64,000 nucleotides of DNA from Kiritimatiellia bacterium (lineage in GTDB: Bacteria; Verrucomicrobiota; Kiritimatiellia; RFP12; DVOR01): contig JAFYWN010000014.1 in the NCBI GenBank assembly GCA_017558005.1, forward strand, positions 17,902 to 81,901. Reading direction: 5' to 3'. The translations under genes were made by a program, and so were the position numbers. Positions 1-64,000 of this stretch are shown here, piece by piece (the first letter of the stretch is position 1; each line of letters starts with the position of its first letter). The notes under the pieces were generated by a model. That model worked only from the letters and a program-made list of their open reading frames with translations. It made no database searches and was not told the origin of the DNA.

Positions 1-2312
1 ATCGCATCCAGATTATTGCGCCTGATAAACGCTTGGCCGCCGCGGGTTTGGGTTGCTACCTTCGTGATGTGGCGCAGGCACACTGGTCGTGGTGTGGCAA
101 TCGCCTGAATGTGCCGATGCCCCAACCGCGCAAGACGCATCACTACACACCTGCCTTCACGCGCACGGTTGCCTACAACTACTGCACGCTCTCTTACACC
201 ATGGCCTTTTGGGGCAAACCCGAATGGCGCGAGGAGATTGACCGTCTCGCCTTGTATGGCTTTGAGATGCCGCTCGTCCAGGCGGGTCTCCCGAAGGTGT
301 GGCAACTCACCTTGCGCGAATTGGGTTATCCCGAAGAACGCATCGCCGCCTTTATCCCTGACGAAGCTGCCGCCGCATGGTGGAATATGGGCAACTTAGA
401 AGGCCTCGGCGGCCCGCTCTCTCAGGAGCGTATTGATGCGGATGCCGAGTTGGGCCGTTACATTGTTGCTGAGGCAAAGGCGCTCGGTATGAAGCCGATT
501 TTGCAGGGGTTTGTGGGTCTCTTGCCGCACGATTTACCGCAGTATCTCTCTAAGACGGAATATGCCGATGCGAAATTCGTGAATCAGGGGCGTTGGGTCG
601 ATGGCTTTGTGCGTCCGACCTTGCTCTTGCCCAATAGTGAAACGTATGCAAAGATCGCTGCCATCTGGTACAAAAACCTGCTCAAGGTCTACGGTGTTGA
701 ACGCGCCGACGCCTTTGCGGGTGACCTCTTCCATGAGGGTGGCAGCACCGCAGGGGTGGATGTCACTGCTTGCGCTCGCGCCGTTCAAGCCGCCCAACAG
801 CTCGCCTCGCCGGGCGCCATCTGGGTCATCCAAGCATGGCATGGCAATCCGCGCGCTGAACTCCTCGCCGGCCTTAATCCGCGTTATGCCCTCATTGAGG
901 CGCTTGTGAAGGACCAAGTGAATGGCCAACGTTACAACCGTTCGTTCCAGGGTGTTCCGTGGGTGTGGTGTGAGTTGTTGAACTTTGGTGGTAATCACGG
1001 TCTCTATGGTGGCGTGGAGATGTTGATGAAGCTCGGCGAATTGACGCGACAGTCGGGCGCTTCCACAATGGTGGGCTACGGCTTGCTCTCTGAAGGCCTT
1101 GAAACAAATCCGCTCTTCTACGAATTGTTCACCGAACGCTTCTTTATGCCACGTGAAAAGGTGATGTCCACCCAGGATTATGATGCGTGGTTAAAGGCTT
1201 ACGCGCGCCGCCGCTATGGCACGGTTACGCCGCGCATTCTTCAGGCCTTAAAACTGCTCACAAAGTCGGTCTATAAGCCCTTGCGTGACCAGGAGGGATG
1301 CACTGAAAGCATCTTCTGTGCCAAACCTTCCTGGACGGCGCGCAAGGCTTCTTCGTGGGCGAGCGGTGAGATGTACTATTCCGCTAAGGATACCCTCCGC
1401 GCCGCACTCCAACTCGCCAATGCCGCGAAGGAGAATCCGGAGTTGTTGCAACAAGAAACCTTCCGTTACGATCTCATTGATGCCACGCGTCAGGCGCTTT
1501 CTGACTTGGCGCGTCCGTTGTTGGCTCAGGGTCAGGATGCCGCCGCATCGGCCTATTTCCTTGAGGCTATTCGTGAAACGGATGCACTCCTCGCCTGCGA
1601 ACCGCGTTGGACGCTTGAATGGCGTGAGGAGATTGCCCGTCGCACAGGTGGTGAGGCCGCTGCGAAGGCAATTCGCCGTATGTACACGACGTGGAGCGGC
1701 CGCGGGGGCTCGTTGAATGACTACGCCCACCGTCAGCTTGCAGGCTTGATGCGTGACTACTACTTGAAGCGTTGGCAACTCTTCTTTGACGCAGAGGCGG
1801 AAAAACGCAATCCTGGCCCCGCCTTGGATGCCCTGAATACGCGCTTCTTAAATCGTGGCGTCCTCTCGCCGAATCGTAAGAAAAAGTTGATGAGCCGTGT
1901 CTCTGAGGCGCTCTCTTTGGCCGTGCAGGTGCATAAACAGTGGCCGGAGGCCTTCTCGTCTGCCGCAGGGGTGCCGTGGAGCCTGAATGGGGTCAGAGGA
2001 AAAACGAGCCTTGATTTCAGTGTCTCGGAGTACATTACTCGCGCAGGTGTTTATGAAGTCGCCATTCGCTGGACGTCGGGCCAACACGCCCTCCAGATTC
2101 ATTCGGTGGAACTCTTTGAGGGCGCGAAGAAGGTCGCTGAGGATGTCCACGAAGGTTACACGGGGATGCGCACGACTAACAATGTTTACCGTTTGCGCGT
2201 AAACCAACTCCGCGCCGGCTTGGAGGATTACGTCTTGCGCATCCATTGTTCGGGGCATAACGGTGGTAATTCTTCTGGTATCTTTACCGTAAAATTCAAA
2301 TCTGCGAATTAA
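1..2312 (+). CDS. alpha-N-acetylglucosaminidase (GH89 / NAGLU family), 5' partial at window edge
   Basis: The reading frame is open from nt 3 with no in-frame stop before the listed start at 33, so the true start is upstream of the window. The translation shows NAGLU-type TIM-barrel and C-terminal helical regions (YNYCTLSYTMAFW, ILQGFVGLLP, WVWCELLNFGGNHGLYG). An extra C-terminal domain of about 110 aa is of unrecognised type. Confidence 0.8.
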   Translation, partial: RIQIIAPDKRLAAAGLGCYLRDVAQAHWSWCGNRLNVPMPQPRKTHHYTPAFTRTVAYNYCTLSYTMAFWGKPEWREEIDRLALYGFEMPLVQAGLPKVWQLTLRELGYPEERIAAFIPDEAAAAWWNMGNLEGLGGPLSQERIDADAELGRYIVAEAKALGMKPILQGFVGLLPHDLPQYLSKTEYADAKFVNQGRWVDGFVRPTLLLPNSETYAKIAAIWYKNLLKVYGVERADAFAGDLFHEGGSTAGVDVTACARAVQAAQQLASPGAIWVIQAWHGNPRAELLAGLNPRYALIEALVKDQVNGQRYNRSFQGVPWVWCELLNFGGNHGLYGGVEMLMKLGELTRQSGASTMVGYGLLSEGLETNPLFYELFTERFFMPREKVMSTQDYDAWLKAYARRRYGTVTPRILQALKLLTKSVYKPLRDQEGCTESIFCAKPSWTARKASSWASGEMYYSAKDTLRAALQLANAAKENPELLQQETFRYDLIDATRQALSDLARPLLAQGQDAAASAYFLEAIRETDALLACEPRWTLEWREEIARRTGGEAAAKAIRRMYTTWSGRGGSLNDYAHRQLAGLMRDYYLKRWQLFFDAEAEKRNPGPALDALNTRFLNRGVLSPNRKKKLMSRVSEALSLAVQVHKQWPEAFSSAAGVPWSLNGVRGKTSLDFSVSEYITRAGVYEVAIRWTSGQHALQIHSVELFEGAKKVAEDVHEGYTGMRTTNNVYRLRVNQLRAGLEDYVLRIHCSGHNGGNSSGIFTVKFKSAN

Positions 2313-2323
2313 AGGAGCGCAGG

Positions 2324-2767
2324 ATGAGTTTCAAGCCGATGACTTTGCGTGTTGAACGTCTCACCCCAACTGCGCAGATTCCCTTTTACGCCCATCCCGG
2401 TGATGCAGGGATGGACCTCTGTGCCGATGAAACGCGCCTTTTGCAACCCGGCGAGCGCGCCGCCGTCTCTACGGGTCTGCGCATTGCCTTGCCCCCGAAT
2501 ACCGAGGGGCAGGTGCGTCCGCGTAGCGGTCTTTCAATTAAGCACGGGATCACTGTCATCAATGCGCCTGGCACGATTGATGAGGGCTACCGTGGGGAAG
2601 TGAAGGTCTTGCTCGTCAATTTGGGCCAAGAGGCCTTTGAGATTACGCAGGGCATGCGTATTGCACAGTTGGTGATTGCGCCTGTGTTGCGCGTCGGAAT
2701 TGCTGAGGGCACAGTAGCAGATTGCACAGCACGTGGCACAGGTGGATTCGGTTCCACGGGCATTTAA
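2324..2767 (+). CDS. dut: dUTP diphosphatase
   Basis: 147 aa with AGGAG 6-7 nt upstream. Classic dUTPase motifs are present: GDAGMDL, RSGL, IDEGYRGE, RGTGGFGSTG. Confidence 0.95.
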   Translation: MSFKPMTLRVERLTPTAQIPFYAHPGDAGMDLCADETRLLQPGERAAVSTGLRIALPPNTEGQVRPRSGLSIKHGITVINAPGTIDEGYRGEVKVLLVNLGQEAFEITQGMRIAQLVIAPVLRVGIAEGTVADCTARGTGGFGSTGI

Positions 2768-2779
2768 GGACTCTTTTTC

Positions 2780-4066
2780 ATGACACATGATCAAATTTAC
2801 TCCCGCGCCTGCACACTCATCCCAGGCGGCGTCAATTCCCCTGTGCGTGCCTTTAATGCAGTTGGGGGCACGCCCATTTTCGTGACTTCGGGTAAGGGCG
2901 CAGAGATTACCCTCGCTGATGGACGCACGCTGATTGACTGTTGCTGTTCGTGGGGCGCCATGATCTTGGGCCACGCCTCGCCACTCGTGACAGAAGCGGT
3001 CACAAAGGCCGCCGCCACGGGCACGACCTTCGGCATCGCCACCCCTGGAGAAGTGGAGTTGGCCGAACGTCTCGTTGCCGCGAGCCCGCTCCTTGAAAAG
3101 GTGCGCTTAGTCAATTCTGGCACCGAAGCCGTGATGACCGCAGTGCGCTTGGCGCGCGGCGTGACGGGTCGTGACCTCATTTTGAAGTGTGAAGGATGCT
3201 ACCACGGCCATAGCGATAGCTTGCTTGTGAGCGCAGGAAGTGGCGTATTGACCGCAGGTGACGGCACGGAAGTCGCCAGCGCAGGCGTGCCCGCAATCAT
3301 TGCCCGCGACACCTTGGTCATCCCGTATAACGATCTCGCCGCCGCAGAACGTGCCTTTGCCGCACATGGTGCACGGATCGCCGCAGTCATTGTGGAACCC
3401 GTCGCTGGCAATATGGGCTGCGTCCCGCCCGTGGAGGGCTATTTGAAGGGATTAGAAACCCTCGCCCATCGCGCAGGCGCCTTGTTGATTTGCGATGAAG
3501 TCATCAATGCCTTCCGCTTCCGTTATGGCCTCTACAGTGATGCCGCAGGGATTGAACCCGACATCATCACGATGGGAAAGGTCATCGGTGGCGGCTTCCC
3601 CTTAGCTGCGATTGGCGCAAAAGCAGAGATTATGGATGCCCTCGCCCCGCACGGGAAGGTCTACCAAGCCGGCACCCTTTCGGGCAATCCCGTTGCAGTT
3701 GCCGCCGCTATTGCCGTATTGGATGAACTCCGCACCCGCCCGCCTTACGCCGAAATGGCCGCAAAGGTGACACGCATTACAGACGCATTTAATGCCGCAG
3801 CCACGCGCATTGGCGTCCCCATGCGCATCCAAAGCTACCAAACCGTCTTCACCCCCTTCGCGACCGACGCCCTCCCTGTGCGCAACCTCGCCGACGCCCA
3901 AGCCGCCGACACAGCCCTTTACGCCCGCTTCTTCCATGCCATGTTAGCCCGCGGTATTTACCTCGAACCCTCCGCCTTCGAGGTCAACTTCATCTCCGCC
4001 GCCCACACCGACACCCACGTCAATACCCTCATCTCCGCCATGGAAGACGCCCTCACCACCCTCTAA
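2780..4066 (+). CDS. hemL: glutamate-1-semialdehyde 2,1-aminomutase
   Basis: 428 aa with N-terminal PGGVNSPVRAF and class-III aminotransferase features, including the PLP-lysine region ITMGKVIGGG. Confidence 0.95.
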   Translation: MTHDQIYSRACTLIPGGVNSPVRAFNAVGGTPIFVTSGKGAEITLADGRTLIDCCCSWGAMILGHASPLVTEAVTKAAATGTTFGIATPGEVELAERLVAASPLLEKVRLVNSGTEAVMTAVRLARGVTGRDLILKCEGCYHGHSDSLLVSAGSGVLTAGDGTEVASAGVPAIIARDTLVIPYNDLAAAERAFAAHGARIAAVIVEPVAGNMGCVPPVEGYLKGLETLAHRAGALLICDEVINAFRFRYGLYSDAAGIEPDIITMGKVIGGGFPLAAIGAKAEIMDALAPHGKVYQAGTLSGNPVAVAAAIAVLDELRTRPPYAEMAAKVTRITDAFNAAATRIGVPMRIQSYQTVFTPFATDALPVRNLADAQAADTALYARFFHAMLARGIYLEPSAFEVNFISAAHTDTHVNTLISAMEDALTTL

Positions 4067-4069
4067 CCC

Positions 4070-4330
4070 CGCTCGCTGGGGGAGCGCAGCAGTGTGGCGG
4101 CCTACTAAACGCGACCCTGCTGGGGGAGCGGGGGGCGCAGCGGTGTGGCGGCCTACTAAGCGTGACCCTGCTGGAGGAGCGGGGGGCGCAGCGGTGTGGC
4201 GGCCTACTAAGCGTGACCCTGCTGGAGGAGCGGGGGCGTAGCGGTGTGGCGGCCTACTAAGCGTGAGATCGCTGGGGGAGCGGGGGGCGCAGCATCCCCG
4301 TTGGTTGGTTCCACTCTGGATAGCTGGTGA
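4070..4330. repeat. REP-A tandem array (about 4 units of about 51 bp) ending in a truncated REP-A terminal module
   Basis: The anchor GGCCTACTAA recurs at 4099, 4150, 4201 and 4251. The unit is GGCCTACTAAGCGTGACCCTGCTGGrGGAGCGGGGGGCGCAGCGGTGTGGC. The array ends with GCGCAGCATCCCCGTTGGTTGG. Confidence 0.85.
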
Positions 4331-4611
4331 CTGAAGTGGCCCTGTTCCATGTGTCGCATGTGCCCCATAAATGCCACGACCCATGTGGTCCCTTTCTTCG
4401 GAGGTGCCCCGTCATTTGTTAGGCGCGCGTAGCGCGCCCCTTCATCTCACGCTCGCGGCTCCATTCTTATCATTCACATTATCCATTATCGGAGCTAACC
4501 TTTCCATCACGCACACTTGCAGTGTACCAAACGTCCGCAAATTTGTCAAATCGTCATTTCAGAAAAGAATGAAATATCACAAAATGAGTCCAAAAATTGA
4601 GGCGGAAAACA

Positions 4612-4706
4612 AGCGAAATTGCGACTCAATTTCGCTGATATTGCCACCCCAATTTCGCTAGTATTGGGATCCAATTTCGCTAGTATTGACCCGAAATTTC
4701 TCCAGT
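4612..4706. repeat. iteron-like direct repeats CAATTTCGCT(G/A)(A/G)TATTG, period 22-23 bp, inside an AT-rich non-coding island
   Basis: Copies lie at 4627-4643, 4650-4666 and 4672-4688. An inverted half-site AGCGAAATTG at 4612-4621 pairs with 4627-4636. A degenerate CGAAATTTC lies at about 4692. Confidence 0.7.
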
Positions 4707-5054
4707 CCGCCCCCAAAAATAGGCAAATTGTTGATAACTTTTCCTCCCCCTTCGGTCCAAATTTTCGCAACGAAGCGACTGTAGGGGAGTTAATTTTGGC
4801 CCATTTTTGTGTTATCTACTTGTTCCTAAAAGACTTATGCATTTTGAGCGTCGTTTTGTTTTTTGCCCTCAAAAATGGGGGATTCCCGAAAAACTTTCAA
4901 AAAACTGCGTCGAAAAACTTGCATTGTTGATAACTTGTTGATAACTAAAAAAAGTTTTCAACAGGCGAAAAATCGTTAAAATTTTTAAAAAAGTGGACTT
5001 TTCGCGCAGTAGTTTTTTCGTAAAAAAGTGGCGTGTGTGAGCGCGGAGTAGGGG

Positions 5055-5200
5055 GATCGCGTGCGCAGTAGCGTGGCGGGCTACTAAGCGTGACCCTGCT
5101 GGGGGAGCGGGGGGCGCAGCATCCCCCGTTGGTTGGTAAGGCGCGCCGCTGCGCGCCCCATCACCTCCCCTCGGTGGCTCCATCCCTGCTGCTACCCACC
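5055..5200. repeat. REP-A terminal module (single copy)
   Basis: The sequence GCGTGGCGGGCTACTAAGCGTGACCCTGCTGGGGGAGCGGGGGGCGCAGCATCCCCCGTTGGTTGGTAAGGCGCGCC...CCATCACCTCCCCTCGGTGG is near-identical to 10060-10190 and 11440-11555. Confidence 0.8.
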
Positions 5201-5228
5201 CCCTTCACCTCCCCTCAGCGGCCCCCAT

Positions 5229-5258
5229 TTGCATTGCGCGCGCACTTTGTGTTATAAT
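5229..5258 (+). promoter_or_regulatory. sigma70-like promoter of coaD (TTGCAT-18-TATAAT)
   Basis: The -35 TTGCAT is at 5229-5234 and the -10 TATAAT at 5253-5258. The ATG at 5266 is 7 nt after the -10 hexamer with no SD, which suggests a leaderless transcript. Confidence 0.45.
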
Positions 5259-5265
5259 TATGCGC

Positions 5266-5817
5266 ATGAAAGAGACAACAGCGGTTTATCCAGGGACATT
5301 TGATCCCATGACCAAGGGACACTTCGACCTTATTCGTCGTAGTGCGGCACTCTTTGATCATCTGATTGTGGCGGTGGCGGGGATTTCTCCGAAGCCGACG
5401 CGCTTGTTTGGGATCGAAGAACGTGTTGCGATGGTGCGCGAGTGCTTGGCTGAAGGGGGTATTACGAATGCCACGGTAAAGCCGTTGGATTGTCTGTTGG
5501 TCGAATTCTGCCATCGGAATAACGTGCGTGCAGTGGTGCGCGGCCTGCGTGCTTACAGCGACTTTGAGTATGAATTCCAGATGGCGCTGACCAATCGTCA
5601 GTTGGCCCCGGATGTGGAGACGCTGTTCTTGATGCCGAATGAAGAGCACAGCTACATCACCGCCTCGACCGTGCGCGAAGTGGCACGTTATGGTGGTGAT
5701 ACGGCACATTTTGTGCCTGCGTGCGTGCAACGTCACCTGCAGGAGTATCTCGCCGCACACCCGGAACAACGCATCCAAGGAGCATCTGTTGGAAACACCG
5801 GCGCGTTTGACCGTTGA
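5266..5817 (+). CDS. coaD: phosphopantetheine adenylyltransferase
   Basis: MKETTAVYPGTFDPMTKGHFDLI matches the canonical CoaD N-terminus (AVYPGxFDPxTxGH). An in-frame ATG at 5260 is an alternative start. Confidence 0.9.
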   Translation: MKETTAVYPGTFDPMTKGHFDLIRRSAALFDHLIVAVAGISPKPTRLFGIEERVAMVRECLAEGGITNATVKPLDCLLVEFCHRNNVRAVVRGLRAYSDFEYEFQMALTNRQLAPDVETLFLMPNEEHSYITASTVREVARYGGDTAHFVPACVQRHLQEYLAAHPEQRIQGASVGNTGAFDR

Positions 5818-6268
5818 TCTCGGCCGTTTGGACGAGGGCCGTCATGAGCACTTAAAAGGTGCTCTGAGCCGTATTTTCTTAGAGGTGGACGACCTTGAGC
5901 AGTTGCGTCCTGAAGGGGACGTGGAATACGATTTACAGTGCGAATTATTGGGCGACGAGCTCTTGGTTCGCGGGACATTACAGCTCGCTTGCGCGTGCAT
6001 TTGCAGCCGATGCGGGCAGACCTATCACACGAAATTCGTGGAAAAAGCCTATTGCGAGTCCTTTGAAATTGCTGGGACAGAGATATTAGACTTGACGGAA
6101 TCCGTGCGAGAAGGTATTATACTCGCTCTTCCTTCGTATCCGATTTGCAAGGAAGACTGCAAAGGCATCTGCTTTCATTGCGGGCAAGACCTGAATGAAA
6201 GAACGTGTAGTTGCGCGAAAGGAGAGGGGAATTCTCCTTGGGACGCGCTGGACGGATGGATGGCTTAA
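5789..6268 (+). CDS. yceD: DUF177 / YceD-family protein (large ribosomal subunit accumulation protein)
   Basis: It sits directly upstream of rpmF as in the conserved yceD-rpmF-plsX cluster and has C-terminal Cys pairs (CSRCG...CKGICFHCGQDLN). The start is inferred as TTG 5789 (or CTG 5786), 6 nt after AAGGAG at 5777-5782. The longer ORF from 5639 would overlap coaD by 179 nt. Confidence 0.75.
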   Translation: METPARLTVDLGRLDEGRHEHLKGALSRIFLEVDDLEQLRPEGDVEYDLQCELLGDELLVRGTLQLACACICSRCGQTYHTKFVEKAYCESFEIAGTEILDLTESVREGIILALPSYPICKEDCKGICFHCGQDLNERTCSCAKGEGNSPWDALDGWMA

Positions 6269-6311
6269 AGCACAATAGCGAGAAGCTTACAGAAAGAAAG
6301 AGAGTCAGAAA

Positions 6312-6488
6312 ATGGCAGTTCCTAAACGTAAAAAGTCCAAAATGCGCGTTCGTCAGCGTCGTGCACACATCAAGGCAACCGTGCCCGGCACCGTGACTTG
6401 CGAATGCGGCGCAGTTCGCTTGGCTCACCGCGCTTGCCCCTCTTGCGGTAAGTATGACGGTCGCCAGGTGCTCGAAGTTGAGGCCTAA
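6312..6488 (+). CDS. rpmF: 50S ribosomal protein L32
   Basis: This 58-aa ORF is absent from the track (under 60 aa). Its translation is MAVPKRKKSKMRVRQRRAHIKATVPGTVTCECGAVRLAHRACPSCGKYDGRQVLEVEA. It has the typical L32 N-terminus and zinc-ribbon cysteines. Confidence 0.9.
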   Translation: MAVPKRKKSKMRVRQRRAHIKATVPGTVTCECGAVRLAHRACPSCGKYDGRQVLEVEA

Positions 6489-6531
6489 GCGATAATTACC
6501 ATTCTCGCAACGACAAACAAAGGGGGCGGAG

Positions 6532-7623
6532 ATGCGGATTGCACTTGATGCCATGGGCGGCGACAATGCGCCGTATGAAATTGTCTGGGGCGGCATGCTC
6601 GCCGCTGCTAAGACGGACGATGAAATTATGTTGGTCGGCGACGAAGCGGCAATCCGCGACGCGCTTGCACAACGTCATCCCAAAATTCGTCCGCTTCCCG
6701 ATGTGAATGCGTTGCTGGAGTCTGGCCGCGTCAAGATTATCCATACCGATGAATCCATCGCGATGGATGACGCACCAGCCGCCGCCGTGCGCCGCAAGAA
6801 GAATTGTTCCATCAATGTCTGCATGCGCATGGTGAAGGAAGGCACTGCCGATGCCGCCGTTTCTGCCGGTAACTCCGGGGCAATGGCGGCATCTGCGCTT
6901 TTTATCCTCGGCCGCATTAAGGGCGTGTCCCGTCCGGCAATCGCCACCGTATTGCCGACGGCAGACGCAGATCGTCCCTTGTTGTTGCTCGATGCCGGCG
7001 CAAATACCGACTGCAACCACGAATGGTTGCGCGAATTCGCCGTGATGGGCGACGTCTATAGCCGCTTGGTGCTCGGTCGTGAAAAGCCTGAAGTTGGCTT
7101 GATGAGCATCGGTACGGAAGATTGCAAGGGAAATGAATTGACCAAAAATGCATTCCCGATCTTGCGCGACTACACGCCTGGCATCACCTTTAAGGGGAAT
7201 GTGGAAGGCCACGATGTCTTTGAAGGCCAGACCGACGTCATCGTCTGCGACGGCTTCATTGGCAACGTGATCCTGAAGACCGCAGAGAGCGCCGCTCACG
7301 CAATGGGCGGATGGTTGAAGCGCATCATTAAGTCGCGCTTGGCCTATAAGCTCGCCGCAATCCTCCTGATCCCCGCCCTGAAAAAGTTTAAGCAGCAGAT
7401 GGACCCCGAAGTGCACGGCGGTGCGCCCCTCTTGGGTGTGCCCGGTGCCGTGATCATCACGCACGGCTCTTCGACCTATAAGGCCATCTTCTATGCTTGC
7501 CGTGCGGGTTCTCGTGCCGCAGCGAACAATGTTTCGAAGGAAATCGCTGAGCACATCGCCCAACTTCCCGAAATCCCGCTTGAAGCTGAATTGGAACAAC
7601 CCACCCGTGCGGCAGCAGAATAA
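6532..7623 (+). CDS. plsX: phosphate acyltransferase PlsX
   Basis: MRIALDAMGGDNAP is the canonical PlsX N-terminus. The protein is 363 aa and sits after rpmF. Confidence 0.95.
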   Translation: MRIALDAMGGDNAPYEIVWGGMLAAAKTDDEIMLVGDEAAIRDALAQRHPKIRPLPDVNALLESGRVKIIHTDESIAMDDAPAAAVRRKKNCSINVCMRMVKEGTADAAVSAGNSGAMAASALFILGRIKGVSRPAIATVLPTADADRPLLLLDAGANTDCNHEWLREFAVMGDVYSRLVLGREKPEVGLMSIGTEDCKGNELTKNAFPILRDYTPGITFKGNVEGHDVFEGQTDVIVCDGFIGNVILKTAESAAHAMGGWLKRIIKSRLAYKLAAILLIPALKKFKQQMDPEVHGGAPLLGVPGAVIITHGSSTYKAIFYACRAGSRAAANNVSKEIAEHIAQLPEIPLEAELEQPTRAAAE

Positions 7624-7705
7624 TTGCCATAACGATGGATTTTCCATTGCAACTTTTTGCGGAAAACGTTAAACTATGCGTTAGTTTTACTGAAAGGACC
7701 TTAAC

Positions 7706-8626
7706 ATGTTGAATTGTTTCTTTGCTGGTCAAGGCGCTCAGTTCCCCGGAATGGGCAAGGACCTCGCTGAAAACGATCCCGAAATCATGGCCCTCTTTGA
7801 TAAGGCCAATGAAGTGCTCGGATTCGATTTGAAAACCATTTGCTTTGAAGGCCCTGCAGAGGCACTGACCAAGTCTGACGTCTGCCAGCCTGCAATCTTC
7901 ACCGTCTCGATGGCTTGCTACACCGCCTTCCGTAAGCAGTGCCCCGATGCACCCGCCGCCGCAATGGCAGGTCTCTCCCTCGGTGAATGGACCGCACTCT
8001 GCGCCGCTGGCGTGCTCGATTTCGAAACCACCCTCAAGATCCTCCAGGCTCGTGGCAAGTACATGCAGGAAGCCTGCGAAGCTAAGCCCTCCGGCATGAT
8101 TTCCATCATGGGTGCAAGCCCTGACCAGCTCAAGGAAATCTGCGAAGGCTCGGGTTGCACCGTCTCGAACATCAACTCTGATGCTCAGCAGGTGATTTCT
8201 GGTACCCACGAAGCCGTGGCAAAGGCCGCTGAAATCGCCACCGCCGCTGGTATCAAGAACGTGGTGCTTCAGGTCGCTGGCGCATTCCACTCTCCCTTTA
8301 TGACCCCCGCACGCGAAAAGCTCGCCGAATTCGTCAAGGACATCCCCTTCGGCAAGCCCTCCGTGCCTGTGCTCTCCAACGCCACCGGCACCTTCCACGC
8401 AGAAGACGGCGAAGCCATCAAGGCCGCCATGCTCACGCAGGTTGATAGCCCCGTGCACTTCTCTGATTGCGTGAAGGCCGTCATGCCGAATGGTGGTCTC
8501 TTCGCTGAATTTGGCCCCGGCAAGGTGCTCTCTGGCCTCATCCGTCGTATTGACAAGGCCAACGCCGTCACGAATGTGCAGGACACCGCTTCGCTCACCG
8601 CGACGCTCGCCAAGGTCACCGCCTAA
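7706..8626 (+). CDS. fabD: malonyl-CoA:ACP transacylase
   Basis: GQGAQFPGMG and the active-site GLSLGEW motif are present. 306 aa. Confidence 0.95.
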   Translation: MLNCFFAGQGAQFPGMGKDLAENDPEIMALFDKANEVLGFDLKTICFEGPAEALTKSDVCQPAIFTVSMACYTAFRKQCPDAPAAAMAGLSLGEWTALCAAGVLDFETTLKILQARGKYMQEACEAKPSGMISIMGASPDQLKEICEGSGCTVSNINSDAQQVISGTHEAVAKAAEIATAAGIKNVVLQVAGAFHSPFMTPAREKLAEFVKDIPFGKPSVPVLSNATGTFHAEDGEAIKAAMLTQVDSPVHFSDCVKAVMPNGGLFAEFGPGKVLSGLIRRIDKANAVTNVQDTASLTATLAKVTA

Positions 8627-8667
8627 GCGTTCCCCCAATCTCAAAGAGAAAAGAAAGGAAATACCTC

Positions 8668-9429
8668 ATGGATTTCACAGGTAAAGTTGCTCTCGTCACC
8701 GGTTCCGGTGGTGGTATTGGTCTCGCTACCGCGAAGGCACTCGCTGAAGCAGGTGCAGACGTTGCAGTCCTCGACTTCAACCCCGCCCTCCTCGAAACCG
8801 CTAAGGCTGAAGTCGAAGCCTATGGTCACAAGGTCATCACCATTCAGTGCGATGTCTCTAAGGCCGATCAGGTTGAAGCCGCCGTCAAGCAGACCGTTGA
8901 CGCCTTCGGCCGCTTGGACATCCTCGTGAACAACGCTGGTATCACCCGCGACAACCTCCTCCTCCGCATGGAAGAGTCCGAATGGGATGCCGTCATCGCG
9001 ACCAACCTCAAGTCCGTCTATCTCTTCTCCAAGGCCGTCATTCGCCCCATGGGTAAGAACAAGGGTCCCGATGGTAAGCCCTGCGGTGGTGTCATCATCA
9101 ATACCGCCTCGGTCATCGGCCTCTTCGGCAACGTTGGTCAGCTCAACTACGGCGCTGCAAAGGCTGGCGTCATCAACATGACCAAGACCATCTCCAAGGA
9201 ATACGGCAAGAAGAAAATCCGCTGCAACGCCGTTGCACCGGGCTTCATCAAGACCAAGATGACCGAAGTGCTTTCTCAGGAAGCCAAGGACGCTATGGCC
9301 AAGATGATTCCGCTTCAGGAACTCGGCGAACCCGAAGACGTGGCACGCGCCATCCGCTTCCTCGCCTCCGACGAAGCCTCCTACATCACCGGCCAGACCC
9401 TCGCAGTCAGCGGCGGTATGGCATTCTAA
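8668..9429 (+). CDS. fabG: 3-oxoacyl-ACP reductase
   Basis: SDR with TGSGGGIG, NNAG and YGAAK motifs, located between fabD and acpP. Confidence 0.9.
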   Translation: MDFTGKVALVTGSGGGIGLATAKALAEAGADVAVLDFNPALLETAKAEVEAYGHKVITIQCDVSKADQVEAAVKQTVDAFGRLDILVNNAGITRDNLLLRMEESEWDAVIATNLKSVYLFSKAVIRPMGKNKGPDGKPCGGVIINTASVIGLFGNVGQLNYGAAKAGVINMTKTISKEYGKKKIRCNAVAPGFIKTKMTEVLSQEAKDAMAKMIPLQELGEPEDVARAIRFLASDEASYITGQTLAVSGGMAF

Positions 9430-9495
9430 TCACTTTTTCACAACATCGTGTCCCGGCGGGTGCCGGGACCTTAAACAACCCAAGGAGTACATAAC

Positions 9496-9738
9496 ATGTC
9501 CCTCGAACAGAAAATCACTGACATCATCGTCGATCAGCTTGGTGTGGACGCCGCTCAGGTCGTTCCGGAAGCATCCTTCATCGATGACCTCAACGCTGAC
9601 TCCCTCGACCAGGTCGAACTCATCATGGCCTTCGAAGAAGAATTCGGCGCAGAAATCCCGGACGAAGACGCAGAAAAGCTGACCACCGTTGGCGCTGTGA
9701 TTTCGTACCTCACGGAAAAGGGCATCACCGCTGAATAA
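9496..9738 (+). CDS. acpP: acyl carrier protein
   Basis: 80 aa with a [17 protein letters not shown] phosphopantetheine-attachment motif. Confidence 0.95.
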
Positions 9739-9768
9739 GCGTTGGTACTCAAAGTACGGAAGAGAACA

Positions 9769-9798
9769 AGCCGCATCCTCGGATGCGGCTCTCTTTTT
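9769..9798 (+). terminator. rho-independent terminator after acpP
   Basis: Hairpin AGCCGCATCC-tcg-GGATGCGGCT followed by CTCTTTTTAT. Confidence 0.7.
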
Positions 9799-9832
9799 AT
9801 CCCCGCAGCACTTTGCAGAGAGCGCGGCGGCA

Positions 9833-10192
9833 GAGATGAGGCCGAGGAGGGGAGGCGGGTGGCGCGGGACCGCGCCTTACCAACCAACGGGGCTGCGCCC
9901 CGCTCCCCGCATGAGTACGATGCCGAGTCTCGTATCACACTGTCTCACTCATGCGTACTGGGGGAGCGCCTTTTGTCACAGCGGCTCACTCATATGTGCT
10001 AGGGGGGCGGGGGGCGCGTGTGCAGTGGCGTGGCGGGCTACTAAGCGTGAGATCGCTGGGGGGCGCGTGCGCAGCGGTGTGGCGGCTTACTAAGTGTGAG
10101 ATCGCTGGTGGAGCGGGGGGCGCAGCATCCCCCGTTGGTTGGTAAGGCGCGCCTGCGCGCCCCATCACCTCCCCTCGGTGGCCCCATCCTTG
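9833..10192. repeat. REP-A composite (REPIN/MITE-like) element, copy 1
   Basis: The left module at 9833-9915 is the reverse complement of the right module at 10105-10192 (CCAACCAACGGGGCTGCGCCCCGCTCCCC versus GGAGCGGGGGGCGCAGCATCCCCCGTTGGTTGG). The core carries TTTTGTCACAGCGGCTCACTCAT and two CTACTAAG(C/T)GTGAGATCGCTGG units. Confidence 0.8.
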
Positions 10193-10262
10193 CCGCTACC
10201 CACCCACTTCGCCCTCAGGCCTCTCACCCCTCGCCCCCTCTGTCGTCGCTATTCTTTTAGGG

Positions 10263-10291
10263 TTGTATCCTGCGATGGATTGCTTTATACT
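10263..10291 (+). promoter_or_regulatory. sigma70-like promoter of RAYT-like gene 1 (TTGTAT-17-TATACT)
   Basis: The -35 is at 10263-10268 and the -10 at 10286-10291. The ATG at 10298 is 6 nt after the -10 with no SD, suggesting a leaderless transcript. Confidence 0.4.
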
Positions 10292-10297
10292 TTCAAT

Positions 10298-11299
10298 ATG
10301 CGCTTCCCATTACTACAGCACGGTCGTCATTTTTACTTCTTCACATTTGTTGTAGAAGGGCGGCAAGCACTGCTTTCCCGACTTCAACGTGGGGAGAAAC
10401 GACCCCAGCTTTCAGAATTAGGGCGTCATATCCAAGCGTGCTGGAAAATGCTTCATAGTGTTGATTCGCACCTAACGGCCTTAGAGTCGGCGATTATGCC
10501 AGATCACGTCCATCTGCTATTGATGATAAATTCAGAAACGGAATTCCCCTTTAATCCGCTTATTTTCGCGCGTTGGTTCCAGAAGGTTACGGCGCATCCA
10601 CAGGAAGATGTCGATATTAAAACATGGATGGCGAACGCTGCTCCCCGTGGATGGGATCGATTTGACTCCGATTTAGAAGTGGCTCTATTAGAGCAGGGGC
10701 CTATGCCACGAGGAAAGATCCCATGGGCGAAGGAACTTTGGGTGAACGTCTCATTTGATGCCCGCCAACTCTCCGCTATTCGCCGTTACATACGGATGAA
10801 TCCTGTGCGCTACTTCTGGAAACACGACCACTCAGACCTTTTCAAATGCTGTCCTCGCCTCAAACATCCCGCATTAAATCCTGCGTTACCGTGGTCTGCG
10901 ATAGGCGATATCACAATACTTGCCTCTCCGTTTCTCTTTCTTGTGCGATTGACACGTAAGAAAACGATTCAAGCATTAGAGCCTGAGATAGAGGCTTATC
11001 TTGAACGAGCCCAACAAGGCGGCGTGCCCGTCTGTGGATTTATCTCACCAGCAGAGCGTGTATTTGAAGCTCGCTTAAAAGCCCTCCCCAATGTCCGCTG
11101 GATTAAGGCAGTGCCCTATGGCCTGCCAGAACGCTATGACCCATCAGTAGAAGATTCTCGCTGGATATCTGCACGGCAGCAGTTAATCCTAAGCTCATTT
11201 GATACCACCCAGTACCCGCCTTTTAAAATTACACGCGTAGGATGCCTACTTATGAATGAGCGCATCGAGCAGATGGTCGCCACCCTACGAGGGGAATAA
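10298..11299 (+). CDS. RAYT-like HUH/Y1 (IS200-like) transposase-fold protein with extra C-terminal domain
   Basis: It has the HUH motif MPDHVHLLL and the Y-motif RRYIRMNPVRY, as in REP-associated tyrosine transposases. REP-A elements flank it on both sides. The start is trimmed to ATG 10298 because the upstream part of the listed ORF translates the REP element. Confidence 0.7.
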   Translation: MRFPLLQHGRHFYFFTFVVEGRQALLSRLQRGEKRPQLSELGRHIQACWKMLHSVDSHLTALESAIMPDHVHLLLMINSETEFPFNPLIFARWFQKVTAHPQEDVDIKTWMANAAPRGWDRFDSDLEVALLEQGPMPRGKIPWAKELWVNVSFDARQLSAIRRYIRMNPVRYFWKHDHSDLFKCCPRLKHPALNPALPWSAIGDITILASPFLFLVRLTRKKTIQALEPEIEAYLERAQQGGVPVCGFISPAERVFEARLKALPNVRWIKAVPYGLPERYDPSVEDSRWISARQQLILSSFDTTQYPPFKITRVGCLLMNERIEQMVATLRGE

Positions 11300-11557
11300 C
11301 CAACCAACGGGGCTGTGCCCCGCTCCCCACCTTAGTGCGCTACCGATTCGCTTGTCACAGTATCTCACTCGTGTGTGCTGGGGGAGCGCCTTTTGTCACA
11401 GCGGCTCACTCATGTGTGCTAGGGGAGCGGGGAGCGCAGTAGCGTGGCGGCCTATTAAGTGTGAGATCGCTGGGGGAGCGGGGGGCGCAGCATCCCCCGT
11501 TGGTTGGTAAGGCGCGCCTGCGCGCCCCATCACCTCCCCTCGGCGGCCTCATCCCTG
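11297..11557. repeat. REP-A composite element, copy 2 (left module truncated at RAYT stop codon)
   Basis: It has the same core and right module as copy 1 (GGGGAGCGCCTTTTGTCACAGCGGCTCACTCATGTGTGCTAGG...GCGCAGCATCCCCCGTTGGTTGGTAAGGCGCGCCTGCGCGCCCCATCACCTCCCCTCGG). Confidence 0.8.
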
Positions 11558-11707
11558 CCGCTACCCACCCCCTTCTCACCCACTTACCCCCTCGCCACTC
11601 GCCACTGGTGCACAGCACCTTTGCCTTATTTAATAATATAAACACTTCAAATTCCCTTGTTTAGGGGGTGATTTTTGATAAAAATTAAAAACATCCCCCC
11701 TAAAAGC

Positions 11708-11736
11708 TTGTTTTTGTATCGTGGAGGTGATATACT
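11708..11736 (+). promoter_or_regulatory. sigma70-like promoter of the ATPase gene (TTGTTT-17-TATACT)
   Basis: The -35 is at 11708-11713 and the -10 at 11731-11736. The RBS GGAAGGAAGG is at 11751-11760. Confidence 0.4.
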
Positions 11737-11766
11737 GTTCGTGGTCTTTTAGGAAGGAAGGTTTTG

Positions 11767-13002
11767 ATGAAGGCAACGATTTTTCCGCGTGAAAATTATT
11801 TGAGTAAACTTCGTCCATTTTACAAAAGTGCAGATTTGATTAAAGTGGTGACGGGAATTCGTCGTTGTGGGAAGTCGAGTTTATTGCTCTCGGTGATGGC
11901 AGAATTAAAAGGGCAGGGGGTTGACCCTCACGATATAATCTATTTGAATTTGGATGCATATGGGTACACCTCGGTTCGCACATCAGAACAGTTGGAACGA
12001 TTGATTTCTGCATCTACGAGTGATGACCATTTCAAATATCTCTTTATCGATGAGATTCAAAATGTAGAAGGCTTTGAGACGCTTTTAAATGCCTATCGTG
12101 AAAGTGAACGATTTTCAATTTTTATAACAGGGTCTAATTCCTACCTGTTAAGTGGTGAATTAGTAACAAAGTTGACAGGTCGTTACATTGAAGTGCCGAT
12201 CTTTCCGCTTTCATTTTCAGAATCGTGTCAGATGGAGACGTTTTTAGGGATAAAACACGAGGAGTCATTACAGAGTCGGTTCACGAACTATTTGCGAGTC
12301 GGCGGTTTCCCTCGGTTACTGACAATTGAAGAGGAAACGGCAAAGTGGACTTATTTAGAAAATTTGGTTGAACAAATTATTCAAAAAGATGTAAAACGTC
12401 GTGTGCAAATTAGAAATAGGGCCGTTTTCGATAAAGTTCGTCATTATTTTGTTAATAATTTTGGCACTCCAATTTCACTTAAGAATGTTGCTGAAGAATT
12501 AAAACGAACCGAAAACCTAGTGGTAAAGACAGAAACGCTGAAACGTTATTTGAACATCTTGGAAGATGCACGAATCCTCTACAAATGTCCTCGATTTGAC
12601 CTTAAAAGTCGACGCTCTTTAGCAGGAGAAGGAAAATATTATCTTGCAGATACGAGTCTCTATTTCGCAACCAACACGGATCAGCGAATTAATTATGGCC
12701 CTGTCTTGGAAAACATCCTTTTTTTGCACTTGCGGAGTCGGGGCTACGAAGTCTCTGTTGGAAAGATTGGCAACTTGGAGTGCGACTTTATCGTTCGCAA
12801 GGCTGGGGATTACTTCTACATTCAAGTGGCAATGACCATTATGAATGACCCAAAGACCGAAGAGCGCGAATACCGTGCGCTTGAGGCAATACGCGATAAC
12901 TATCCCAAATATCTATTTACACTAGATACCCTCTTACAAAAACGAAATGGCATCCATCACTTAAACATTGTAGACTTCCTTGCGGGCACAGGAGAATTAT
13001 AG
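11767..13002 (+). CDS. AAA+ ATPase (AAA_14-like) with C-terminal DUF4143 / PD-(D/E)xK-like domain
   Basis: Walker A GIRRCGKSSLL and Walker B LFIDEIQ are present. The C-terminal GNLECDFIVRK is typical of the DUF4143 nuclease-fold domain. The gene is visibly AT-richer than its neighbours. Confidence 0.85.
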   Translation: MKATIFPRENYLSKLRPFYKSADLIKVVTGIRRCGKSSLLLSVMAELKGQGVDPHDIIYLNLDAYGYTSVRTSEQLERLISASTSDDHFKYLFIDEIQNVEGFETLLNAYRESERFSIFITGSNSYLLSGELVTKLTGRYIEVPIFPLSFSESCQMETFLGIKHEESLQSRFTNYLRVGGFPRLLTIEEETAKWTYLENLVEQIIQKDVKRRVQIRNRAVFDKVRHYFVNNFGTPISLKNVAEELKRTENLVVKTETLKRYLNILEDARILYKCPRFDLKSRRSLAGEGKYYLADTSLYFATNTDQRINYGPVLENILFLHLRSRGYEVSVGKIGNLECDFIVRKAGDYFYIQVAMTIMNDPKTEEREYRALEAIRDNYPKYLFTLDTLLQKRNGIHHLNIVDFLAGTGEL

Positions 13003-13199
13003 AAATAGGTTCGTTGGCACTCCATAGGAGCGGACTGTGTGATTTTTTCTATAAATAGATTTCAGAAGAGAAGAAATCTTTTGGATAAGGCGTAATCAGG
13101 CCTCCGTAGAGGTGTTCGCTGTTCGGTCGCTGCGCACATAGATGTCCACCACTCGCCACTGTCAACAGGTGCGCAGCACCTCCCTGGCATCGCTTGCTA

Positions 13200-13337
13200 C
13201 GCATCTCCTAGTGTTCATTGTGTTAAAACCGCACTGGCATAGCATCCGCTTCGCAAAAGCACGAGCCAGCATCCACGGGGCCGCAGGCCATCGCGCCGTG
13301 GTGCGGTCGTGCGCCTCGCGTAGTTCGCGGTAAAATT
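13200..13337. repeat. about 137 nt conserved upstream element, copy A (shared by both giant genes)
   Basis: About 95 percent identical by eye to 22681-22817 (CGCATCTCCTAGTGTTCATTGTGTTAAAACCGCACT...CCACGGGGCCGCAGGCCATCGCGCCGTGGTGCGGTCGTGCGCCTCGCGTAGTTCGCGG). Confidence 0.85.
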
Positions 13338-13400
13338 CAGACAGTCCCGCGCACCCTAAACTCAGAACTCAAGCGAGCATCGCGAGCGTGTCCCCCCCAT

Positions 13401-13430
13401 TTGACACCCCTCCCATAATTAAGGTATACT
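13401..13430 (+). promoter_or_regulatory. sigma70-like promoter of giant gene 1 (TTGACA-18-TATACT)
   Basis: The -35 is at 13401-13406 and the -10 at 13425-13430. The architecture matches the giant gene 2 promoter. A C7 tract at 13392-13398 lies just upstream of the -35. Confidence 0.5.
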
Positions 13431-13503
13431 GTTTAGTTACTTAATGAGAGGAGTTTATTCTCTCAGACGTTATTTTATTTCACGAACGAAATAGGAAAAC
13501 AGA

Positions 13504-16500
13504 ATGAAACGATTCTTGAAAAGTTTTAGTCTTCTGCTCTGCAGCGGTCTCTTCGCCATGACCGGCTGGGCCGCAGAACCTACGGCAGATTGGTCTGCAT
13601 CCTTTAATGGGGATACGACCTGTTCGGGTTTATTTAGTGGGTGGAGTGGCAATGGTGACATCCCTGCGGCGTCTTATGTAACAACACCGAATGGTTCAGG
13701 TTTTATTGCAGGTACTTATGTGCCGTGGTGTGATAACTCGGGCATTACAGTTGCAAATTCGTTTGCATTTGCAGTTTATGCTGATTTGTCCACGGTCGCC
13801 CCAAATTCAACGATTATGGGCGTGGGTGGCGCAGCGTGGAATGGGGGCAGTGGCTTTACGTTGGCAAAAACGGCTAAGGATGAAGTTGCCGTAGTTCGTT
13901 ATGGCGCAACGGATACTGTTATCGCTAGATTGAAGAGTGACACCATTAAGACCTCCTCTTTCATGCTTTATACCGTGTCAATTGTTCAGAATGATGATTC
14001 TACAGTTGTTACGATTACGGCGGGCTCAGATTTAGTGACGAGCGAAGATACCACCAAGTACACGCCCACTGGGAATGGTTTGCAGGTCGGTGCATGTTAC
14101 GGAGATACTGCGTATGTTCAGATTGATGGTGTGAACACTACGAAAGCTGCGAATGCTATCATTGACGAAGTGCGTGCGTATAGCAGCTCTTTGACGATTG
14201 AGGAAATAACACAGTTATTGGAAGTTTTCCCCACCGTAAAACGTCCAGAAGTGATTGCAATCAATTTTGCAAATAATGCTGCTGATTTAGGGTCTAGCGG
14301 ACTCCCAACGGATGCAATTGGGTTTGAAAAGGTCGTGGAGGGTGTTACCTATGGCGGAAAGGTCGTCCCTGCGTTTTGGACAAAGACAACGGGTGGTGTG
14401 AATAATGATGGGCTTGATGTTGCAAGTACGATTGAGCGTCAGTATCGTCTCAAGTGGAGCTCAAATGCGAATACGTATCAGTCTGGAAGTACTGGGACTC
14501 TGACGGAAAAGTTAACCTATGGTTATTTGGATAATGGGGATAGTACGCAGAATCACATTGAATTGAGCGGTCTTCCGATTACGGGTTATGATGTTGCGGT
14601 GATTTTGGGTGGTGATGGCCCGAATAGTGAGAACGCACAAAATAATAAGTTCTCGCCTGTTAAGGTGAATGGCATTGATTACACCTATGATGCCGATAAT
14701 AATCTTATTCAGGGAACGACGGTCTGGGGTGTTCGCTGCAATGCAAATGCGTTGACAGAAGGGACAAATGTTATTTTTGTTCCCAATCAAATAGCTCCTA
14801 CGTTATTAATTGACACCTATTACAAAAATGAAAATGGGAATGCGGGTCGTGGTACGATTGCTGCGATTCAGGTTTTTGTTCACACGGGTAAAGAGTCTCC
14901 AGTGTTTCCTCCGTTAGGAGAGGCAACATCTTATTGGAATTTTGAGAATTCGATAGTTGACGCGAATAAAGGTGTAACGAGCTGGACGGGTGATAATGAT
15001 GCCACCAATGCGTATGTTGACTCCTATCGCAAGTCTGAACGTGGCATTGTGTACAAGGGCGCTCAAATGAGCGGTTCGCTTCATCCCTATTTGAATGGTT
15101 ATGCATGGTCATCTGAGTTTACGATTATGGCCTATGTGAATGTGGCGAAGTGTCCAGACAATGGTGTACTTGTCTCTTCTGGTGGTGCTACGAAATTGCG
15201 AAAGGTGAATAGCACAACGATTCGCTTCGGTGGTCCTAATACGTATGTGGATGCGGAATGTGCTGATTTAGCTGTTGGTTACCATTTAATTATCGCTACA
15301 TTCGGTAATGCTGGTTTGACACTTCAAATTGACAATGGTCAGGTCGCGACGAACGCGAGCAAGTCCACGATTGCAAATGGTATTCAGATTGGTGCAGAAT
15401 GGGGTGGTGGTACACATTCGTATAACAACGACGGCGGTGCAGTCATTGATGACCTTGCGATTTGGAACAAAGTGCTCACGTCTGATGAGATGGATTTATT
15501 AAAGGCCTGTTATCCTGCAGCCTATCTTCCATTGAGTGTGGCCGCAGATACGGATGCTTCGGGTGCTCTTTCTTGGAGTGAAATTACCGCAGTGGTAGGC
15601 AATCGTACTACTTGGAATGTCTCTGGCGAAGTGACGATTTCGCTTGATGCAGATATTGATCCTGCTTTAACGGCCTTGACGTTGATTCCTGCCAATGCCT
15701 CGGGTGATAAGCTCACAGTGACAGGCGCAGGCTCGTTGTATGGCGATACCTTTGCTTTGACCACGGATATCCTTGTGGATATTACGAATCAGAAGAATAA
15801 TCCCACAATTACCCTCTCTGGTGCAGGGAATGTGACGATTCGTAAGGGTAATGGGTCGACTGCCGGCGGTATCGCTCCTGTGGCGAATAATTACACGGGT
15901 ACCTTCACCGTGGATGATGGTCAGCAGATTACACGTATGGGTGGCGATTTAACAATCCCGTTCACCGTGGGTACGAATGGTGCGAAGTTGCACTCGAATG
16001 ATGGCAATTGGACGGTCTCTTCCAAGATTTCTGGCTCTGGCACGTTGACGATTGCTTCTCCAAGTCGTTGGATTTCTGTGACCAATAATACAAACGACTT
16101 CACGGGTAATGTGGTCGTTGAATCGGGCACCCTCTATGTGGGTAACAAGGGCAGTGAAAATAGCGGCTCTGATGCGCAATTGGGTGATGAGAATAGCATT
16201 TATACGGTGAAGTCGGGGGCTACGTTCTACACGCACCTCGGTGGTAATGATAAGATCTTTGCACCCAATATCACGCTTGAAGATGGCGCCACTTTTGGTA
16301 ACCGCGATGGTCACGTTACTTACAATGGTGATATTACGATTAATGGCAATGCCACCTACAACTTCTATTGGAACAAGCAGAATACGTTCTCTGGCGTGGT
16401 TTCGGGTACAGGAACATTAATGATTAATGGCCCTGATAATGAAGATGGTACTTGCGAAATTCGTTTGACCAATGCGGCAAATACCTTCACGGGTACCTAT

Positions 16501-19500
16501 AAACTCGCAGGTAAAAACAACAATCGCAAGATTAAGCTTGTCGCTTGTGCAACAACAGGCGCGGCTTCATACAATTTGACAAATGCGTATTCCATCTTGG
16601 CTTTCTCTGGCGATGTCACGGCGAATACGTTAATAGGTTCGGCAGGTTCGGTGGAATCGAATGCCTCTGGTACGGCGCGTACGGTGACCTTGACGGGTAA
16701 CTCTGATGTGCGCTCGTTGGCGGTCTCGAATGATATTACTTTCGCGGTTACTGCAGGCGAAACGTATATCACCTCAACCACGAAGGCGACTGTGACAGAT
16801 GGCGCTACGGTGAAGGTTGTCCTTACCGCAGATCAGAAGCTTTCGGGTTTGACGTTGGAAAATGTGACTGTTAATGATGGTGGTACGGTTGTCTTCTTGG
16901 ATATTGACGGCACCACTGAATTGAAGTCGTCCGATTCAAATGCTTATGAAGCGGCTCAGACTTCTACCTATACAGTGACGGTTGAAGGTGGTTCTTGGAA
17001 TAAGGACCCTGCAAATGGTGATGCAATCACGATTGCCTTCGGTGATATTACAAACCGTACGCTTGATGAATCGATTTTGCCTCAAGGTGTGACGCATTTG
17101 GCTGGTTTGACGGCAACGGGTGCGAATGCTTCGATCACGGCGGCTTTTGCAGCAATCGCTGATGCGGTGATTATTGAAGATACTTTATCGATTGTGGGTA
17201 CGGAAGAAGAAACCACGGTCGCAGGCGTTATCTCTGGTGACGGTCAGGTGAAGATTGCCGCAGGTAAGGTGAAGTTTACAAATACGAACACTTACATCGG
17301 TGGTACAGATATTGCTACAAATGCAACGCTCACGATGGGGAATGCCAATGCGATTGGCACAACGGGTAATATCACTGGTGCTGGTACGCTTAAGTTCAGC
17401 GGCTTTGTTCCTGCGAACCTGTCGAATCTCACGGTAGCAGAAGGCGGCTGGACAGGTACCTTCTACATGATGAATCGTCCTTCATCGGGTACCTTCCCCG
17501 TGAATGAATGGGGTAATGCGAATTCGACGATTTGCCTTGAAAACTGCTCGGGTTATCTTACGCCTGCAGGGGGGGCAACAATTACCTCCAACTTCCGAGT
17601 GGAAGGCGATGGTTGGCGTTCGCAAAATGGCAATGGTAATGCGCAATTTACCTTTACGGGCGCATTGTCTGGCTCGGGTAAGCTCGAAGTCGCAACAGCC
17701 ACTCCGGAAGCAGGTAATTTCTATAAGTTTACGGGCGATGTCTCTAAATTCACAGGTTATGTGAATGTAACCAATAACCATCGCGTTGTCTTTGGTGATG
17801 CAGATTCTCAGGGTAATGGTAAGATTACCATTGCTAAGAATGTGACCATCGCTGCGCAAAAGACTTGGTCTGCCGTGAATGGTATTGCCATTATGGAAGG
17901 TGCTACGTTGACGGTGAATGGCGCGATTACTGGCGCTATCGCAAATGCTGGCACTTTGATTTATGGCGTTGATACCACCGTATCCAACACTATTTCTGGC
18001 GCAGGTGCGATTCAGGTGGCCGCGGCAAAGACAGTTGATTTGTCTGCCGCAACCTTGACGAACTTCGCAGGTACTTACGCAGTGGGCGAAGGTGCAACCT
18101 TGAAGTTGCCGCTTACTGCAACAGCTAATAAGGAAATCGCTCTTGGCACAGATGCGAAGTTGCTCGTTGTATTGAATGACGAACAAAAGGGCGCAGAGCA
18201 GTCGGTTACTGTGATAGGTGGTTCTGTACAGTTCGTTGATGCCAACGGTAATGTTTTGTGTAATGGCGCTTCTTACTCCATGCCGACTTACATAGTTGGC
18301 GAAGGCTGGACAGGCGCTAACTTGACGGCGAATGCGAATATTACCATTGACTTCGCCGAAACAACAGATCAGACGGTTGATTTAACGGCAATCCTTGGTA
18401 GCGTAACCACGCTCTCGAAACTCACGGTGAAGGGTACGAATGGCGGAACGATTACGAACACGAATTCGACAGTGACGGCTTGCCCGATTGTGGAGGTTTT
18501 GGCTGGCGGTCGCACCAATGTGCCTGAGGCGTTGACGAGCCTCGCCACAACGGTGACAGGTCCCACGGCTGAAGGTTCCTTGCTCTATGTGACGGGTGAA
18601 ACCACTGCGACAACCTCACGTTACCCTTACACGGGCAATCGTCACTTCGAAACGATTAAGTTTACAGACTCTCAATCTGTTGGCGGTGACATTGATGGTT
18701 ACACTGTTGCCAAAGGCGAAACGATTGAATTCTTGCACAATGGTGGCGTTCGCTATCAGACGAGCCTTGTGGTCGATGGTGGTACGATTCGCACAACGCA
18801 AAACACGCACGTTTGGTTAATTGGCGCAGAAAATGCAGTCTTCACATTGAAGGCTGGTGCTGCAGACTTCTCTTCTATTTCCGTGGATAACGACAAGGAT
18901 GGTCTTTTGATTGGTTACATGGACAGTACGCACACCTTTGATATTCAGGGTGGTACGTTGGATGCTTCCAATACGTCCATTGTGGGTTATCAGCCAGGTT
19001 CTCACTATCGTCAGTCGGGTGGTCTCGTGAAGACGAAGGGCTTCCGTCAAAATGGATCGAACTTTACGGAAATGACGCTCACGGGCGGTACGATTGAATT
19101 GGGCTCGGGTGGCCTTCCGAATCTCGGCATGGACAATGCAACCTTCTCGGGCGCGACAATTCATGCTGTGGCCAATAACACGGTTGCTGAAGCTTTGAAC
19201 ATGACGGCTGCGTCGACCTTGTCTGCAGCAGCAGATACAACGATGACGGTCACTTCCACCTTTACGGGTGCCGCAACCTTGTCTATCGCTGGTGCTGGTA
19301 CGGTTGACCTCTCGGGTGCAACGATTCCGAACACGATTGCTCTTAACGTCGCGGCTGGCGCAACGGCAGTAGTTGCGCCAGATCAGGTTTCCACCTTTGC
19401 AAAGGTGACCGTGCCTGAAGGCGCAACCTTGAAGGTTAAGTTAACGGTAGACTGCCTCATTTCGGGTCGTTTGAACTGCACGCTTGGAGCAGAGTCCACA

Positions 19501-22473
19501 CTTGATGGTGCTATTGTTTTGGATGGCATTGAAGGTGAAACGACAACTTTCACCGATGGTGTGCTCTCTGTCACCTTTGCCGCAAATCCGACCCTTACCG
19601 GTAATGCTTGGTGGTGGGACTACGAATTCAATGGTGATGTCCGCAGCACTGGTAGTGATACTGCTCCTTTGGTGCTTGAAGGTGATGGTACCTCTTATGT
19701 GACCGTAGATGGTGACAATAAAGCGCTTTACTTCCAAAAGACGCCTTATCGTGATAATGGTAATGATGTTAAGGCACGTTTCGCAGAGGTTGACACCTTT
19801 ACTGCTGTGATGTATTGCCAGCCAGGTAATCACAACAATGTGCCGCTTGTTGGCTTTGGTTCTACAACGCAGAATGATAAGGTTGCTGTTGTGCTTGCCA
19901 CGGGTGCTGTTGCCGCGGATGGCGAGATGGCGATTATGTTGGTGAAGGGCGACAACCATGTGGTTACCCCTCTTGCAGACAATCTCGTTGTCCCTAATGC
20001 GACGAAGGCATATCACCTCTACGCCTTTACCTTTGATGCTCAGGCAGATAAGACGGTGATCTCCGTGTATGTGGATGGTAAGCTGAAGAAGACCACAACG
20101 GTGAATGAACACTTCCGTGTTTCAAATGGTTTCCAGATTGGATCGATCCATGGTGGTGTAATGACAAACCAGACCGGCTTGTCAAAGTATCCCGACAGTG
20201 GTGACTCGGGTACGATTGACTTCCTCCGTGTAACGAAGGGCCTCCTCTCTGCTGATGCAATGCGTGCTTTGGCAGAAGCTTATCCCTATCATTCTGAGAA
20301 TGGTACGGCGACACGTACGGTTGCTGAAGCTACCGTCAACTGGGTCGCTGATGATACCTGGTCACAGGCAATGCCAAATGCTGACGCCGTTCAACAAGCT
20401 GCTCCGAATAATGGTACAAATGTGACCTTAACAGCAAATGTTGCGACGGAAGTGACGGTTAACCTTACTGAAGCTGTTACTTACGAAACGGTGACGGTGG
20501 TAGGTGATGATGCAGTGACCTTCAAGAAGGGTGAGGCTGCTACGTTTAAAGCTGGCGACATCACCATTGGAACGGATGTGACGATTGAGTATGGTGCGAT
20601 TGACGTGGACACCTTGATTGTGAATGGTGGTAAGACCTTGACCTTTGACTTCACAGGTTATGACTTTAACTCCATCTATGCAAGCAAGACGCTTCCCTTG
20701 ACGGGCCTTGCCACCTTGGGTGAAAATGCTGATGTGGAAGTTGCATTGCCTACATTGCCGGCTTACCTCACTGCTGAATGTGTCTTTGATGCAAACAAGA
20801 GTGAATACGCCTTGGCAATCACGGTCACGGGCACGCTCGCTGCTACGATTGAAAACAATGCCATTACCTGGAAGGTTGGCAACACGGTTGTTACGCCTCC
20901 GGCAGACTTGACAGCAGTGGAATCCATCACGATGACGGTGGTGGGTGACAACTCCGTGGCGTTGACAGAAGACATGACGTTGGCATCTGTTGTCCTTACG
21001 GGTGAAGGTGGCTCGGTGACGTTTGAAAGTGGCAAACTCACGGTGAACAACACCTTGACGATGAATAATGTCAATGTGATGGCAACGCCTGAAACGCTCA
21101 TTGCCGCAGTGGTGACGGGTACTGCTGGAACTGAAACCTTCACGATGCATTCGCAGGCATCTTATAGCCATGAGCAGGCATTTGCAATGCGCTTTGAACG
21201 TTGCGCGCTCACAAAGACAGGTTCGGGTACGGTCCCGATTGCTGTAAATGGCGTTGAATTGGATACGGTCAATGTGACGCTTAAGAATGGTGCGTTGCAG
21301 TTGGCAAGTCGCGGTGGTGATCCTCAAATTAAGGACACGACCTTCACCTATGTGGATGCGAACGAAGATGGTGTCGCTGACGGTGAATTGACCAACTATG
21401 GTTGGATTCACTCGACAACCACAACAACCTTCATTGTTCCCGAAGGTGTGACAGGTCGTGCCGTGGTGGGTAGCTGCCTGACCAATACGGGCGCTGTAGT
21501 GAAGCAGGGTGCTGGTACGTTGGTGCTCGGTATCATGAAGACGAATAACGCAAATCCGTACACGGGCGCAACGACGGTTGAAGCGGGTATGTTGGCGTAT
21601 CACATTGTGAATAACTCTGCAAATCCGTTCGTTATGAGCAGCGTCATCACCGTGGAGGCTGGTGCAGCAATCAAGGGTGTTGAAAACTGCACGTTCGCTT
21701 CGCTCTCCTTTGAAGCTGGTGCTATCGTTGATGCGACGGCTGCCCCTGTGGTGGCCACCGCTGTGATGCTTCCCACGGGAGACGGCGCTAAGGTTGTCCT
21801 CAAGAAGAATGCTTCTGGTGACGTCCTTACGTATACGGGTGATGTTCCTAACATGAACCTCTTCACGACGGCGACGACGCTTGAAAATGCAATGCTCGGC
21901 GTGAAGGTCAATGAAGGTGTCGTGACCCTCGTCTTGACGCAGGTGTCCGTGCCTGAAGTGGTTATCCCGGATGATGCTACGGAAGAAGTACGTGCTGAAC
22001 TCGTAAAGCAACAGGCTGAAGCTGAAGTGGCCGCCCAGGTTGTCGCTGACGCATTGGCCGCAAGCACGGACGAGGAAACACGTACTGCAAATGTCTCCGC
22101 GATTGAAAATCCTGGTGCTGCATCGATTATTGAGAACGCAGATGTTGAGTTGACTCAGAATGAGGGTGAGGAAACTTACACAGCGAAGTTCACCTACAAC
22201 TTTGGTGTCAGCGCCCTCGATGTGGTGAATATCGAAGGCCAGTTGCATGTGGTTATTATGGCTAAATTGGATGAGCAGAATAACCATAGGTTTGCTAATG
22301 GTGTTACGGTGACGGTGACGGATGGTAATAAGGAAATTGCCGAAGCCGTGGCTGTGACCGACATGACAGGCACTACGACAACGCAGTCTCCGGCGGGTAA
22401 TACGCGTTACTTCCGCTTCCCGCTCCCGACGGATCTTGGCACACATTCGTACAAGGTGCGCGCGACAAAGTAA
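13504..22473 (+). CDS. giant secreted repeat protein 1 (2,989 aa): signal peptide, LamG/ConA-like lectin domains, PATR-like beta-strand repeats, conserved C-terminal domain
   Basis: The signal peptide is MKRFLKSFSLLLCSGLFAMTGWA. LamG-type tail motifs are IDEVRAYSSSLTIEEI, IDDLAIWNKVLTSDEM and IDFLRVTKGLLSADAM. PATR-like motifs are TNTNTYIGGTDIATNATLTMGN and NANPYTGATTVEAGMLAY. It is a paralogue of the downstream giant gene. Confidence 0.9.
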   Translation: MKRFLKSFSLLLCSGLFAMTGWAAEPTADWSASFNGDTTCSGLFSGWSGNGDIPAASYVTTPNGSGFIAGTYVPWCDNSGITVANSFAFAVYADLSTVAPNSTIMGVGGAAWNGGSGFTLAKTAKDEVAVVRYGATDTVIARLKSDTIKTSSFMLYTVSIVQNDDSTVVTITAGSDLVTSEDTTKYTPTGNGLQVGACYGDTAYVQIDGVNTTKAANAIIDEVRAYSSSLTIEEITQLLEVFPTVKRPEVIAINFANNAADLGSSGLPTDAIGFEKVVEGVTYGGKVVPAFWTKTTGGVNNDGLDVASTIERQYRLKWSSNANTYQSGSTGTLTEKLTYGYLDNGDSTQNHIELSGLPITGYDVAVILGGDGPNSENAQNNKFSPVKVNGIDYTYDADNNLIQGTTVWGVRCNANALTEGTNVIFVPNQIAPTLLIDTYYKNENGNAGRGTIAAIQVFVHTGKESPVFPPLGEATSYWNFENSIVDANKGVTSWTGDNDATNAYVDSYRKSERGIVYKGAQMSGSLHPYLNGYAWSSEFTIMAYVNVAKCPDNGVLVSSGGATKLRKVNSTTIRFGGPNTYVDAECADLAVGYHLIIATFGNAGLTLQIDNGQVATNASKSTIANGIQIGAEWGGGTHSYNNDGGAVIDDLAIWNKVLTSDEMDLLKACYPAAYLPLSVAADTDASGALSWSEITAVVGNRTTWNVSGEVTISLDADIDPALTALTLIPANASGDKLTVTGAGSLYGDTFALTTDILVDITNQKNNPTITLSGAGNVTIRKGNGSTAGGIAPVANNYTGTFTVDDGQQITRMGGDLTIPFTVGTNGAKLHSNDGNWTVSSKISGSGTLTIASPSRWISVTNNTNDFTGNVVVESGTLYVGNKGSENSGSDAQLGDENSIYTVKSGATFYTHLGGNDKIFAPNITLEDGATFGNRDGHVTYNGDITINGNATYNFYWNKQNTFSGVVSGTGTLMINGPDNEDGTCEIRLTNAANTFTGTYKLAGKNNNRKIKLVACATTGAASYNLTNAYSILAFSGDVTANTLIGSAGSVESNASGTARTVTLTGNSDVRSLAVSNDITFAVTAGETYITSTTKATVTDGATVKVVLTADQKLSGLTLENVTVNDGGTVVFLDIDGTTELKSSDSNAYEAAQTSTYTVTVEGGSWNKDPANGDAITIAFGDITNRTLDESILPQGVTHLAGLTATGANASITAAFAAIADAVIIEDTLSIVGTEEETTVAGVISGDGQVKIAAGKVKFTNTNTYIGGTDIATNATLTMGNANAIGTTGNITGAGTLKFSGFVPANLSNLTVAEGGWTGTFYMMNRPSSGTFPVNEWGNANSTICLENCSGYLTPAGGATITSNFRVEGDGWRSQNGNGNAQFTFTGALSGSGKLEVATATPEAGNFYKFTGDVSKFTGYVNVTNNHRVVFGDADSQGNGKITIAKNVTIAAQKTWSAVNGIAIMEGATLTVNGAITGAIANAGTLIYGVDTTVSNTISGAGAIQVAAAKTVDLSAATLTNFAGTYAVGEGATLKLPLTATANKEIALGTDAKLLVVLNDEQKGAEQSVTVIGGSVQFVDANGNVLCNGASYSMPTYIVGEGWTGANLTANANITIDFAETTDQTVDLTAILGSVTTLSKLTVKGTNGGTITNTNSTVTACPIVEVLAGGRTNVPEALTSLATTVTGPTAEGSLLYVTGETTATTSRYPYTGNRHFETIKFTDSQSVGGDIDGYTVAKGETIEFLHNGGVRYQTSLVVDGGTIRTTQNTHVWLIGAENAVFTLKAGAADFSSISVDNDKDGLLIGYMDSTHTFDIQGGTLDASNTSIVGYQPGSHYRQSGGLVKTKGFRQNGSNFTEMTLTGGTIELGSGGLPNLGMDNATFSGATIHAVANNTVAEALNMTAASTLSAAADTTMTVTSTFTGAATLSIAGAGTVDLSGATIPNTIALNVAAGATAVVAPDQVSTFAKVTVPEGATLKVKLTVDCLISGRLNCTLGAESTLDGAIVLDGIEGETTTFTDGVLSVTFAANPTLTGNAWWWDYEFNGDVRSTGSDTAPLVLEGDGTSYVTVDGDNKALYFQKTPYRDNGNDVKARFAEVDTFTAVMYCQPGNHNNVPLVGFGSTTQNDKVAVVLATGAVAADGEMAIMLVKGDNHVVTPLADNLVVPNATKAYHLYAFTFDAQADKTVISVYVDGKLKKTTTVNEHFRVSNGFQIGSIHGGVMTNQTGLSKYPDSGDSGTIDFLRVTKGLLSADAMRALAEAYPYHSENGTATRTVAEATVNWVADDTWSQAMPNADAVQQAAPNNGTNVTLTANVATEVTVNLTEAVTYETVTVVGDDAVTFKKGEAATFKAGDITIGTDVTIEYGAIDVDTLIVNGGKTLTFDFTGYDFNSIYASKTLPLTGLATLGENADVEVALPTLPAYLTAECVFDANKSEYALAITVTGTLAATIENNAITWKVGNTVVTPPADLTAVESITMTVVGDNSVALTEDMTLASVVLTGEGGSVTFESGKLTVNNTLTMNNVNVMATPETLIAAVVTGTAGTETFTMHSQASYSHEQAFAMRFERCALTKTGSGTVPIAVNGVELDTVNVTLKNGALQLASRGGDPQIKDTTFTYVDANEDGVADGELTNYGWIHSTTTTTFIVPEGVTGRAVVGSCLTNTGAVVKQGAGTLVLGIMKTNNANPYTGATTVEAGMLAYHIVNNSANPFVMSSVITVEAGAAIKGVENCTFASLSFEAGAIVDATAAPVVATAVMLPTGDGAKVVLKKNASGDVLTYTGDVPNMNLFTTATTLENAMLGVKVNEGVVTLVLTQVSVPEVVIPDDATEEVRAELVKQQAEAEVAAQVVADALAASTDEETRTANVSAIENPGAASIIENADVELTQNEGEETYTAKFTYNFGVSALDVVNIEGQLHVVIMAKLDEQNNHRFANGVTVTVTDGNKEIAEAVAVTDMTGTTTTQSPAGNTRYFRFPLPTDLGTHSYKVRATK

Positions 22474-22496
22474 TTGATTGCGTGTAATCTAAAACT

Positions 22497-22530
22497 CAAG
22501 CGGTGGCAGCGATGCCATCGCTTCCTTTTT
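22497..22530 (+). terminator. rho-independent terminator after giant gene 1
   Basis: Hairpin AAGCGGTGGCA-gcga-TGCCATCGCTT followed by CCTTTTTT. Confidence 0.7.
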
Positions 22531-22680
22531 TACTAGGCTGGGGGGAGTGCTAGCGCCGTAGGCGCGGTCGCTCCGCTCCCGCGTGGTTCTGAGTTCTAGG
22601 GGCGGAGTTTTGCGGTTTCGCACGCTTCGTAGATGTGTTGGCTTTTCGTGGGCGTAGCCCTAGTGTTACGAAAAGAGCAA

Positions 22681-22817
22681 CGCATCTCCTAGTGTTCATT
22701 GTGTTAAAACCGCACTAGCATCGCATTCGCTTCGCAGAAGCACGAGCTAGCATCCACGGGGCCGCAGGCCATCGCGCCGTGGTGCGGTCGTGCGCCTCGC
22801 GTAGTTCGCGGAAAAAT
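22681..22817. repeat. about 137 nt conserved upstream element, copy B
   Basis: Near-identical to 13200-13337. In this copy it lies between an inverted pair GGTTCTGAGTTCTAGG (22585-22600) and CCCAGAACTCAGAAC (about 22946-22962). Confidence 0.85.
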
Positions 22818-22988
22818 CCTCCCTGGCAGTGCTTGCTATTCGCAGACGCTCGCTAGACGGAGCACGGATACGTGCCCGTGCGGAGCAGCGAGCAAGACTG
22901 TGCGACTTGTGAAAATCCACACTGGCAGTCCTGCGCCGCAGGCGCCCCCTGGGAACCCAGAACTCAGAACTCAAGTGAGCGCCCCCCC

Positions 22989-23018
22989 TTGACACTTCCC
23001 TTGAAATAAAGGTAGAAT
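22989..23018 (+). promoter_or_regulatory. sigma70-like promoter of giant gene 2 (TTGACA-18-TAGAAT)
   Basis: The -35 is at 22989-22994 and the -10 at 23013-23018. A C7 tract at 22982-22988 directly abuts the -35. Confidence 0.5.
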
Positions 23019-23090
23019 ATCTCCGTTAATCGGGAAAAGCCCTCGGGCTTCTCTCTTTTGGTGTATCCAAAAACAGAATAGGACAACGCT

Positions 23091-26000
23091 ATGAGCAAGT
23101 TCTTCAAATCACTCCTCCTGCTGCTGTCAGCAGGCCTCTTCGTAGTCACAGGATGGGCAGTGACGTTAATTAATCCCAATCCCACGGCGAGCTTTACAGA
23201 CTTTAGCACGATTCCAGCGGGTACTACCACTGAAGCAAAAACGCTTACCAATAATGGTGTAACGTTAACGCTTCCTGTTGGGATTACGAAGAATGACGAT
23301 GGCTCAATCTATTTGAATAACAAATCTGGCGCCAAGGTAACTTTGTCTGCAGAAACTCAGACAATCGCAGTGGTGTTAGATTTGGTAGAAGCTCCAGTGG
23401 CTCCCACGAATCCTGGAAATACTTCTTATACCTTGCTTGTTAATTTTGATTCAGGGACAGACATCGCGGCTGCTTACACAGGGTCTGGTATTCGTGGTGC
23501 TTGGGGTGGGAGTCTTAATGGACGAACTGCTGAAAAGGCATGGACCGCTGAAGCAACGAAGGTATTAGCAGCGACATCTAGTACGGGTGGTACGACGATT
23601 CGTGTGAAAGATAATACTGATGCAAATAAGTGGAATGAAGGTGGCTTAAAAGCACGCGGTAATCGATATCAAGTGATTGACATTGGTCCGACATTAACGC
23701 TTAAAGGCATCTACGTATACGATACGTACCAGGACGATATCCCTTCCTTCACGGAAGTGTCTGCTTATGAACGTACAATTGAAGGTGGCGCAAATTGGGC
23801 TGCGACTGATGCGTGGGCTACGGGTGTGACTAATCCTGAGGCGGGCACGTCGGCAATGTTGAATGTGACAGGTGATGCGACCTTGATGATGAACGAAGCA
23901 TCGAATGCGCTCAATTACATTGAGATTAAAGGTTCCGGTTCGTTGACCATTACGGGCTCAAATACATTGACTGCCGCTTCAACGATTGTTAAGGCAAATA
24001 CAATTGTAGAAACGAGTGCTTCGCTTGGTGCGGTAACGTTGGAAAATGATGCAACCTTGACGGTGAAGTCTTTGAACGCATTTACTTCGATTGCAGGTGA
24101 GGGTACATTGGCGCTTGATCTTGGTGATGAAGCGGATGTTGAATATACGGGTAATTTCCCCACGACGGTAAAACTTTCGTTGCTTTCGGGTTCTTTAACC
24201 TATAAGCATAATAGTGCACATCGTGCGATTAAGGCCTTGAATATCGCAGAAGAGGCAACCTTCGCGGATGTGGCTGATTACAAGTATAACTTGACGATTA
24301 ATGATAAGTTCTCGGGCGCAGGTACTTATCTTGTGAAAGTCCCCACGAATTCGTCGCAGACCGATGGCTGGCGTTATCTCTTTGTGAATGGCGATGCAGC
24401 AGAATTCACGGGTAACGTGAAACTTCAGATTCAACATAACGCAAATCAGAATCAAAATGGTGGTGCTCCTTACCGCACGGGCGTGCGTTTGACGGGTACG
24501 GCCTTTGGTGGTACGGTGACGGCTGAAGCCACTGGTGACGGTGTGACGGATGCTGATTTGGCTTACGCTCACCTCGATATTGATGAATCGCTTACAATGA
24601 CGAAGGCGCAGTCCTTTGCAGGTAAGATTGATGTCGCCTCGGGTAAGACGTTGACGGCCGCTAATGGTGTCACGCTCACGAATGCTGGTAAGCTTGAAGG
24701 TACAGGCACAATTGCTGCACCTTTGAATTATTCTTCTACGGCGGAAACTACTTTTGGAGGCGTGATTTCTGGAGAAGGGACGTTAACTGTTTCCAAGGGT
24801 GTGCTTACGTTGACGGGCGCTAATACTTATGATGGTGCTACAACCGTGGCGTTTGGCGCAAAATTGGTTGCAAATACAACTGGTGCTGCCACATGGGACT
24901 ATAATGATCATGATGCAAATATTGTGGTCAATGGAGAGGTCGAACTGACCTCCACGAACGAATGCTATCGTGGTTTTGAAGGTGCAGGTAAAATCACGGT
25001 TAAGGGCTCGGTGATTTTGGGTAATACGGGTGACTCTGGTTATCTTTCGGGCTTGTGTGCATTTACTGGTACGTTAGTGGTTGAGGCAAATAATACCCTC
25101 ACCTTGAAGACTTGGGGCCAGCAGCATAAAACCACGTTGGCTGCGCTTGAAGCATATGGCAACATTGAAATGAGTCGTAATGGTGGTACTCCAAGCACTG
25201 TAGATATTGAGACTGCACAATTGAAGGGTGTGGGCATTATCAATGTGTCATCTTTGAAGTTGACAGATAATGCAACGATTGATGTGACGGCTGGTGCAGT
25301 TACTGCAACGACGACTGCGACCCTGCCTAATGCATTTACGGTGAAGATTTCTGCAGAGCAGGATGCTATTGGCGTGGTCACTGTGATGACATCGCCCAAT
25401 GTTGTGATTACGGATAAGATCGCAACGGTTTTGATTGGTAAAGATGAAGCCGAATACACCTTGCATGCTGATGCAGCAACGGTTTGGGTGGAAAAGGCAG
25501 GAGTTGAACTGCTTGAAACGGTTGAAGTTACTTTCACTGAAGGTGGTACGCTGGTACTTTCTGATGCTTTGGATGGTAAGGCGCTTGCTCCAAGTGCAAC
25601 GCTCGAGATTAACTTTGGCAACAAGGGCGAGAATGAGCCAAATCCTGGCATCTTTGAGTTTGATTGTGATGCTGCATTCGCTCAAATCACAATCACTGGT
25701 ACGAATGGTGGTACGATTACGAAGACTGGCACGGTTACGGTAACGGCATCCTCTACGACCATTGATGCTGATACAACGGTGAATGCAGGTGCGGCCAACC
25801 TTGGCACGGTGACAATCAACGCTGAAAAGACCTTGACGGTGAAGGAAGATTGGACGAATGTCGCTACGAATGTGCCCACGACTGCAACCAACCTTGGTAA
25901 GATTCGTTTTGAAGGCGGTTCTGCTGAAACACCGATTGTCTTCTCCATGGGTGATGCGGCAAACGGCAATCCTGGTGCGCTCGTGATGGCGCCTGGCGCG

Positions 26001-29000
26001 TATGTTAAGTTGATGTCTTCCCATGTTGGCTCGGCAAGTGGTAATAAGGTTTATAACATTACTGGTGAAACTGGTGGTGCAAAGCCGAATGTCTACTTGT
26101 ATGGCAGTAAGGGCTGGGGCATGTCGGAGAACAGCGTTGTTCGCGATGTGAAGTTGATTGTGCCGTCTGCTAATAACAATGACTTCTGGTTACGCCCTGG
26201 TGCAACGGATGCGACGGTTGACCTTGAACTTCAAGGCCGTAAGTTGACAGGTGACTCAGGTAATGGCGCCATTGTTTTGGGTGACTTTGTCACGAATGCT
26301 GAAGTGGTCGCAAATGGTAAGTCGTTGAGCGTTCAGACTGGTCGCATCTCGGGTACGGCTGGGTTTGATTCTGCAATTGCAGTTGATAATTCTGGAGCAG
26401 GCTCCTTTACGGTAGCACGTACTTATGGTGCGGCATTGACCATCAATAGTAATGGTAGCGTTACGGTCGCGGAGGGCGGTTCGTTGACGGGCACGGTCTC
26501 CGTGACGGGCACGCTTACCTACGCAACGAATGCTACGCCTACGAATACGATCACCAATAATGGTACGATTACTGCAGATACTGCAACCGTGGATTTGACG
26601 GGCGCAACGATTTCTGGTAATGGTACCTACGGCGTGACGAATAATGGTACGTTGATTTTGAAGGCTGGTACTGAAAATGGAGCTTCGGTAACGAGCGGCA
26701 CCTTAAAGCTTCTCCTTTCGGAAGAAGACCTTGTAAAGGGTTATACCGCAAATGTTGCAGATGGCACGAAGGTCACCTTCGTTGTCGCAGGTGATACGGA
26801 TGGTGATGGCGATGGCTATGATACTGTGACTGAAGGTGTGGATGGTAATGAGTACGCTGCGCCAATGAATGTCTGGACGCCTTCTGAAGATGCAACATGG
26901 GCAAATATTGCCAACTGGTCCAATGAAGCACTTCCTGGTGAAACGGATAATGTTGAAATTCAGATTACGGAAGATACGGAATTGGAATTGACTTCCGATG
27001 TGACGGTCGCAGCTTTGCGTGTAGTCGGCTCTGGCACGCTCACGATTACTGGCGGCAAGTTGACGGCGACCTTCATTGATGCAGAAACGGCGATTAATGC
27101 AGGGGATACCACGCTCGCTTTGGTGCCGATGACCATCAGTGAAAATGTTTCTGTTACCTATAACACTACGGTAGATGCTGCAATGCCTGCCGTGACAGGT
27201 TTGGGTGACTTTGTCAAGACGGGTGCAGCTAAGTTGACGTTAGACAATGCCACGGCATGTGAGGCAACGATTGATGTCACGGGCGGTACGCTTGAATTGT
27301 CTGGTAACCCTGGCAGTGCATGGACGTATGCTTATTCGGGTGTGTATCGCTTCATTGCTCGTGAAAGTACGACGATTGATATCGCGAACGCGTTTATTGA
27401 CATGCCTTCTACGGAATCTGAAATTACGCTTAAGGGGGGCGCACTCTTAAACATCAAGAATGGTAATACTTGGGAAAATCGTCGTAGCATCGGTGCAAAG
27501 ATTCTCATTGAAGAATCGTCTGCCGGAAAGCCTGCAATCATTAAGGGCTCTACGAATGGTGATTATTCTAAGTTGACGGGTGGCATCACGGGTTCTGGCG
27601 TCCTTGAAATTCAGGGCAATGGTAATACCTTTGCAATTACGGGCGCGATTAAGGACCAGGAAAATGCACAGCTCGCTGTGAAGATTAATACTGCGAATGG
27701 CGTGACCTTCTCTGGTGCAAATACCTACACTGGTGGAACGGAAGTTGCCGCAAATGCTTTGCTTATGGTGAATACCTTCGGCAATCTTGGTAACTCGGGC
27801 ACGATTAATGTGCAGGGTAAGTTGCAGTTCTCCAATAGTAGCAATAGTGGTACTAACAATCAAGACGCGAATGCGTGGGCTCGTTTGCAGGGAAGTGGAA
27901 CTATCCAGTTTGAAAATGCTTCGGGCAATAATTGGTATGCAATCCGCTCGATTGCAACAACATTGGATGTCGTGAATAATAATCGCGATCCTAATACTCA
28001 AGATACCGATGACCATGGTGGTCTTGTTGTTACGCATGACGCTACGATTGGTACGCTCTCTGGTGAAGGCTGGTTCCGTTCTGACCTGAACAATTCAAAT
28101 CGTACGTTGACGATTGTGCAGAGCAAGGCTTCTGAATTCTCGGGTTACTTCAAGAGCTATGCGAACTCTGGTGGTCGTAAGTTGAATGTGCTCGTTCAGT
28201 CGAATGATGCGACTCCGAAGACGTTGACGTTGTCGGGTAATAGTATTCATGGTGCAAATGACGCAGATGTGAATACCTTGACCATTGACACAACGGGTTC
28301 TGTTTGCTTGACGGGTTCGTGGCAGGGTAACCTGACGAACAATGGTATTATCTCTGGCCGTGGTACGATTACGGGCACGCTTACCTTCGGTAACGCAGCA
28401 ATGTTGGATGTGTCGACAGGTGAAATCCTCACGGCCAATACGCTTGCAGATTTGCCGGCTGAGCTTACCGTGAAGGTGGCCAATGCTCTTGAAGTGGGTG
28501 GTGCGCTTGACATCATGACCACGATGGCTACGCCCAATACCGCATCGACGACGGTGACCGTAAAGGTGGGTAAAGAAGCGGTAAAGGGCATCTATTCGCT
28601 CGTAGCCACGGGCACCACACTTCAGCTTGTGCGTGGTGAAGATTCGCTCATGGGCTCCGTCTATCTCGCTGATTCGAATGCAGCTTTGACTGAAAAGGTT
28701 GATTCGGGCAAGATGGGTGATGGCGATCAGTGGGGCGTTCAGATTGATATGGATGCCGCGAATCCGTATGGTCCCGGCTGGCAGGCAACGCAGGCACTGA
28801 AGACCTTCTCTGTGGTTCGTGCAAAGAATGACGTTTCTCAGTCTTGGGAAAACATAACGGTCTCAATTGTGGATATTGAAGACACAACGACCGTTTTGGC
28901 TACTTCCGAGGTGGGCGTTGAAGAAACAGATTACATTTTGACCTACTCGGGTGGTGGTACGGAAGGTCGTAAGTTGTTGACCTTCACCTTTGCTACCGCG

Positions 29001-32000
29001 GTGAACTTGGATGCGTCGAAGACCTATCAGTTCCGCTTCAATGAAGCTCGTAAGATTCGTATGATTCACATTCAGTCCATTTCGGATGGCGCGAAGAATA
29101 CGAGTGCAATCAATGTGTTGAATAGCAATTTCGTTGTTGAAAAGGCTACGGAGTACACGCCTATTGTGGAGCTCGGTGTTGAAATTCCTGCATTGGTGAT
29201 TAATGCTTCGGCTGTGCCTGTGGATGTGGCAGAAGTCCCGACGACGTTGGCGCTTGACACCGCATCCTTCATGGGTGGTTATGGCACGACTTATACTGTG
29301 TTGAATTACACGGGTGAAGGCGATGCAAATTGGCAGGGTATGACTTACTATGGTTTACCTGAAGGCGCAGAAGTGTTCACGACGGATAAGACTTGGGGCT
29401 TCACCATGAAGATGATCCGCGTGCTTCCGATTGGTGACTCGATTACGGCTGGTTTGGTGACGTATCACAACAGCTCTGCTAATTGGCACGTGGCTGGCGG
29501 TTATCGTCTCCCGCTTTATCAGTACATGACGCAGGCTTATGGAGAAGGTAAGGTGAAGTACCTCGGTACGTCGACTTATCCGACCTCTGTAACTGGCGAT
29601 AGTTCTCAGAATAGCTATGAAGACCGTGACATTGATTCGGTGACGTTGACAGAAGCAGGTCAGCTGAATCATGAAGGTCACAGCGGTGCGACATTGGATG
29701 GTAATAATTGCCAGATGTATGACCGCTTCAAGAACCAGAAAGTCTTGGATATCATTGCAGAGCAGGGTGCTCCTGATGTGATTACGCTCCACCTCGGTAC
29801 GAATGACTTCGGCATGGGTAGCGATACGGTTGATACGGCTAAGGCTGACATGAAGAAGTTGCTCTTCTTGCTTAATGGCTCGGGTACGGGTGAGGCTGGC
29901 GATACTCCGCTCTATCCGAATGCAACCATCTTCGTGGCAAAGATTATCCCGCGTTCTGGCGATATCACGACGAATAAGCTCAAGCCCTTCAATGAATGGT
30001 TGACGACCTATGTCGAAGAACTCAACTCTGACAAGTTGGTCTTGGTTGATTTGAATATGGCATGCAACTATGGTCTCTTGCGTCACGATGGCTTGCATCC
30101 TTCTACGGAAGGTTATAGCCGCATGGCACAGAATTGGTTCGTCAACATTGAAGCTGCTTTGCCTCCGATGGGCGCAGATGCTTCGATTGCCTCCGTTGAT
30201 GCTCGCGTGGCGAACACCTTGAAGGTGACCACCAATAAGGCAATCAATGCTGCGCTTACGCAGACATGGACGCTTGATAAGGATGCGACTGTTACGGCTG
30301 CTAAGATTGCAGATGATAAGCGCACAGTCATCTTGACGGTGGAAGGTGTTGTTGCTAACACGGAATACACCTTGACGGCAACGAACCTCTTTGCAGCAGA
30401 TGACTCTGTGACAAAGACCTTCTCCACGACCGCTGATATTCACACCCCGAAAACGGATGTGGTTGAAAGTGATCGTGCAGGTGCTGTAAACACGGCTGGC
30501 GTCTTGAAGGCCGCAGAATGGACGACCTTCGCAGGCTTCGCTACGGGTTATACCTCTCCGATTGGCTATATGCCTGAATCGGGTCGTCCGTGGCAGCTTG
30601 ACGTGCGTGGCACGAACGTGCCGACGGTGACGGATGGTGTTCTTTCCTTGAATGGTGCTCCGCTTACGGTGAACTTCAAGGATGGTCACATTGGTACGAC
30701 AAAGAGTGTGCGCACGACCGTGATGGAAGTGTCAAATCTCTCTGCTGGCGATGTCCTCTTCACCGAAACCGGAAATGGTAATGAATTGAATAAGATTACC
30801 GTTGAGGATGCGGATACCTTGACTTGGAATTCTGGTTCTGTCGAAACGATTGAATTGGCAGGCTATGGCATTAACCTCACGGACGATATCCCTGAAGTGA
30901 TCACCGAAACCTTCGCTGCTATCGGCGGTGGCTATAACTGCAAGTTGACGGTCAATGGCATCGAAGTGGCTACATCTAACTGGGTTAGCTCGGGAGAATG
31001 GGTCAATGGCAATTGGACCATTGGTGCGAATAGCACGGCTACCGCAGGTAGCACGACGATGAAGCTCTATCGCCTCTCCTTCTATGAAGGTGCTGCGACT
31101 GTGGTGGTGCCGAACTTTGCCATCATCAATGTGGGTGAAGAAGCTGGTCAGTACACCTCTTGGAAGGCTGCTCAGACGGCTTTGGGCTTTGAAGATGCTA
31201 TGACAGCTGTGACGATTAACTTCACGGCTGCAGATCAGACCTTCACCTTCGATAATGCTGAAGCCGTGACGATTGATGCTGTGACGGTACAGGGCACTGC
31301 TGGCGGTACGATTGCGAAGGCTGATGGTGCTGGCACGGTGACGGCTACGAATCTCGCCATCAACACCTCGGTGAAGATGAATGATGACGCCATGGCCCTC
31401 ACGGGTGATGTGGCTATCGCAGCAGATTGCGTCTTGACCTATAATGTCGGTGACGGCATGACCGTGAACGCCACGCACTCCGGCGCAGGCTCGATCGCAG
31501 TGACGAGCGCTGGCGTGTATGGCAGCACGGGCTTGACCGTAACCAAGACTTGCGGTGTGAACGTCTCCGTGAGTGACTACGCTGTGTATGTCGCAGATGT
31601 TGAACCGGGTAATACCAATTCGGAAAGCATGACTAAGGCTTTCGCCAATAATACCACGGTGACTGTTGCCGAACAAGGCGTGCTCTCCTTGAAGCAGGGT
31701 ATCTCCTTCAATACGATTAATAGCGCAGGTACGGTTAGAGTGGACGGCACGTATACCTTAGGTTTCGGCCAGGGTGAAAATGAAGGTTCGCTCACTACCG
31801 CGCACTTGATCGTTAATACGAATAACACGCTTAAGGTGAAGGCATTCCGCGCGATTGACATGGTGGCCACTGGCACCATCTGCGTGTATGGTTCGATTGT
31901 TAAGGATGAGAATGGTTCTGCTACACCGAACTTGAAGGTGACGGCGGCTTCTACCTTGTCCATTTGGGGAACCGATGGTGCAATTAGCCTTCCGGTTATC

Positions 32001-35000
32001 TTCGAAGATGGCGCAACCATTTATAAGGCAGCGATTCGTTATGCTCCTGTAGATGACTCCATCACTTTGGGTGCTGCAGTCACCTTGCCCGCACAGTTGG
32101 CGATTACGTTGCCGAATGATGGCATGCCGACGGAAGAAACCCCAGCGGTGCTCTTGAAGACGACCGCTTTCGTAGGCAATGAAGGTGTCCATACGGCGAC
32201 CTTGAATGTGAATGGTCGTATCACTGATGAGTATGTGCTCTACAAGACGGCGGAAGCTGTGGAATTGCGTTATGCTCCGTGGACGATCGTGACGTCGGCA
32301 ACCGCTTCTGGCGATGTGAATACATGGTCTGAAGTGCTCGCAGATATGGAAGCCAAGCGTCAGCGTTTCGACACGACGGCAAATCCGTCGCTCGTGATTG
32401 ACTTCGGTTCGGGCAATGAACCTGGTACCTTCACCTTTGATATGGGCGAAGGCGATCCGTTGGATGGTAACGCTGTCTTCACGCTCGGTACGGTTACGAT
32501 TCAGGGTTCTGCAGGTGGTACGGTTGCAAAGACCGGGTCTGCAAACATCTCTGCAAATGCGACGAAGGTCAACACCAATGTTGAAATCGCACAAAACACG
32601 ATGGAACTCGGTACAACCACGCTCGCAGCAGGTTGCACCTTGACGGTGAATGACGCTGCAGCGCTCGGTACGGATGCAGGTCGCCTCACGGCAACGGCTA
32701 CGAGCACGGTGCGTGTGGTGGGTGTGAATAACAACAGCGTGAACTTGGGCAACTGGGTCAGCAACGCTTCGAACCTCACCTTGAACAATGTGAAGGCATA
32801 TCTCTACGACTGCACGATTGGTACCTTGACCTTGGAAGGTGACTTCCAGATGAATAATGGTACGACCAATAAGAAGAAAACGCAGTGCGTGACGGTGAAT
32901 ACCCTTGCTGGCACTGGCACCTTCATTGGCCATCAGAGCTCGGAAGTGTGTATCGCAGTGAATGTCAAGTCTTGGACGAACTTCACGGGCTCCATTGACC
33001 TCTCGAATGAGAAGTCGAAGAACACCATCTTCTTCTTCGGTACGGCTCCTCAACGCTTTATTGATGCCGCTTCGAATGCGTATGACGCAGATGATGCTCA
33101 GGAATACTTCGCAAATGATTACGGCACCGTTTATGTGACGGTAGGCAACACGGTGGCTACGGCTGCTACTTCTACTTGGAAGCTTCAGAAGCTCGTGGTG
33201 GAAACGAACGCAGCCTTCCAGATTAACGGCTGGGCGACAATCGCAACCTCTTGCACGGGCGCTGTGACGGTTGAAAATGGTGGCGTTTTAGACCTCCGTA
33301 CGCTTACGGATGCTCAGCTCGAGGTTATCAATGTGACGGTGAAGGCGGGTGGTCGTTTGCTCGTGAACACGGGCGCAACGGTGCCGGCTATCATCGTCTT
33401 CGAAACGGGCTCCATCCTCGGTGTTGCTACGAAGCATGTGGAAGATGTGGGTAACGCTACCTTGACGGTGAATGTGGATGGCACTGCTGCTACCGTGCCC
33501 ACGATTAAGGGTTATCACATGGACGGTGTGACCGAACTCGATAACTGGAAGAAGAATGATCAAACTTCTTCTGAAGGTGAATTCAAGTTCAACTTTGATC
33601 CTGTCTTCGATGGTGAACTCTGCTGGTGGGCGTATGAATTCGATAACGAAGTGAATACATCGCCTGAATCGAATCTTGGACCGATTAGCACCGGTCGCGA
33701 TAAGGGCCGCATGAACTTCGACGGTCGTGGCGACAGCAACCGCGTCTGCCAGGATAACGAATATGTTGATCATGGCGATGGCACGAAGGCTATTCGCGTG
33801 GCGTCCTCTCCGTGGCGTAATGTGGATGGCGGTTACCCGACTGCCTTCACGGCCGCGATGTATGGTACGCTCACCGAAAATCGTAATCGTATCATCATGG
33901 GCTTCGGTTCTTCTTACAATCAGAAGTATACGATCGCTTTGGTGACGGGTGCCTCCACAGATGAAGTGCGCCTTGTCTTGCAGAAGGGGTGGAATGAAAA
34001 TAATACGGATTATCCTGAAGATGCCGTGATTACGCTTGCCACCACCACGGTGCCGAATGCAGTCACCGAAAATCACCTCTTCGCCTTCTCTTATGAGCAG
34101 TTCGATTCTGATGCAGACAAGACCTTGGACTCGACGCGCATTATCTTCTATGTGGACGGTGAAAAGTATCAGCCCTTCACGGCGAAGGCTATCATTCCGC
34201 TCGGCAATGGCTTCCAGATGGGCTCCATTCATGGCGGTTGGCACAATTCGCTCACGCGTATGAATGGCGATGACGTAAACTGCACGATGGAATATCTCCG
34301 CATTTACGATCAGATTCTCCCTGAATCCGTCTGGACGGCGATGTCTAATGAGTACTCTTACATGTCGAAGAATGGTCGCGCCACTCGTACGATCGTGGAG
34401 GGTCAGGATACGACATGGAATGAAGGTACTGAGTGGACGCAGATCCGCGCTGTGAAGGATGGCAATGGTGGCTATGTGCTTGATGCAGAAGGTCATGTGA
34501 CCTTTGATAACGGCACGGATGTTGAAAAGCCTGACCATGGCGAAAATGTTGGCACGCAGGTGGTGCTCAATGTTGATGGCGCGAACACGCTCTTCTTGAA
34601 CGAATTCTACTCGAGTCCGATTCAGGAAGGTGAAGTTTCTAAGCTCTACTATGAACGCTTGGAAATCAATCCTGTGGAAGGTGGCGATGAAGACAGCCTC
34701 ACCCTCTGGGCGGGTCGTTTGAATCCTGAGATTGAGGAAGAGGATTCGCTTAAGAATAGCCAGTCGGCTGTGATTACCGTTCAGGGTTACACGAAGATTA
34801 ATACGAATGTGACCATGGCGCACAACGTGGCCTTCCTCTCCGGTCCTGTGGCCGTGGCAGAAGGTAAGACCTTGACCTTCGACTTCTCGGGCTTCGATGT
34901 GATGAAGGTGCCCTCGATGCCGACGGAATACCGCCTCACGGGCTTCCTTGATGAAGTGACGCGTGATCGCGTGAAGCACAACTTCCGTGACGATGACTTG

Positions 35001-36494
35001 ACGAAGAATGCGCGCTCGGTGGACTTGGGTTATAAGACCGATGTCAATCAGTACACCTTTAAGGTGGATCGTCACCCTGTGACGGCATACTTCCGTGACC
35101 AGGATGATGTTGATTTGGGTGCAGATGGCGTGAATGCCTCTCAGACGCCAATCAACTTCAACGACCTCTACTACAAGTGGCAGGGTCTTGCGATTGGTAA
35201 GCAGATGGACTGGGATGTGGACACCGTGGATGCTGACGGCAACCATGTGGACGAACACGTCTTGGCGAACTTCGTCTCTGTGGATGCAGAAACGAAGCAG
35301 CCCAAGATTGTGACCGTGACCTTGGACTCCGTGTCGGATGAAGCCATCAATCTCACCTTGCCTGAATCTGCTCTCAAGAAGCAGGTGACGCATGGTGACG
35401 ATAACGAAGGTAATCCGATTTGGGAAGAAGTTAACATGCTCGGTGCTGAGCAGCTCATCGTGGGCGACAAGGTCACCGTGGATTATAATGGTAATCCTTT
35501 GACGTTGGCTCCTGCACTTAATGCGGCTTCGGCAGAAACCTCGGGTGTGATTCGTGCACAGGGCTTCACGGTTGATACTTGGCGTGCGAACCTCTCGGTG
35601 ACGGGCGGTGCGCTCGCTGGTGTGGGCAAGATTAGCGGTAAGGTGACCTTTGAAGCAGGTGCGTCCTTGGACGCTTCTGCCACGACTGTAGGTAGCTGCC
35701 TCTCCGCAAAGGATGCCGACCTCACGAACCTCAAGGCGATTACGGTGAATGTTGATGCTGCAGCTGGTAAGACGCTGAAGGTGCTTGATTTGCCTGCAGG
35801 TCACACCGCAAAGTCGCTTGAAGGCTGCACGGTGACGGCTGTTAATGGCGAAGGCGAAACCGTGGCCACTTGGACTGAATCGGGTGCTACGAATCCGACA
35901 CTCGTGGTTGTCCGCGCAGATGGTCTCTATGTGACAGGTCGCCCTGTCGTGAAGGCTGGCGAGACTGAAGTCACGAATAATGACCTCACGCTTCCGCTCG
36001 CACGTCGCGCCGCAGAACTCAGCGCTACATCGGTAAGCCTCACGGGTGTGGTGAACATGGCAGGTAAAGAAGTGGATGCATCTGTGGCTGATGCTGCAGA
36101 AGTCTTCACGAATGTCGCCTTCGATATGACCGAAACGCCTGTGAATGGTGTCGTCACCGCTAAGCTCAAGTATGACTTCGGTGTCAGCCAGATCAATGTC
36201 GTGACGATTGATAGTATTCAGTATGTCGTGGCAGAGTTGATTGTCTCGAATCATACGGACCTTGGCCAGAATACTGCGGCGTATGCTGCGGATACCACGA
36301 TTGATGTGACCGTGAAGGTGGGTAATCAGAGCGTGGTCGCCGATAAGGATATTGTCGAGGCCGCTGATATGACGGGTGCAGAAGTCGCGCCTGCGGCAGA
36401 GCTCCCGGCCTCGACGCGCTACGTCCGCTTCCCGATGCCGAGTGGTAACGGCACCTTTGAGATTAAGGCGCGCGCCGCAAAGAGTGCTCAGTAG
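23091..36494 (+). CDS. giant secreted repeat protein 2 (4,467 aa): signal peptide, PATR-like beta-strand repeats, SGNH hydrolase domain, LamG-like domains, conserved C-terminal domain
   Basis: The signal peptide MSKFFKSLLLLLSAGLFVVTGWA closely resembles that of giant gene 1. PATR-like motifs are LTGANTYDGATTVAFGAKLVAN and FSGANTYTGGTEVAANALLMVN. The LamG tail is MEYLRIYDQILPESVW. The C-terminal roughly 110 aa are homologous to giant protein 1. Confidence 0.9.
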   Translation: MSKFFKSLLLLLSAGLFVVTGWAVTLINPNPTASFTDFSTIPAGTTTEAKTLTNNGVTLTLPVGITKNDDGSIYLNNKSGAKVTLSAETQTIAVVLDLVEAPVAPTNPGNTSYTLLVNFDSGTDIAAAYTGSGIRGAWGGSLNGRTAEKAWTAEATKVLAATSSTGGTTIRVKDNTDANKWNEGGLKARGNRYQVIDIGPTLTLKGIYVYDTYQDDIPSFTEVSAYERTIEGGANWAATDAWATGVTNPEAGTSAMLNVTGDATLMMNEASNALNYIEIKGSGSLTITGSNTLTAASTIVKANTIVETSASLGAVTLENDATLTVKSLNAFTSIAGEGTLALDLGDEADVEYTGNFPTTVKLSLLSGSLTYKHNSAHRAIKALNIAEEATFADVADYKYNLTINDKFSGAGTYLVKVPTNSSQTDGWRYLFVNGDAAEFTGNVKLQIQHNANQNQNGGAPYRTGVRLTGTAFGGTVTAEATGDGVTDADLAYAHLDIDESLTMTKAQSFAGKIDVASGKTLTAANGVTLTNAGKLEGTGTIAAPLNYSSTAETTFGGVISGEGTLTVSKGVLTLTGANTYDGATTVAFGAKLVANTTGAATWDYNDHDANIVVNGEVELTSTNECYRGFEGAGKITVKGSVILGNTGDSGYLSGLCAFTGTLVVEANNTLTLKTWGQQHKTTLAALEAYGNIEMSRNGGTPSTVDIETAQLKGVGIINVSSLKLTDNATIDVTAGAVTATTTATLPNAFTVKISAEQDAIGVVTVMTSPNVVITDKIATVLIGKDEAEYTLHADAATVWVEKAGVELLETVEVTFTEGGTLVLSDALDGKALAPSATLEINFGNKGENEPNPGIFEFDCDAAFAQITITGTNGGTITKTGTVTVTASSTTIDADTTVNAGAANLGTVTINAEKTLTVKEDWTNVATNVPTTATNLGKIRFEGGSAETPIVFSMGDAANGNPGALVMAPGAYVKLMSSHVGSASGNKVYNITGETGGAKPNVYLYGSKGWGMSENSVVRDVKLIVPSANNNDFWLRPGATDATVDLELQGRKLTGDSGNGAIVLGDFVTNAEVVANGKSLSVQTGRISGTAGFDSAIAVDNSGAGSFTVARTYGAALTINSNGSVTVAEGGSLTGTVSVTGTLTYATNATPTNTITNNGTITADTATVDLTGATISGNGTYGVTNNGTLILKAGTENGASVTSGTLKLLLSEEDLVKGYTANVADGTKVTFVVAGDTDGDGDGYDTVTEGVDGNEYAAPMNVWTPSEDATWANIANWSNEALPGETDNVEIQITEDTELELTSDVTVAALRVVGSGTLTITGGKLTATFIDAETAINAGDTTLALVPMTISENVSVTYNTTVDAAMPAVTGLGDFVKTGAAKLTLDNATACEATIDVTGGTLELSGNPGSAWTYAYSGVYRFIARESTTIDIANAFIDMPSTESEITLKGGALLNIKNGNTWENRRSIGAKILIEESSAGKPAIIKGSTNGDYSKLTGGITGSGVLEIQGNGNTFAITGAIKDQENAQLAVKINTANGVTFSGANTYTGGTEVAANALLMVNTFGNLGNSGTINVQGKLQFSNSSNSGTNNQDANAWARLQGSGTIQFENASGNNWYAIRSIATTLDVVNNNRDPNTQDTDDHGGLVVTHDATIGTLSGEGWFRSDLNNSNRTLTIVQSKASEFSGYFKSYANSGGRKLNVLVQSNDATPKTLTLSGNSIHGANDADVNTLTIDTTGSVCLTGSWQGNLTNNGIISGRGTITGTLTFGNAAMLDVSTGEILTANTLADLPAELTVKVANALEVGGALDIMTTMATPNTASTTVTVKVGKEAVKGIYSLVATGTTLQLVRGEDSLMGSVYLADSNAALTEKVDSGKMGDGDQWGVQIDMDAANPYGPGWQATQALKTFSVVRAKNDVSQSWENITVSIVDIEDTTTVLATSEVGVEETDYILTYSGGGTEGRKLLTFTFATAVNLDASKTYQFRFNEARKIRMIHIQSISDGAKNTSAINVLNSNFVVEKATEYTPIVELGVEIPALVINASAVPVDVAEVPTTLALDTASFMGGYGTTYTVLNYTGEGDANWQGMTYYGLPEGAEVFTTDKTWGFTMKMIRVLPIGDSITAGLVTYHNSSANWHVAGGYRLPLYQYMTQAYGEGKVKYLGTSTYPTSVTGDSSQNSYEDRDIDSVTLTEAGQLNHEGHSGATLDGNNCQMYDRFKNQKVLDIIAEQGAPDVITLHLGTNDFGMGSDTVDTAKADMKKLLFLLNGSGTGEAGDTPLYPNATIFVAKIIPRSGDITTNKLKPFNEWLTTYVEELNSDKLVLVDLNMACNYGLLRHDGLHPSTEGYSRMAQNWFVNIEAALPPMGADASIASVDARVANTLKVTTNKAINAALTQTWTLDKDATVTAAKIADDKRTVILTVEGVVANTEYTLTATNLFAADDSVTKTFSTTADIHTPKTDVVESDRAGAVNTAGVLKAAEWTTFAGFATGYTSPIGYMPESGRPWQLDVRGTNVPTVTDGVLSLNGAPLTVNFKDGHIGTTKSVRTTVMEVSNLSAGDVLFTETGNGNELNKITVEDADTLTWNSGSVETIELAGYGINLTDDIPEVITETFAAIGGGYNCKLTVNGIEVATSNWVSSGEWVNGNWTIGANSTATAGSTTMKLYRLSFYEGAATVVVPNFAIINVGEEAGQYTSWKAAQTALGFEDAMTAVTINFTAADQTFTFDNAEAVTIDAVTVQGTAGGTIAKADGAGTVTATNLAINTSVKMNDDAMALTGDVAIAADCVLTYNVGDGMTVNATHSGAGSIAVTSAGVYGSTGLTVTKTCGVNVSVSDYAVYVADVEPGNTNSESMTKAFANNTTVTVAEQGVLSLKQGISFNTINSAGTVRVDGTYTLGFGQGENEGSLTTAHLIVNTNNTLKVKAFRAIDMVATGTICVYGSIVKDENGSATPNLKVTAASTLSIWGTDGAISLPVIFEDGATIYKAAIRYAPVDDSITLGAAVTLPAQLAITLPNDGMPTEETPAVLLKTTAFVGNEGVHTATLNVNGRITDEYVLYKTAEAVELRYAPWTIVTSATASGDVNTWSEVLADMEAKRQRFDTTANPSLVIDFGSGNEPGTFTFDMGEGDPLDGNAVFTLGTVTIQGSAGGTVAKTGSANISANATKVNTNVEIAQNTMELGTTTLAAGCTLTVNDAAALGTDAGRLTATATSTVRVVGVNNNSVNLGNWVSNASNLTLNNVKAYLYDCTIGTLTLEGDFQMNNGTTNKKKTQCVTVNTLAGTGTFIGHQSSEVCIAVNVKSWTNFTGSIDLSNEKSKNTIFFFGTAPQRFIDAASNAYDADDAQEYFANDYGTVYVTVGNTVATAATSTWKLQKLVVETNAAFQINGWATIATSCTGAVTVENGGVLDLRTLTDAQLEVINVTVKAGGRLLVNTGATVPAIIVFETGSILGVATKHVEDVGNATLTVNVDGTAATVPTIKGYHMDGVTELDNWKKNDQTSSEGEFKFNFDPVFDGELCWWAYEFDNEVNTSPESNLGPISTGRDKGRMNFDGRGDSNRVCQDNEYVDHGDGTKAIRVASSPWRNVDGGYPTAFTAAMYGTLTENRNRIIMGFGSSYNQKYTIALVTGASTDEVRLVLQKGWNENNTDYPEDAVITLATTTVPNAVTENHLFAFSYEQFDSDADKTLDSTRIIFYVDGEKYQPFTAKAIIPLGNGFQMGSIHGGWHNSLTRMNGDDVNCTMEYLRIYDQILPESVWTAMSNEYSYMSKNGRATRTIVEGQDTTWNEGTEWTQIRAVKDGNGGYVLDAEGHVTFDNGTDVEKPDHGENVGTQVVLNVDGANTLFLNEFYSSPIQEGEVSKLYYERLEINPVEGGDEDSLTLWAGRLNPEIEEEDSLKNSQSAVITVQGYTKINTNVTMAHNVAFLSGPVAVAEGKTLTFDFSGFDVMKVPSMPTEYRLTGFLDEVTRDRVKHNFRDDDLTKNARSVDLGYKTDVNQYTFKVDRHPVTAYFRDQDDVDLGADGVNASQTPINFNDLYYKWQGLAIGKQMDWDVDTVDADGNHVDEHVLANFVSVDAETKQPKIVTVTLDSVSDEAINLTLPESALKKQVTHGDDNEGNPIWEEVNMLGAEQLIVGDKVTVDYNGNPLTLAPALNAASAETSGVIRAQGFTVDTWRANLSVTGGALAGVGKISGKVTFEAGASLDASATTVGSCLSAKDADLTNLKAITVNVDAAAGKTLKVLDLPAGHTAKSLEGCTVTAVNGEGETVATWTESGATNPTLVVVRADGLYVTGRPVVKAGETEVTNNDLTLPLARRAAELSATSVSLTGVVNMAGKEVDASVADAAEVFTNVAFDMTETPVNGVVTAKLKYDFGVSQINVVTIDSIQYVVAELIVSNHTDLGQNTAAYAADTTIDVTVKVGNQSVVADKDIVEAADMTGAEVAPAAELPASTRYVRFPMPSGNGTFEIKARAAKSAQ
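29410..30150 (+). other. SGNH/GDSL hydrolase domain embedded in giant protein 2
   Basis: All four SGNH blocks appear in order: block I IGDSITAG, block II HEGHSGATLDG, block III LHLGTNDF, block V HDGLHPSTEGY (D-x-x-H). Confidence 0.7.
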
Positions 36495-36522
36495 CAGTAA
36501 GCTGATGAGGCATCTTTAAAAA

Positions 36523-36557
36523 AGCGCGGTGGCAGTGATGTCACCGCGTTCTTTTTT
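36523..36557 (+). terminator. rho-independent terminator after giant gene 2
   Basis: A 12-bp stem AGCGCGGTGGCA-gtga-TGTCACCGCGTT followed by CTTTTTT. It resembles the giant gene 1 terminator. Confidence 0.7.
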
Positions 36558-36560
36558 AGG

Positions 36561-36782
36561 CGGCGTGACACGCTGCGCGTGAATGAGCCAGCCTGTGGCT
36601 GGAGGAGGGGGAGGAAGGAGGGCACGCGGTGCGTGAATGAGCCGCTACGCGGGGGATGCGGGGAAGGGGGACACCGCGCGTGAATGAGCCAGCCTGTGGC
36701 TGGAGGAGGGGGAGGAAGGAGACTCGCCCTGACGGGCGAATGAGCCAGCCTGCGGCTGGAGGAGGGGAAGGAGGGGGGGGAG
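36561..36782. repeat. REP-B array upstream of RAYT-like gene 2 (4 GAATGAGCC units)
   Basis: Two unit types alternate at about 50 bp spacing: CGC(G/C)...GAATGAGCCAGCCTGyGGCTGGAGGAGG (hairpin CCAGCC-nnn-GGCTGG) and GTGCGTGAATGAGCCGCTACGCGGGGG. The array ends in a G8 tract at 36773-36780. Confidence 0.85.
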
Positions 36783-36808
36783 ATGCTTACACGCGGAGCG
36801 TGGTTCAT

Positions 36809-36838
36809 TTGTCACGATGTGACAGGGTGTGTTAGAAT
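36809..36838 (+). promoter_or_regulatory. sigma70-like promoter of RAYT-like gene 2 (TTGTCA-18-TAGAAT) with overlapping palindrome
   Basis: The -35 is at 36809-36814 and the -10 at 36833-36838. A perfect inverted repeat TGTCAC-gat-GTGACA at 36810-36824 overlaps the -35. The ATG at 36846 is 7 nt after the -10. Confidence 0.4.
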
Positions 36839-36845
36839 AGTCCTT

Positions 36846-37817
36846 ATGGAGCAGAGTGATTTAGAGAAAAAGCGAGCATTTACGCTACGGTATTCACGGC
36901 GATTTGTCTTAGTGATTCCGGAGGGTGCGTCGCTGTATGATTCGGGGCTTTATTGGTGTACGGCGGTGACTAAGGGGCGGCGAGGTGTCTTTGCCGAGTT
37001 GGTGAAGGGGAGGCTATTGAATACAGACTTGGGGCGTTTTGCGTGGGAGCGTGCAGAGCAAATCGCGCCAGGAAATGTGCAGGTGGTGGCACGTGCGGTA
37101 ATGCCAGATCATTTGCATCTGTGTTTGGCGATTAAGGGGCGGTTGCCACATGTGGTGACGACGTTGATTGATCGGTGGTTGAGGAGTTTGGAGGAGGAGG
37201 CACATCGGAGTGGTGTTTTGCCTGAAGAGGATCGATTATGGGAGGATAAGTGTGTGTGGTTAATGCGGGTGATTACACGGCGGCGTTTTGAGCATTGTAT
37301 CGCGTATACAAAGGGAAATCGGCTGTCGTGGGTAGAGCGTCATGCGCATCCAGAGATGTTTCGGTATTATGAGCATGTGGAGCACCCGCTATTACCTGAA
37401 GGATATGTGTGGCAGGGATATGGGAATTTACGCCTTTTGGATGAGCCAGTGAAGGTGGCGGTCTCTTTGCATCGGCATGAGGTGCCGGGGACAGAGGCGT
37501 ATGTGCAGTTACGTGAGTGGGCGATGAATGCGGCGCGGACGGGTGGTGTTTTAGTGGGTGGATTTATTTCTCCGGCAGAGCAGCGGCTCTTAAAGGAGGT
37601 GAAGGCAGCAGTAGGGAATGTAAAGGTGGTCGTAATGGATGCACGTCCACTGAAGGATTTTAAGCCGAAGGCGGTTGTGAGCGCACATTATACTGAGGGG
37701 CGCGTGCTTCGGCTTTCGGTGTGGGAGTCGCCACTATTGCCGAATGAGCAGCGCCACCGTTTTCTTAAAAATAATGAGCTCGCACATCTAATCGCAGAGG
37801 TGGGGTGTGCGCCCTGA
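36846..37817 (+). CDS. RAYT-like HUH/Y1 transposase-fold protein 2 with the same extra C-terminal domain
   Basis: It has the HUH motif MPDHLHLCL and a degenerate Y-motif CIAYTKGNRL. Its C-terminal GGVLVGGFISPAEQRLLKEVKA is homologous to GGVPVCGFISPAERVFEARLKA of gene 1. REP-B arrays flank it, and its stop codon lies inside the REP hairpin CGCCCTGACGGGCG. Confidence 0.65.
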   Translation: MEQSDLEKKRAFTLRYSRRFVLVIPEGASLYDSGLYWCTAVTKGRRGVFAELVKGRLLNTDLGRFAWERAEQIAPGNVQVVARAVMPDHLHLCLAIKGRLPHVVTTLIDRWLRSLEEEAHRSGVLPEEDRLWEDKCVWLMRVITRRRFEHCIAYTKGNRLSWVERHAHPEMFRYYEHVEHPLLPEGYVWQGYGNLRLLDEPVKVAVSLHRHEVPGTEAYVQLREWAMNAARTGGVLVGGFISPAEQRLLKEVKAAVGNVKVVVMDARPLKDFKPKAVVSAHYTEGRVLRLSVWESPLLPNEQRHRFLKNNELAHLIAEVGCAP

Positions 37818-38165
37818 CGGGCGAATGGGCCAGCCTACGGCTGGAGGAAGCGGAGGAAGGGACACGCTACGCGTGAATGAGCCGCTACGCGGGGGAAGCG
37901 GGGAAGGGAGACTCGCCCTGACGGGCGAATGGGCCAGCCTACGGCTGGAGGAAGCGGAGGAAGGGACACGCTACGCGTGAATGAGCCGCTACGCGGGGGA
38001 AGCGGGGGAAGGGAGCACGCCCTGACGGGCGAATGAGCCAGCCTGCGGCAGGAGAAAGCGGAGGAAGGGACACGCTGCGCGTGAATGAGCCGCTACGCGG
38101 GGGAAGCGGGGGAAGGGAGCACGCCCTGACGGGCGAATGAGCCAGCCTGCCGTACCACGCTTATG
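37812..38165. repeat. REP-B array downstream of RAYT-like gene 2 (7 GAATG(A/G)GCC units, about 52 bp spacing)
   Basis: GAATGrGCC recurs at about 37821, 37875, 37928, 37979, 38030, 38083 and 38135. Units alternate between CGCCCTGACGGGCGAATGrGCCAGCCTrCGGCTGGAGGAAGCGGAGGAAGGGACA and CGCTACGCGTGAATGAGCCGCTACGCGGGGGAAGCGGGGAAGGGAG. Confidence 0.85.
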
Positions 38166-38266
38166 CAAGGGGGTGGCGTGCTAAGAAAAGGTCTTTCTGC
38201 TTCTCCTACTTTACAGAGGGGCGGGTTTATGGTATCGTTATAGACGAAGTAAGTGGAGTATTTCCT

Positions 38267-39205
38267 ATGGCAGAGACAAAACAGCCGCTTTATTTGAGTT
38301 CGTTTTTCAATGAGTCTGATATTATCATTGAACAGACGGTTCCTTCGAATTTTAATCTGATTCATCGTTTGACCAGTTTATTGGTGGAGCGTCATCTTCC
38401 CGGGACGAATGTAGAGTCCATCGTGGATATGGTGTTGCGTCGTGAGCGCGTGGCACACACGATTGTTGGGGATGGGGTGATGTTGCCGCATGCGCGCATT
38501 GAGGGTTTGGCGCGGCCGTATTTGGCATTGGGGATTTATCCGGCGGGGATTCCGTCACCAGAGAGTTCGGTGCCGGTGAAGTTGGTTTTCCTCTTATTGG
38601 TGCCGGAGAAGGAGCCGGCGCGTTATTTGCAGATTTTGCGCGCGATTGCGAATTTGCTGCGTGATGCATGTGCAGTGGAGCGTTTGGCGATGTTGGAATC
38701 GCCAGAGGCGGTGATGCAGGCATTGCGTCGGAGCGAGTTGAAATTGCCGGACTACATCTGCGCAGGTGATTTGATGGAGTCAAAGGTGGAGTCGCTGCAT
38801 ATGGGCTCGCCTTTGTCGGAAGCATTTGATGCGTTTATGTTGCGCGGGATCCAGGAGTTGCCGATTGTGGATGAAGAGGGGCACTTGGTGGGCGCGATTG
38901 ATACGCGTGCGCTCTTGGGGAGTTTTATTCCCACGGGGCTGCGTAAGCTTTTCCCGAAGATGCAGGGTAATTTGACGGATACGATGGAGGCGCTTTCGGA
39001 ACGCTTGCGCGAGACTTCTCGTATTCGTGTGTGCGAGGCGATGAATGACAATATTTGCACGTGCCAGGTGGATACGCCAGCGCGTGAGATCGCCGCGGAC
39101 CTTGCTGAAAATAATGCAACGGTGTCCTATGTGCTCGATGCGGAACGTCATTTGATTGGCGCGATTCCGTTGAGCCTCTTCTTCCGTCGCATTCTCAAAG
39201 ACTAA
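38267..39205 (+). CDS. PTS EIIA(type 2, PtsN-like) domain fused to a CBS-domain pair (regulatory protein)
   Basis: The N-terminal half has the EIIA-2 pattern with the conserved His context GDGVMLPHARIEG and VKLVFLLLVPE. The C-terminal half has two CBS-like repeats (ELPIVDEEGHLVGAIDTRALL and VSYVLDAERHLIGAIPL). Confidence 0.75.
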   Translation: MAETKQPLYLSSFFNESDIIIEQTVPSNFNLIHRLTSLLVERHLPGTNVESIVDMVLRRERVAHTIVGDGVMLPHARIEGLARPYLALGIYPAGIPSPESSVPVKLVFLLLVPEKEPARYLQILRAIANLLRDACAVERLAMLESPEAVMQALRRSELKLPDYICAGDLMESKVESLHMGSPLSEAFDAFMLRGIQELPIVDEEGHLVGAIDTRALLGSFIPTGLRKLFPKMQGNLTDTMEALSERLRETSRIRVCEAMNDNICTCQVDTPAREIAADLAENNATVSYVLDAERHLIGAIPLSLFFRRILKD

Positions 39206-39211
39206 TCGCCA

Positions 39212-40807
39212 ATGGGCAAAATTAAAGAAGTTCTGCCTGGACTTGTGGATTTGCAGTATCGCGGCCGCAAGTCGTGGCAGTGGTTGCGCTTTTGGGTTCC
39301 GGCGGAGGGTGAAACGCTCCATACGGGACGGACGGTCTTCATCTGTGCCGTGGTAGGTATCGTGGTGGGGCTGATGTCAATCTGGTTCTTCTCCATGATT
39401 GAGTGGGTGAAGGTGTATGGTCTGGAGTCGTTTGCGCACTATTTTCCGCCGCCTGCGGATGGTGAATTGGCAATCGCGCATCCTTTAGATATTCGCTACA
39501 CGCTGCTGAATCGTATGTGGGGTGGTGGCGAAGTGTGCGGGGTGTACATTCCGTCCTTGGGGACCATCTTTGCAGGGTTGATTCGCTTTCTGCTTCCGGG
39601 CTTGGGGGCGCTTTTGGCTTGTTTGGTGGCGCGACGCTTTGCACCGTCGGCAAGTGGCCACGGCACGGATACGGTGATTGGGGCGTATCATCACTCTGCG
39701 ACGGATTTGCCGATTGCGGTGGCGCCGGTGAAGGTGATTGCGTCGTCTTTGGTGATTGGCTCGGGCGGTTCGGCTGGTGCTGAAGGGCCTGTGACGCAGA
39801 TTGGCGCGGTGTGTGGCACTGCGGTGGCGCGTCTCTTCAAATTAACCCCTTACGAACGTCGCATTTTGCTTGCGGCAGGTATGGCGGCGGGCATTGGTGC
39901 GATTTTTAGGGCGCCGATGGCGGGGGCGCTCTTTGCTGCGGAGATTTTTTATCGTGGCTTTGACTTAGAGGGTGATGTTTTGATTCCCTCGATGGTGGCC
40001 TCAACGATTTCCTACATGACCTTCGCGTGCGTCTTCGGATGGGATCCTGTCTTTTACACGCCACAGGAATTCTTTAATTCGCCGATTAAATTTGTGTGTT
40101 ACACACTGCTCGCTTTCATTATTGCGGCGGCGGTGCGCTTTAACATCCTCTTCTTCCGTCAGACGGAGATTGCCTTCCATCGTTTAAAGGTGAAGCCGTG
40201 GCAGAAACCGCTCATTGGCGGTTTGATGGTGGGTGCGCTGGGGCTTTTTTTTCCGCAGATTCTCTCCTCTGGGTATGGCTACATCCAGCAAACCTTACAG
40301 GGCAACCAGGCGGTGTTGGATTCGCCTTACTTTGGTCAGCACATTGTGTTGTTGCTCTTGGGCCTTGGGATTTTGAAGGCGATTGCGACCTCGTTCAGCG
40401 TGGGCTCGGGCGGTTCGGGGGGCATGCTGGGCCCAGCACTTTTCAGTGGTGCGATGTATGGCGCGAGCGTGGGGGCATTGTTTGATTGGCTCTTCCCAGA
40501 TTTGCAGATTAGCATTGCGAACTGCGCAATGATTGGCATGGCGGGCTATCTTACGGCAGCGGTGCGTACGCCCCTCGCGGCAATTTTGATGGTGAGTGAA
40601 TTCACGGGCAACCACAATCTGCTTCTGCCAGCGATGTGGGTCTGCGGATTCTCCTTCTTGATGACGCCCGGGTGGACGCTCTACAAGAGCCAACGCCGTG
40701 ACCGCGACTCTTCGCCGGTGCATCAAGTGCGACACAGTTCGATTCTCCATGCTTCTGCGGTGCGCGTGCGGGCAGTCCCGCGTGCAAAACGCCCCAAACA
40801 ATCTTAA
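39212..40807 (+). CDS. ClC-family chloride channel / H+-Cl- exchanger
   Basis: A multi-pass membrane protein with ClC signature regions GSGGSAGAEGP, GIGAIFRAPMAGALFAAE and GSGGSGGMLGPALF. Confidence 0.85.
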   Translation: MGKIKEVLPGLVDLQYRGRKSWQWLRFWVPAEGETLHTGRTVFICAVVGIVVGLMSIWFFSMIEWVKVYGLESFAHYFPPPADGELAIAHPLDIRYTLLNRMWGGGEVCGVYIPSLGTIFAGLIRFLLPGLGALLACLVARRFAPSASGHGTDTVIGAYHHSATDLPIAVAPVKVIASSLVIGSGGSAGAEGPVTQIGAVCGTAVARLFKLTPYERRILLAAGMAAGIGAIFRAPMAGALFAAEIFYRGFDLEGDVLIPSMVASTISYMTFACVFGWDPVFYTPQEFFNSPIKFVCYTLLAFIIAAAVRFNILFFRQTEIAFHRLKVKPWQKPLIGGLMVGALGLFFPQILSSGYGYIQQTLQGNQAVLDSPYFGQHIVLLLLGLGILKAIATSFSVGSGGSGGMLGPALFSGAMYGASVGALFDWLFPDLQISIANCAMIGMAGYLTAAVRTPLAAILMVSEFTGNHNLLLPAMWVCGFSFLMTPGWTLYKSQRRDRDSSPVHQVRHSSILHASAVRVRAVPRAKRPKQS

Positions 40808-40881
40808 TGCTTTAGCTCGCGAAGGGGCGCTTGAGGCCCCGTTCGCTGGGTTTATTTCCTTCAATTTTAACTAATCTAATT

Positions 40882-42084
40882 ATGTCTGACGAATCTACAC
40901 TTCCTGAAGAGCTCGCTGAGGAAATCCGCACCCGTGTATTTGGCGAGGGATTTATCCGTCTTACGCAGTCATTAACCCGTGATGGGGCACCCTTCCGGAT
41001 TTCGTTGCGTCCCGTACGCCTCAAAGGTGAGGTGTTTATGCAAGCGGAGATGTGCGACAATGGCCGTACACAGGTGCGTAACCTTTCTGATAATGCTGCA
41101 CGGAAGGGTTTGGAAGATATTTTGCGCCAACCCGGCAAGCGCGATTTGCATGTGATTAGTACGGCAGGGGATTTGCATGTCCGCGTGACGAAGAAGGGTA
41201 AACCGCTCGTGTCGCGCGGCAAGCCGAAGGCAACCGCTGGTGCAGAGGCTCCGATTATTCAGGACGGGCACGACCATGTGAAGAAGCAACCCCTCACCTC
41301 GTTTGACGCGGTGCCGCTTTTGCGCGTGTTGGGGTTGGCCGATAACCGTGGGCAGATTAAGCCCTCGATGCGTGGCAAATACGATCAGGTGAATGCCCTA
41401 TTGCGTGCGGTCGAACCCCTCTTGCCGGCCACGGCACCAACGCAGTTCTCCGTGGTGGACTGCGGGTGCGGTAAGGCGTATTTGACGTTGGCCCTGCATC
41501 GCTATTTGGTCTGCGCGAAGGGTTGGCGCAATGTGCGCATCCTCGGCATTGATAAGAATGAATCCGTGATTGCTTCTGCGCGTGAGATGGCAGATGCACT
41601 GGGCATTGGCGATGAAGTCACCTTCCAGGTTAGCATGATTGAGTCGGCGGAGTTTCCAAAAGAGCCCGACCTGGTGATGAGTTTGCATGCGTGCGATACG
41701 GCGACGGATGATGCCTTGATCGCCGCAGTGAAGACAAAGGCGGCAGGCATCCTCTGCGTGCCGTGTTGCCAACACGAATTGCACCACGCCTTAGAAGGTG
41801 GCGATGCGATGCGCGCGGTTTTGCGTCATGGGATCTTGCGCGAACGTTTGGCCGATCTCTTAACCGATACTTTCCGTGCTCAGGTTCTGCGCATTTGCGG
41901 TTATCGTGCCCGCGTGATGGAATTTGTCTCTGCTGAGGCGACTGGGCGTAATATCCTTATTCGTGCCGAAAAGGGTGTGCGCCCTGGTCTCGGGGAGGCG
42001 GTGGCAGAATACGAAAAGCTTTGCGATTTCTGGGGCGTAGAGCCCTATATCGGCAAGGCCCTCGCCCCACGCCAACAAGATTGA
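40882..42084 (+). CDS. class I SAM-dependent methyltransferase (Methyltransf_32-like) with N-terminal domain of unknown function
   Basis: Motif I VVDCGCGKAYLT and SLHACDTATDDAL are present. The start is trimmed to ATG 40882; the listed ORF begins at 40831 inside the ClC 3' flank. Confidence 0.7.
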   Translation: MSDESTLPEELAEEIRTRVFGEGFIRLTQSLTRDGAPFRISLRPVRLKGEVFMQAEMCDNGRTQVRNLSDNAARKGLEDILRQPGKRDLHVISTAGDLHVRVTKKGKPLVSRGKPKATAGAEAPIIQDGHDHVKKQPLTSFDAVPLLRVLGLADNRGQIKPSMRGKYDQVNALLRAVEPLLPATAPTQFSVVDCGCGKAYLTLALHRYLVCAKGWRNVRILGIDKNESVIASAREMADALGIGDEVTFQVSMIESAEFPKEPDLVMSLHACDTATDDALIAAVKTKAAGILCVPCCQHELHHALEGGDAMRAVLRHGILRERLADLLTDTFRAQVLRICGYRARVMEFVSAEATGRNILIRAEKGVRPGLGEAVAEYEKLCDFWGVEPYIGKALAPRQQD

Positions 42085-42222
42085 CGCACTGTCTACGACG
42101 TAATGCAGGGCGTGGGCATCCTTTGAAATGTCTATCTGCCCGCGGAGAGAAAGCGTATACTATCTCCGTTAATTTGGTAAAACGATTTTAATGAATGCAA
42201 ATTTAACGAAAGGAATTCTCAA

Positions 42223-42900
42223 ATGAAATTGAAATTAATCGCCTCCCTCTGTGCTGCAGTCACCGCTTGCGTGGTGATGGCCTCCGAAAAGCCCGCCATT
42301 GAAGGTGCTGAACTCGGTAAGTGGACGATGGATGTCGCCGCAGCAAAGACGCTCGCTAAGGAAACGGGCAAGCCGCTTTTCTATAACTTCACGGGTAGCG
42401 ACTGGTGCGGTTGGTGTCAGCTCATGGATAAGAAGGTCTTCTCTCAGGAAGCTTGGCAGGCTTATGCGGCCGAAAATTTGGTGTTGGTCTGGATCGACTT
42501 CCCGCGCAAGAAGGATCATATGCCCGCAGGAATGCTCGAACGCAATGATGCACTCGCCAAGCAGTACAAGGTGGAAGGTTATCCTACCTACATCATCCTC
42601 GCTCCCGATGGTGAGACGGTAATCGGTGACCTCGGCGCAGAAACTGAAGGCGGCCCCGAAGCTTTCGTGCGTAGTGTGCAGCGCGTGCTCCTGATTTCGA
42701 AGATGGAAACGCTCCTCTCTGCAGAAGACTATGCCGCGTGGCAGGCTTTGGATGGAGAACGTAAAGCCCTCGAAACGAAGGTCGCTAAGTGGCAGGATAA
42801 GGCGCGTAAGGAAGCAGAAGCCTTCCAGATGGCCTTTAAGGAACTCGCCGGAAAGCGTAATGCACTCTTGGATAAGGCCGTTGAAGCTGAGAAAAAGTAA
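42223..42900 (+). CDS. secreted thioredoxin-fold protein (Thioredoxin_7/DUF255-like, CxxC) with C-terminal coiled coil
   Basis: The signal peptide is MKLKLIASLCAAVTACVVMA. The redox motif is FTGSDWCGWCQLMD. An RBS AAAGGA lies upstream. Confidence 0.8.
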   Translation: MKLKLIASLCAAVTACVVMASEKPAIEGAELGKWTMDVAAAKTLAKETGKPLFYNFTGSDWCGWCQLMDKKVFSQEAWQAYAAENLVLVWIDFPRKKDHMPAGMLERNDALAKQYKVEGYPTYIILAPDGETVIGDLGAETEGGPEAFVRSVQRVLLISKMETLLSAEDYAAWQALDGERKALETKVAKWQDKARKEAEAFQMAFKELAGKRNALLDKAVEAEKK

Positions 42901-42923
42901 TCCAACCTTTTTCTTGTAAAAAT

Positions 42924-42958
42924 AAAACCGCACGCAGAGGGCGTGCGGTTTTATTTTT
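42924..42958 (+). terminator. rho-independent terminator
   Basis: Hairpin CCGCACGC-agagg-GCGTGCGG flanked by an A-run and TTTTATTTTT. Confidence 0.7.
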
Positions 42959-42960
42959 AG

Positions 42961-43330
42961 GAGGGGCGTATGCAGGGCGACGCCGCGCCCTGCCGCACCA
43001 CGCTTAGGGCGGCTAACGCCGCAGGTCGATGGGGAGAGATGCTACGGCGCGGAGGAGGGGTCGAGGTGGGGGCTACTTCGCCCCCGCACCCCTCAGGCAG
43101 GACTAGTCCTGCACGCTGCGCATCCTACGGATGCTTTTAGGGATGCTCACGGGAGGGACGTGGCGGCGCGGAGGAGGGGACGAGGTGGGGGCTACTTCGC
43201 CCCCACACCCCTCAGGCAGGACTGAGTCCTGCACGCTGCGCATCCTGCGGATGCTTTTATGGTGCTCACGGGAGTGACGCTACGGTGCGGAGGGTGCAAC
43301 CTGGCACCGCAGGTGGATTGTTTTTAACTT
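42961..43330. repeat. REP-C array (two about 118 bp units plus flanking partial units)
   Basis: The unit GGCGCGGAGGAGGGG(T/A)CGAGGTGGGGGCTACTTCGCCCCC(G/A)CACCCCTCAGGCAGGACT(A/G)AGTCCTGCACGCTGCGCATCCT(A/G)CGGATGCTTTTA occurs at about 43041-43158 and 43159-43277. Hairpins are GCAGGACT-n-AGTCCTGC, GGGGGC-tactt-GCCCCC and CATCC-tacg-GGATG. Confidence 0.8.
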
Positions 43331-43334
43331 TTGG

Positions 43335-43363
43335 TTGCATATAGGTGTGAAATAAGGTATTCT
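43335..43363 (+). promoter_or_regulatory. sigma70-like promoter (TTGCAT-17-TATTCT)
   Basis: The -35 is at 43335-43340 and the -10 at 43358-43363, preceded by AATAAGG as in the giant-gene promoters. Confidence 0.4.
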
Positions 43364-43383
43364 ATAGGTAGAAAGATTGTGTT

Positions 43384-44928
43384 ATGACATCAATGCGATA
43401 CATCCTTTTCTTTTCCGTGATGCTTGCAGGTTCGCTGCAGGCGCAGAATTGGCTTTCTCCTTCTAAGGATGCTGAAGGCAAGCCCATCCAGTACACCTTT
43501 TTAGAGAAGGGGACGACGATGGCGGATGGCACGAAGCAGATTTCTTTGCCGTCTGCAAATGCACCTGGTTGGTCGGTCTTTAATGCGCCTTCGAAGGCAT
43601 TAGAGGCGGCGCAGCCCTATGATATTTCGACTGAAGATAAGACGAAGGGTGAGCTGCGATTTAATGAGCGCCTTGATAACAAGCAGACCTTTTTGGCGCT
43701 CGGCATTAGCCAAGATGCTAATGATGTGACTCAGAATCCTGTGGCGATGACGCCCACGGCGGACAATAAGATTCGTGTAGATTCGGTGTATGCAAAGGTG
43801 CGCTTTGTGGAGTGTGCCGAAGTACCAGATATCACGATGCTGAAGGAGATGTATCCTTCTTACGATGAGAGTCCGAGTGTCTTGGGTGATTCGGCAGTGT
43901 CGGTGGCGGCGAAGTTGGGGGTTTTCGTTGATGCTTTTGGTCGCTTCCAAGTGGCGCGCATGAGCGCAGATGCGATTGGAACGGGCGAACCTGAAGATTA
44001 TGCCTTTGAATTTGTTGAATCGAAGTACACCTATTCGGATGTGGATGCCAACTGCGATGATGTGACGATTCGTATTGAATTCCGCACGTATTGTGAAGAT
44101 GGTGACACGTTTGGCCGTCGCGCCTTTCGTATCTATGCGCAGGGCGAGGATAAGGATGGGGCGCTGCAAGAGAAGTGCTTGACGGAAGGTCTCGGCTATC
44201 CGTGGTTGATTAATGAAGACGGTAATTACCAGTTCGACTTCTCCAAGTTAGGGGAAGGTGAGTGGTTTTATGCGTTGGATAGTGGTGTGATTTTCACGGG
44301 CGCGAATACATTGGATGCTTCATCGTTGGACACTTTGAATCGTTTGGCGGTTTCTGCAACTGCGGGTGGCTTCTATTCCGCGTGGATGGAGATGGCGGAG
44401 TTTGTGGATCACAAGACGCTCGCCACGTATGAAACGGCACAGTTTACCTCGTATGTTGCGACGACGAATATGGCGCTGCACAATCTTTATACCGATTGGG
44501 CAACCAAGTACAACGTGGATCTGACAGACTATTTGGTGAAGAAGACCGAAGGAGTTTCGCTTTTCTCGGCAACCACTTCTGCGGATACAGAGAGAGCCTT
44601 TGATGCGTTCTTGCTCTATATGGATCCTGCAACGAATGCGCCATTGCGTCTGACCGTGACGGGCATTGTTCCCGAGGGTGACACCCTTTCTTTCACGGTG
44701 ACTGGACCTGAAGGGTGCGATTTACGCGAAGCGGCTACCCGTGCAGCACGCTTGTGCATTCGTCGCGCGGCAGACTTGGCCTCACTCGCCACTGCAGAGT
44801 CGAAGGAATACGATATTGCTTTCTCGGCTGATGGCGCCTCTGCCTCTTTCGCATTGCCTAAACTTGAAGCGGAGACTGAACTGCCCTTCTTGCAGGCAAC
44901 GCTTGTCCCCGTGGCGGATGTTGAATGA
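43384..44928 (+). CDS. secreted hypothetical protein (514 aa), no recognisable domain
   Basis: A long ORF with the signal peptide MTSMRYILFFSVMLAGSLQAQ. I recognise no family-specific motif. Confidence 0.65.
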   Translation: MTSMRYILFFSVMLAGSLQAQNWLSPSKDAEGKPIQYTFLEKGTTMADGTKQISLPSANAPGWSVFNAPSKALEAAQPYDISTEDKTKGELRFNERLDNKQTFLALGISQDANDVTQNPVAMTPTADNKIRVDSVYAKVRFVECAEVPDITMLKEMYPSYDESPSVLGDSAVSVAAKLGVFVDAFGRFQVARMSADAIGTGEPEDYAFEFVESKYTYSDVDANCDDVTIRIEFRTYCEDGDTFGRRAFRIYAQGEDKDGALQEKCLTEGLGYPWLINEDGNYQFDFSKLGEGEWFYALDSGVIFTGANTLDASSLDTLNRLAVSATAGGFYSAWMEMAEFVDHKTLATYETAQFTSYVATTNMALHNLYTDWATKYNVDLTDYLVKKTEGVSLFSATTSADTERAFDAFLLYMDPATNAPLRLTVTGIVPEGDTLSFTVTGPEGCDLREAATRAARLCIRRAADLASLATAESKEYDIAFSADGASASFALPKLEAETELPFLQATLVPVADVE

Positions 44929-44997
44929 GTCACAACACAGAGAACCGCGTTTGAATGCAAAAAGCTTAAACTTTTTGCGGGAAAACGCGGCTTTTCT

Positions 44998-45026
44998 TTG
45001 CCTTTCGTATTGATTTAATGTATAAT
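44998..45026 (+). promoter_or_regulatory. sigma70-like promoter of thrS (TTGCCT-17-TATAAT)
   Basis: The -35 is at 44998-45003 and the -10 at 45021-45026. SD AAGGAG precedes ATG 45056. Confidence 0.45.
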
Positions 45027-45055
45027 TTCACGCTGATTTCAAGGAGTTTATAGAA

Positions 45056-46795
45056 ATGAGCGCAACAATTGAAGAAATTCGGCACAGTGCGGCCCACCTC
45101 GTGGCCTCCGCCGTCTGTTCGTTGTTTGATAATGTAAAAATTGACATCGGTCCGGCTACGGATGATGGTTTTTATTACGATTTTGATTTGGAACATCGCC
45201 TGAGTGCGGAAGATTTTCCGGCGATTGAAAAGGCGGTTCGGAAGTTGATTGGTGCGAAGTTGCCCTTCGTGCGTGAAGAAGTGACACGCGAACAGGCGAC
45301 GGAAATCTTTAAGGACCAGCCTTACAAATTGGACCGTTTGGCCGATATCCCAGAAGGGGAACCGGTCTCGATTTATCGCACAGGCGATTATGTGGACCTC
45401 TGCCGTGGCCCTCATGTGGAGCACAGTGGGTGCATTGGTGCGGTGAAGTTGATGAGTGTGGCAGGTAGCTACTATCGCGGTAACGAAAAGAATAAGATGC
45501 TTCAGCGTCTCTATGGTATCGCGGCCACCTCGCAGAAGGATCTTGATGCGATTATCAACCGCATTGAAGAGGCCAAGAAGCGCGACCATCGTAAGTTGGG
45601 TAAAGAATTAGAACTCTTTACGATTACCGAAAGCGTGGGGCCTGGTTTGGCACATTGGTTGCCCAAGGGTGCACGCGTTCGTGTGGCGATTGAAGACTAT
45701 TGGCGCAAGGAACACTTCCGCCATGGTTATGAAATGCTCTTCACGCCGCACATTGGTCGCGCCAACCTCTGGCAGACCTCTGGCCACCTCGGCTTCTACA
45801 AGGATGGCATGTTCCCCCCGATGAACGTCACCGAGGGCGAAGGCGACAAGGCTGTGCAGGAAACGTACTATGCTAAGCCGATGAACTGCCCCTTCCACAT
45901 TCAGGCTTATCTCGCGAAGAAGTACAGCTATCGTGATTTGCCGTTGCGTTGGGCAGAACTCGGCACCGTGTATCGTTACGAGAAGGACGGCGTGCGCCAT
46001 GGTCTCTTCCGTGTGCGTGGCTTTACGCAGGACGATGCGCACATCTTCTGCGCACCGGAGAAGATTGAAGACGAAATTCGCTTCACGGTGAAGTTCTGCT
46101 TGCACATTTTGCATCGTTTCGGCTTTAAGGATATCACCGCTTACCTCTCCACGCGTCCCGAAAAGGCCGTGGGCGACCCCGAAAAGTGGGAACAAGCCAC
46201 TGCGTCGTTGCGCTCGGCACTCGAAGCCGAAGGCATGCACTACGAAGTGGATGAAGGCGGTGGCGCATTCTATGGTCCGAAAATTGACATGAAGATCAAG
46301 GATGCCCTCGGCCGTGAATGGCAGCTCGGTACGATTCAATTCGACTTCAACCTGCCCGAACGCTTTGATTTGACCTATGTCGGTGAAGATGGTAAGGAAC
46401 ACCGTCCCTACATGGTGCACCGCGCACTGCTCGGTTCGCTCGAACGCTTCTTCGGCATCTTGATTGAACACTATGCCGGCGCCTTCCCTGCGTGGTTGGC
46501 TCCCGTGCAAGCGAAGGTGCTGCCCATCACGGATGCACAGCTCCCCATGGCGAAGGACGTGCTTGCGAAGTTGCAGGCGGCTGATGTCCGCGTGGAAATT
46601 GACCCCTCCAGCGATAAGGTGGGCGCAAAGATCCGCAAGGCAACCCTCGCAAAGATTCCGTACATGCTCGTCATTGGTGGCCGCGAAGCCGAAGCAGGCG
46701 TTGTGGCCGTGCGTAGCCGCGAAAAGGGCGACCTTGGCACCATGACCCCCGAAGCCTTTATCGAGATGATTCGTCAAGAAACATCTCAGAACTGA
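45056..46795 (+). CDS. thrS: threonine--tRNA ligase (lacks N-terminal TGS domain)
   Basis: The 579-aa protein begins at the editing-domain motif RHSAAHLVA...GPATDDGFYYDFD. Class II catalytic and anticodon-binding regions follow. Confidence 0.95.
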   Translation: MSATIEEIRHSAAHLVASAVCSLFDNVKIDIGPATDDGFYYDFDLEHRLSAEDFPAIEKAVRKLIGAKLPFVREEVTREQATEIFKDQPYKLDRLADIPEGEPVSIYRTGDYVDLCRGPHVEHSGCIGAVKLMSVAGSYYRGNEKNKMLQRLYGIAATSQKDLDAIINRIEEAKKRDHRKLGKELELFTITESVGPGLAHWLPKGARVRVAIEDYWRKEHFRHGYEMLFTPHIGRANLWQTSGHLGFYKDGMFPPMNVTEGEGDKAVQETYYAKPMNCPFHIQAYLAKKYSYRDLPLRWAELGTVYRYEKDGVRHGLFRVRGFTQDDAHIFCAPEKIEDEIRFTVKFCLHILHRFGFKDITAYLSTRPEKAVGDPEKWEQATASLRSALEAEGMHYEVDEGGGAFYGPKIDMKIKDALGREWQLGTIQFDFNLPERFDLTYVGEDGKEHRPYMVHRALLGSLERFFGILIEHYAGAFPAWLAPVQAKVLPITDAQLPMAKDVLAKLQAADVRVEIDPSSDKVGAKIRKATLAKIPYMLVIGGREAEAGVVAVRSREKGDLGTMTPEAFIEMIRQETSQN

Positions 46796-46824
46796 AAACA
46801 ACAACCCTAACAGGAGAGATTCAC

Positions 46825-47469
46825 TTGGCCTTCCCCCAAGACCGTCAGGAACAGAACGGACGCAAGACAAACACCTTCGTCCGCACAAACTATAAAATCC
46901 GCGTGCCGGAAGTTCGCGTGGTTGATTCCACCGGCAAGATGCTCGGCGTCATGCCGACACGCAAAGCGCAAGCCCTCGCTGAGGCACAGGGACTTGACCT
47001 CGTTGAAATTACGCCCGGCGCTCAACCGCCTGTGTGTAAGTTGATGGACTACGGCAAGTTTCGCTATGAGGAAAGCCTCAAGCAGAAGCAGGCCCGTAAG
47101 AATGCTAAGGCAACGCAGGTCAAGGAAATCAAGTTCCACGCCGCGACGGATGTCGGTGACGTGACCCGTAAGGTCAAGGAAATTCTCGGCTTCATTGAAC
47201 AAGGCAACAAGGTTAAGGTCTCGCTGATGTTCCGCGGACGTGAAAACGCACACCGTGAACTTGGTCAGGAGATGATTGATAACGTGATCAATCTCTGCGG
47301 CGAAAAAGTTCAGGTGGAGCAGGCTCCCAAATTGCTCGGCCGTACGCTCAGCTGTATGCTTGCGCCGAAGTCTGTTAAGGGTGGCAAGAAGGCAGCTCCC
47401 GCTGCTGAACAGCCCCAGCAGGCGCCTGCACCTCGTCCCGCAACTGGCCTTAGCCCGACCCGCTCCTAA
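46825..47469 (+). CDS. infC: translation initiation factor IF-3
   Basis: INYKIRVPEVRVVDSTGKMLGVM and a conserved C-domain are present. It follows thrS. The apparent start is TTG, 7 nt after AGGAGA; non-ATG starts are characteristic of infC. There is an Ala/Pro-rich C-terminal tail. Confidence 0.9.
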   Translation: MAFPQDRQEQNGRKTNTFVRTNYKIRVPEVRVVDSTGKMLGVMPTRKAQALAEAQGLDLVEITPGAQPPVCKLMDYGKFRYEESLKQKQARKNAKATQVKEIKFHAATDVGDVTRKVKEILGFIEQGNKVKVSLMFRGRENAHRELGQEMIDNVINLCGEKVQVEQAPKLLGRTLSCMLAPKSVKGGKKAAPAAEQPQQAPAPRPATGLSPTRS

Positions 47470-47472
47470 GGC

Positions 47473-48093
47473 ATGAAGCGACTTGTCTTTGTCGGGCCTG
47501 GACGTATCGGCGAAGCCGTACGCGCCAGCTTTGAATCAGAAGACTACACCATTACCGTGCTCTCTCGTCGAGAGTACGGTAATTTTTTATCGCCTGACTT
47601 CGCACCTGAGGCGGCCGTTGCCACGCTTACCGCGTGCGATGCGGTCATCTTTTTTGCGGGCTTATTTGAGCTCAATGCACCTGAAGCGCGCATGGAGCAG
47701 GCGAATTGTGGTGCGATTCGGCGATTGGCGGAAGCAATTCACGCCCGCTTCCCGCAGGCTCAGGTAATTACCTTCCTTGATGCGCGCATCCACCGCACCC
47801 TGGAGTCTCTGCCAGAGGCTGTGCGCGCCTATGTCAAGTCCAAGCAAACCCTTGCCCAATGGACGCTTGAAGCGGCCAGCGACTGGGGCAAAAGTACAGG
47901 TGCGCGGGTTAATGCCATTGCGCCAGGGCCTGTTCTGCCGCCGCCCAATAAGCAACACTCCGAGAAGGCGGGGGACTGTTTAACGCCCCGCCCAACGCCT
48001 GCGGATGTTGCCGCAGCGCTAAAATTCCTGCTCCATACGCCCTCGGTGACAGGGCAGGTGCTCTATGTTGCCGCGGGGCAACAATTGCTTTAA
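47473..48093 (+). CDS. short-chain dehydrogenase/reductase-like protein (atypical, 206 aa)
   Basis: It has the Rossmann-like start VFVGPGRIGEA, a YVKSK (YxxxK) motif and NAIAPGPV. The substrate is unknown. Confidence 0.55.
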   Translation: MKRLVFVGPGRIGEAVRASFESEDYTITVLSRREYGNFLSPDFAPEAAVATLTACDAVIFFAGLFELNAPEARMEQANCGAIRRLAEAIHARFPQAQVITFLDARIHRTLESLPEAVRAYVKSKQTLAQWTLEAASDWGKSTGARVNAIAPGPVLPPPNKQHSEKAGDCLTPRPTPADVAAALKFLLHTPSVTGQVLYVAAGQQLL

Positions 48094-48254
48094 GGGCGAA
48101 AGCCGCGCGTCATGAAGGTGGAAATGGCCGCTTTTTGCGTTGAAAAACGTCAAAATGGCGAGATTTCTCTCTTAGATTACGAGACAGGCGCGCGTAGATT
48201 TTGATACAATGTGTACGAATTACTTTGTGAAACGTTAATGAGACGGGAGCAAGC

Positions 48255-49559
48255 ATGAAAGAAGTCGGCGTTGGAATTGTCGGATTCGGTACGGTAGGTG
48301 CCGGTGTCGCAGAGGGACTTTTGAATGGAATGGCTTTGATTTCCCGCCGTTGCGGTGTGAATGTGGCACTGCGCGGAATCGCGGATTTGGATATTACGAC
48401 CGACCGTGGGGTAAAGGTTCCGCAAGAATTACTTTCCACTGATGCATTGGCACTGACTACACGCGATGATATTGACATCGTGGTGGAATTGATTGGTGGC
48501 ACGGGCATCGCCTATACGGTGGTGAAAACCGCCCTTGAAAATGGCAAGTCGGTGGTCACCGCGAATAAGAAACTTTTGGCAGAAAAGGGCGCAGAACTCT
48601 TCGCCTTGGCCCGTGAAAAGGGCGTGGATCTCTACTTTGGCGCAAGCGTGGGTGGCGGTATTCCGATTATTCGCTCGCTGCGTGATGGTTTGGTGGCCAA
48701 TGATATCAAGGCTGCCTACGGCATTCTCAATGGCACTTGCAACTACATCCTCACGCGAATGGCACGTGAAGGCGCAGACTTTGATGCCGTTCTGGCCGAT
48801 GCTCAGCGTTTAGGTTACGCAGAAGCGAATCCCTCTCTGGATATCGACGGCTTTGACACCGCTCACAAGATTTGCATTCTCGCCTCGCTCTCTTACGGCG
48901 TAAGCGTGCCGCTTGATAAGGTTCAGGTGGAAGGCATCCGCGGACTTGACCTCGTGGATGTGAAGTACGCTGATGAATTGGGCTACGTCATCAAGTTGTT
49001 GGCCGTGTGCAAGGCACATGATGGCAAACTTGAAGTGCGCGTCAATCCGACGTTGGTGCCGAAGAAGCACATGCTCGCCTCGGTGAGCGATGTCTTCAAT
49101 GCGGTGCTCGTGGATGGCTCAATGACGGGCGATACGCTCTATTACGGTCGTGGAGCAGGGCGTGCTGCCACTGCCAGTGCAGTGATTTCCGATATCGTTT
49201 CGGTGGCACGTCACGTGGCTTCTGGTGTGCCGCGTGAAGCAGAACCGCTTCCCGTGATTGAAGAAAGCCCGCTCGAACTCTTACCCGCAGAGGCCTGCAC
49301 CAGCCGTTACTACGTGCGCTTGATGGTGAAGGATGCCTGTGGCATGGTGGGACGTTTCGCGACCATCCTCGGCGATCACGGCGTGAGCATCTTCGCCGCC
49401 AGCCAGCATGAGCCGACCGAAGAACAGCGCGCAGCGGGTTATGTGCCCGTGGTCATTCTCACCCAGCCTGCACATGCGGGCGATTTGAATGCCGCGCTCT
49501 CTGAAATTCACGCTGCAGGTATCGTGCAAGCCATGCCGCGTAGCCTCTGCATCTTCTAA
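48255..49559 (+). CDS. hom: homoserine dehydrogenase
   Basis: VGIVGFGTVGAGV, the catalytic region LNGTCNYILTRM and a C-terminal ACT domain are present. Confidence 0.9.
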   Translation: MKEVGVGIVGFGTVGAGVAEGLLNGMALISRRCGVNVALRGIADLDITTDRGVKVPQELLSTDALALTTRDDIDIVVELIGGTGIAYTVVKTALENGKSVVTANKKLLAEKGAELFALAREKGVDLYFGASVGGGIPIIRSLRDGLVANDIKAAYGILNGTCNYILTRMAREGADFDAVLADAQRLGYAEANPSLDIDGFDTAHKICILASLSYGVSVPLDKVQVEGIRGLDLVDVKYADELGYVIKLLAVCKAHDGKLEVRVNPTLVPKKHMLASVSDVFNAVLVDGSMTGDTLYYGRGAGRAATASAVISDIVSVARHVASGVPREAEPLPVIEESPLELLPAEACTSRYYVRLMVKDACGMVGRFATILGDHGVSIFAASQHEPTEEQRAAGYVPVVILTQPAHAGDLNAALSEIHAAGIVQAMPRSLCIF

Positions 49560-49623
49560 GTGATGCGGCGCGCAAACGGCGAAAACAGGTTTAATTAAGT
49601 CCCTGATAAGGAACATAACACAG

Positions 49624-50985
49624 ATGAAAGTTTGTAAATTCGGCGGCTCTTCTGTCGCAGATGATATTCAAATCCAAAAGATTTTTGACATTGTTTCCTC
49701 CGACCCCGACCGTAAGATTGTCGTGGTCTCTGCTCCCGGTAAGCGTAATAAAAATGACACGAAGGTAACGGACCTGCTCATTGAGTGCGCGGGTCGTTGC
49801 ATCACGGATCGCGATCACACGGAGGTGTTGGACGCGATTGTGGAACGTTATGCCGTGATTCAGCGTGGCTTTGATTTGGATGATGATATCATCGCAGAAA
49901 TTCGTGCTGACCTTGAGGCACGTATCGCTAATCGTGATCCCTCGGATGCTGCTCGCTTTATGGACGCCATGAAGGCGGCAGGTGAAGATAACTCCGCACG
50001 CATCGTGGCGGCAGTCTTCCGTAAGAAGGGCGTGGCAGCAGAATATGTGAATCCGAAGACCGCAGGCTTGTTGATGTCGGATGACTTTGGTAACGCCCAG
50101 GTGTTGCCCGAATCGTATGACCTCTTGGCTCAGGCCATGCGGAATCGCAACTACATCCAGATTTTCCCTGGCTTCTTCGGTTACACCCGTTCGGGCGATG
50201 TGGCCACCTTCCCGCGTGGCGGTTCGGATATTACTGGTTCGATCCTCGCTGCGGCAGTGAAGGCTTCGGTGTACGAAAACTTCACGGACGTCGATGCCGT
50301 CTATCCTGTGGATCCGCGCTTGGTGCCGGAAGTCTCTGTGGGCATTCCTGAGATGACCTACCGTGAAATGCGCGAACTCTCCTACGCTGGCTTTGGAGTC
50401 TTCCAGGATGAGGCCATTATTCCCGCCGTTCGCGCCGCCATTCCGATTAATATTCGCAATACCAACCGCCCCGAAGCACCGGGCACCATGGTGGTTCACC
50501 ACCGTCGCGCACGTCAGGGTTCGGTCGTGGGTATCGCTTCTTCCACTGGCTTCTGCACGCTTTACATCGATAAGTACATGATGAATCGTGAAGTCGGCTT
50601 CGGTCGTAAGTTGCTTCAAATCCTCGAAGAGGAGGGCATCTCTTACGAACACATGCCTTCTGGTATCGACAATGTGTCGGTCGTCTTCCGTGAAGAGGGC
50701 TTCACTCCTGAAGTGGAAGGGCGCGTCCGCGATCACATCATGCGCGACCTCCAACCCGACAATCTGCAGATCGAACGCGGTACGGCGTTGATCATGATCG
50801 TGGGTGAAGGCCTTTACTACACGCCGGGCATGGCCGCTCATGCGACGCTCGCGCTCTTCCGTGAAGGAATTTCCATTGATATGATGAACCAGGGCTCCTC
50901 CGAAATCTCCATGATGTTCGGCGTTCAGACCTCGCAACGTGAGAAGGCCGTGAGAGCACTCTATCACGCCTTCTTCAAGGGTTAA
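49624..50985 (+). CDS. lysC: aspartate kinase
   Basis: It has the amino-acid kinase N-terminus MKVCKFGGSSVAD and C-terminal ACT-like repeats, and lies adjacent to hom. Confidence 0.9.
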   Translation: MKVCKFGGSSVADDIQIQKIFDIVSSDPDRKIVVVSAPGKRNKNDTKVTDLLIECAGRCITDRDHTEVLDAIVERYAVIQRGFDLDDDIIAEIRADLEARIANRDPSDAARFMDAMKAAGEDNSARIVAAVFRKKGVAAEYVNPKTAGLLMSDDFGNAQVLPESYDLLAQAMRNRNYIQIFPGFFGYTRSGDVATFPRGGSDITGSILAAAVKASVYENFTDVDAVYPVDPRLVPEVSVGIPEMTYREMRELSYAGFGVFQDEAIIPAVRAAIPINIRNTNRPEAPGTMVVHHRRARQGSVVGIASSTGFCTLYIDKYMMNREVGFGRKLLQILEEEGISYEHMPSGIDNVSVVFREEGFTPEVEGRVRDHIMRDLQPDNLQIERGTALIMIVGEGLYYTPGMAAHATLALFREGISIDMMNQGSSEISMMFGVQTSQREKAVRALYHAFFKG

Positions 50986-51011
50986 TCAAACGCGCAATTG
51001 CGCGTTGAACA

Positions 51012-51045
51012 GAGGGCGTCTCTGCAAGAGGGACGTCCTTCTTTT
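51012..51045 (+). terminator. rho-independent terminator after aspartate kinase
   Basis: Hairpin AGGGCGTC-...-GACGTCCT (one G-U pair) followed by TCTTTTT. It is preceded by the palindrome AACGCGCAATTGCGCGTT. Confidence 0.55.
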
Positions 51046-51117
51046 TGAGTCAATTGAGAATGGCCATACTTTGGCCGATTTTCGCCGAGGGTCCAACGGC
51101 ACTTAAGGGGGGCAAAC

Positions 51118-51897
51118 ATGCGGATTCTTTTGGTAGGTGATATTGTGGGTTCGCCAGGGCGGGCTTGTTTTAAGCGCGTGGCGCGTCAATTATTGGAGAG
51201 CGGCGAGGTCCATGCGATTATTGCCAATGCTGAAAATGCGGCGGCAGGCAGCGGAATTACCCTTCCTGTGGCGAAGGAACTCTTTGATGCGGGTGCGACC
51301 TTGATGACCTTGGGCGATCACACGTGGGGCCAGAGGGGGTTTGATGCGCAGATTGGCTGCGACAAACGCATTGTGCGTCCTGCGAATTTCCCTGAGTCGG
51401 TCCCAGGCGCGACCACTGCGATTGCCGAGACTGCATTGGGGCCGATTGCCGTGGTGTCTGTCTTGGGCCAAGTCTTTATGACGCAGTGTGACAATCCCTT
51501 CCGTGCGGTGGATCGCGTGTTGGCGACAATCCCTGCGACGATTCCCGTCTTCGTGGATGTGCACGCTGAGGCGACGAGTGAGAAGATTGCGATGGGCTAT
51601 TGGTTGGATGGCCGCGTGGCGTGCGTCTTTGGCACGCACACCCATGTGCAGACGAGTGATGCGACCTTGTTGGCGAAGGGTACGGCATACATCACCGATG
51701 TGGGCATGACAGGTCCGTTGCATTCGGTTATCGGACGCCAAATTGAGCCGGTGTTAAAGAAGTTTACCACGGGTATCCCTGCGCGCTTTGAGGTGGCTTC
51801 TGGCGCGACGAAGTTAGAGGGCGCCATTGTTGACTTACCGCGTGGCGCACGTTTCCCCACTGCAATCACCGCCGTTCGCTATACCTTCGATGACTGA
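51118..51897 (+). CDS. ymdB: YmdB-like metallophosphoesterase (TIGR00282 family)
   Basis: MRILLVGDIVGSPGR, NAENAAAG, GDHTW and GTHTHVQT motifs are present. Confidence 0.85.
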   Translation: MRILLVGDIVGSPGRACFKRVARQLLESGEVHAIIANAENAAAGSGITLPVAKELFDAGATLMTLGDHTWGQRGFDAQIGCDKRIVRPANFPESVPGATTAIAETALGPIAVVSVLGQVFMTQCDNPFRAVDRVLATIPATIPVFVDVHAEATSEKIAMGYWLDGRVACVFGTHTHVQTSDATLLAKGTAYITDVGMTGPLHSVIGRQIEPVLKKFTTGIPARFEVASGATKLEGAIVDLPRGARFPTAITAVRYTFDD

Positions 51898-54337
51898 TTC
51901 CCTGCCGATGTGGGCGCTTGAAGTGATGATGGCCTGCGCCAGAAGCGCGGGCCATAAGGCGTTCATGTCGGAGATTGAGGCGGCGATGAATGACCGTCTC
52001 TTTGAGGCGGTCGGCGATGAAGCATGGTATGGCCACTTCCCGCCGTACTTTCGCGTCCACTCTAGAGAGTTGACGTTGCCCGAAACATGGGAGCCGCTCT
52101 CTGAGGCGGAGATTTTCGCTATCTTTGAGGCAGGTGGAAGTGGCCTTGCGCGCATCTTTTCTTCCTACGAACCGCGTGCAGGGCAGGTGGCGATGGCCTT
52201 GGAGGTGGCGCGTGCTCTCAATGGACGCACACATCTCTTGGCTGAGGCCGGAACGGGCGTGGGTAAGAGTTTGGCTTACTTAATCCCCTGCGCCTTGTGG
52301 GCGATTCGCAATAACCTGCCGATTGTCATCTCCACCAATACGCGCAATTTGCAGTCGCAACTCCTCTCAAAAGACCTTCCCCTCGTAGCCAGATGCCTTG
52401 CGGGCACCTCGGCGCAAGGCCGCGCACTCAATGCGGTGGTGTTGAAGGGTCGTGGCAATTACCTCTGCTTAAAACATTTTGGTGCCTTTGTGGAGGGCGG
52501 CTTCGAACGCCTTTCCGAACAGGAGGCACTGCTCTTCGCTGATTTTGTGGCATGGGCCGCCAAGACGACCGATGGCGATATGGATGCTTTTCGCCCCAAA
52601 CACACGCGCGGGGATATGACCTTCATTCGTACCTTTGGGTGCCACTCAAGTTCTTGCACAGGAAAAACGTGCCGTTTTTACAAACGTTGTTTCTTGCAAC
52701 AGGCCCGTCAGGCGGCACTTTCTGCGGATTTGATTATCGCTAATCATGCCCTGGTCTTTGCGGAATTAGCCAATCCTGGCAAATTGTTGCCCCCGCATGC
52801 GCAGATTGTCTTTGATGAAGCGCACAACTTGGAGAATGCGGCGACCTCTGCGCTATCGGGTGAAATCTCGCCTATTACGCTTTACGAACTCTGCCAGAAG
52901 TTGGCTCCTAGTAAGGGGCGCGAGGCGAGCAGTCTCTTTCAGCAAATCAAAACAGATTTTATTGATAAGGCGATTAAGGATACCGCCGAGATTGCACGCG
53001 TGACGGATATGTTGGCCACGTTGCGCAAACATGGCTTGACGCTTTCGTTGGGAGGGAAGAGTCTCTTCACCACCCTCTCGCAATTCTTTACGCAAACGCC
53101 AGAGAGCACCATTCGTTATCGTTCGGTCCCGGATGATACCTTGCCGAAAACCGCCGCTGGCCAACCCCAATTGCGCCGCGAGGTCGCCCTCGGTAATAGC
53201 GCCTTTCGCAGCGCAGAAACCTTCGTGCCTGAGGCGGAAATCGCAGAGGGTGCAGAACGCGTCATGCGCACGTTGGGTGATGCAGGGGTGATGTTAGAAC
53301 GTTTCCAGGGTGAAATTGTGCGCTATGCGCCTGCCGAAGGTGAAGAGAATCCATACGAAGATGTCCTCGCCGCAATTAAGACTACGCGTGACCTCTTGGA
53401 TGCCTTTGGAAATGAGTTGGATGGGCTCTTGCGTGGAGATGATCCTGGTCGTGTCTATTGGATGACGCGCCTCGCGCCTGAGGAGCACGGCGTCATTTTG
53501 ACCGCCGCCCCCTTGGATGTCTCAATCCAACTCAATCGTCTGCTTTACGACCACAAAGAATCGGTCATTTTCTCCTCTGCCACCTTGCAAATTCGCAATG
53601 ATTTTGGCCACGTGCGCCATCGTCTGGGCTTAAACTTAATCCAACAGCCCGACCGCATCCGTGAATTTGTTGCCGAGAGTCCCTTTGATTACCCGAAGCA
53701 GTGTTGCATGGCCGTGCCAGACTACCTGCCGGATATCACTAAAAAAGAAGAGTATATCCTTGAGCTCTCGCGGTTGATGTTCCAATTATTCCTCACGGCT
53801 AATGGGCGCTCACTTGCGCTCTTCACCTCTTATGAGATGCTAAAAGCCTGCGCAGAGACCTTGGAGCCGCACCTGAAGGCGCGCGGAATTGATCTCTTAG
53901 CGCAGTCTGCTACGCTCAGCCGTGATGCGATGACCGAAGCCTTCCGCGAACAAAAACGCCCCACCGTCCTGCTCGGTACACAGAGTTTTTGGGAGGGCGT
54001 GGATGTGATTGGCGATGCGTTGAGTTGCGTCATCATTGCACGTCTACCCTTTGAAACGGTGGGCGACCCGCTCTTTAAGGCACGATGCGAACAAATTGAA
54101 AGGGCAGGGCACTCCTCCTTTGCCGAACTTTCCGTGCCGCAAGCCGTCATTAAATTTAGACAGGGATTTGGTCGTCTCATCCGCAGCCGTTCAGATAAAG
54201 GCATGGTTGTGGTGGCCGATACGCGCATTTTGCGAAAGAACTACGGCACCATCTTCGCCAATTCCCTCCCTGTAAAAGTAGAATCCTACGCCAACCGCCC
54301 CTCCTTGGTCGCTCGCCTAAAATCCATTTTGAAATGA
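51890..54337 (+). CDS. dinG: DinG/XPD-like ATP-dependent DNA helicase with Fe-S cluster cysteines
   Basis: Walker A AGTGVGKSLAYLIP, the DEAH box FDEAHNL, a Cys cluster CLKH...CHSSSCTGKTCRFYKRC, and C-terminal helicase motifs FWEGVD and GRLIRS are present. The start is taken as ATG 51890, overlapping the ymdB stop by 8 nt. Confidence 0.85.
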   Translation: MTDSLPMWALEVMMACARSAGHKAFMSEIEAAMNDRLFEAVGDEAWYGHFPPYFRVHSRELTLPETWEPLSEAEIFAIFEAGGSGLARIFSSYEPRAGQVAMALEVARALNGRTHLLAEAGTGVGKSLAYLIPCALWAIRNNLPIVISTNTRNLQSQLLSKDLPLVARCLAGTSAQGRALNAVVLKGRGNYLCLKHFGAFVEGGFERLSEQEALLFADFVAWAAKTTDGDMDAFRPKHTRGDMTFIRTFGCHSSSCTGKTCRFYKRCFLQQARQAALSADLIIANHALVFAELANPGKLLPPHAQIVFDEAHNLENAATSALSGEISPITLYELCQKLAPSKGREASSLFQQIKTDFIDKAIKDTAEIARVTDMLATLRKHGLTLSLGGKSLFTTLSQFFTQTPESTIRYRSVPDDTLPKTAAGQPQLRREVALGNSAFRSAETFVPEAEIAEGAERVMRTLGDAGVMLERFQGEIVRYAPAEGEENPYEDVLAAIKTTRDLLDAFGNELDGLLRGDDPGRVYWMTRLAPEEHGVILTAAPLDVSIQLNRLLYDHKESVIFSSATLQIRNDFGHVRHRLGLNLIQQPDRIREFVAESPFDYPKQCCMAVPDYLPDITKKEEYILELSRLMFQLFLTANGRSLALFTSYEMLKACAETLEPHLKARGIDLLAQSATLSRDAMTEAFREQKRPTVLLGTQSFWEGVDVIGDALSCVIIARLPFETVGDPLFKARCEQIERAGHSSFAELSVPQAVIKFRQGFGRLIRSRSDKGMVVVADTRILRKNYGTIFANSLPVKVESYANRPSLVARLKSILK

Positions 54338-54427
54338 CCCACGGCCGCAGTGGGCCGTGGCCACGATAAATACCGTCTTCTAATCGGCCGCTGTACGCCT
54401 CGTTTCCAGAGTTCTTTCTTTTTCTCC

Positions 54428-54530
54428 TCGTGAGCACCAGTAAAAGCATCCGTCAGGATGCGTAGGGTGCAGGACTCAGTCCTGCCGCAGGGGTGTGGGG
54501 GCGGCGTCGCCCCCACATCATCCTCCCGCC
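54428..54530. repeat. REP-C unit, inverted orientation
   Basis: GTGAGCACCAGTAAAAGCATCCGTCAGGATGCGTAGGGTGCAGGACTCAGTCCTGCCGCAGGGGTGTGGGGGCGGCGTCGCCCCCAC is the reverse complement of the 43041-43277 unit. Confidence 0.75.
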
Positions 54531-54600
54531 TTCCCTCGGCGCTTCTCTGCCACAGGTCTTTTGGCGTTCAGCCCACGCTCCGATTCAACGCTATTGAAAT

Positions 54601-54730
54601 GCTCAGAGAATTTCACTGAAATTCAAAAGTATTTCACTGAAACACTAAATGAATTTGACTGAAATACTCAGAGAATTTCACTGAAATTTAAAAGTATTTG
54701 ACTGAAATTCTAAAAGTATTTGAGTGAAAT
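54601..54730. repeat. array of six phased palindromes TTT(C/G)A(C/G)TGAAA (two about 65 bp higher-order repeats)
   Basis: Palindrome starts are at 54611, 54632, 54654, 54676, 54697 and 54719, with spacings of 21, 22, 22, 21 and 22 bp. The array lies about 140 bp upstream of the CDF transporter start. Confidence 0.85.
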
Positions 54731-54867
54731 ACTGGACTTGTTTTGATAGGGTGTGGTTTTTTGTGTGGTTTGATTTTGGAGAAAAGTGGCCTTGTGTGAA
54801 CGTCAACATTTCCACATTTCTACATTTAATAAAAACGGTTTCTATGCTATACTTTTCGTAACCGCAG

Positions 54868-55800
54868 ATGAATCATTCTCACTACAGTATAGAAGCACGA
54901 ACGGCACGGGCAAATCGCGTGACGTGGTTGTCGATTATTGTCAATACATTGCTCATGATGGTGAAGTTGGTGGCGGGTATTTGGGGGCGGTCGTCGGCTT
55001 TGGTGGCGGATGCGCTCCATTCTGCTTCGGATTTTGCCACTGATTTTGCGGTCTTGATTGGCATGCGCTTGGCGCAACGTCCTCAGGATGGCGATCATCC
55101 TTATGGTCATGGCAAATATGAAACGTTAGCCGCCGTGATTGTGGGCGTAGCCTTGGCGGCGGTGGGCATGGCGATTTCATTCCACGCGGGGCATACGCTC
55201 TTGGATGCGTGGTGGTGGGGGAAGTGGCCGCAACAGCCGACCTATTTTGCGTTGGGCGCGGCGGTGGTCTCCATTGTAGTGAAAGAGGCGCTTTACCAGT
55301 TAACGGTGAAGGTGGCGCGTGAGACGCGGAATGACGCCTTACTTGCGAATGCGTGGCATCATCGTAGTGATGCGTTGTCTTCGATTGGTACGGCGCTTGG
55401 CGCGGGTGTGGCGGCAATGTTTGGTGGCGCGTGGGTGCTTTTGGATGCAGTGGCGGCGGCTCTGGTGGGGGTGATTCTCCTCAAAGTGGCATGGGAGATT
55501 GTGCGTGATTCGCTGGATAAGCTGATGGAACAAGGCATGACGGTCGAAGAGACGCAGCAAATCTACGAATTTGTACGCGCCATTGATGGAATTTCAGAAC
55601 CGCACCACTTGCGGTCGCGCCGCGTGGGGACGGTGGCAGTGATTGAACTGCACTTCCGCGTGGACCCCGAGATGACGGTGCGCGAAAGCCATGGATTAGC
55701 CTCGCAGGTGGAGCACTGCTTGCGGAGAGCCTTTGGCGCGGATGCAATTGTGACCGTGCACGTAGAGCCCCTAAAGCAGACTCAAGTGGCGCTGGGATGA
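54868..55800 (+). CDS. cation diffusion facilitator (CDF) family metal efflux transporter
   Basis: TM1-2 has the pattern LVADALHSASD with a second HHRSDALSS motif. A C-terminal cytoplasmic domain is present. Confidence 0.9.
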   Translation: MNHSHYSIEARTARANRVTWLSIIVNTLLMMVKLVAGIWGRSSALVADALHSASDFATDFAVLIGMRLAQRPQDGDHPYGHGKYETLAAVIVGVALAAVGMAISFHAGHTLLDAWWWGKWPQQPTYFALGAAVVSIVVKEALYQLTVKVARETRNDALLANAWHHRSDALSSIGTALGAGVAAMFGGAWVLLDAVAAALVGVILLKVAWEIVRDSLDKLMEQGMTVEETQQIYEFVRAIDGISEPHHLRSRRVGTVAVIELHFRVDPEMTVRESHGLASQVEHCLRRAFGADAIVTVHVEPLKQTQVALG

Positions 55801-55837
55801 TTGAAAAGGATGTTTTAATCGGATAAGGATGGATGGT

Positions 55838-57376
55838 ATGAAGAGAGTAATTGGAGCGATACTTTTGCTAATGGTGTGTTGCGCGCCGGTAGCGCACGCA
55901 GGTCTCTTTGGTGAGAGTGAAGAGGAAAAAGCAGCACGCATTGCCAAGCATGTGGCAGATGTCTTGCGCGAACCGAATAAGGTAATTGCGAAGGCGCAAG
56001 AGGCGGTGGAGTTGGGGGATACAGAGGAGGGCATTCGCCTCTTCCGTAAAGCGCAGACGATGCTTGAGGAGATTGAAGCAACAGAAGATACGCGTGGAAG
56101 CGCGTTTGCTACCCTGCGTTTGAAGAAGTTTCACTGCGTATCGATGTTGGACGCATTGGTCCTAAAACAGTCTGAAGTGATGGATGTGCGTCAGGCGGTG
56201 ACAGACACCTCCGAACTCGCCGCGCGCTTGGCGCAGGAGCGTGCCGAATTGATTGCGGAGGCCGAACGCCAAGAGAATCCAAACGCCCTTCCGAAGCCGC
56301 CTACGCTGGCGGATCAATTGGCAATTGAAGAGGGGAAGGCTGCCCTTGCGCAGGCCGCGGTGGAGCGTTGCCGCATTGCGGTGGGCGCAGCGAAGGCTGA
56401 GTTGGAAACGGCGACGGCCGCTTTTACAGAGGCCGTCAAGGTGCACACCGCCGCAGATACGCAGTGCTTTATGGCGGACCAACACTTCCAGCAGGCTACG
56501 CGCGAACAGAAGAGCGCCGCAATTTTGGATGCCTTGCGCGCAACCTTGGAGGCGGCCAAGCGTGACTTGACGGAGAAGAAGGAGGCGCTCGCCGTAGCAA
56601 AGGAGAAGCAGGCGAGTGCAAAGGCGGCTGTAGAGGCGGAGGAGGTGCAGCTGAAGGAGGCCGAGGCGGCCTTCGCAAAGGCTAAAGAGCCCGTAAGGGT
56701 GTTGCGTAAAGCGATTGAAGATGAGGCTGAGGCGGCTCGGAAAAAGGCGGCCGCGGAGAAGGCAAAGGCTGAAGCGGAGGCGAAACGCTTAGAGGCCGAA
56801 AACCTGAAGCGGAAGCAGGCCGAAGCGGAAGCCGCCGCAAAGGCGCGCGAAAAGGCGGCCGCAGAGGCCGCAGCGCGTGATGCTGCGTTGAAGCAAAAGG
56901 CAGCAGAAGAGGCGGCCGCACTGAAGAAGGAACTGGAAATCTGCGAAGAGTTGTGGCGGATGAAACATGTGGAGGCCTTTGAGACCCATGTGACGGAAGC
57001 CTTGGCAAAGTGGCCAGACTCTGCTGAATTGATGGTGCAGTTGGCGCGGTTGCGGTTGATTCAGGGCCAGGAAGAGGATGTGCTCGAATTGATTTCAATG
57101 ACGTCCAGTAAGGGAAAGACGGGGAAGCAGGCCGCCTTCGCTGCGGCGGGCGCTTACTTGGTGAAGGGATTGCCCTTCGAAGCGATGAAGATCTTGGAAC
57201 CCGTCATGGAGTCTTCGCCGAATGATCCGGATGTGTATTTCAATATGGCTGTGGTTTTAGTGCGGTTGCCGGAGGTGGACCCCGATCGCGAAATCGCCGC
57301 AAAGTACTACATTCGGAGCATTGAACTCGGCGGATGCCGTTCGTTGGTCTTAGAACGTCGCCTTGGAATGGAGTAA
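55838..57376 (+). CDS. secreted/lipoprotein-like TPR protein with long Ala/Glu/Lys-rich coiled coil
   Basis: The signal-like N-terminus is MKRVIGAILLLMVCCAPVAHA. A central AEAK-rich heptad-like region of about 250 aa is followed by TPR-like helices. An alternative in-frame ATG lies at 55829. Confidence 0.65.
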   Translation: MKRVIGAILLLMVCCAPVAHAGLFGESEEEKAARIAKHVADVLREPNKVIAKAQEAVELGDTEEGIRLFRKAQTMLEEIEATEDTRGSAFATLRLKKFHCVSMLDALVLKQSEVMDVRQAVTDTSELAARLAQERAELIAEAERQENPNALPKPPTLADQLAIEEGKAALAQAAVERCRIAVGAAKAELETATAAFTEAVKVHTAADTQCFMADQHFQQATREQKSAAILDALRATLEAAKRDLTEKKEALAVAKEKQASAKAAVEAEEVQLKEAEAAFAKAKEPVRVLRKAIEDEAEAARKKAAAEKAKAEAEAKRLEAENLKRKQAEAEAAAKAREKAAAEAAARDAALKQKAAEEAAALKKELEICEELWRMKHVEAFETHVTEALAKWPDSAELMVQLARLRLIQGQEEDVLELISMTSSKGKTGKQAAFAAAGAYLVKGLPFEAMKILEPVMESSPNDPDVYFNMAVVLVRLPEVDPDREIAAKYYIRSIELGGCRSLVLERRLGME

Positions 57377-57380
57377 GCAG

Positions 57381-57935
57381 ATGCAGGATCCGATGACAGA
57401 AAAGACGCTCGCCTCGCGCCGCATTTTTGAGGGGCGCGCATTGACGATTGATATTTTGGATATTGAATTGCCTACGGGGCGCACCTCGACGCGCGAGGTC
57501 TTGCGTCATCGCGGTGCGGTGTGTATTCTTGCGCAACGTCCCGACGGCAAGTTCGTTTTAGTGCGTCAGTATCGCAAAGCCGTAGAACGCACGCTGTTGG
57601 AGTGCGTGGCCGGATGTATGGAAGCGGGCGAGGCGCCCGAAAGTGCCGCCCTTCGCGAGACGCGCGAGGAGACGGGTTATGCGGTGGATCAATTGGTGGC
57701 GATTGGCCACTCGCTTCCTGCGCCAGGCTATTGCGATGAGGTGCACTACCACTTTTATGCCCGCCTAAAGCCGCTCGCGGGCGAATTGCAGTTGGATACC
57801 GACGAAAATCTCTATCCGGTCTTCCTTTCTGCGGAGGAACTCGACACCGCGATTGAGGAGGGCTCCATTGATGATGGGAAGACAATCATCCTCTGGGATT
57901 GCTATAAGCGCGCTGTGAAGCGTGGGGAGATTTAA
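57381..57935 (+). CDS. NUDIX hydrolase (ADP-ribose pyrophosphatase-like)
   Basis: The Nudix box is GCMEAGEAPESAALRETREETGY. The start ATG 57381 is preceded by GGAG; the listed ORF begins at an in-frame TTG at 57363. Confidence 0.85.
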   Translation: MQDPMTEKTLASRRIFEGRALTIDILDIELPTGRTSTREVLRHRGAVCILAQRPDGKFVLVRQYRKAVERTLLECVAGCMEAGEAPESAALRETREETGYAVDQLVAIGHSLPAPGYCDEVHYHFYARLKPLAGELQLDTDENLYPVFLSAEELDTAIEEGSIDDGKTIILWDCYKRAVKRGEI

Positions 57936-57936
57936 G

Positions 57937-58737
57937 ATGGCGGTGCCAGAGATGGATGAGGGCGCACAGGCGTTTTATTGGAATTCGATTTCCGATATGT
58001 ACCGCGAGATTACGCGGATTGATGATCAGGATTTTCATTATGGGCCACTCTTGGCAGGCGAAAGCGAATTGCAGTTGTTGCCACCGCTGAAGGCGGGGAT
58101 GACCTCGTTGGAATTGGGGTGCGGCGAGGGGCAGAATAGCCGTTGGTTGGCACGTCAGGGTCTAGACTGCGTGGCAGTGGATATCTCTGAGGGCCAACTC
58201 GCCTACGCGCGCAAGGATGCCGAAGCCGAGGGGCTTGAGATTGATTTTCGTTGCGCTTCGGTGGAGCAGTTTGACCCCGCAGGCGCGACCTTTGATTTAA
58301 TCACGAGCTCGCACGCCTTTGAATTTGTCGCAGATCCCTTTGAACAGGTGAAGCGCATCGCAGGGTGGTTGAAGCCCGGCGGCACCTTGATGATTTCCAC
58401 CGTCCACCCTGTTTACAATGGTGAATGGGTCTCCGCAGAGGAGGAGGATGGCTCGGAGACGTGGGGCCGTCTGCTGATTAATTACTTTAGGCCGATTGAT
58501 GATGTTCGCGAACAGCCCACTGGTGAGGGTGTGCCCGTTATCTCACGCGCCTATCCTGTGAGTGCGTGGTTTAATGCCTTTCGCGCGGCTGGCTTGGTGG
58601 TCGAACGCCTTGAGGAGCCGCCCGCTTCTGAAACGCCTGCGTATGCCTCGGAGGATTGGTTGGAGGCGATGGATGAATGTGCCGCCGTGCCCACGACGAT
58701 TATCATCGTGGGGCGTAAGCCAATCGTCGCATCGTAA
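57937..58737 (+). CDS. class I SAM-dependent methyltransferase
   Basis: Motif I LELGCGEGQNSRWLA and post-I CVAVDIS are present. ATG 57937 immediately follows the NUDIX stop. Confidence 0.8.
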   Translation: MAVPEMDEGAQAFYWNSISDMYREITRIDDQDFHYGPLLAGESELQLLPPLKAGMTSLELGCGEGQNSRWLARQGLDCVAVDISEGQLAYARKDAEAEGLEIDFRCASVEQFDPAGATFDLITSSHAFEFVADPFEQVKRIAGWLKPGGTLMISTVHPVYNGEWVSAEEEDGSETWGRLLINYFRPIDDVREQPTGEGVPVISRAYPVSAWFNAFRAAGLVVERLEEPPASETPAYASEDWLEAMDECAAVPTTIIIVGRKPIVAS

Positions 58738-58757
58738 GGTAACTCAGGTGGCGTGAG

Positions 58758-59819
58758 ATGAAACCTGGCATTGAAACGTGGCTCGCAACCGCTAACCCCG
58801 CCTGGCGGGTGGGTCTGCTCTCGCATCAAGCCGCCTTGTTAAGCACGGGAGAAACCTCCGCGCAGGCGATGCGACGAGTCTTCGGTGCCAATTTTAAGGC
58901 GTTGTTTGGTCCAGAGCATGGCTACTTCGGTGTGGCCGCCGCCGGCGAAAAGATGGCGCACCAATCGCACCCGCACTGGGGCATCCCCGTCTATTCGCTC
59001 TATGGTGAGTACAGAAAGCCCACCGCAGAGATGTTGGCAGGGCTGGATTACTTGGTGGTAGACTTGCAGGATTTGGGGGTGCGGTGTTACACCTACTTGG
59101 CTACGTTGCTCTTGGCCTTAGAAGCCTGCGCAGAGCAGGGAGTGCAGTGTGTGGTGTGTGATCGCCCGGTGCCGTTTCATACGTTGGAGGAGGGGCCCAT
59201 TGCTGAGGCGGAACACTTCTCCTTCGTTGCGCCGTGTGCACTGCCCTTTGTGCATGGTCGCACGCATACTGAAGTGGCTACATGGCGGGGTGCAGACTTT
59301 ATCCCCGCGCCAATGGTGGGATATGACGAACGCTTTACCTTTGAGCGCCCCGCGGGTTTGCCCGAGTTTTTGCCACCGAGCCCCGCTATTCGCACGTGGG
59401 AAACGGCGCGACTCTATCCAGCTTTAGTCTTTGCTGAAGCATTGCCACAGTATGACATCGGGCGCAATAGTGCGATGGCGTTTCGGATGTTGGGCGCGCC
59501 GTGGATGGAGGGCGAAACCTTTGCTGCGGCATTTAATCGCCTTGCCGTGCCAGGCGTGCGCGCCTTTGACTTTACGCAGGGCACAACAGGTGGAGCGGTC
59601 CGCTTTGTGATTACGGATCAACAGACCTATCGCCCATGGCAAACCGCCTGCACGCTCTTGGCATTGTTGCGTGAACACTACGGAGACGAACACCTCTTTG
59701 CGCATCCAGAGGCTCGTCCTGCATGGATGACGAAGCTTTGTGGTTCGCGCACCTGGCAGGAAATGTTCACGGATTTGCGGATTGATGCCCCTGAAAAGAG
59801 TCGTACAGACCTCATCTAA
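58758..59819 (+). CDS. DUF1343-family protein (NamZ-like exo-beta-N-acetylmuramidase)
   Basis: FGPEHGYFGVAAAGEKM and VVDLQDLGVRCYTY are typical of DUF1343 proteins. Confidence 0.75.
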   Translation: MKPGIETWLATANPAWRVGLLSHQAALLSTGETSAQAMRRVFGANFKALFGPEHGYFGVAAAGEKMAHQSHPHWGIPVYSLYGEYRKPTAEMLAGLDYLVVDLQDLGVRCYTYLATLLLALEACAEQGVQCVVCDRPVPFHTLEEGPIAEAEHFSFVAPCALPFVHGRTHTEVATWRGADFIPAPMVGYDERFTFERPAGLPEFLPPSPAIRTWETARLYPALVFAEALPQYDIGRNSAMAFRMLGAPWMEGETFAAAFNRLAVPGVRAFDFTQGTTGGAVRFVITDQQTYRPWQTACTLLALLREHYGDEHLFAHPEARPAWMTKLCGSRTWQEMFTDLRIDAPEKSRTDLI

Positions 59820-59906
59820 TCCATCCTCTTTACCTTTAATAGGAGAGGGTGAAAAAACGAAAAAGTAACTTTTTTCAAAAAAAATTAAAAAAATGAAAAA
59901 AAGTGC

Positions 59907-59935
59907 TTGCATCAAAAATTTTATTGTTGTATAAT
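59907..59935 (+). promoter_or_regulatory. strong sigma70-like promoter of the tRNA pair (TTGCAT-17-TATAAT) with A/T-rich UP-like region
   Basis: The -35 is at 59907-59912 and the -10 at 59930-59935. About 80 bp of A-tracts lie upstream. The tRNA starts 15 nt after the -10. Confidence 0.55.
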
Positions 59936-59949
59936 GTGCCCCGTTTTAA

Positions 59950-60026
59950 GCGCCTCTAGCTCAATTGGATAGAGCATCTGACTACGGATCAGAAGGTTGG
60001 AGGTTCAAATCCTCCGAGGCGCGCCA
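59950..60026 (+). tRNA. tRNA-Arg (anticodon ACG)
   Basis: A 77-nt cloverleaf folded by hand: acceptor GCGCCTC/GAGGCGC, D-stem GCTC/GAGC, anticodon stem TCTGA/TCAGA with loop CTACGGA, T-arm GGAGG-TTCAAAT-CCTCC, and an encoded CCA. Confidence 0.9.
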
Positions 60027-60037
60027 TTCTCCCACAT

Positions 60038-60114
<77 letters not shown>

Positions 60115-60122
60115 ATTTCCTA

Positions 60123-60156
60123 AAAGCCGACTGAGAAGTCGGCTTTCTTTGTTTTT
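60123..60156 (+). terminator. rho-independent terminator after the tRNA pair
   Basis: Hairpin AAAGCCGAC-tgagaa-GTCGGCTTT followed by CTTTGTTTTT. Confidence 0.7.
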
Positions 60157-60204
60157 ACACCCCACGGCTTCACAGAGGAGGGCGGCTTCTTTAGCAGTCT
60201 TCTG

Positions 60205-60700
60205 CCAGGGGTGCCATGAGGCGAGCACCTGCGAGGCGGCCTAAATAATCTATCTGATAATCTATTCATAATCTATCTGACAGGCGGGCCGTTGCCCGTC
60301 TCACCTATCTTCTATGCTTTTAGTCTATCCATCGATGGAGGCTTTCTTACTTCAGGATAGATAAGGCAGGCAACGGCCTGCCGCTCAGATAGGTGATTGA
60401 TAGATAAGCGGCTCCGCCGCGGATACCATGAGGCGCCATCTGCGAGGCGGCCTAAATAATCTATCTGATAATCTATCCATAATCTATCTGACAGACGGGC
60501 CGTTGCCCGTCTCATCTATCTCTATCCCGTCTCATCTATATTTTAATGAAGCCTTGTCCGCGCTGGATAGATGAGGTAGGGGTGCTGTATAAGCATGAGA
60601 CGCCACCTGCGAGGCGGCCCTAATAATCGATCTGATAATCTATCCATAATCTATCTGATAGGCGGGCCGTTGCCCGTCTCATCTATCCCATCTCTTCATC
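60205..60700. repeat. REP-D family: three direct about 95 bp units plus inverted partial copies
   Basis: The unit CCATGAGGCG..CTGCGAGGCGGCCTAAATAATCTATCTGATAATCTAT(T/C)CATAATCTATCTGACAG(G/A)CGGGCCGTTGCCCGTCTCA(C/T)CTATCT occurs at about 60214-60310, 60426-60520 and 60594-60690. An inverted relative lies at about 60355-60412. The hairpin is AGACGGGC-cgtt-GCCCGTCT. Confidence 0.8.
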
Positions 60701-60884
60701 TCTCCCTCTCTCTCTCATCTATCTCTCGATGCTTTTCGCCCCCTAGCCTCTATGGCGCAGCCACCCATCCCTCTCCCGCACCCTCTCTGTGGGAAGCGCT
60801 GTTTTATTGGGAAAAGTGTGGATAATGTTTCCCATTTGGCAGAAAATATGATTTAATATTACGGAATAACGAAAAGAGGCTAAA

Positions 60885-62162
60885 ATGCTTGATATTAAGC
60901 GTATACGTGAAACTCCCGATGAAGTTCGTGAAGGTTTGAAGCGCCGTTGGATGGACCCGGCGTTGGTGGATGCGGCGTTGGAACTTGACACACGCCGTCG
61001 CACGCTCGTAACAGAGGTGGATTCGCTCAAGGCGAAGCGCAATGAAGTGTCGAAGTCGATCGGTGTCCGCGTGAAGGCGGGCGAAGATGTGACGGCGATT
61101 AAGGATGAAATGCGCGCGCTGGGCGATGAAATCGCGGCAAAGGATGCCGAAATTCGCACGGTGGAGGAGGACTTCCGCGCGGCGATGTTGCGCATTCCGA
61201 ATGTGCCGAATAAGGACATCGCGACGGGCCCCGACAGCTCTTGTAATCGTGACGTGCGTCACGTGGGCGAAGAACGTGTCTTTGATTTTGAACCGCTTGA
61301 CCATATCGCCCTCGGCGAAAAGTTGGGCATCTTTGATTTTCCGCGCGGCGTGAAGTTGACGGGTACAGGCTTCCCGATTCTCTTGGGGCAGGGGGCAAAG
61401 TTGCAGCGTGCCTTGATTCAGTACATGCTTGACTTGCACACGCAGCAACAAGGCTACACTGAAATGTTGCCGCCCTTCGTGGTGAACACGGCCTCCATGA
61501 TTGGCACGGGCCAATTGCCGAAGATGCAGGATGATATGTACCACTGCGAAGTGGACGATTTCTGGTTGATCCCCACCGCAGAAGTGCCGGTGACCAACTA
61601 CTACCGCGATGATATCTTGGATGCCGCCCAACTCCCTGTGAAGATGACGGCTTACACACCGTGCTTCCGTCGTGAGGCAGGTTCGGCAGGTAAGGATACG
61701 CGTGGCATCCTGCGCGTGCACCAGTTTGACAAGGTGGAAATGGTGAAGTTTGTGGATCCGGCCACCTCGTATGACGAACTCGAAAGCCTGGTGAAGGACG
61801 CAGAAGATGTGTTGACCGGCTTGGGGCTCAACTTCCGCGTGTTGGAACTCTGCTCTGGCGACATCTCGTTCTCTGCCGCGAAGTGCTACGACATTGAACT
61901 GTGGGCACCTGGCCAGAAGGCATGGCTGGAGGTCTCCAGTTGCTCGAACTTTGAAAGCTTCCAGGCGCGTCGTGCGAATATTCGCTTCCGCGGCCCTGAT
62001 GGTAAGCCCACCTTTGTGCACACGCTCAATGGCTCGGGTGTTGCCTTGCCGCGTTTGATGATCGCTATTCTCGAACAGTGCCAACAGGCAGACGGTTCGG
62101 TGTTGTTGCCTGAAGCAATTCGTCCCTACATGGGCACGGATCGTCTCGTACCGGTGAAGTAA
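60885..62162 (+). CDS. serS: serine--tRNA ligase
   Basis: It has the N-terminal coiled-coil MLDIKRIRETPDEV and class II motifs (FRREAGSAGKDTRGILRVHQFDKVE, GSGVALPRLMIAILE). Confidence 0.95.
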   Translation: MLDIKRIRETPDEVREGLKRRWMDPALVDAALELDTRRRTLVTEVDSLKAKRNEVSKSIGVRVKAGEDVTAIKDEMRALGDEIAAKDAEIRTVEEDFRAAMLRIPNVPNKDIATGPDSSCNRDVRHVGEERVFDFEPLDHIALGEKLGIFDFPRGVKLTGTGFPILLGQGAKLQRALIQYMLDLHTQQQGYTEMLPPFVVNTASMIGTGQLPKMQDDMYHCEVDDFWLIPTAEVPVTNYYRDDILDAAQLPVKMTAYTPCFRREAGSAGKDTRGILRVHQFDKVEMVKFVDPATSYDELESLVKDAEDVLTGLGLNFRVLELCSGDISFSAAKCYDIELWAPGQKAWLEVSSCSNFESFQARRANIRFRGPDGKPTFVHTLNGSGVALPRLMIAILEQCQQADGSVLLPEAIRPYMGTDRLVPVK

Positions 62163-62166
62163 CGCC

Positions 62167-62730
62167 ATGGCTAAGACTGTTGGACCCTTGCAGATGTGCC
62201 ACTGGGGCAATCCGATCCTTCGGAAGCCCTGCTTTCCCGTGGAAGTGATTACCGAAGAACTGCGCCATTTGGCAGTTGACATGATTGAAACCATGTACAG
62301 TGCCAATGGCGTCGGTCTCGCCGCACCGCAGATTGGCCGTAGCGAACGCCTCTGTGTGATTGATGTGCCAGAAGATGCCGAGAAGGAAGAATACGTGGAG
62401 GTGAACGCCTCTATCCCGATGCCGCTCGTGATGTTCAATCCCGAAATCCTCTCGAAGGAGGGTGAACAGATCGATGAGGAGGGGTGTCTCTCCTTCCCGT
62501 CAATCCACGCCCCCGTAACGCGCGCCGATAAGGTCTCCTTCACCTTCGCGGATATCAATGGTCAACGTCAAATATACACCGCCTATGGTCTCCTCGCGCG
62601 CGCCGTGCAGCATGAGTTGGAACACCTGAATGGCGGTGTCTTCATTGACAATGTCACCGATAAGACGAAGATTGACGCAAAGCTTGAGAAGTTAGCAGCC
62701 AAGACCAAGCGTAAACTCGGCCTCGCCTAA
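62167..62730 (+). CDS. def: peptide deformylase
   Basis: The three motifs are GVGLAAPQIG, EGCLSFP and HELEHLNG. Confidence 0.95.
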   Translation: MAKTVGPLQMCHWGNPILRKPCFPVEVITEELRHLAVDMIETMYSANGVGLAAPQIGRSERLCVIDVPEDAEKEEYVEVNASIPMPLVMFNPEILSKEGEQIDEEGCLSFPSIHAPVTRADKVSFTFADINGQRQIYTAYGLLARAVQHELEHLNGGVFIDNVTDKTKIDAKLEKLAAKTKRKLGLA

Positions 62731-62753
62731 TCGCTCCGTCTTCGCCAAAGACC

Positions 62754-62789
62754 GCGCAGACGGATACCCTTCCGCCTGCGCTTCTTTTT
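62754..62789 (+). terminator. rho-independent terminator after def
   Basis: Hairpin GCGCAGACGG-...-CCGCCTGCGC (one mismatch) followed by TTCTTTTT. Confidence 0.55.
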
Positions 62790-62880
62790 ACCCTGTGCTC
62801 AGAGAATTTCAAAAAAAGAATCCTTCTCACCGCTTAAACGCATCGGCATAATTGATTTGAATCACCTTGGAGTTTTTTGG

Positions 62881-63858
62881 ATGAAAACGTTCCTGCAGAT
62901 GAAATTCGTGCTGGCACTCCTCTTGGGGTGCGGCGGCTTGTGCGGTTGGGCACATGCAGAGATGCGCTTGACCCTCTTAAAGGAGGAGGCGCTGACTGCA
63001 GTGTTTCATGCCGAAGCAGAGACGCTCTCTCATGAAAAGCCCCTCGTGGGGACGTTGGAAATCACGGGGCCTGCCACGGAGGAGGTCTCCATCCCCGACC
63101 TGCGGGACCGTTTTCGGGGCTTTACCTTTGTGGAAGACTTTTCTGCAGGGCGCACTGAAGTCGCAGGGAAAGCACGCGCGCGGTGGCGTTTTCGTCTCAC
63201 GCCGGGTGCGGAGGGACCGTGGAGCCTGCGTCCCTTTGTGGTAACAATCAAAAATACGCGCACGGGGGCGCTCACTCAAAAACTCACGGCGTTGGTTGAG
63301 TTTCCGGCACCGCCGCCCTTGGCTATTGCAACAGGCGCGATTGAAGCGGAGTTGGAACCCGAATGGGTTGCGCCAGGTTGGCGTACGATTGGTTCGTGGG
63401 TCTTGATTACAGGGGGCATTATTGGCGCGCTCGCCGCACTCTGGCCGCTGATGCGTCGCATCCGCCGCACGCTTCATGAGCGCACGCTTTCGCCTGAAGC
63501 CCGCGCCAAGTTGGAACTTGACCGTCTGCTCGCCGAGAATCTCCTAGCCCAAGGTCAATTCAAACGGTTCTATTATGGCCTCACGGGCGTGGTGCGTCGT
63601 TACTTTGAGCGTGGCTATGCGCTTCGCGCCACCCGTCAAACCACTCAGGAATTTCTTGCCGCCATTGCAGCAGATGCGCGTGTAAGCGCAGAAGAGCGTG
63701 CCGCCTTGGCCCAATTCCTCACCGCCGCCGATGCGATCAAATTTGCGGGCATTGATGCCACGGTCGCAGAAGCAGAGGCCGCCACCCGTCACGTCACCAC
63801 CTTGTTGCAAGAAGCCGCCGCCCACCGCTTGCAAGCAGAGACGGCGCAGGGGCAGTAA
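62881..63858 (+). CDS. membrane protein, BatD/DUF4381-like (weak assignment)
   Basis: It has a signal-like N-terminus MKTFLQMKFVLALLLGCGGLCGWAHA, a central TM helix IGSWVLITGGIIGALAALWPLM followed by RRIRR, and a C-terminal LTAADAIKFAG resembling DUF4381 tails. The start is chosen at ATG 62881 rather than TTG 62857. Confidence 0.55.
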   Translation: MKTFLQMKFVLALLLGCGGLCGWAHAEMRLTLLKEEALTAVFHAEAETLSHEKPLVGTLEITGPATEEVSIPDLRDRFRGFTFVEDFSAGRTEVAGKARARWRFRLTPGAEGPWSLRPFVVTIKNTRTGALTQKLTALVEFPAPPPLAIATGAIEAELEPEWVAPGWRTIGSWVLITGGIIGALAALWPLMRRIRRTLHERTLSPEARAKLELDRLLAENLLAQGQFKRFYYGLTGVVRRYFERGYALRATRQTTQEFLAAIAADARVSAEERAALAQFLTAADAIKFAGIDATVAEAEAATRHVTTLLQEAAAHRLQAETAQGQ

Positions 63859-64000
63859 GCGCGCCGCGCCGCTTTGGGGCCTTTTAGGACGTCGCTCAGT
63901 TCGCGCAATAAGCGCGCAGGGGAGGCGTCCTTTATTGTTCCCCAAAAAACACCACAATGAGTGGCGCACTTTTTAGCCCCCTGCGTCCAAGAGGTGCACC

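Follow-up and report, generated by a model that had tools for sequence, protein, structure and literature searches.

The 64-kb stretch of DNA analysed here (the window) comes from an uncultured gut Kiritimatiellia bacterium (Ca. Spyradenecus) with a 2.05-Mb genome that is 90% complete. Between hemL and coaD, the window holds an island in which GC content falls to 0.32-0.46 across positions 4400-5000, compared to 0.55-0.72 in the flanks, and in which no conserved ORF is present, in agreement with the preliminary description of an AT-rich segment lacking a credible coding sequence. That description likened the island to a replication origin built from iterons, DnaA boxes, and an A/T-rich tract and bracketed by REP-A modules. 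The bracketing is real, as REP-A units of 51 bp lie on both sides, at 4072-4299 and 5051-5126. On the left, the tandem array is followed by further REP-type modules (4072-4464 in all, plus strand; direct-repeat families D1, D2, D5, and D6, and comparison with the empty allele of strain contig L226). On the right (5031-5227, plus strand), the REP-A unit is accompanied by the second copy of a ~95-bp REP composite (5113-5183), which is a direct repeat of the left composite with a period of ~828 bp, and segments 4286-4309 and 4421-4464 of the left flank recur on this side.

We found that the island belongs to a dispersed family of non-coding repeats of ~550 bp, of which it is one copy. The genome carries at least 46 copies, detected as 46 nhmmer intervals that total 23.9 kb (1.2% of the genome) and as 41 BLAST matches, and these fall into two subfamilies of different age, with a median identity of 73.6% in the older (A) and 85.8% in the younger (B). 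The hemL-coaD copy belongs to subfamily A and occupies 4497-5030 on the plus strand (nhmmer profile match, positions 9-562 of 565); its boundaries are set by conservation across 39 aligned copies, which goes up at ~4500 and down past ~5020. In the family as a whole, the left boundary is sharp and the right one fuzzy, the ends are ill-defined with variable runs of 9-mers and 7-mers, and it is the internal blocks, not the ends, that are best conserved. The two abutting 9-mers reported earlier, TCATTCACA and TTATCCATT, do exist at 4470-4487 (plus strand) but drop out as a feature, being located left of the repeat boundary (~4497) in a non-conserved flank (conservation ~0.40 in columns 4470-4489) and differing from the box type at the lineage's own origin.

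Read from its left end, the hemL-coaD copy begins with a small palindrome, ACACT-N3-AGTGT (4513-4525), which sits ~16 nt inside the boundary, is conserved in the left-end alignment, and overlaps the -10 element of a predicted promoter, P_left (4521-4549, minus strand). P_left points outward from the left end and combines TTGACA, a 17-nt spacer, and TG-n-TACACT (promoter scan 10/12 plus an extended -10). Next come degenerate or inverted operator-like repeats with GCGAAAT half-sites (4570-4626; inverted-repeat pairs I1, I2, and I5), followed by three 17-bp units on the plus strand (4627-4688). These units match CAATTTCGCTRRTATTG at 4627-4643, 4650-4666, and 4672-4688, with a spacing of 23 and 22 bp (3 matches compared to 0.06 expected by chance), and are accompanied by partial, inverted copies of the same type at 4594-4632; in most copies of the family, the nhmmer profile likewise hits itself on the reverse strand over model positions 66-193.

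The remainder of the element carries the putative DnaA boxes. Box 1 (AGTTATCAACAA on the minus strand, 4728-4739; conservation 0.99 among copies) is followed by a conserved block, AATTTTCGCA, with the short palindrome CCGCTGTAGCGG (4760-4797, plus strand; conservation 0.87-0.99), which in the hemL-coaD copy has degenerated to CGACTGTAGGGG with 3 mismatches, and by a second block, AAAACTGCGTCGAAAAA (4901-4917, plus strand; conservation 0.97), which is intact in this copy. Boxes 2 and 3 form a tandem double box with 11-bp spacing (4924-4946, minus strand; conservation 0.98-0.99), and directly after the double box lies an invariant 29-mer (4947-4975, plus strand; conservation 0.94-1.00) that contains an inverted weak box, TTTTCAACA (4955-4963). 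The three boxes correspond to the 12-mer TTGTTGATAACT, which had been reported as DnaA-box-like and is indeed found at 4728-4739, 4924-4935, and 4935-4946 (3 matches at ≤1 mismatch in the window compared to 0.24 expected by chance), and the A/T tract noted previously is likewise present (AAAAATCGTTAAAATTTTTAAAAAAG, 4968-4993). A weak promoter-like site facing coaD, TTTTCA-N16-TAAAAT (4955-4982, plus strand; promoter scan 9/12), is not a feature of the family, as a comparable site occurs in 8 of 35 copies. Across the element, the operator array, phased at 22 bp, sits between the promoter and the DnaA boxes, and since promoter and boxes are 180-380 bp apart, the anatomy does not imply direct control of P_left by DnaA.

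Genome-wide, the 12-mer AGTTATCAACAA occurs 124 times, with 115 occurrences in repeats and the remaining 9 on contig C10, where they form clusters at 14583-14696, 18585-18841, and 23107-23208 that flank dnaN (16923-18041), dnaA (21508-22965), and gidA/mnmG. The core box TTATCAACA occurs 149 times, 120 of them within repeats, and three such boxes are present in 30 of 34 full copies; the hemL-coaD copy has three strong AGTTATCAACAA boxes and one weak inverted box. By comparison, the canonical box TTATCCACA is found at 18 scattered sites, none of them within a repeat, and shows no enrichment anywhere. Outside the repeats, the double box with 11-bp spacing is found in this genome solely in the clusters around dnaN, dnaA, and gidA, with identical versions adjoining dnaN at C10:14584, 18586, and 18831, and in other phyla it adjoins dnaA or dnaN in 34 of 59 loci, which argues that the repeat boxes are genuine DnaA boxes. 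The earlier identification of DnaA-box-like 12-mers in the island therefore holds up well; judged by their sequence, the boxes are of the type used at the organism's own oriC.

That oriC lies elsewhere. GC skew switches from about -0.07 to +0.10 on C10 at ~14-15 kb, beside dnaN, dnaA, and gidA, and we conclude that the true origin is located on this contig next to dnaN and dnaA and not between hemL and coaD. The suggestion that the hemL-coaD locus is itself an origin, either oriC or an integrated oriV, draws on its genuine DnaA boxes, phased repeats, and AT-rich DNA, but a GC-skew analysis of the locus reveals no switch (-0.005 in the 10 kb on the left side, +0.015 in the 10 kb on the right side), and the box enrichment is not specific to it, with equivalent clusters at at least 45 other loci. 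Moreover, the site is empty in a sister species and in one strain. Among 27 repeats tested, a single one showed an origin-type skew switch, at the border of an island of opposite skew. By the refuting criterion named in the preliminary description, an origin at hemL-coaD is already refuted, and we give it almost no credence.

What stands of the proposed layout is a resemblance to the origin of an iteron plasmid together with its rep promoter. On the minus strand, the element reads as DnaA boxes, AT-rich DNA, three direct 22-bp repeats, inverted partial repeats, and a promoter. The same order of parts is found in the origins of pSC101 and pPS10 type, and it is shared with iteron theta replicons (pSC101, pPS10, F, and R6K). 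The copies could accordingly be what is left of a plasmid or phage origin of the iteron type and would now serve a Rep protein from an unbinned replicon as sites for binding or handcuffing, and the genome, at 90% completeness, leaves room for this, given that bins often miss plasmids. On the other hand, no gene consistently follows the promoter and no rep gene was found among the neighbors of the copies, the Rep_3 initiator (Pfam Rep3_N) was not found in this genome (G000), in its sister species (G023), or in another relative (G005), and whole-element searches of 72,556 plasmids and 50,697 phages came back without a match, as did a search of viral contigs with the double-iteron pattern. Theta replicons also differ in that they do not occur, as this repeat does, in dozens of chromosomal copies.

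The nature of the 22-bp units argues further against a plasmid or phage remnant. The spacing and the inverted partial copies claimed for the iterons are correct, but the units themselves are imperfect 17-bp palindromes (CAATTTC-GCT-GATATTG), as expected for dimeric operators, rather than monomer-type iterons; a perfectly palindromic version, CAATTTCGCTGAAATTG, is found in G005. All 64 occurrences of the unit AATTTCGCTGATATTG in the genome lie inside repeats, and the same kind of operator array occurs alone upstream of clpB and of a cation-efflux gene. Taken together, we consider a remnant replicon origin very unlikely. Of the 38 copies that retain a left end, 37 carry TTGAC[T/A]-N17-TGnTACACT, in which the 17-nt spacer does not vary and the -10 is of the extended type, and this near-invariant motif is predicted to be a promoter of the sigma-70 type directed outward from the repeat.

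A strong, conserved predicted promoter, along with ORFs of 80-171 codons in some copies, could also point to a structured non-coding RNA or a small protein as the product of the repeat. However, the promoter is directed out of the element, and a Rfam scan of 3800-5500 at a permissive threshold (E up to 1) gave no match. Consensus folding of 46 copies on both strands paired ~40 of 546 columns and revealed no covariation beyond shuffled controls (0-2 compensatory pairs); ACACT-N3-AGTGT was among the few pairs found by RNAalifold, without compensatory change. The open frames are not conserved either, with a stop-free stretch of at least 100 codons in 7 of 34 copies. An RNA or protein product is thus extremely doubtful.

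To what extent the parts of the element are maintained can be seen by comparison with the sister species. At seven positional pairs, we found 0/329 changes in the DnaA boxes (none in box 1 and 0/161 in the double box), 0/203 in the 29-mer, 0/35 in the -35, and 1/63 in the -10, compared to 13.6% elsewhere in the element, while the operator units drift at this background rate (48/357). In the two pairs that are true orthologues, mismatches amount to 1.8% in conserved columns versus 8-10% in variable columns. Since several of the positional pairs differ by 15-18% overall and two pairs combine different subfamilies, part of the in-place conservation could reflect copy replacement and not purifying selection. 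The aligned sequences nonetheless indicate that the boxes, the 29-mer that follows them, and the promoter hexamers stay constant at fixed chromosomal sites while the remainder of the element drifts. The AATTTTCGCA block and its palindrome are retained as well in the divergent family of G005.

The family has a narrow distribution. It is present in the two sister species, with the divergent family in G005, and is absent from 25 of the 27 other species of the genus; it therefore cannot be a long-standing essential device. Presence also varies at individual sites. The hemL-coaD site is filled in the window and in strain contig L227 but empty in the sister species G023 and in strain contig L226, and the reverse occurs on contig C12, where G023 has a copy without a counterpart in this genome. 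(Both strain contigs were reached through an exact-protein look-up; a metagenome scan with CoaD returned only relatives at ≤65% identity.) Turnover of REP sequences has blurred the junctions between filled and empty sites, and clean junctions were not obtained. The hemL-coaD copy is a later gain that was inserted among REP elements, and it brings no obvious benefit there. Its P_left points at the 3' end of hemL, in antisense, and coaD retains its own promoter outside the repeat, read from the sequence as TTGCAT-N18-TATAAT (5229-5258, plus strand). The stretch that includes this promoter (5206-5290) is 91.8% conserved in the sister species, where the site has no repeat, and is kept in the empty-site strain.

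Elsewhere, the copies are mostly located at the 5' ends of unrelated housekeeping genes, with neighbors such as EF-P, LepA, GrpE, Gmk, Icd, DnaB, and RF1. When both neighboring genes were called (29 copies), divergent genes flanked 19 copies, tandem genes 9, and convergent genes 1. In 27 of 35 copies, the left end is directed at a gene start, and the gene on the box side is usually head-on. We also found that the copies share one polarity relative to local GC skew (33/41), and that this bias resides in the younger subfamily B, which is oriented with the direction of replication in 20 of 21 copies, compared to 9 of 14 in subfamily A. A REP family of 56 copies, used as a control, showed no orientation bias (24/54). 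Polarity as a by-product of gene orientation was rejected, because 53% of genes are on the leading strand.

Such a distribution is also what a purely selfish, non-autonomous mobile element might produce if its spread were coupled to the replication fork, with boxes, operators, and terminal motifs serving mobilisation or maintenance, the promoter arising as a by-product, and no function at the level of the organism. Host-factor sites do occur in some transposon ends. This explanation fits the patchy occurrence (both sister species, and G005 with its divergent family), the presence/absence differences between species and strains, the two subfamilies of different age, and an orientation bias that is strong in the younger subfamily and lost in the older one; in addition, a copy is found less than 1.5 kb from 16 of the 74 contig ends. 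An orientation bias that is set at insertion and specific to a family has been documented for insertion sequences (PMC3971601). The window even contains an ORF (10298-11299) that distantly resembles a REP-associated tyrosine transposase (RAYT; NCBIfam REP_Tyr_transpos, E=4e-6). However, its score of 26.8 bits is below the family cut-off of 80, the ORF is flanked by REPs and not by the ~550-bp repeat, and searches of Pfam and of PDB sequences with it gave no match. It was reached by tblastn with an IS200 transposase query, which returned weak matches alone.

Further observations weigh against a selfish element. Presence/absence polymorphism is as expected for a MITE or another cut-and-paste element, but neither terminal inverted repeats joining the repeat ends nor a target-site duplication was seen; of the 31 copies whose flanks were long enough on either side, 4 are accompanied by flanking direct repeats, which are REP sequences. 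A longer, transposase-bearing copy that could serve as an autonomous partner was sought in the genome, and truncated remnants alone were found, such as a solo left end at C12:83936-83990. The constancy of boxes, 29-mer, and promoter at fixed sites while the rest drifts is unexpected for a decaying selfish insert, and the copies favor divergent promoter regions over the 3' ends of genes, where insertion would do least harm. We regard a purely selfish element as unlikely, though it deserves to be taken seriously.

Insertion sequences of the IS200/IS605 family and their gene-less derivatives, whose orientation is linked to replication, are among the closest known systems (PMC3971601, PMC5027513). 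Like the repeat, they show a strong, family-specific replication orientation bias, lack terminal inverted repeats and target duplications, and carry small palindromes near their ends; unlike them, the repeat is without an identified transposase partner, its ends are ill-defined, and its internal blocks are the best conserved. A second comparison is with promoter-bearing intergenic repeats and reused "mobile" promoters, such as Correia elements and ERIC (PMC3575422). These too are dispersed, non-coding, and placed upstream of unrelated genes with a conserved outward promoter, and on this score the ~550-bp repeat has the layout of a mobile promoter (outward predicted promoter in 37/38 copies, left end toward a gene start in 27/35). 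It is, however, much larger, has no terminal inverted repeats, and adds initiator-binding sites, a separate operator array, and a replication-related orientation bias.

The polarity of the copies raises a different possibility, namely that they are auxiliary sites for DnaA-dependent helicase loading, used in secondary initiation or fork restart, from which a fork would run co-directionally with the main fork of the arm. Every copy has a double DnaA box of origin grade flanked by AT-rich DNA, orientation as judged by skew is mirror-symmetric about the origin, and co-directional firing would leave GC skew undisturbed, which is compatible with the uniform skew of multi-copy contigs. Yet no DnaA-trio-like repeated trinucleotide motif can be read on either side of the double box, nor a recognizable unwinding element by the boxes, subfamily A is without polarity, and dispersed chromosomal initiation sites are not known from bacteria; auxiliary helicase loading is accordingly highly improbable. 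We also think it very unlikely that polar helicase-loading sites of this sort on both arms, mirror-symmetric about oriC, would restart collapsed forks (for example, past a head-on gene) or launch extra co-directional forks. If they did, this would constitute a distributed initiation or restart system of a kind not known in bacteria.

In our view, the explanation that probably accounts best for these observations, if by no wide measure, is that of a dispersed repeat whose copies are selected as DnaA-binding and promoter modules, with the origin located elsewhere. Under this explanation, the family would have spread by a mobile or recombinational process shortly before the two sister species split, and it is still polymorphic between strains. 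Selection may have kept copies for their predicted DnaA-binding and promoter activities. Since the repeats together account for ~80% of all TTATCAACA boxes in the genome and for 93% of the occurrences of the extended 12-mer, they would serve to buffer or sense free DnaA, in the manner of datA, DARS, or DnaA-box clusters but distributed over the chromosome, and each copy would contribute a strong promoter directed outward and co-oriented with the replication fork.

Control of DnaA in bacteria is generally ascribed to a few fixed loci such as datA, DARS, and DnaA-box clusters. Here, nearly all strong predicted DnaA sites of a small genome reside in a young, strain-variable repeat family that also bears a promoter and is oriented along with replication. 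Should the copies be bound by DnaA in vivo, a genome could acquire, amplify, and lose its capacity to buffer the initiator through the spread of a repeat, and the promoter regions of dozens of housekeeping genes would have been rewired simultaneously. The orientation rule offers a concrete handle on how the family spread or on what is selected. For this lineage, it also follows that origin-like motif clusters are repeats, and that the real origin is the one adjoining dnaN and dnaA.

Clusters of DnaA boxes outside the origin are known from datA, DARS1, and DARS2 of Escherichia coli (PMC4585315) and from Bacillus subtilis (PMC2533591). These loci and the repeats are alike in being intergenic and non-coding, in lying away from oriC with three or four high-affinity boxes (predicted in the repeats), and in accounting for a large share of DnaA sites. 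They differ in that the known clusters are single-copy, non-repeat loci at conserved map positions, compared to at least 46 strain-polymorphic copies of a 550-bp repeat here, and in that the predicted repeat boxes are joined to a predicted promoter and an operator array and are oriented with replication. As to the boxes themselves, their arrangement in the repeats, two in tandem and then one inverted, recalls what we take to be the DARS core, which serves as a lead only. Separately, we observed six viral contigs with the double DnaA box alone.

The island between hemL and coaD (4380-5045), which the preliminary description had read as replication-origin-like, agrees in sequence with that account. 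Its GC content falls to 0.32-0.46 compared to 0.55-0.72 in the surroundings, it contains no credible CDS, and REP-A units were found on both sides. Three copies of TTGTTGATAACT are present at 4728-4739, 4924-4935, and 4935-4946 (three matches in 64 kb compared to 0.24 expected), as are three "iterons", CAATTTCGCTRRTATTG, at 4627-4643, 4650-4666, and 4672-4688 (three matches compared to 0.06 expected), with inverted partial copies immediately upstream. The two abutting 9-mers are also present at 4470-4487, but in a left flank that is not conserved among copies, and this organism uses a different type of box.

We found that the island's 666 bases match 41 places in their own genome (2.05 Mb, 37 contigs, 90% complete) at 72-81% identity. 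A profile built from these copies recovered 46 element intervals totaling 23.9 kb, or 1.2% of the genome, of which 38 reach at least one end of the element while the remainder are cut by contig ends. Since 16 of 74 contig ends fall within 1.5 kb of an element copy, the true copy number is probably higher. The unit is ~550 bp long (~4497-5030 for this copy), with a mean GC of 39% compared to 52% for the genome. Its left boundary is sharp, at ..CTCTTCTCTCcACgcACACTaaaAGTGTAgCAAAA, and its right boundary is fuzzy, with about half of the copies continuing into AAGRGATAR 9-mers, which vary in number, followed by a hairpin, TGTGGGGGCGACGCCGCCCCCACA; this hairpin occurs 24 times in the genome, and 18 of these occurrences are within 250 bp of an element right end. 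The copies fall into an older subfamily A (14 full copies, median identity 73.6%), to which this copy belongs, and a younger subfamily B (20 full copies, 85.8%).

A predicted minus-strand promoter, P_left, fires out of the left end (4549..4521; TTGACA, 17 nt, TG-n-TACACT), and the pattern TTGAC[T/A]-N17-TGnTACACT was found in 37 of 38 copies. It is followed by degenerate operator-like repeats at 4570-4626 and by three good ones at 4627-4688, the former "iterons", each an imperfect palindrome (CAATTTC-GCT-GATATTG); AATTTCGCTGATATTG occurs 64 times in the genome and is confined to element copies. Further right are DnaA box 1 (4728-4739), a conserved block (4760-4797) that includes the short palindrome CCGCTGTAGCGG, degenerate in this copy, then AAAACTGCGTCGAAAAA (4901-4917), a double DnaA box (4924-4946), and an invariant 29-mer (4947-4975) that includes an inverted weak box, TTTTCAACA. 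A weak rightward promoter-like site at 4955-4982 is present in only 8 of 35 copies. We also considered an RNA or protein gene, and rejected it as very improbable: no Rfam family matches the element, about 40 of 546 columns are paired in a consensus fold, where the 0-2 compensatory pairs equal those of shuffled controls, and no reading frame is conserved among the copies. We therefore conclude that the unit acts as DNA.

AGTTATCAACAA occurs 124 times in the genome, with 115 occurrences in element copies and the other nine all on contig C10, where they form three clusters (14583-14696, 18585-18841, and 23107-23208). C10 also carries dnaN (16923-18041) and dnaA (21508-22965), with gidA/mnmG divergent from dnaA, and its skew shifts from about -0.07 to about +0.10 at ~14.5-15 kb. 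Skew is positive throughout the window's contig and flat at hemL-coaD (-0.005 and +0.015 over 10 kb on either side), and a negative-to-positive change was seen at only 1 of the 27 copies that have 10 kb of sequence to either side; that copy borders an opposite-skew island. By the preliminary description's own criterion, the skew switch and box clusters on C10 therefore refute the origin proposed for this locus. In addition, the hemL-coaD spacer lacks the element in the sister species G023 (371 bp) and is empty in the metagenome strain contig L226 (221 bp, one REP composite), leaving an origin at this locus with next to no probability. The probable oriC is C10:14500-23300, where DnaA-box clusters at 14583-14811, 18496-18843, and 23098-23209 surround dnaN, dnaA, and gidA. 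Three extra ORFs lie between dnaN and dnaA: one SLOG/YspA-like, one unknown, and one with a weak HTH_3 match under the family cut-off.

On the other hand, the identification of the DnaA boxes themselves was upheld, both by the restriction of AGTTATCAACAA outside elements to C10 and by the 22-base double box, which is present in many other phyla and has a dnaA or dnaN homologue within the few kb fetched at 34 of 59 loci outside the genus. Element copies hold ~80% of the genome's TTATCAACA boxes and 93% of the 12-mer; the 18 canonical TTATCCACA sites are scattered and all lie outside element copies. Six IMG/VR viral contigs (L016-L021) also carry the exact double box, one of them with seven TTATCAACA boxes within 10 kb.

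We compared positional orthologues, with conserved columns defined from other paralogues. Across seven pairs, mismatches numbered 87/1956 in conserved columns compared to 281/1333 in variable columns, and in the two closest pairs they reached 1.8% and 8-10%, respectively. The DnaA boxes (0/329 changes), the 29-mer after the double box (0/203), and the promoter -35 (0/35) were unchanged, while the -10 (1/63) and the short palindrome (2/84) changed rarely. Since the operators (48/357, 13.4%) differ as much as the rest of the element (13.6%), they change at the background rate. The "iterons" are thus not the part being kept, unlike the initiator sites and promoter. Replacement of copies could exaggerate this difference, but the two near-identical pairs speak for a real one.

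Neighboring genes were taken from our own longest-ORF calls (at least 130 codons). For the 29 copies with a called gene on each side, the two neighbors are divergent in 19 cases, tandem in 9, and convergent in 1; 27 of 35 left ends and 27 of 36 right ends face a gene start. On the promoter side, the genes have housekeeping roles and are unrelated to one another (EF-P, LepA, GrpE, guanylate kinase, isocitrate dehydrogenase, DnaB, RF1, and others), with no replication initiator or recurring regulator among them. That the copies are plasmid-origin remnants serving an unbinned Rep is unlikely. This copy is in the minority, with P_left aimed at the hemL 3' end; coaD retains a promoter of its own (TTGCAT-N18-TATAAT, 5229-5258), and this promoter is conserved at sites lacking the element.

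For 33 of 41 copies (p=1e-4), orientation can be predicted from the GC skew of the 20 kb to either side, excluding the element, such that P_left fires in the direction of fork movement; on the right arm the box-bearing strand has the same reading as at the origin, and on the other arm this is mirrored. Orientation matches in 20 of 21 subfamily B copies (p=2e-5), 9 of 14 A copies, and all 7 unclassified partial copies. Since only 53% of genes are on the leading strand and a control REP family of 56 copies is unbiased (24/54), the bias is specific to the element; the smaller G023 sample, which is not independent, agrees weakly (9/12). This copy is an apparent exception, but an uncertain one given the weak skew around it. 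This polarity fits either fork-coupled insertion, which has been reported for insertion-sequence families (PMC3971601), or selection against a head-on strong promoter; because the polar subfamily is the younger one, we lean toward the former. The main alternative to the role favored below, possible but doubtful, is that the element is purely selfish and spreads along with the fork; against it stands the conservation of boxes and promoter in place. Polar auxiliary initiation or restart sites, which the same orientation would suit, are improbable.

Our findings demonstrate that the element is a dispersed DNA-level module, not an origin, which combines origin-grade DnaA boxes with a conserved outward promoter, has parts that are constrained in place, and is strain-polymorphic and replication-polar. 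From its sequence features, we somewhat favor a role in which the copies would bind DnaA in the cell and, because they hold most of the genome's boxes, may jointly form a distributed initiator sink or sensor; each copy would also place a co-directional promoter before a housekeeping gene.

Within the genus Ca. Spyradenecus, only 2 of 28 genomes contain the double box, this one (41 matches) and G023 (32), whose flanks are 95-98% identical to those here. Positional counterparts share 82-95% identity. Two such pairs combine members of different subfamilies, and hence copies are replaced at times. One G023 copy has no counterpart in this genome, at C12:29142-29988. L226 and a second metagenome contig, L227, which starts inside the element right end, encode an identical CoaD. 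Direct copies of the ~95-bp REP composite seen in L226 lie on either side of the inserted segment in the window (period ~828 bp), which fits recombination through REPs, but among the 31 copies whose two flanks are long enough, only 4 have flanking direct repeats. The flanks of G023 copies L031, L052, and L065 lie on different contigs or 18 kb apart in this genome (C23/C15, C35/C9, and C37), suggesting rearrangements with breakpoints at element copies.

The relative G005 carries a divergent element family (L011, L013, and L015). Its version keeps the middle block (GAAGCCGCTGTAG..) and A/T-rich right end, and in one of its loci the DnaA boxes are swapped for other sequence and the operator array for GC-rich palindromes, ACGAGGGCCTCG; other G005 arrays retain the operator. 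This version points to modular exchange of parts. The operator palindrome is perfect in G005, where four copies (CAATTTCGCTGAAATTG and variants, 22-23-bp spacing) lie directly upstream of dnaN (L141; G005:C148, 400-1240), with a cluster of DnaA-box variants ~200 bp away, so operator and boxes also co-occur at a presumptive origin. The TTATCNACA box is absent from the 1.5 kb upstream of dnaN in four other relatives (G042, G010, G004, and G012). Stand-alone arrays of a close operator variant, ATTTCACTGAAAT (six or seven units at 21-22 bp), at 54599-54739 (C14:72500-72640) and C32:66440-66600 are the same kind of operator without DnaA boxes; the first precedes a cation-diffusion-facilitator gene and the second clpB.

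AAGRGATAR runs of variable number adjoin the right side of ~20 copies and short CCGAACY tandem runs the left side of ~10 (e.g., C33:28019-28112 and C5:18559-18640), and TGTGGGGGCGACGCCGCCCCCACA occurs without an element at 54494. A 333-residue ORF at 10298-11299 (C14:28199-29200) has an HUH-like motif (MPDHVHLLL) and a match to the NCBIfam REP-associated tyrosine transposase (E=4e-6, 26.8 bits, below the cut-off of 80); neither Pfam nor PDB sequences gave a match. Copies of the REP found beside the element lie on both sides of the ORF, at 10058-10204 and 11434-11569, and its product may be responsible for spreading the REP families of this genome. Finally, a solo remnant of the left end at C12:83936-83990, with the leader and TGnTACACT hexamer but without a -35, is kept directly upstream of a 720-codon gene.

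Follow-up and report, generated by a model that had tools for sequence, protein, structure and literature searches.

The two giant genes at this locus raise the question of how their products leave the cell, how they might be held at its surface, and what they might bind there. The window, by which we mean the whole 64-kb stretch of DNA that was analysed, derives from a ruminant-gut Kiritimatiellia MAG, uncultured and near 'Candidatus Spyradenecus'. Gut Kiritimatiellia of the RFP12/Spyradenecus group are frequent in ruminants and horses, have not been cultured, and are thought to forage complex glycans; a GH89 alpha-N-acetylglucosaminidase encoded elsewhere in the window fits this lifestyle. 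Gene A (13504..22473; 2,989 aa; MBR5591637.1) carries the NCBI name 'autotransporter-associated...', and gene B (23091..36494; 4,467 aa; MBR5591638.1) that of 'hypothetical protein'. Both lie on the plus strand, as do all stranded features given below, their coordinates and lengths are exactly those first annotated, and together they occupy 22 kb of the genome. Literature searches returned no paper on either protein, nor any on giant Kiritimatiellia proteins.

Genes A and B are intact and encode related, giant secreted proteins. Each protein is residue-for-residue identical in at least five independent metagenome assemblies, and orthologues are full-length (2,794-4,723 aa), so that the reading frames, which were checked for interruption and chimerism, are neither chimeras nor pseudogenes. 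Their kinship, proposed in the first-pass annotation from a series of shared features, is borne out. The signal peptides MKRFLKSFSLLLCSGLFAMTGWA (A; 13504-13572) and MSKFFKSLLLLLSAGLFVVTGWA (B; 23091-23159) are identical at 14 of 23 residues, a LamG-type module aligns between residues 2000-2402 of A and 3477-3952 of B (30% identity, E 3e-33), and the C-terminal regions are homologous (E 1e-11). Sec-type secretion of both proteins is supported by their sequences, and the signal peptides would be cleaved after TGWA. The promoters are sigma-70-like and share one layout, with TTGACA-18-TATACT ahead of A (13401..13430; conserved in the orthologue locus L039), and TTGACA-18-TAGAAT ahead of B (22989..23018; conserved in L039 and L041). 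Each is followed by a 5'UTR hairpin. That of A (13445..13465) reads GAGAGGAG...CTCTCTC, then AATAGGAAAAC ahead of the ATG, within a 5'UTR that is conserved in L039 and L037 despite a differing promoter region in L037; that of B (23030..23050; CGGGAAAAGCCCTCGGGCTT) is conserved in L039, L041, and L023. The intrinsic terminators (22498..22523 for A, 36523..36550 for B) have in common a 22-nt core which is absent elsewhere in the window, where no chance matches are expected. This arrangement suggests that A and B would be transcribed separately, each from a strong promoter, through a hairpin-led 5'UTR, to a terminator of its own. The pair are thus true paralogues with their own promoters and terminators, but the notion of an obligate two-gene module did not survive, since both types also occur singly: the A-then-B order is found again in two further lineages, L039 and L041 (there with an intervening NYN gene), while A-type genes stand alone in L037 and L013, and a B-type gene in L023.

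The conserved 137-nt element reported upstream of both genes exists, but is neither gene-specific nor a sign of shared regulation, being a dispersed REP-like repeat. Its two copies in the window (13196..13336 and 22677..22817, neither assigned a strand) are 95% identical over 141 nt, around a sharply bounded core of approximately 85 nt that contains an 18-bp imperfect palindrome (hairpin). In a related metagenome, 14 exact 40-mers occur on 12 contigs, and blastn finds at least 20 copies, in both orientations and adjoining ordinary genes; the repeat is therefore no giant-gene operator. Its many dispersed intergenic copies, with their imperfect palindrome, agree with the features of REP elements. 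A structured-RNA reading was dropped, as folding gave z scores of about -1.3 on both strands, Rfam held no match, and there was no covariation; nor were small intergenic ORFs meaningfully conserved between the two repeat-copy regions. As context outside the gene pair, two RAYT-like genes flank it. The upstream gene (10139..11299; NF047646, E 8e-6, below the curated cutoff) is bracketed by repeat arrays at 9879-10217 and 11299-11582, and the downstream gene (36783..37817; HUH-type motif PDHLHL) by tandem repeat arrays at 36570-36777 and 37812-38173. The downstream gene also follows the B-type gene in L041, and a diverged version does so in L023. More generally, when two paralogues are preceded by nearly the same sequence, it can belong to a genome-wide REP-like repeat instead of serving in regulation.

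The presence of RAYT-like genes and REP arrays on both sides, with a low-GC3 AAA_14 gene just upstream, could be taken to indicate that A and B form an island that came from a foreign source not long ago, with these flanking RAYT/REP elements assisting its transfer, and such an origin would explain their deviant codon usage. The codon shift that had been noticed by eye is confirmed: the giants have GC3 values of 0.48 and 0.53, against 0.59-0.71 in the neighbouring fab, hemL, and thrS genes (approximately 0.65 in neighbours overall), T3 is 0.35-0.38 against 0.17-0.29 in the same neighbours, and GGT makes up 0.59 of glycine codons against 0.30. Further, the GC3 of the giants agrees with that of the L037 lineage over its whole locus, and genes of the A/B family occupy different chromosomal locations in L023 and L037. 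However, the family does not extend beyond this lineage, L039 preserves the fab-ACP-A-B synteny, and cargo transport is not known for RAYTs. The same GC3/T3 offset also recurs in family members of four other genomes at unrelated sites, and we accordingly regard it as a trait of the family rather than a mark of recent import, which leaves the island an improbable explanation.

The family to which A and B belong is diversifying fast. All 17 genome matches to the LamG module fall in gut MAGs named Ca. Spyradenecus, Kiritimatiellae, or Lentisphaerae, in open frames of 1,466 to more than 4,000 aa. Identity among B-type proteins is 40-66% over the C-terminal ~1,900 aa, and the N-terminal ~2,600 aa align weakly or not at all. 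The signal peptide motif M[SK]KF[FL]KS..LLL..G.F..TGWA is kept across A-type and B-type proteins, which are elsewhere no more than 30% identical.

Most of the length of both proteins lacks any domain assignment, and the description of their central thousands of residues as PATR repeats proved overstated. Pfam places a single PATR (PF12951) above cutoff in A (aa 2666-2698; 21499-21597; 32.8 bits, cutoff 27), and another below it in B (aa 570-587; 18.8 bits). The NCBIfam model TIGR02601 scores 26.6 bits in A (cutoff 19.85) and finds no match in B. As only A scores above these cutoffs, A belongs to the PATR/TIGR02601 families and B does not. BLASTP detected no internal repeats in either protein, and a relaxed PATR motif picks out six units in A, where PATR-like units span aa 773-1413, and four in B, against 0.1 expected. 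Pfam searches with the N-terminal tiles, B 1880-2110, the putative Ig-like linker, and B 2440-2700 gave no significant match, and full-length A and B, when searched against PDB sequences, returned nothing beyond the SGNH domain described below. From composition (T 13%, G 10%, N 7%), together with the few PATR units, we infer that A and B are beta-helical in nature.

The modules that can be assigned are suggestive of carbohydrate recognition and modification. Gene A encodes a Laminin_G_3 domain (PF13385) at aa 536-662 (15109-15489; 36.5 bits, above cutoff), and its LamG-type module at aa 2000-2270 (19501-20313) scores 27.9 bits with the same model, against a cutoff of 27.6; the corresponding module of B (aa 3477-3800; 33519-34490) is termed LamG-type solely through its homology to that of A. 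B further contains an SGNH/GDSL esterase domain at aa 2111-2348 (29421-30134; PF13472, 48.8 bits; PF00657, 41.5 bits), in which blocks I (GDS), III (GxND), and V (DxxH) are present as intact GDSIT, GTND, and DGLH motifs. In a PDB sequence search, its nearest solved structures are the CE3 acetyl esterases 5b5s/5b5l (E 5e-5) and 2vpt, and B apparently carries an active, CE3-like SGNH acetylesterase.

Both proteins end in a homologous domain of approximately 130 aa (aa ~2855-2989 of A, 22066-22470; aa ~4320-4467 of B, 36048-36491), with the motifs YDFGV ... FA.GT.V ... RYFR.P, and KVRA.K at its end. A homologue search with the C-terminal domain, the LamG module, and a 23-sequence C-terminal alignment yielded only 4, 2, and 1 short fragments, respectively, and failed to retrieve the queries; relatives of the C-terminal domain were then counted by an exhaustive HMMER search, which, in 1.84 billion representative proteins, gave 38 matches, some 33 of which are true relatives. 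In approximately 31, the domain stops no more than a few residues short of the protein C-terminus, and it is fused to cohesin, PATR/G8, LamG, and GDSL architectures, including a cohesin protein of only 514 aa. It is not universal in the lineage, as other LamG-containing giants end in different C-terminal modules. AF2 models the last 150 aa as a small beta-sandwich (pLDDT 89.9, pTM 0.82; an earlier run with six sequences reached pLDDT 50 and was discarded). The domain has no match in Pfam, NCBIfam, PDB, or Foldseek, and the Foldseek hits against PDB and BFVD (TM ~0.33) amount to generic Ig-like noise; assignment of the C-terminus to a known sorting domain was thus sought and not obtained.

Both proteins lack every known signal for outer-membrane sorting or anchoring for which they were searched. 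As the first-pass annotation had it, no barrel, PEP-CTERM, or LPXTG signal is present: Pfam and NCBIfam gave no beta-barrel, TPS, PEP-CTERM, or LPXTG match, and there is no hydrophobic C-terminal segment. Likewise, no dedicated secretion, chaperone, or modification gene is adjacent, or indeed anywhere in the window; no machinery genes are linked to any family member in the window or beside eight relatives, and no neighbour gene is conserved across the eight loci with the C-terminal domain. A and B might nonetheless be secreted by a type V route, as classical autotransporters or as TpsA exoproteins, with the barrel or the partner having been overlooked. The PATR/TIGR02601 repeats of A typically accompany autotransporters, its NCBI name reflects such an association, and both proteins combine a Sec signal peptide with a beta-rich composition. 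Yet neither a PF03797 barrel nor a PF05860 TPS domain appears at E values up to 0.01, the C-terminal model (pLDDT 90) is a small beta-sandwich and not a 12-strand barrel, and no TpsB/ShlB/POTRA partner lies in the 64 kb or beside the eight relatives, though one might be encoded elsewhere in the genome. Type V secretion is thus largely refuted and, in our estimation, very unlikely. For type IX secretion (T9SS), the tail models TIGR04183/TIGR04131 matched one of 23 C-terminal domain members, at E 0.016, which we regard as noise, and did not match the rest; T9SS C-terminal domain structures are absent among the Foldseek matches; and T9SS is a system of the Bacteroidota/FCB lineage that is not known from PVC bacteria. 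For PEP-CTERM, we found no PEP tripeptide and no PF07589 match, and the maximum Kyte-Doolittle hydropathy over 19 residues is 0.5-0.6 in the last 60 aa. LPxTG-like strings are only internal in A (positions 357 and 2397) and do not occur in B. With respect to type I (T1SS) secretion of RTX proteins, a Sec-type signal peptide is present, RTX matches are absent, and no ABC/MFP genes are linked in the 64-kb window. Type II secretion of a folded protein of 300-450 kDa is unlikely. Separately, a protein encoded next to the family member in L023 gives a weak PEP_exosort match, for which reason the lineage may have a PEP-CTERM/exosortase system.

A different possibility is that Kiritimatiellia have a dedicated, undescribed pathway that sorts or anchors barrel-less giants, of which the signal peptide and the C-terminal domain would form the two ends, by a logic analogous to that of T9SS C-terminal domains, or of YSIRK plus LPXTG. 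The nearly invariable position of the domain at the extreme C-terminus of unrelated passengers, the short cohesin protein among them, is consistent with such a role, as are the retention of the TGWA-type signal peptide across otherwise divergent proteins, and the lack of any known family or fold that resembles the domain. On the other hand, no machinery was found, the family has few members (about 33 representatives), two or more carriers of the domain per genome are seen here, sister giants have other C-terminal modules, and a structural cap inherited by common descent could by itself account for the terminal position. We therefore hold this pathway to be possible but doubtful, and the proposal that the beta-sandwich and TGWA signal peptide act as an address label, directing barrel-less giant PATR-type proteins to the Kiritimatiellia surface, to be an unlikely one. 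If true, however, the latter would provide a handle on how barrel-less 'autotransporter-repeat' proteins of PVC bacteria leave the periplasm, and the C-terminal domain may in any case serve as a searchable marker when seeking the machinery that exports or anchors them.

On balance, we lean towards an explanation in which A and B are ancient tandem paralogues, and their products fibrous surface proteins, exported by Sec, that bind and deacetylate glycans and are held by a conserved C-terminal stalk. They would belong to a lineage-restricted family of giant, mostly beta-stranded proteins of gut Kiritimatiellia, in which the conserved C-terminal part, comprising the LamG-type module, a beta-rich stretch, and the novel beta-sandwich, may form a cell-proximal stalk and the attachment or targeting end. 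The fast-evolving N-terminal part would carry the working modules, namely LamG/ConA-like lectin modules in A, and the CE3-like acetylesterase in B, which might act at the cell surface to bind glycans of host or dietary origin and to remove their acetyl groups. Because their variable ends carry lectin-like and acetylesterase modules, members of the A/B family are good candidates for the main interface between these cells and host or dietary polysaccharides.

Comparison with known systems places these features in context. As in the type Va adhesins and type Vb TpsA proteins, a Sec signal precedes a long, beta-rich passenger in A and B, and the N-terminal end varies while the C-terminal end is conserved; a beta-barrel, a TPS domain, and a TpsB partner are, however, lacking. 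T9SS cargo follows the same logic, in that proteins of many kinds begin with a signal peptide, differ in their passenger, and carry a small beta-sandwich at their very C-terminus, although the C-terminal domain of A and B has neither a significant sequence match nor a fold match to it. The giant T1SS RTX adhesins LapA, SiiE, and MpIBP resemble A and B in size, fibrous build, and lectin-like modules; unlike A and B, they have no Sec signal, and possess RTX repeats, a C-terminal T1SS signal, and adjoining ABC/MFP genes. The upstream repeat is comparable to REP/BIME elements in being short, sharply bounded, palindromic, and intergenic, with many near-identical copies in both orientations, and, as in REP/RAYT systems, it shares the window with RAYT-like genes that have repeat arrays on either side. 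The core of ~85 nt nevertheless exceeds classic REPs in length, the RAYT-like ORFs have double the usual size and fall below the NCBIfam cutoff, and the association of the repeat with these genes is one of co-occurrence in the window. The PATR proteins of the PVC group (PF12951, TIGR02601) are similarly large, Sec-targeted, and T/G/N-rich, with sparse G.GTL...NTYTG.T units, whereas A and B have one or two canonical repeats each, no autotransporter barrel, and an undescribed C-terminal domain. Taken together, A and B look like lineage-specific forms of the large fibrous surface proteins that are common in this bacterial group, and not like a new kind of system; what is new here is their hitherto undescribed C-terminal domain.

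Gene A (13504-22473, + strand, 2,989 aa) and gene B (23091-36494, + strand, 4,467 aa) were recovered at exactly the coordinates and lengths proposed in the first-pass annotation. Five or more independent assemblies (ENA ERZ28655949, ERZ27256904 and ERZ28019155; Logan SRR12529249 and SRR12529255) encode both proteins, identical at every residue and beside the same neighbours, so these uninterrupted frames are neither pseudogenes nor assembly chimeras. Both are already deposited at NCBI under generic names from a Kiritimatiellae MAG: A as MBR5591637.1 ('autotransporter-associated beta strand repeat-containing protein') and B as MBR5591638.1 ('hypothetical protein IKW38_03765'). In a genome collection scanned for the LamG module, 17 loci matched, each in a gut MAG (from yak, sheep or rumen) titled Candidatus Spyradenecus sp., Kiritimatiellae/Kiritimatiellia bacterium or uncultured Lentisphaerae, Spyradenecus being placed under Lentisphaerota by NCBI taxonomy; the matches all sit within open frames, which range from 1,466 to >4,000 aa. 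Orthologues of B occur at loci L006 (89% identity) and L007 (the 3,959-aa protein P0014), and A-type relatives at L013 (72% identity) and L016. B-type proteins are 40-66% identical across their C-terminal ~1,900 aa and barely alignable across their N-terminal ~2,600 aa; variation in A-type proteins is confined to the first 200-300 aa. A word-indexed protein search missed both giants and their multi-thousand-residue relatives, though all are present in the collection, and its negatives for giant proteins are therefore not trustworthy.

Pfam identified a Laminin_G_3 domain (aa 536-662) and one autotransporter-associated beta strand repeat (PATR; aa 2666-2698) in A, and in B a GDSL/SGNH esterase (aa 2111-2348) along with a single PATR below threshold, while the sole NCBIfam match was TIGR02601, in A only. 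A further module of A (2000-2270), searched alone, narrowly exceeds the Laminin_G_3 cutoff. A relaxed PATR-like pattern occurs six times in A and four times in B (0.1 expected), concentrated at A 773-1413 and B 336-660. Given so few family matches and relaxed units, the initial description of thousands of residues of PATR repeats was overstated; no internal repeats were detected in either protein at BLAST level, and the remaining sequence, rich in T, G, N and V (T 13%, G 10%, N 7%, R 2%), is presumably beta-solenoid. The esterase of B retains its GDS(I)T, GTND and DGLH blocks, and its closest solved structures are the CE3 carbohydrate acetyl esterases 5b5s/5b5l (E 5e-5) and 2vpt.

The proposed homology between A and B was borne out by BLASTP for the LamG-type module (A 2000-2402 with B 3477-3952, 30% identity, E 3e-33) and the C-terminal region (A 2720-2989 with B 4172-4464, E 1e-11), outside which matches are weak and beta-rich. 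The two signal peptides agree at 14/23 residues. Both genes have the near-consensus promoter architecture originally noted (TTGACA-18-TATACT at 13401-13430 for A; TTGACA-18-TAGAAT at 22989-23018 for B) and a hairpin early in the 5'UTR, and their terminators are indeed similar, with a common 22-nt core found nowhere else in the window. As each gene has its own promoter and terminator, A and B are predicted to be transcribed separately, and the two units resemble each other more at their ends than inside. Tandem A-then-B pairs recur at two loci: L039, where A (2,794 aa), NYN and B (4,220 aa) follow the fab genes and ACP, and L041, where the order is A, NYN and B (4,259 aa); but A-type genes stand alone at L037 and L013 and a B-type gene at L023; the suggested two-gene module is thus a recurrent pairing, not an obligatory one. 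The 227-aa NYN-domain gene (GC3 0.30) between the partners at L039 and L041 is missing in the window, where the spacer (22474-23090; counterparts at L039 18386-19921 and L041 8381-10000) holds repeat copies only.

The upstream element does precede both genes (13196-13336 and 22677-22817; 141 nt, 95% identity), but it is not specific to them. Because it lies 5' of both -35 boxes, it falls outside the predicted transcripts. Its 40-nt core has 14 exact occurrences on 12 contigs of one metagenome assembly (JAEIGA01), in which blastn finds at least 20 copies, in both orientations, beside ordinary-sized genes. Aligned copies define a sharply bounded ~85-nt core (at least 93% identity, flanks unrelated) containing an 18-bp imperfect palindrome, which shows no covariation among copies, and the element has no Rfam match. 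It is a REP-like dispersed repeat. Gene-specific conservation resides instead in a promoter-proximal block, in the hairpin-bearing 5'UTR and in an AATAGGA-type ribosome-binding region, all kept in orthologues even where promoter context differs.

Many further intergenic repeat families occupy the window, and REP/BIME-like arrays seem unusually abundant in this genome. GC-rich families, in which units of 50-52 or 104 nt are repeated in tandem and copies are also dispersed, lie at 4075-4299, 5052-5211, 9879-10217, 11299-11582, 36570-36777, 37794-38173 and 43032-43293; a 94-nt repeat occurs three times (86-93% identical) at 60216-60687, 3' of two tRNA genes (59950-60023 and 60038-60111); and at least four ~22-nt units (TGAAAT...TTTCAC) stand in tandem at 54595-54724, just 5' of the CDF-type cation-efflux gene at 54868, and may represent operators or an iteron-like array. 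A-B is flanked by two ORFs resembling REP-associated tyrosine transposases (RAYTs), at 10139-11299 (386 aa; NF047646, E 8e-6) and 36783-37817 (344 aa; E 6e-6), both below cutoff, each with repeat arrays, tandem or dispersed, on both sides. They carry an HUH-like PDHLHL motif and have no Pfam match, and their length is roughly double that usual for RAYTs; one such gene recurs directly 3' of B-type giants elsewhere (L041 23205-24110; L023 22353-23219). An AAA_14/DUF4143 ATPase gene immediately 5' of A (11764-13002), whose GC3 (0.39) is far lower than that of the genes around it, occupies a different place in L039 and is probably mobile or foreign.

Codon usage of the giants differs, as first observed by eye, from that of the fab, hemL and thrS type of neighbour: GC3 is 0.48 and 0.53 and T3 0.35-0.38, against 0.59-0.71 and 0.17-0.29 in housekeeping neighbours, with GGT, GCT, CCT and CGT enriched. 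Since family members in four other genomes, at unrelated sites, show the same offset, it is a family trait; it vanishes only in the L037 lineage (ERZ27297706), where GC3 is ~0.5 across the whole locus. Across the family, GC3 is nearly constant (0.46-0.53) while that of host housekeeping genes ranges from ~0.5 to ~0.7. The offset may reflect selection, composition or old transfer.

The C-terminal domain matched no Pfam, NCBIfam or PDB-sequence family, and was not assigned to a known sorting domain. Exhaustive HMMER searching of 1.84 billion representatives (E up to 1e-3) gave 38 matches, three of them repeat-protein false positives; in ~31 of the others the domain stops within a few residues of the protein end. 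Carriers span 428-4,723 aa; among them are a cohesin protein of 514 aa, a PATR/G8 protein and several without a Pfam match, and many have the signal peptide M[SK]KF[FL]KS..LLL..G.F..TGWA in common. By profile comparison, the diverged C-termini of L018 and L016 join the family with probabilities of 96% and 94%, respectively. AF2 modelling from a 23-sequence alignment confidently predicts a short helix and a beta-sandwich (pLDDT 89.9, pTM 0.82), for which Foldseek against PDB and BFVD returned at best E 0.04 and TM 0.33. No gene consistently adjoins the carriers across eight relatives' loci. Other LamG-giants of the lineage have different C-terminal modules, of which at least three more are recurrent in gut Kiritimatiellia (L010, L011, L014, L015, L017, L019 and L020), with the motifs PGL[WYF]Y[GA][IV]K..., ...[WY][TA]LGL...KP... 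with a VRYY. end, and ...K.[VA].G.FFM[AT]Y at the end, the last resembling the outer-membrane-protein beta-signal.

The first-pass annotation saw no autotransporter barrel, PEP-CTERM or LPXTG signal and no adjoining export gene; A and B indeed belong to none of the classes tested (Va, Vb, T1SS, T9SS, PEP-CTERM and LPXTG), and genes for secretion, chaperones or modification are absent from the whole 64 kb window. On the best-supported reading, A and B are Sec-exported fibrous surface proteins: the conserved C-terminal stalk, together with the novel C-terminal domain, would serve to hold or target the giants, and the variable N-terminal parts would display lectin-like and acetylesterase modules towards glycans. 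Their localisation, anchoring polarity and substrates are inferred. This reading fits a glycan-foraging gut bacterium in which genes for a GH89-type alpha-N-acetylglucosaminidase (NAGLU; 33-2312) and a NamZ exo-muramidase (58758-59819), both consistent with scavenging of host glycans or peptidoglycan, also lie nearby. What is new is the C-terminal domain family, possibly the marker of an unfamiliar sorting route, on proteins of a kind familiar in PVC bacteria.
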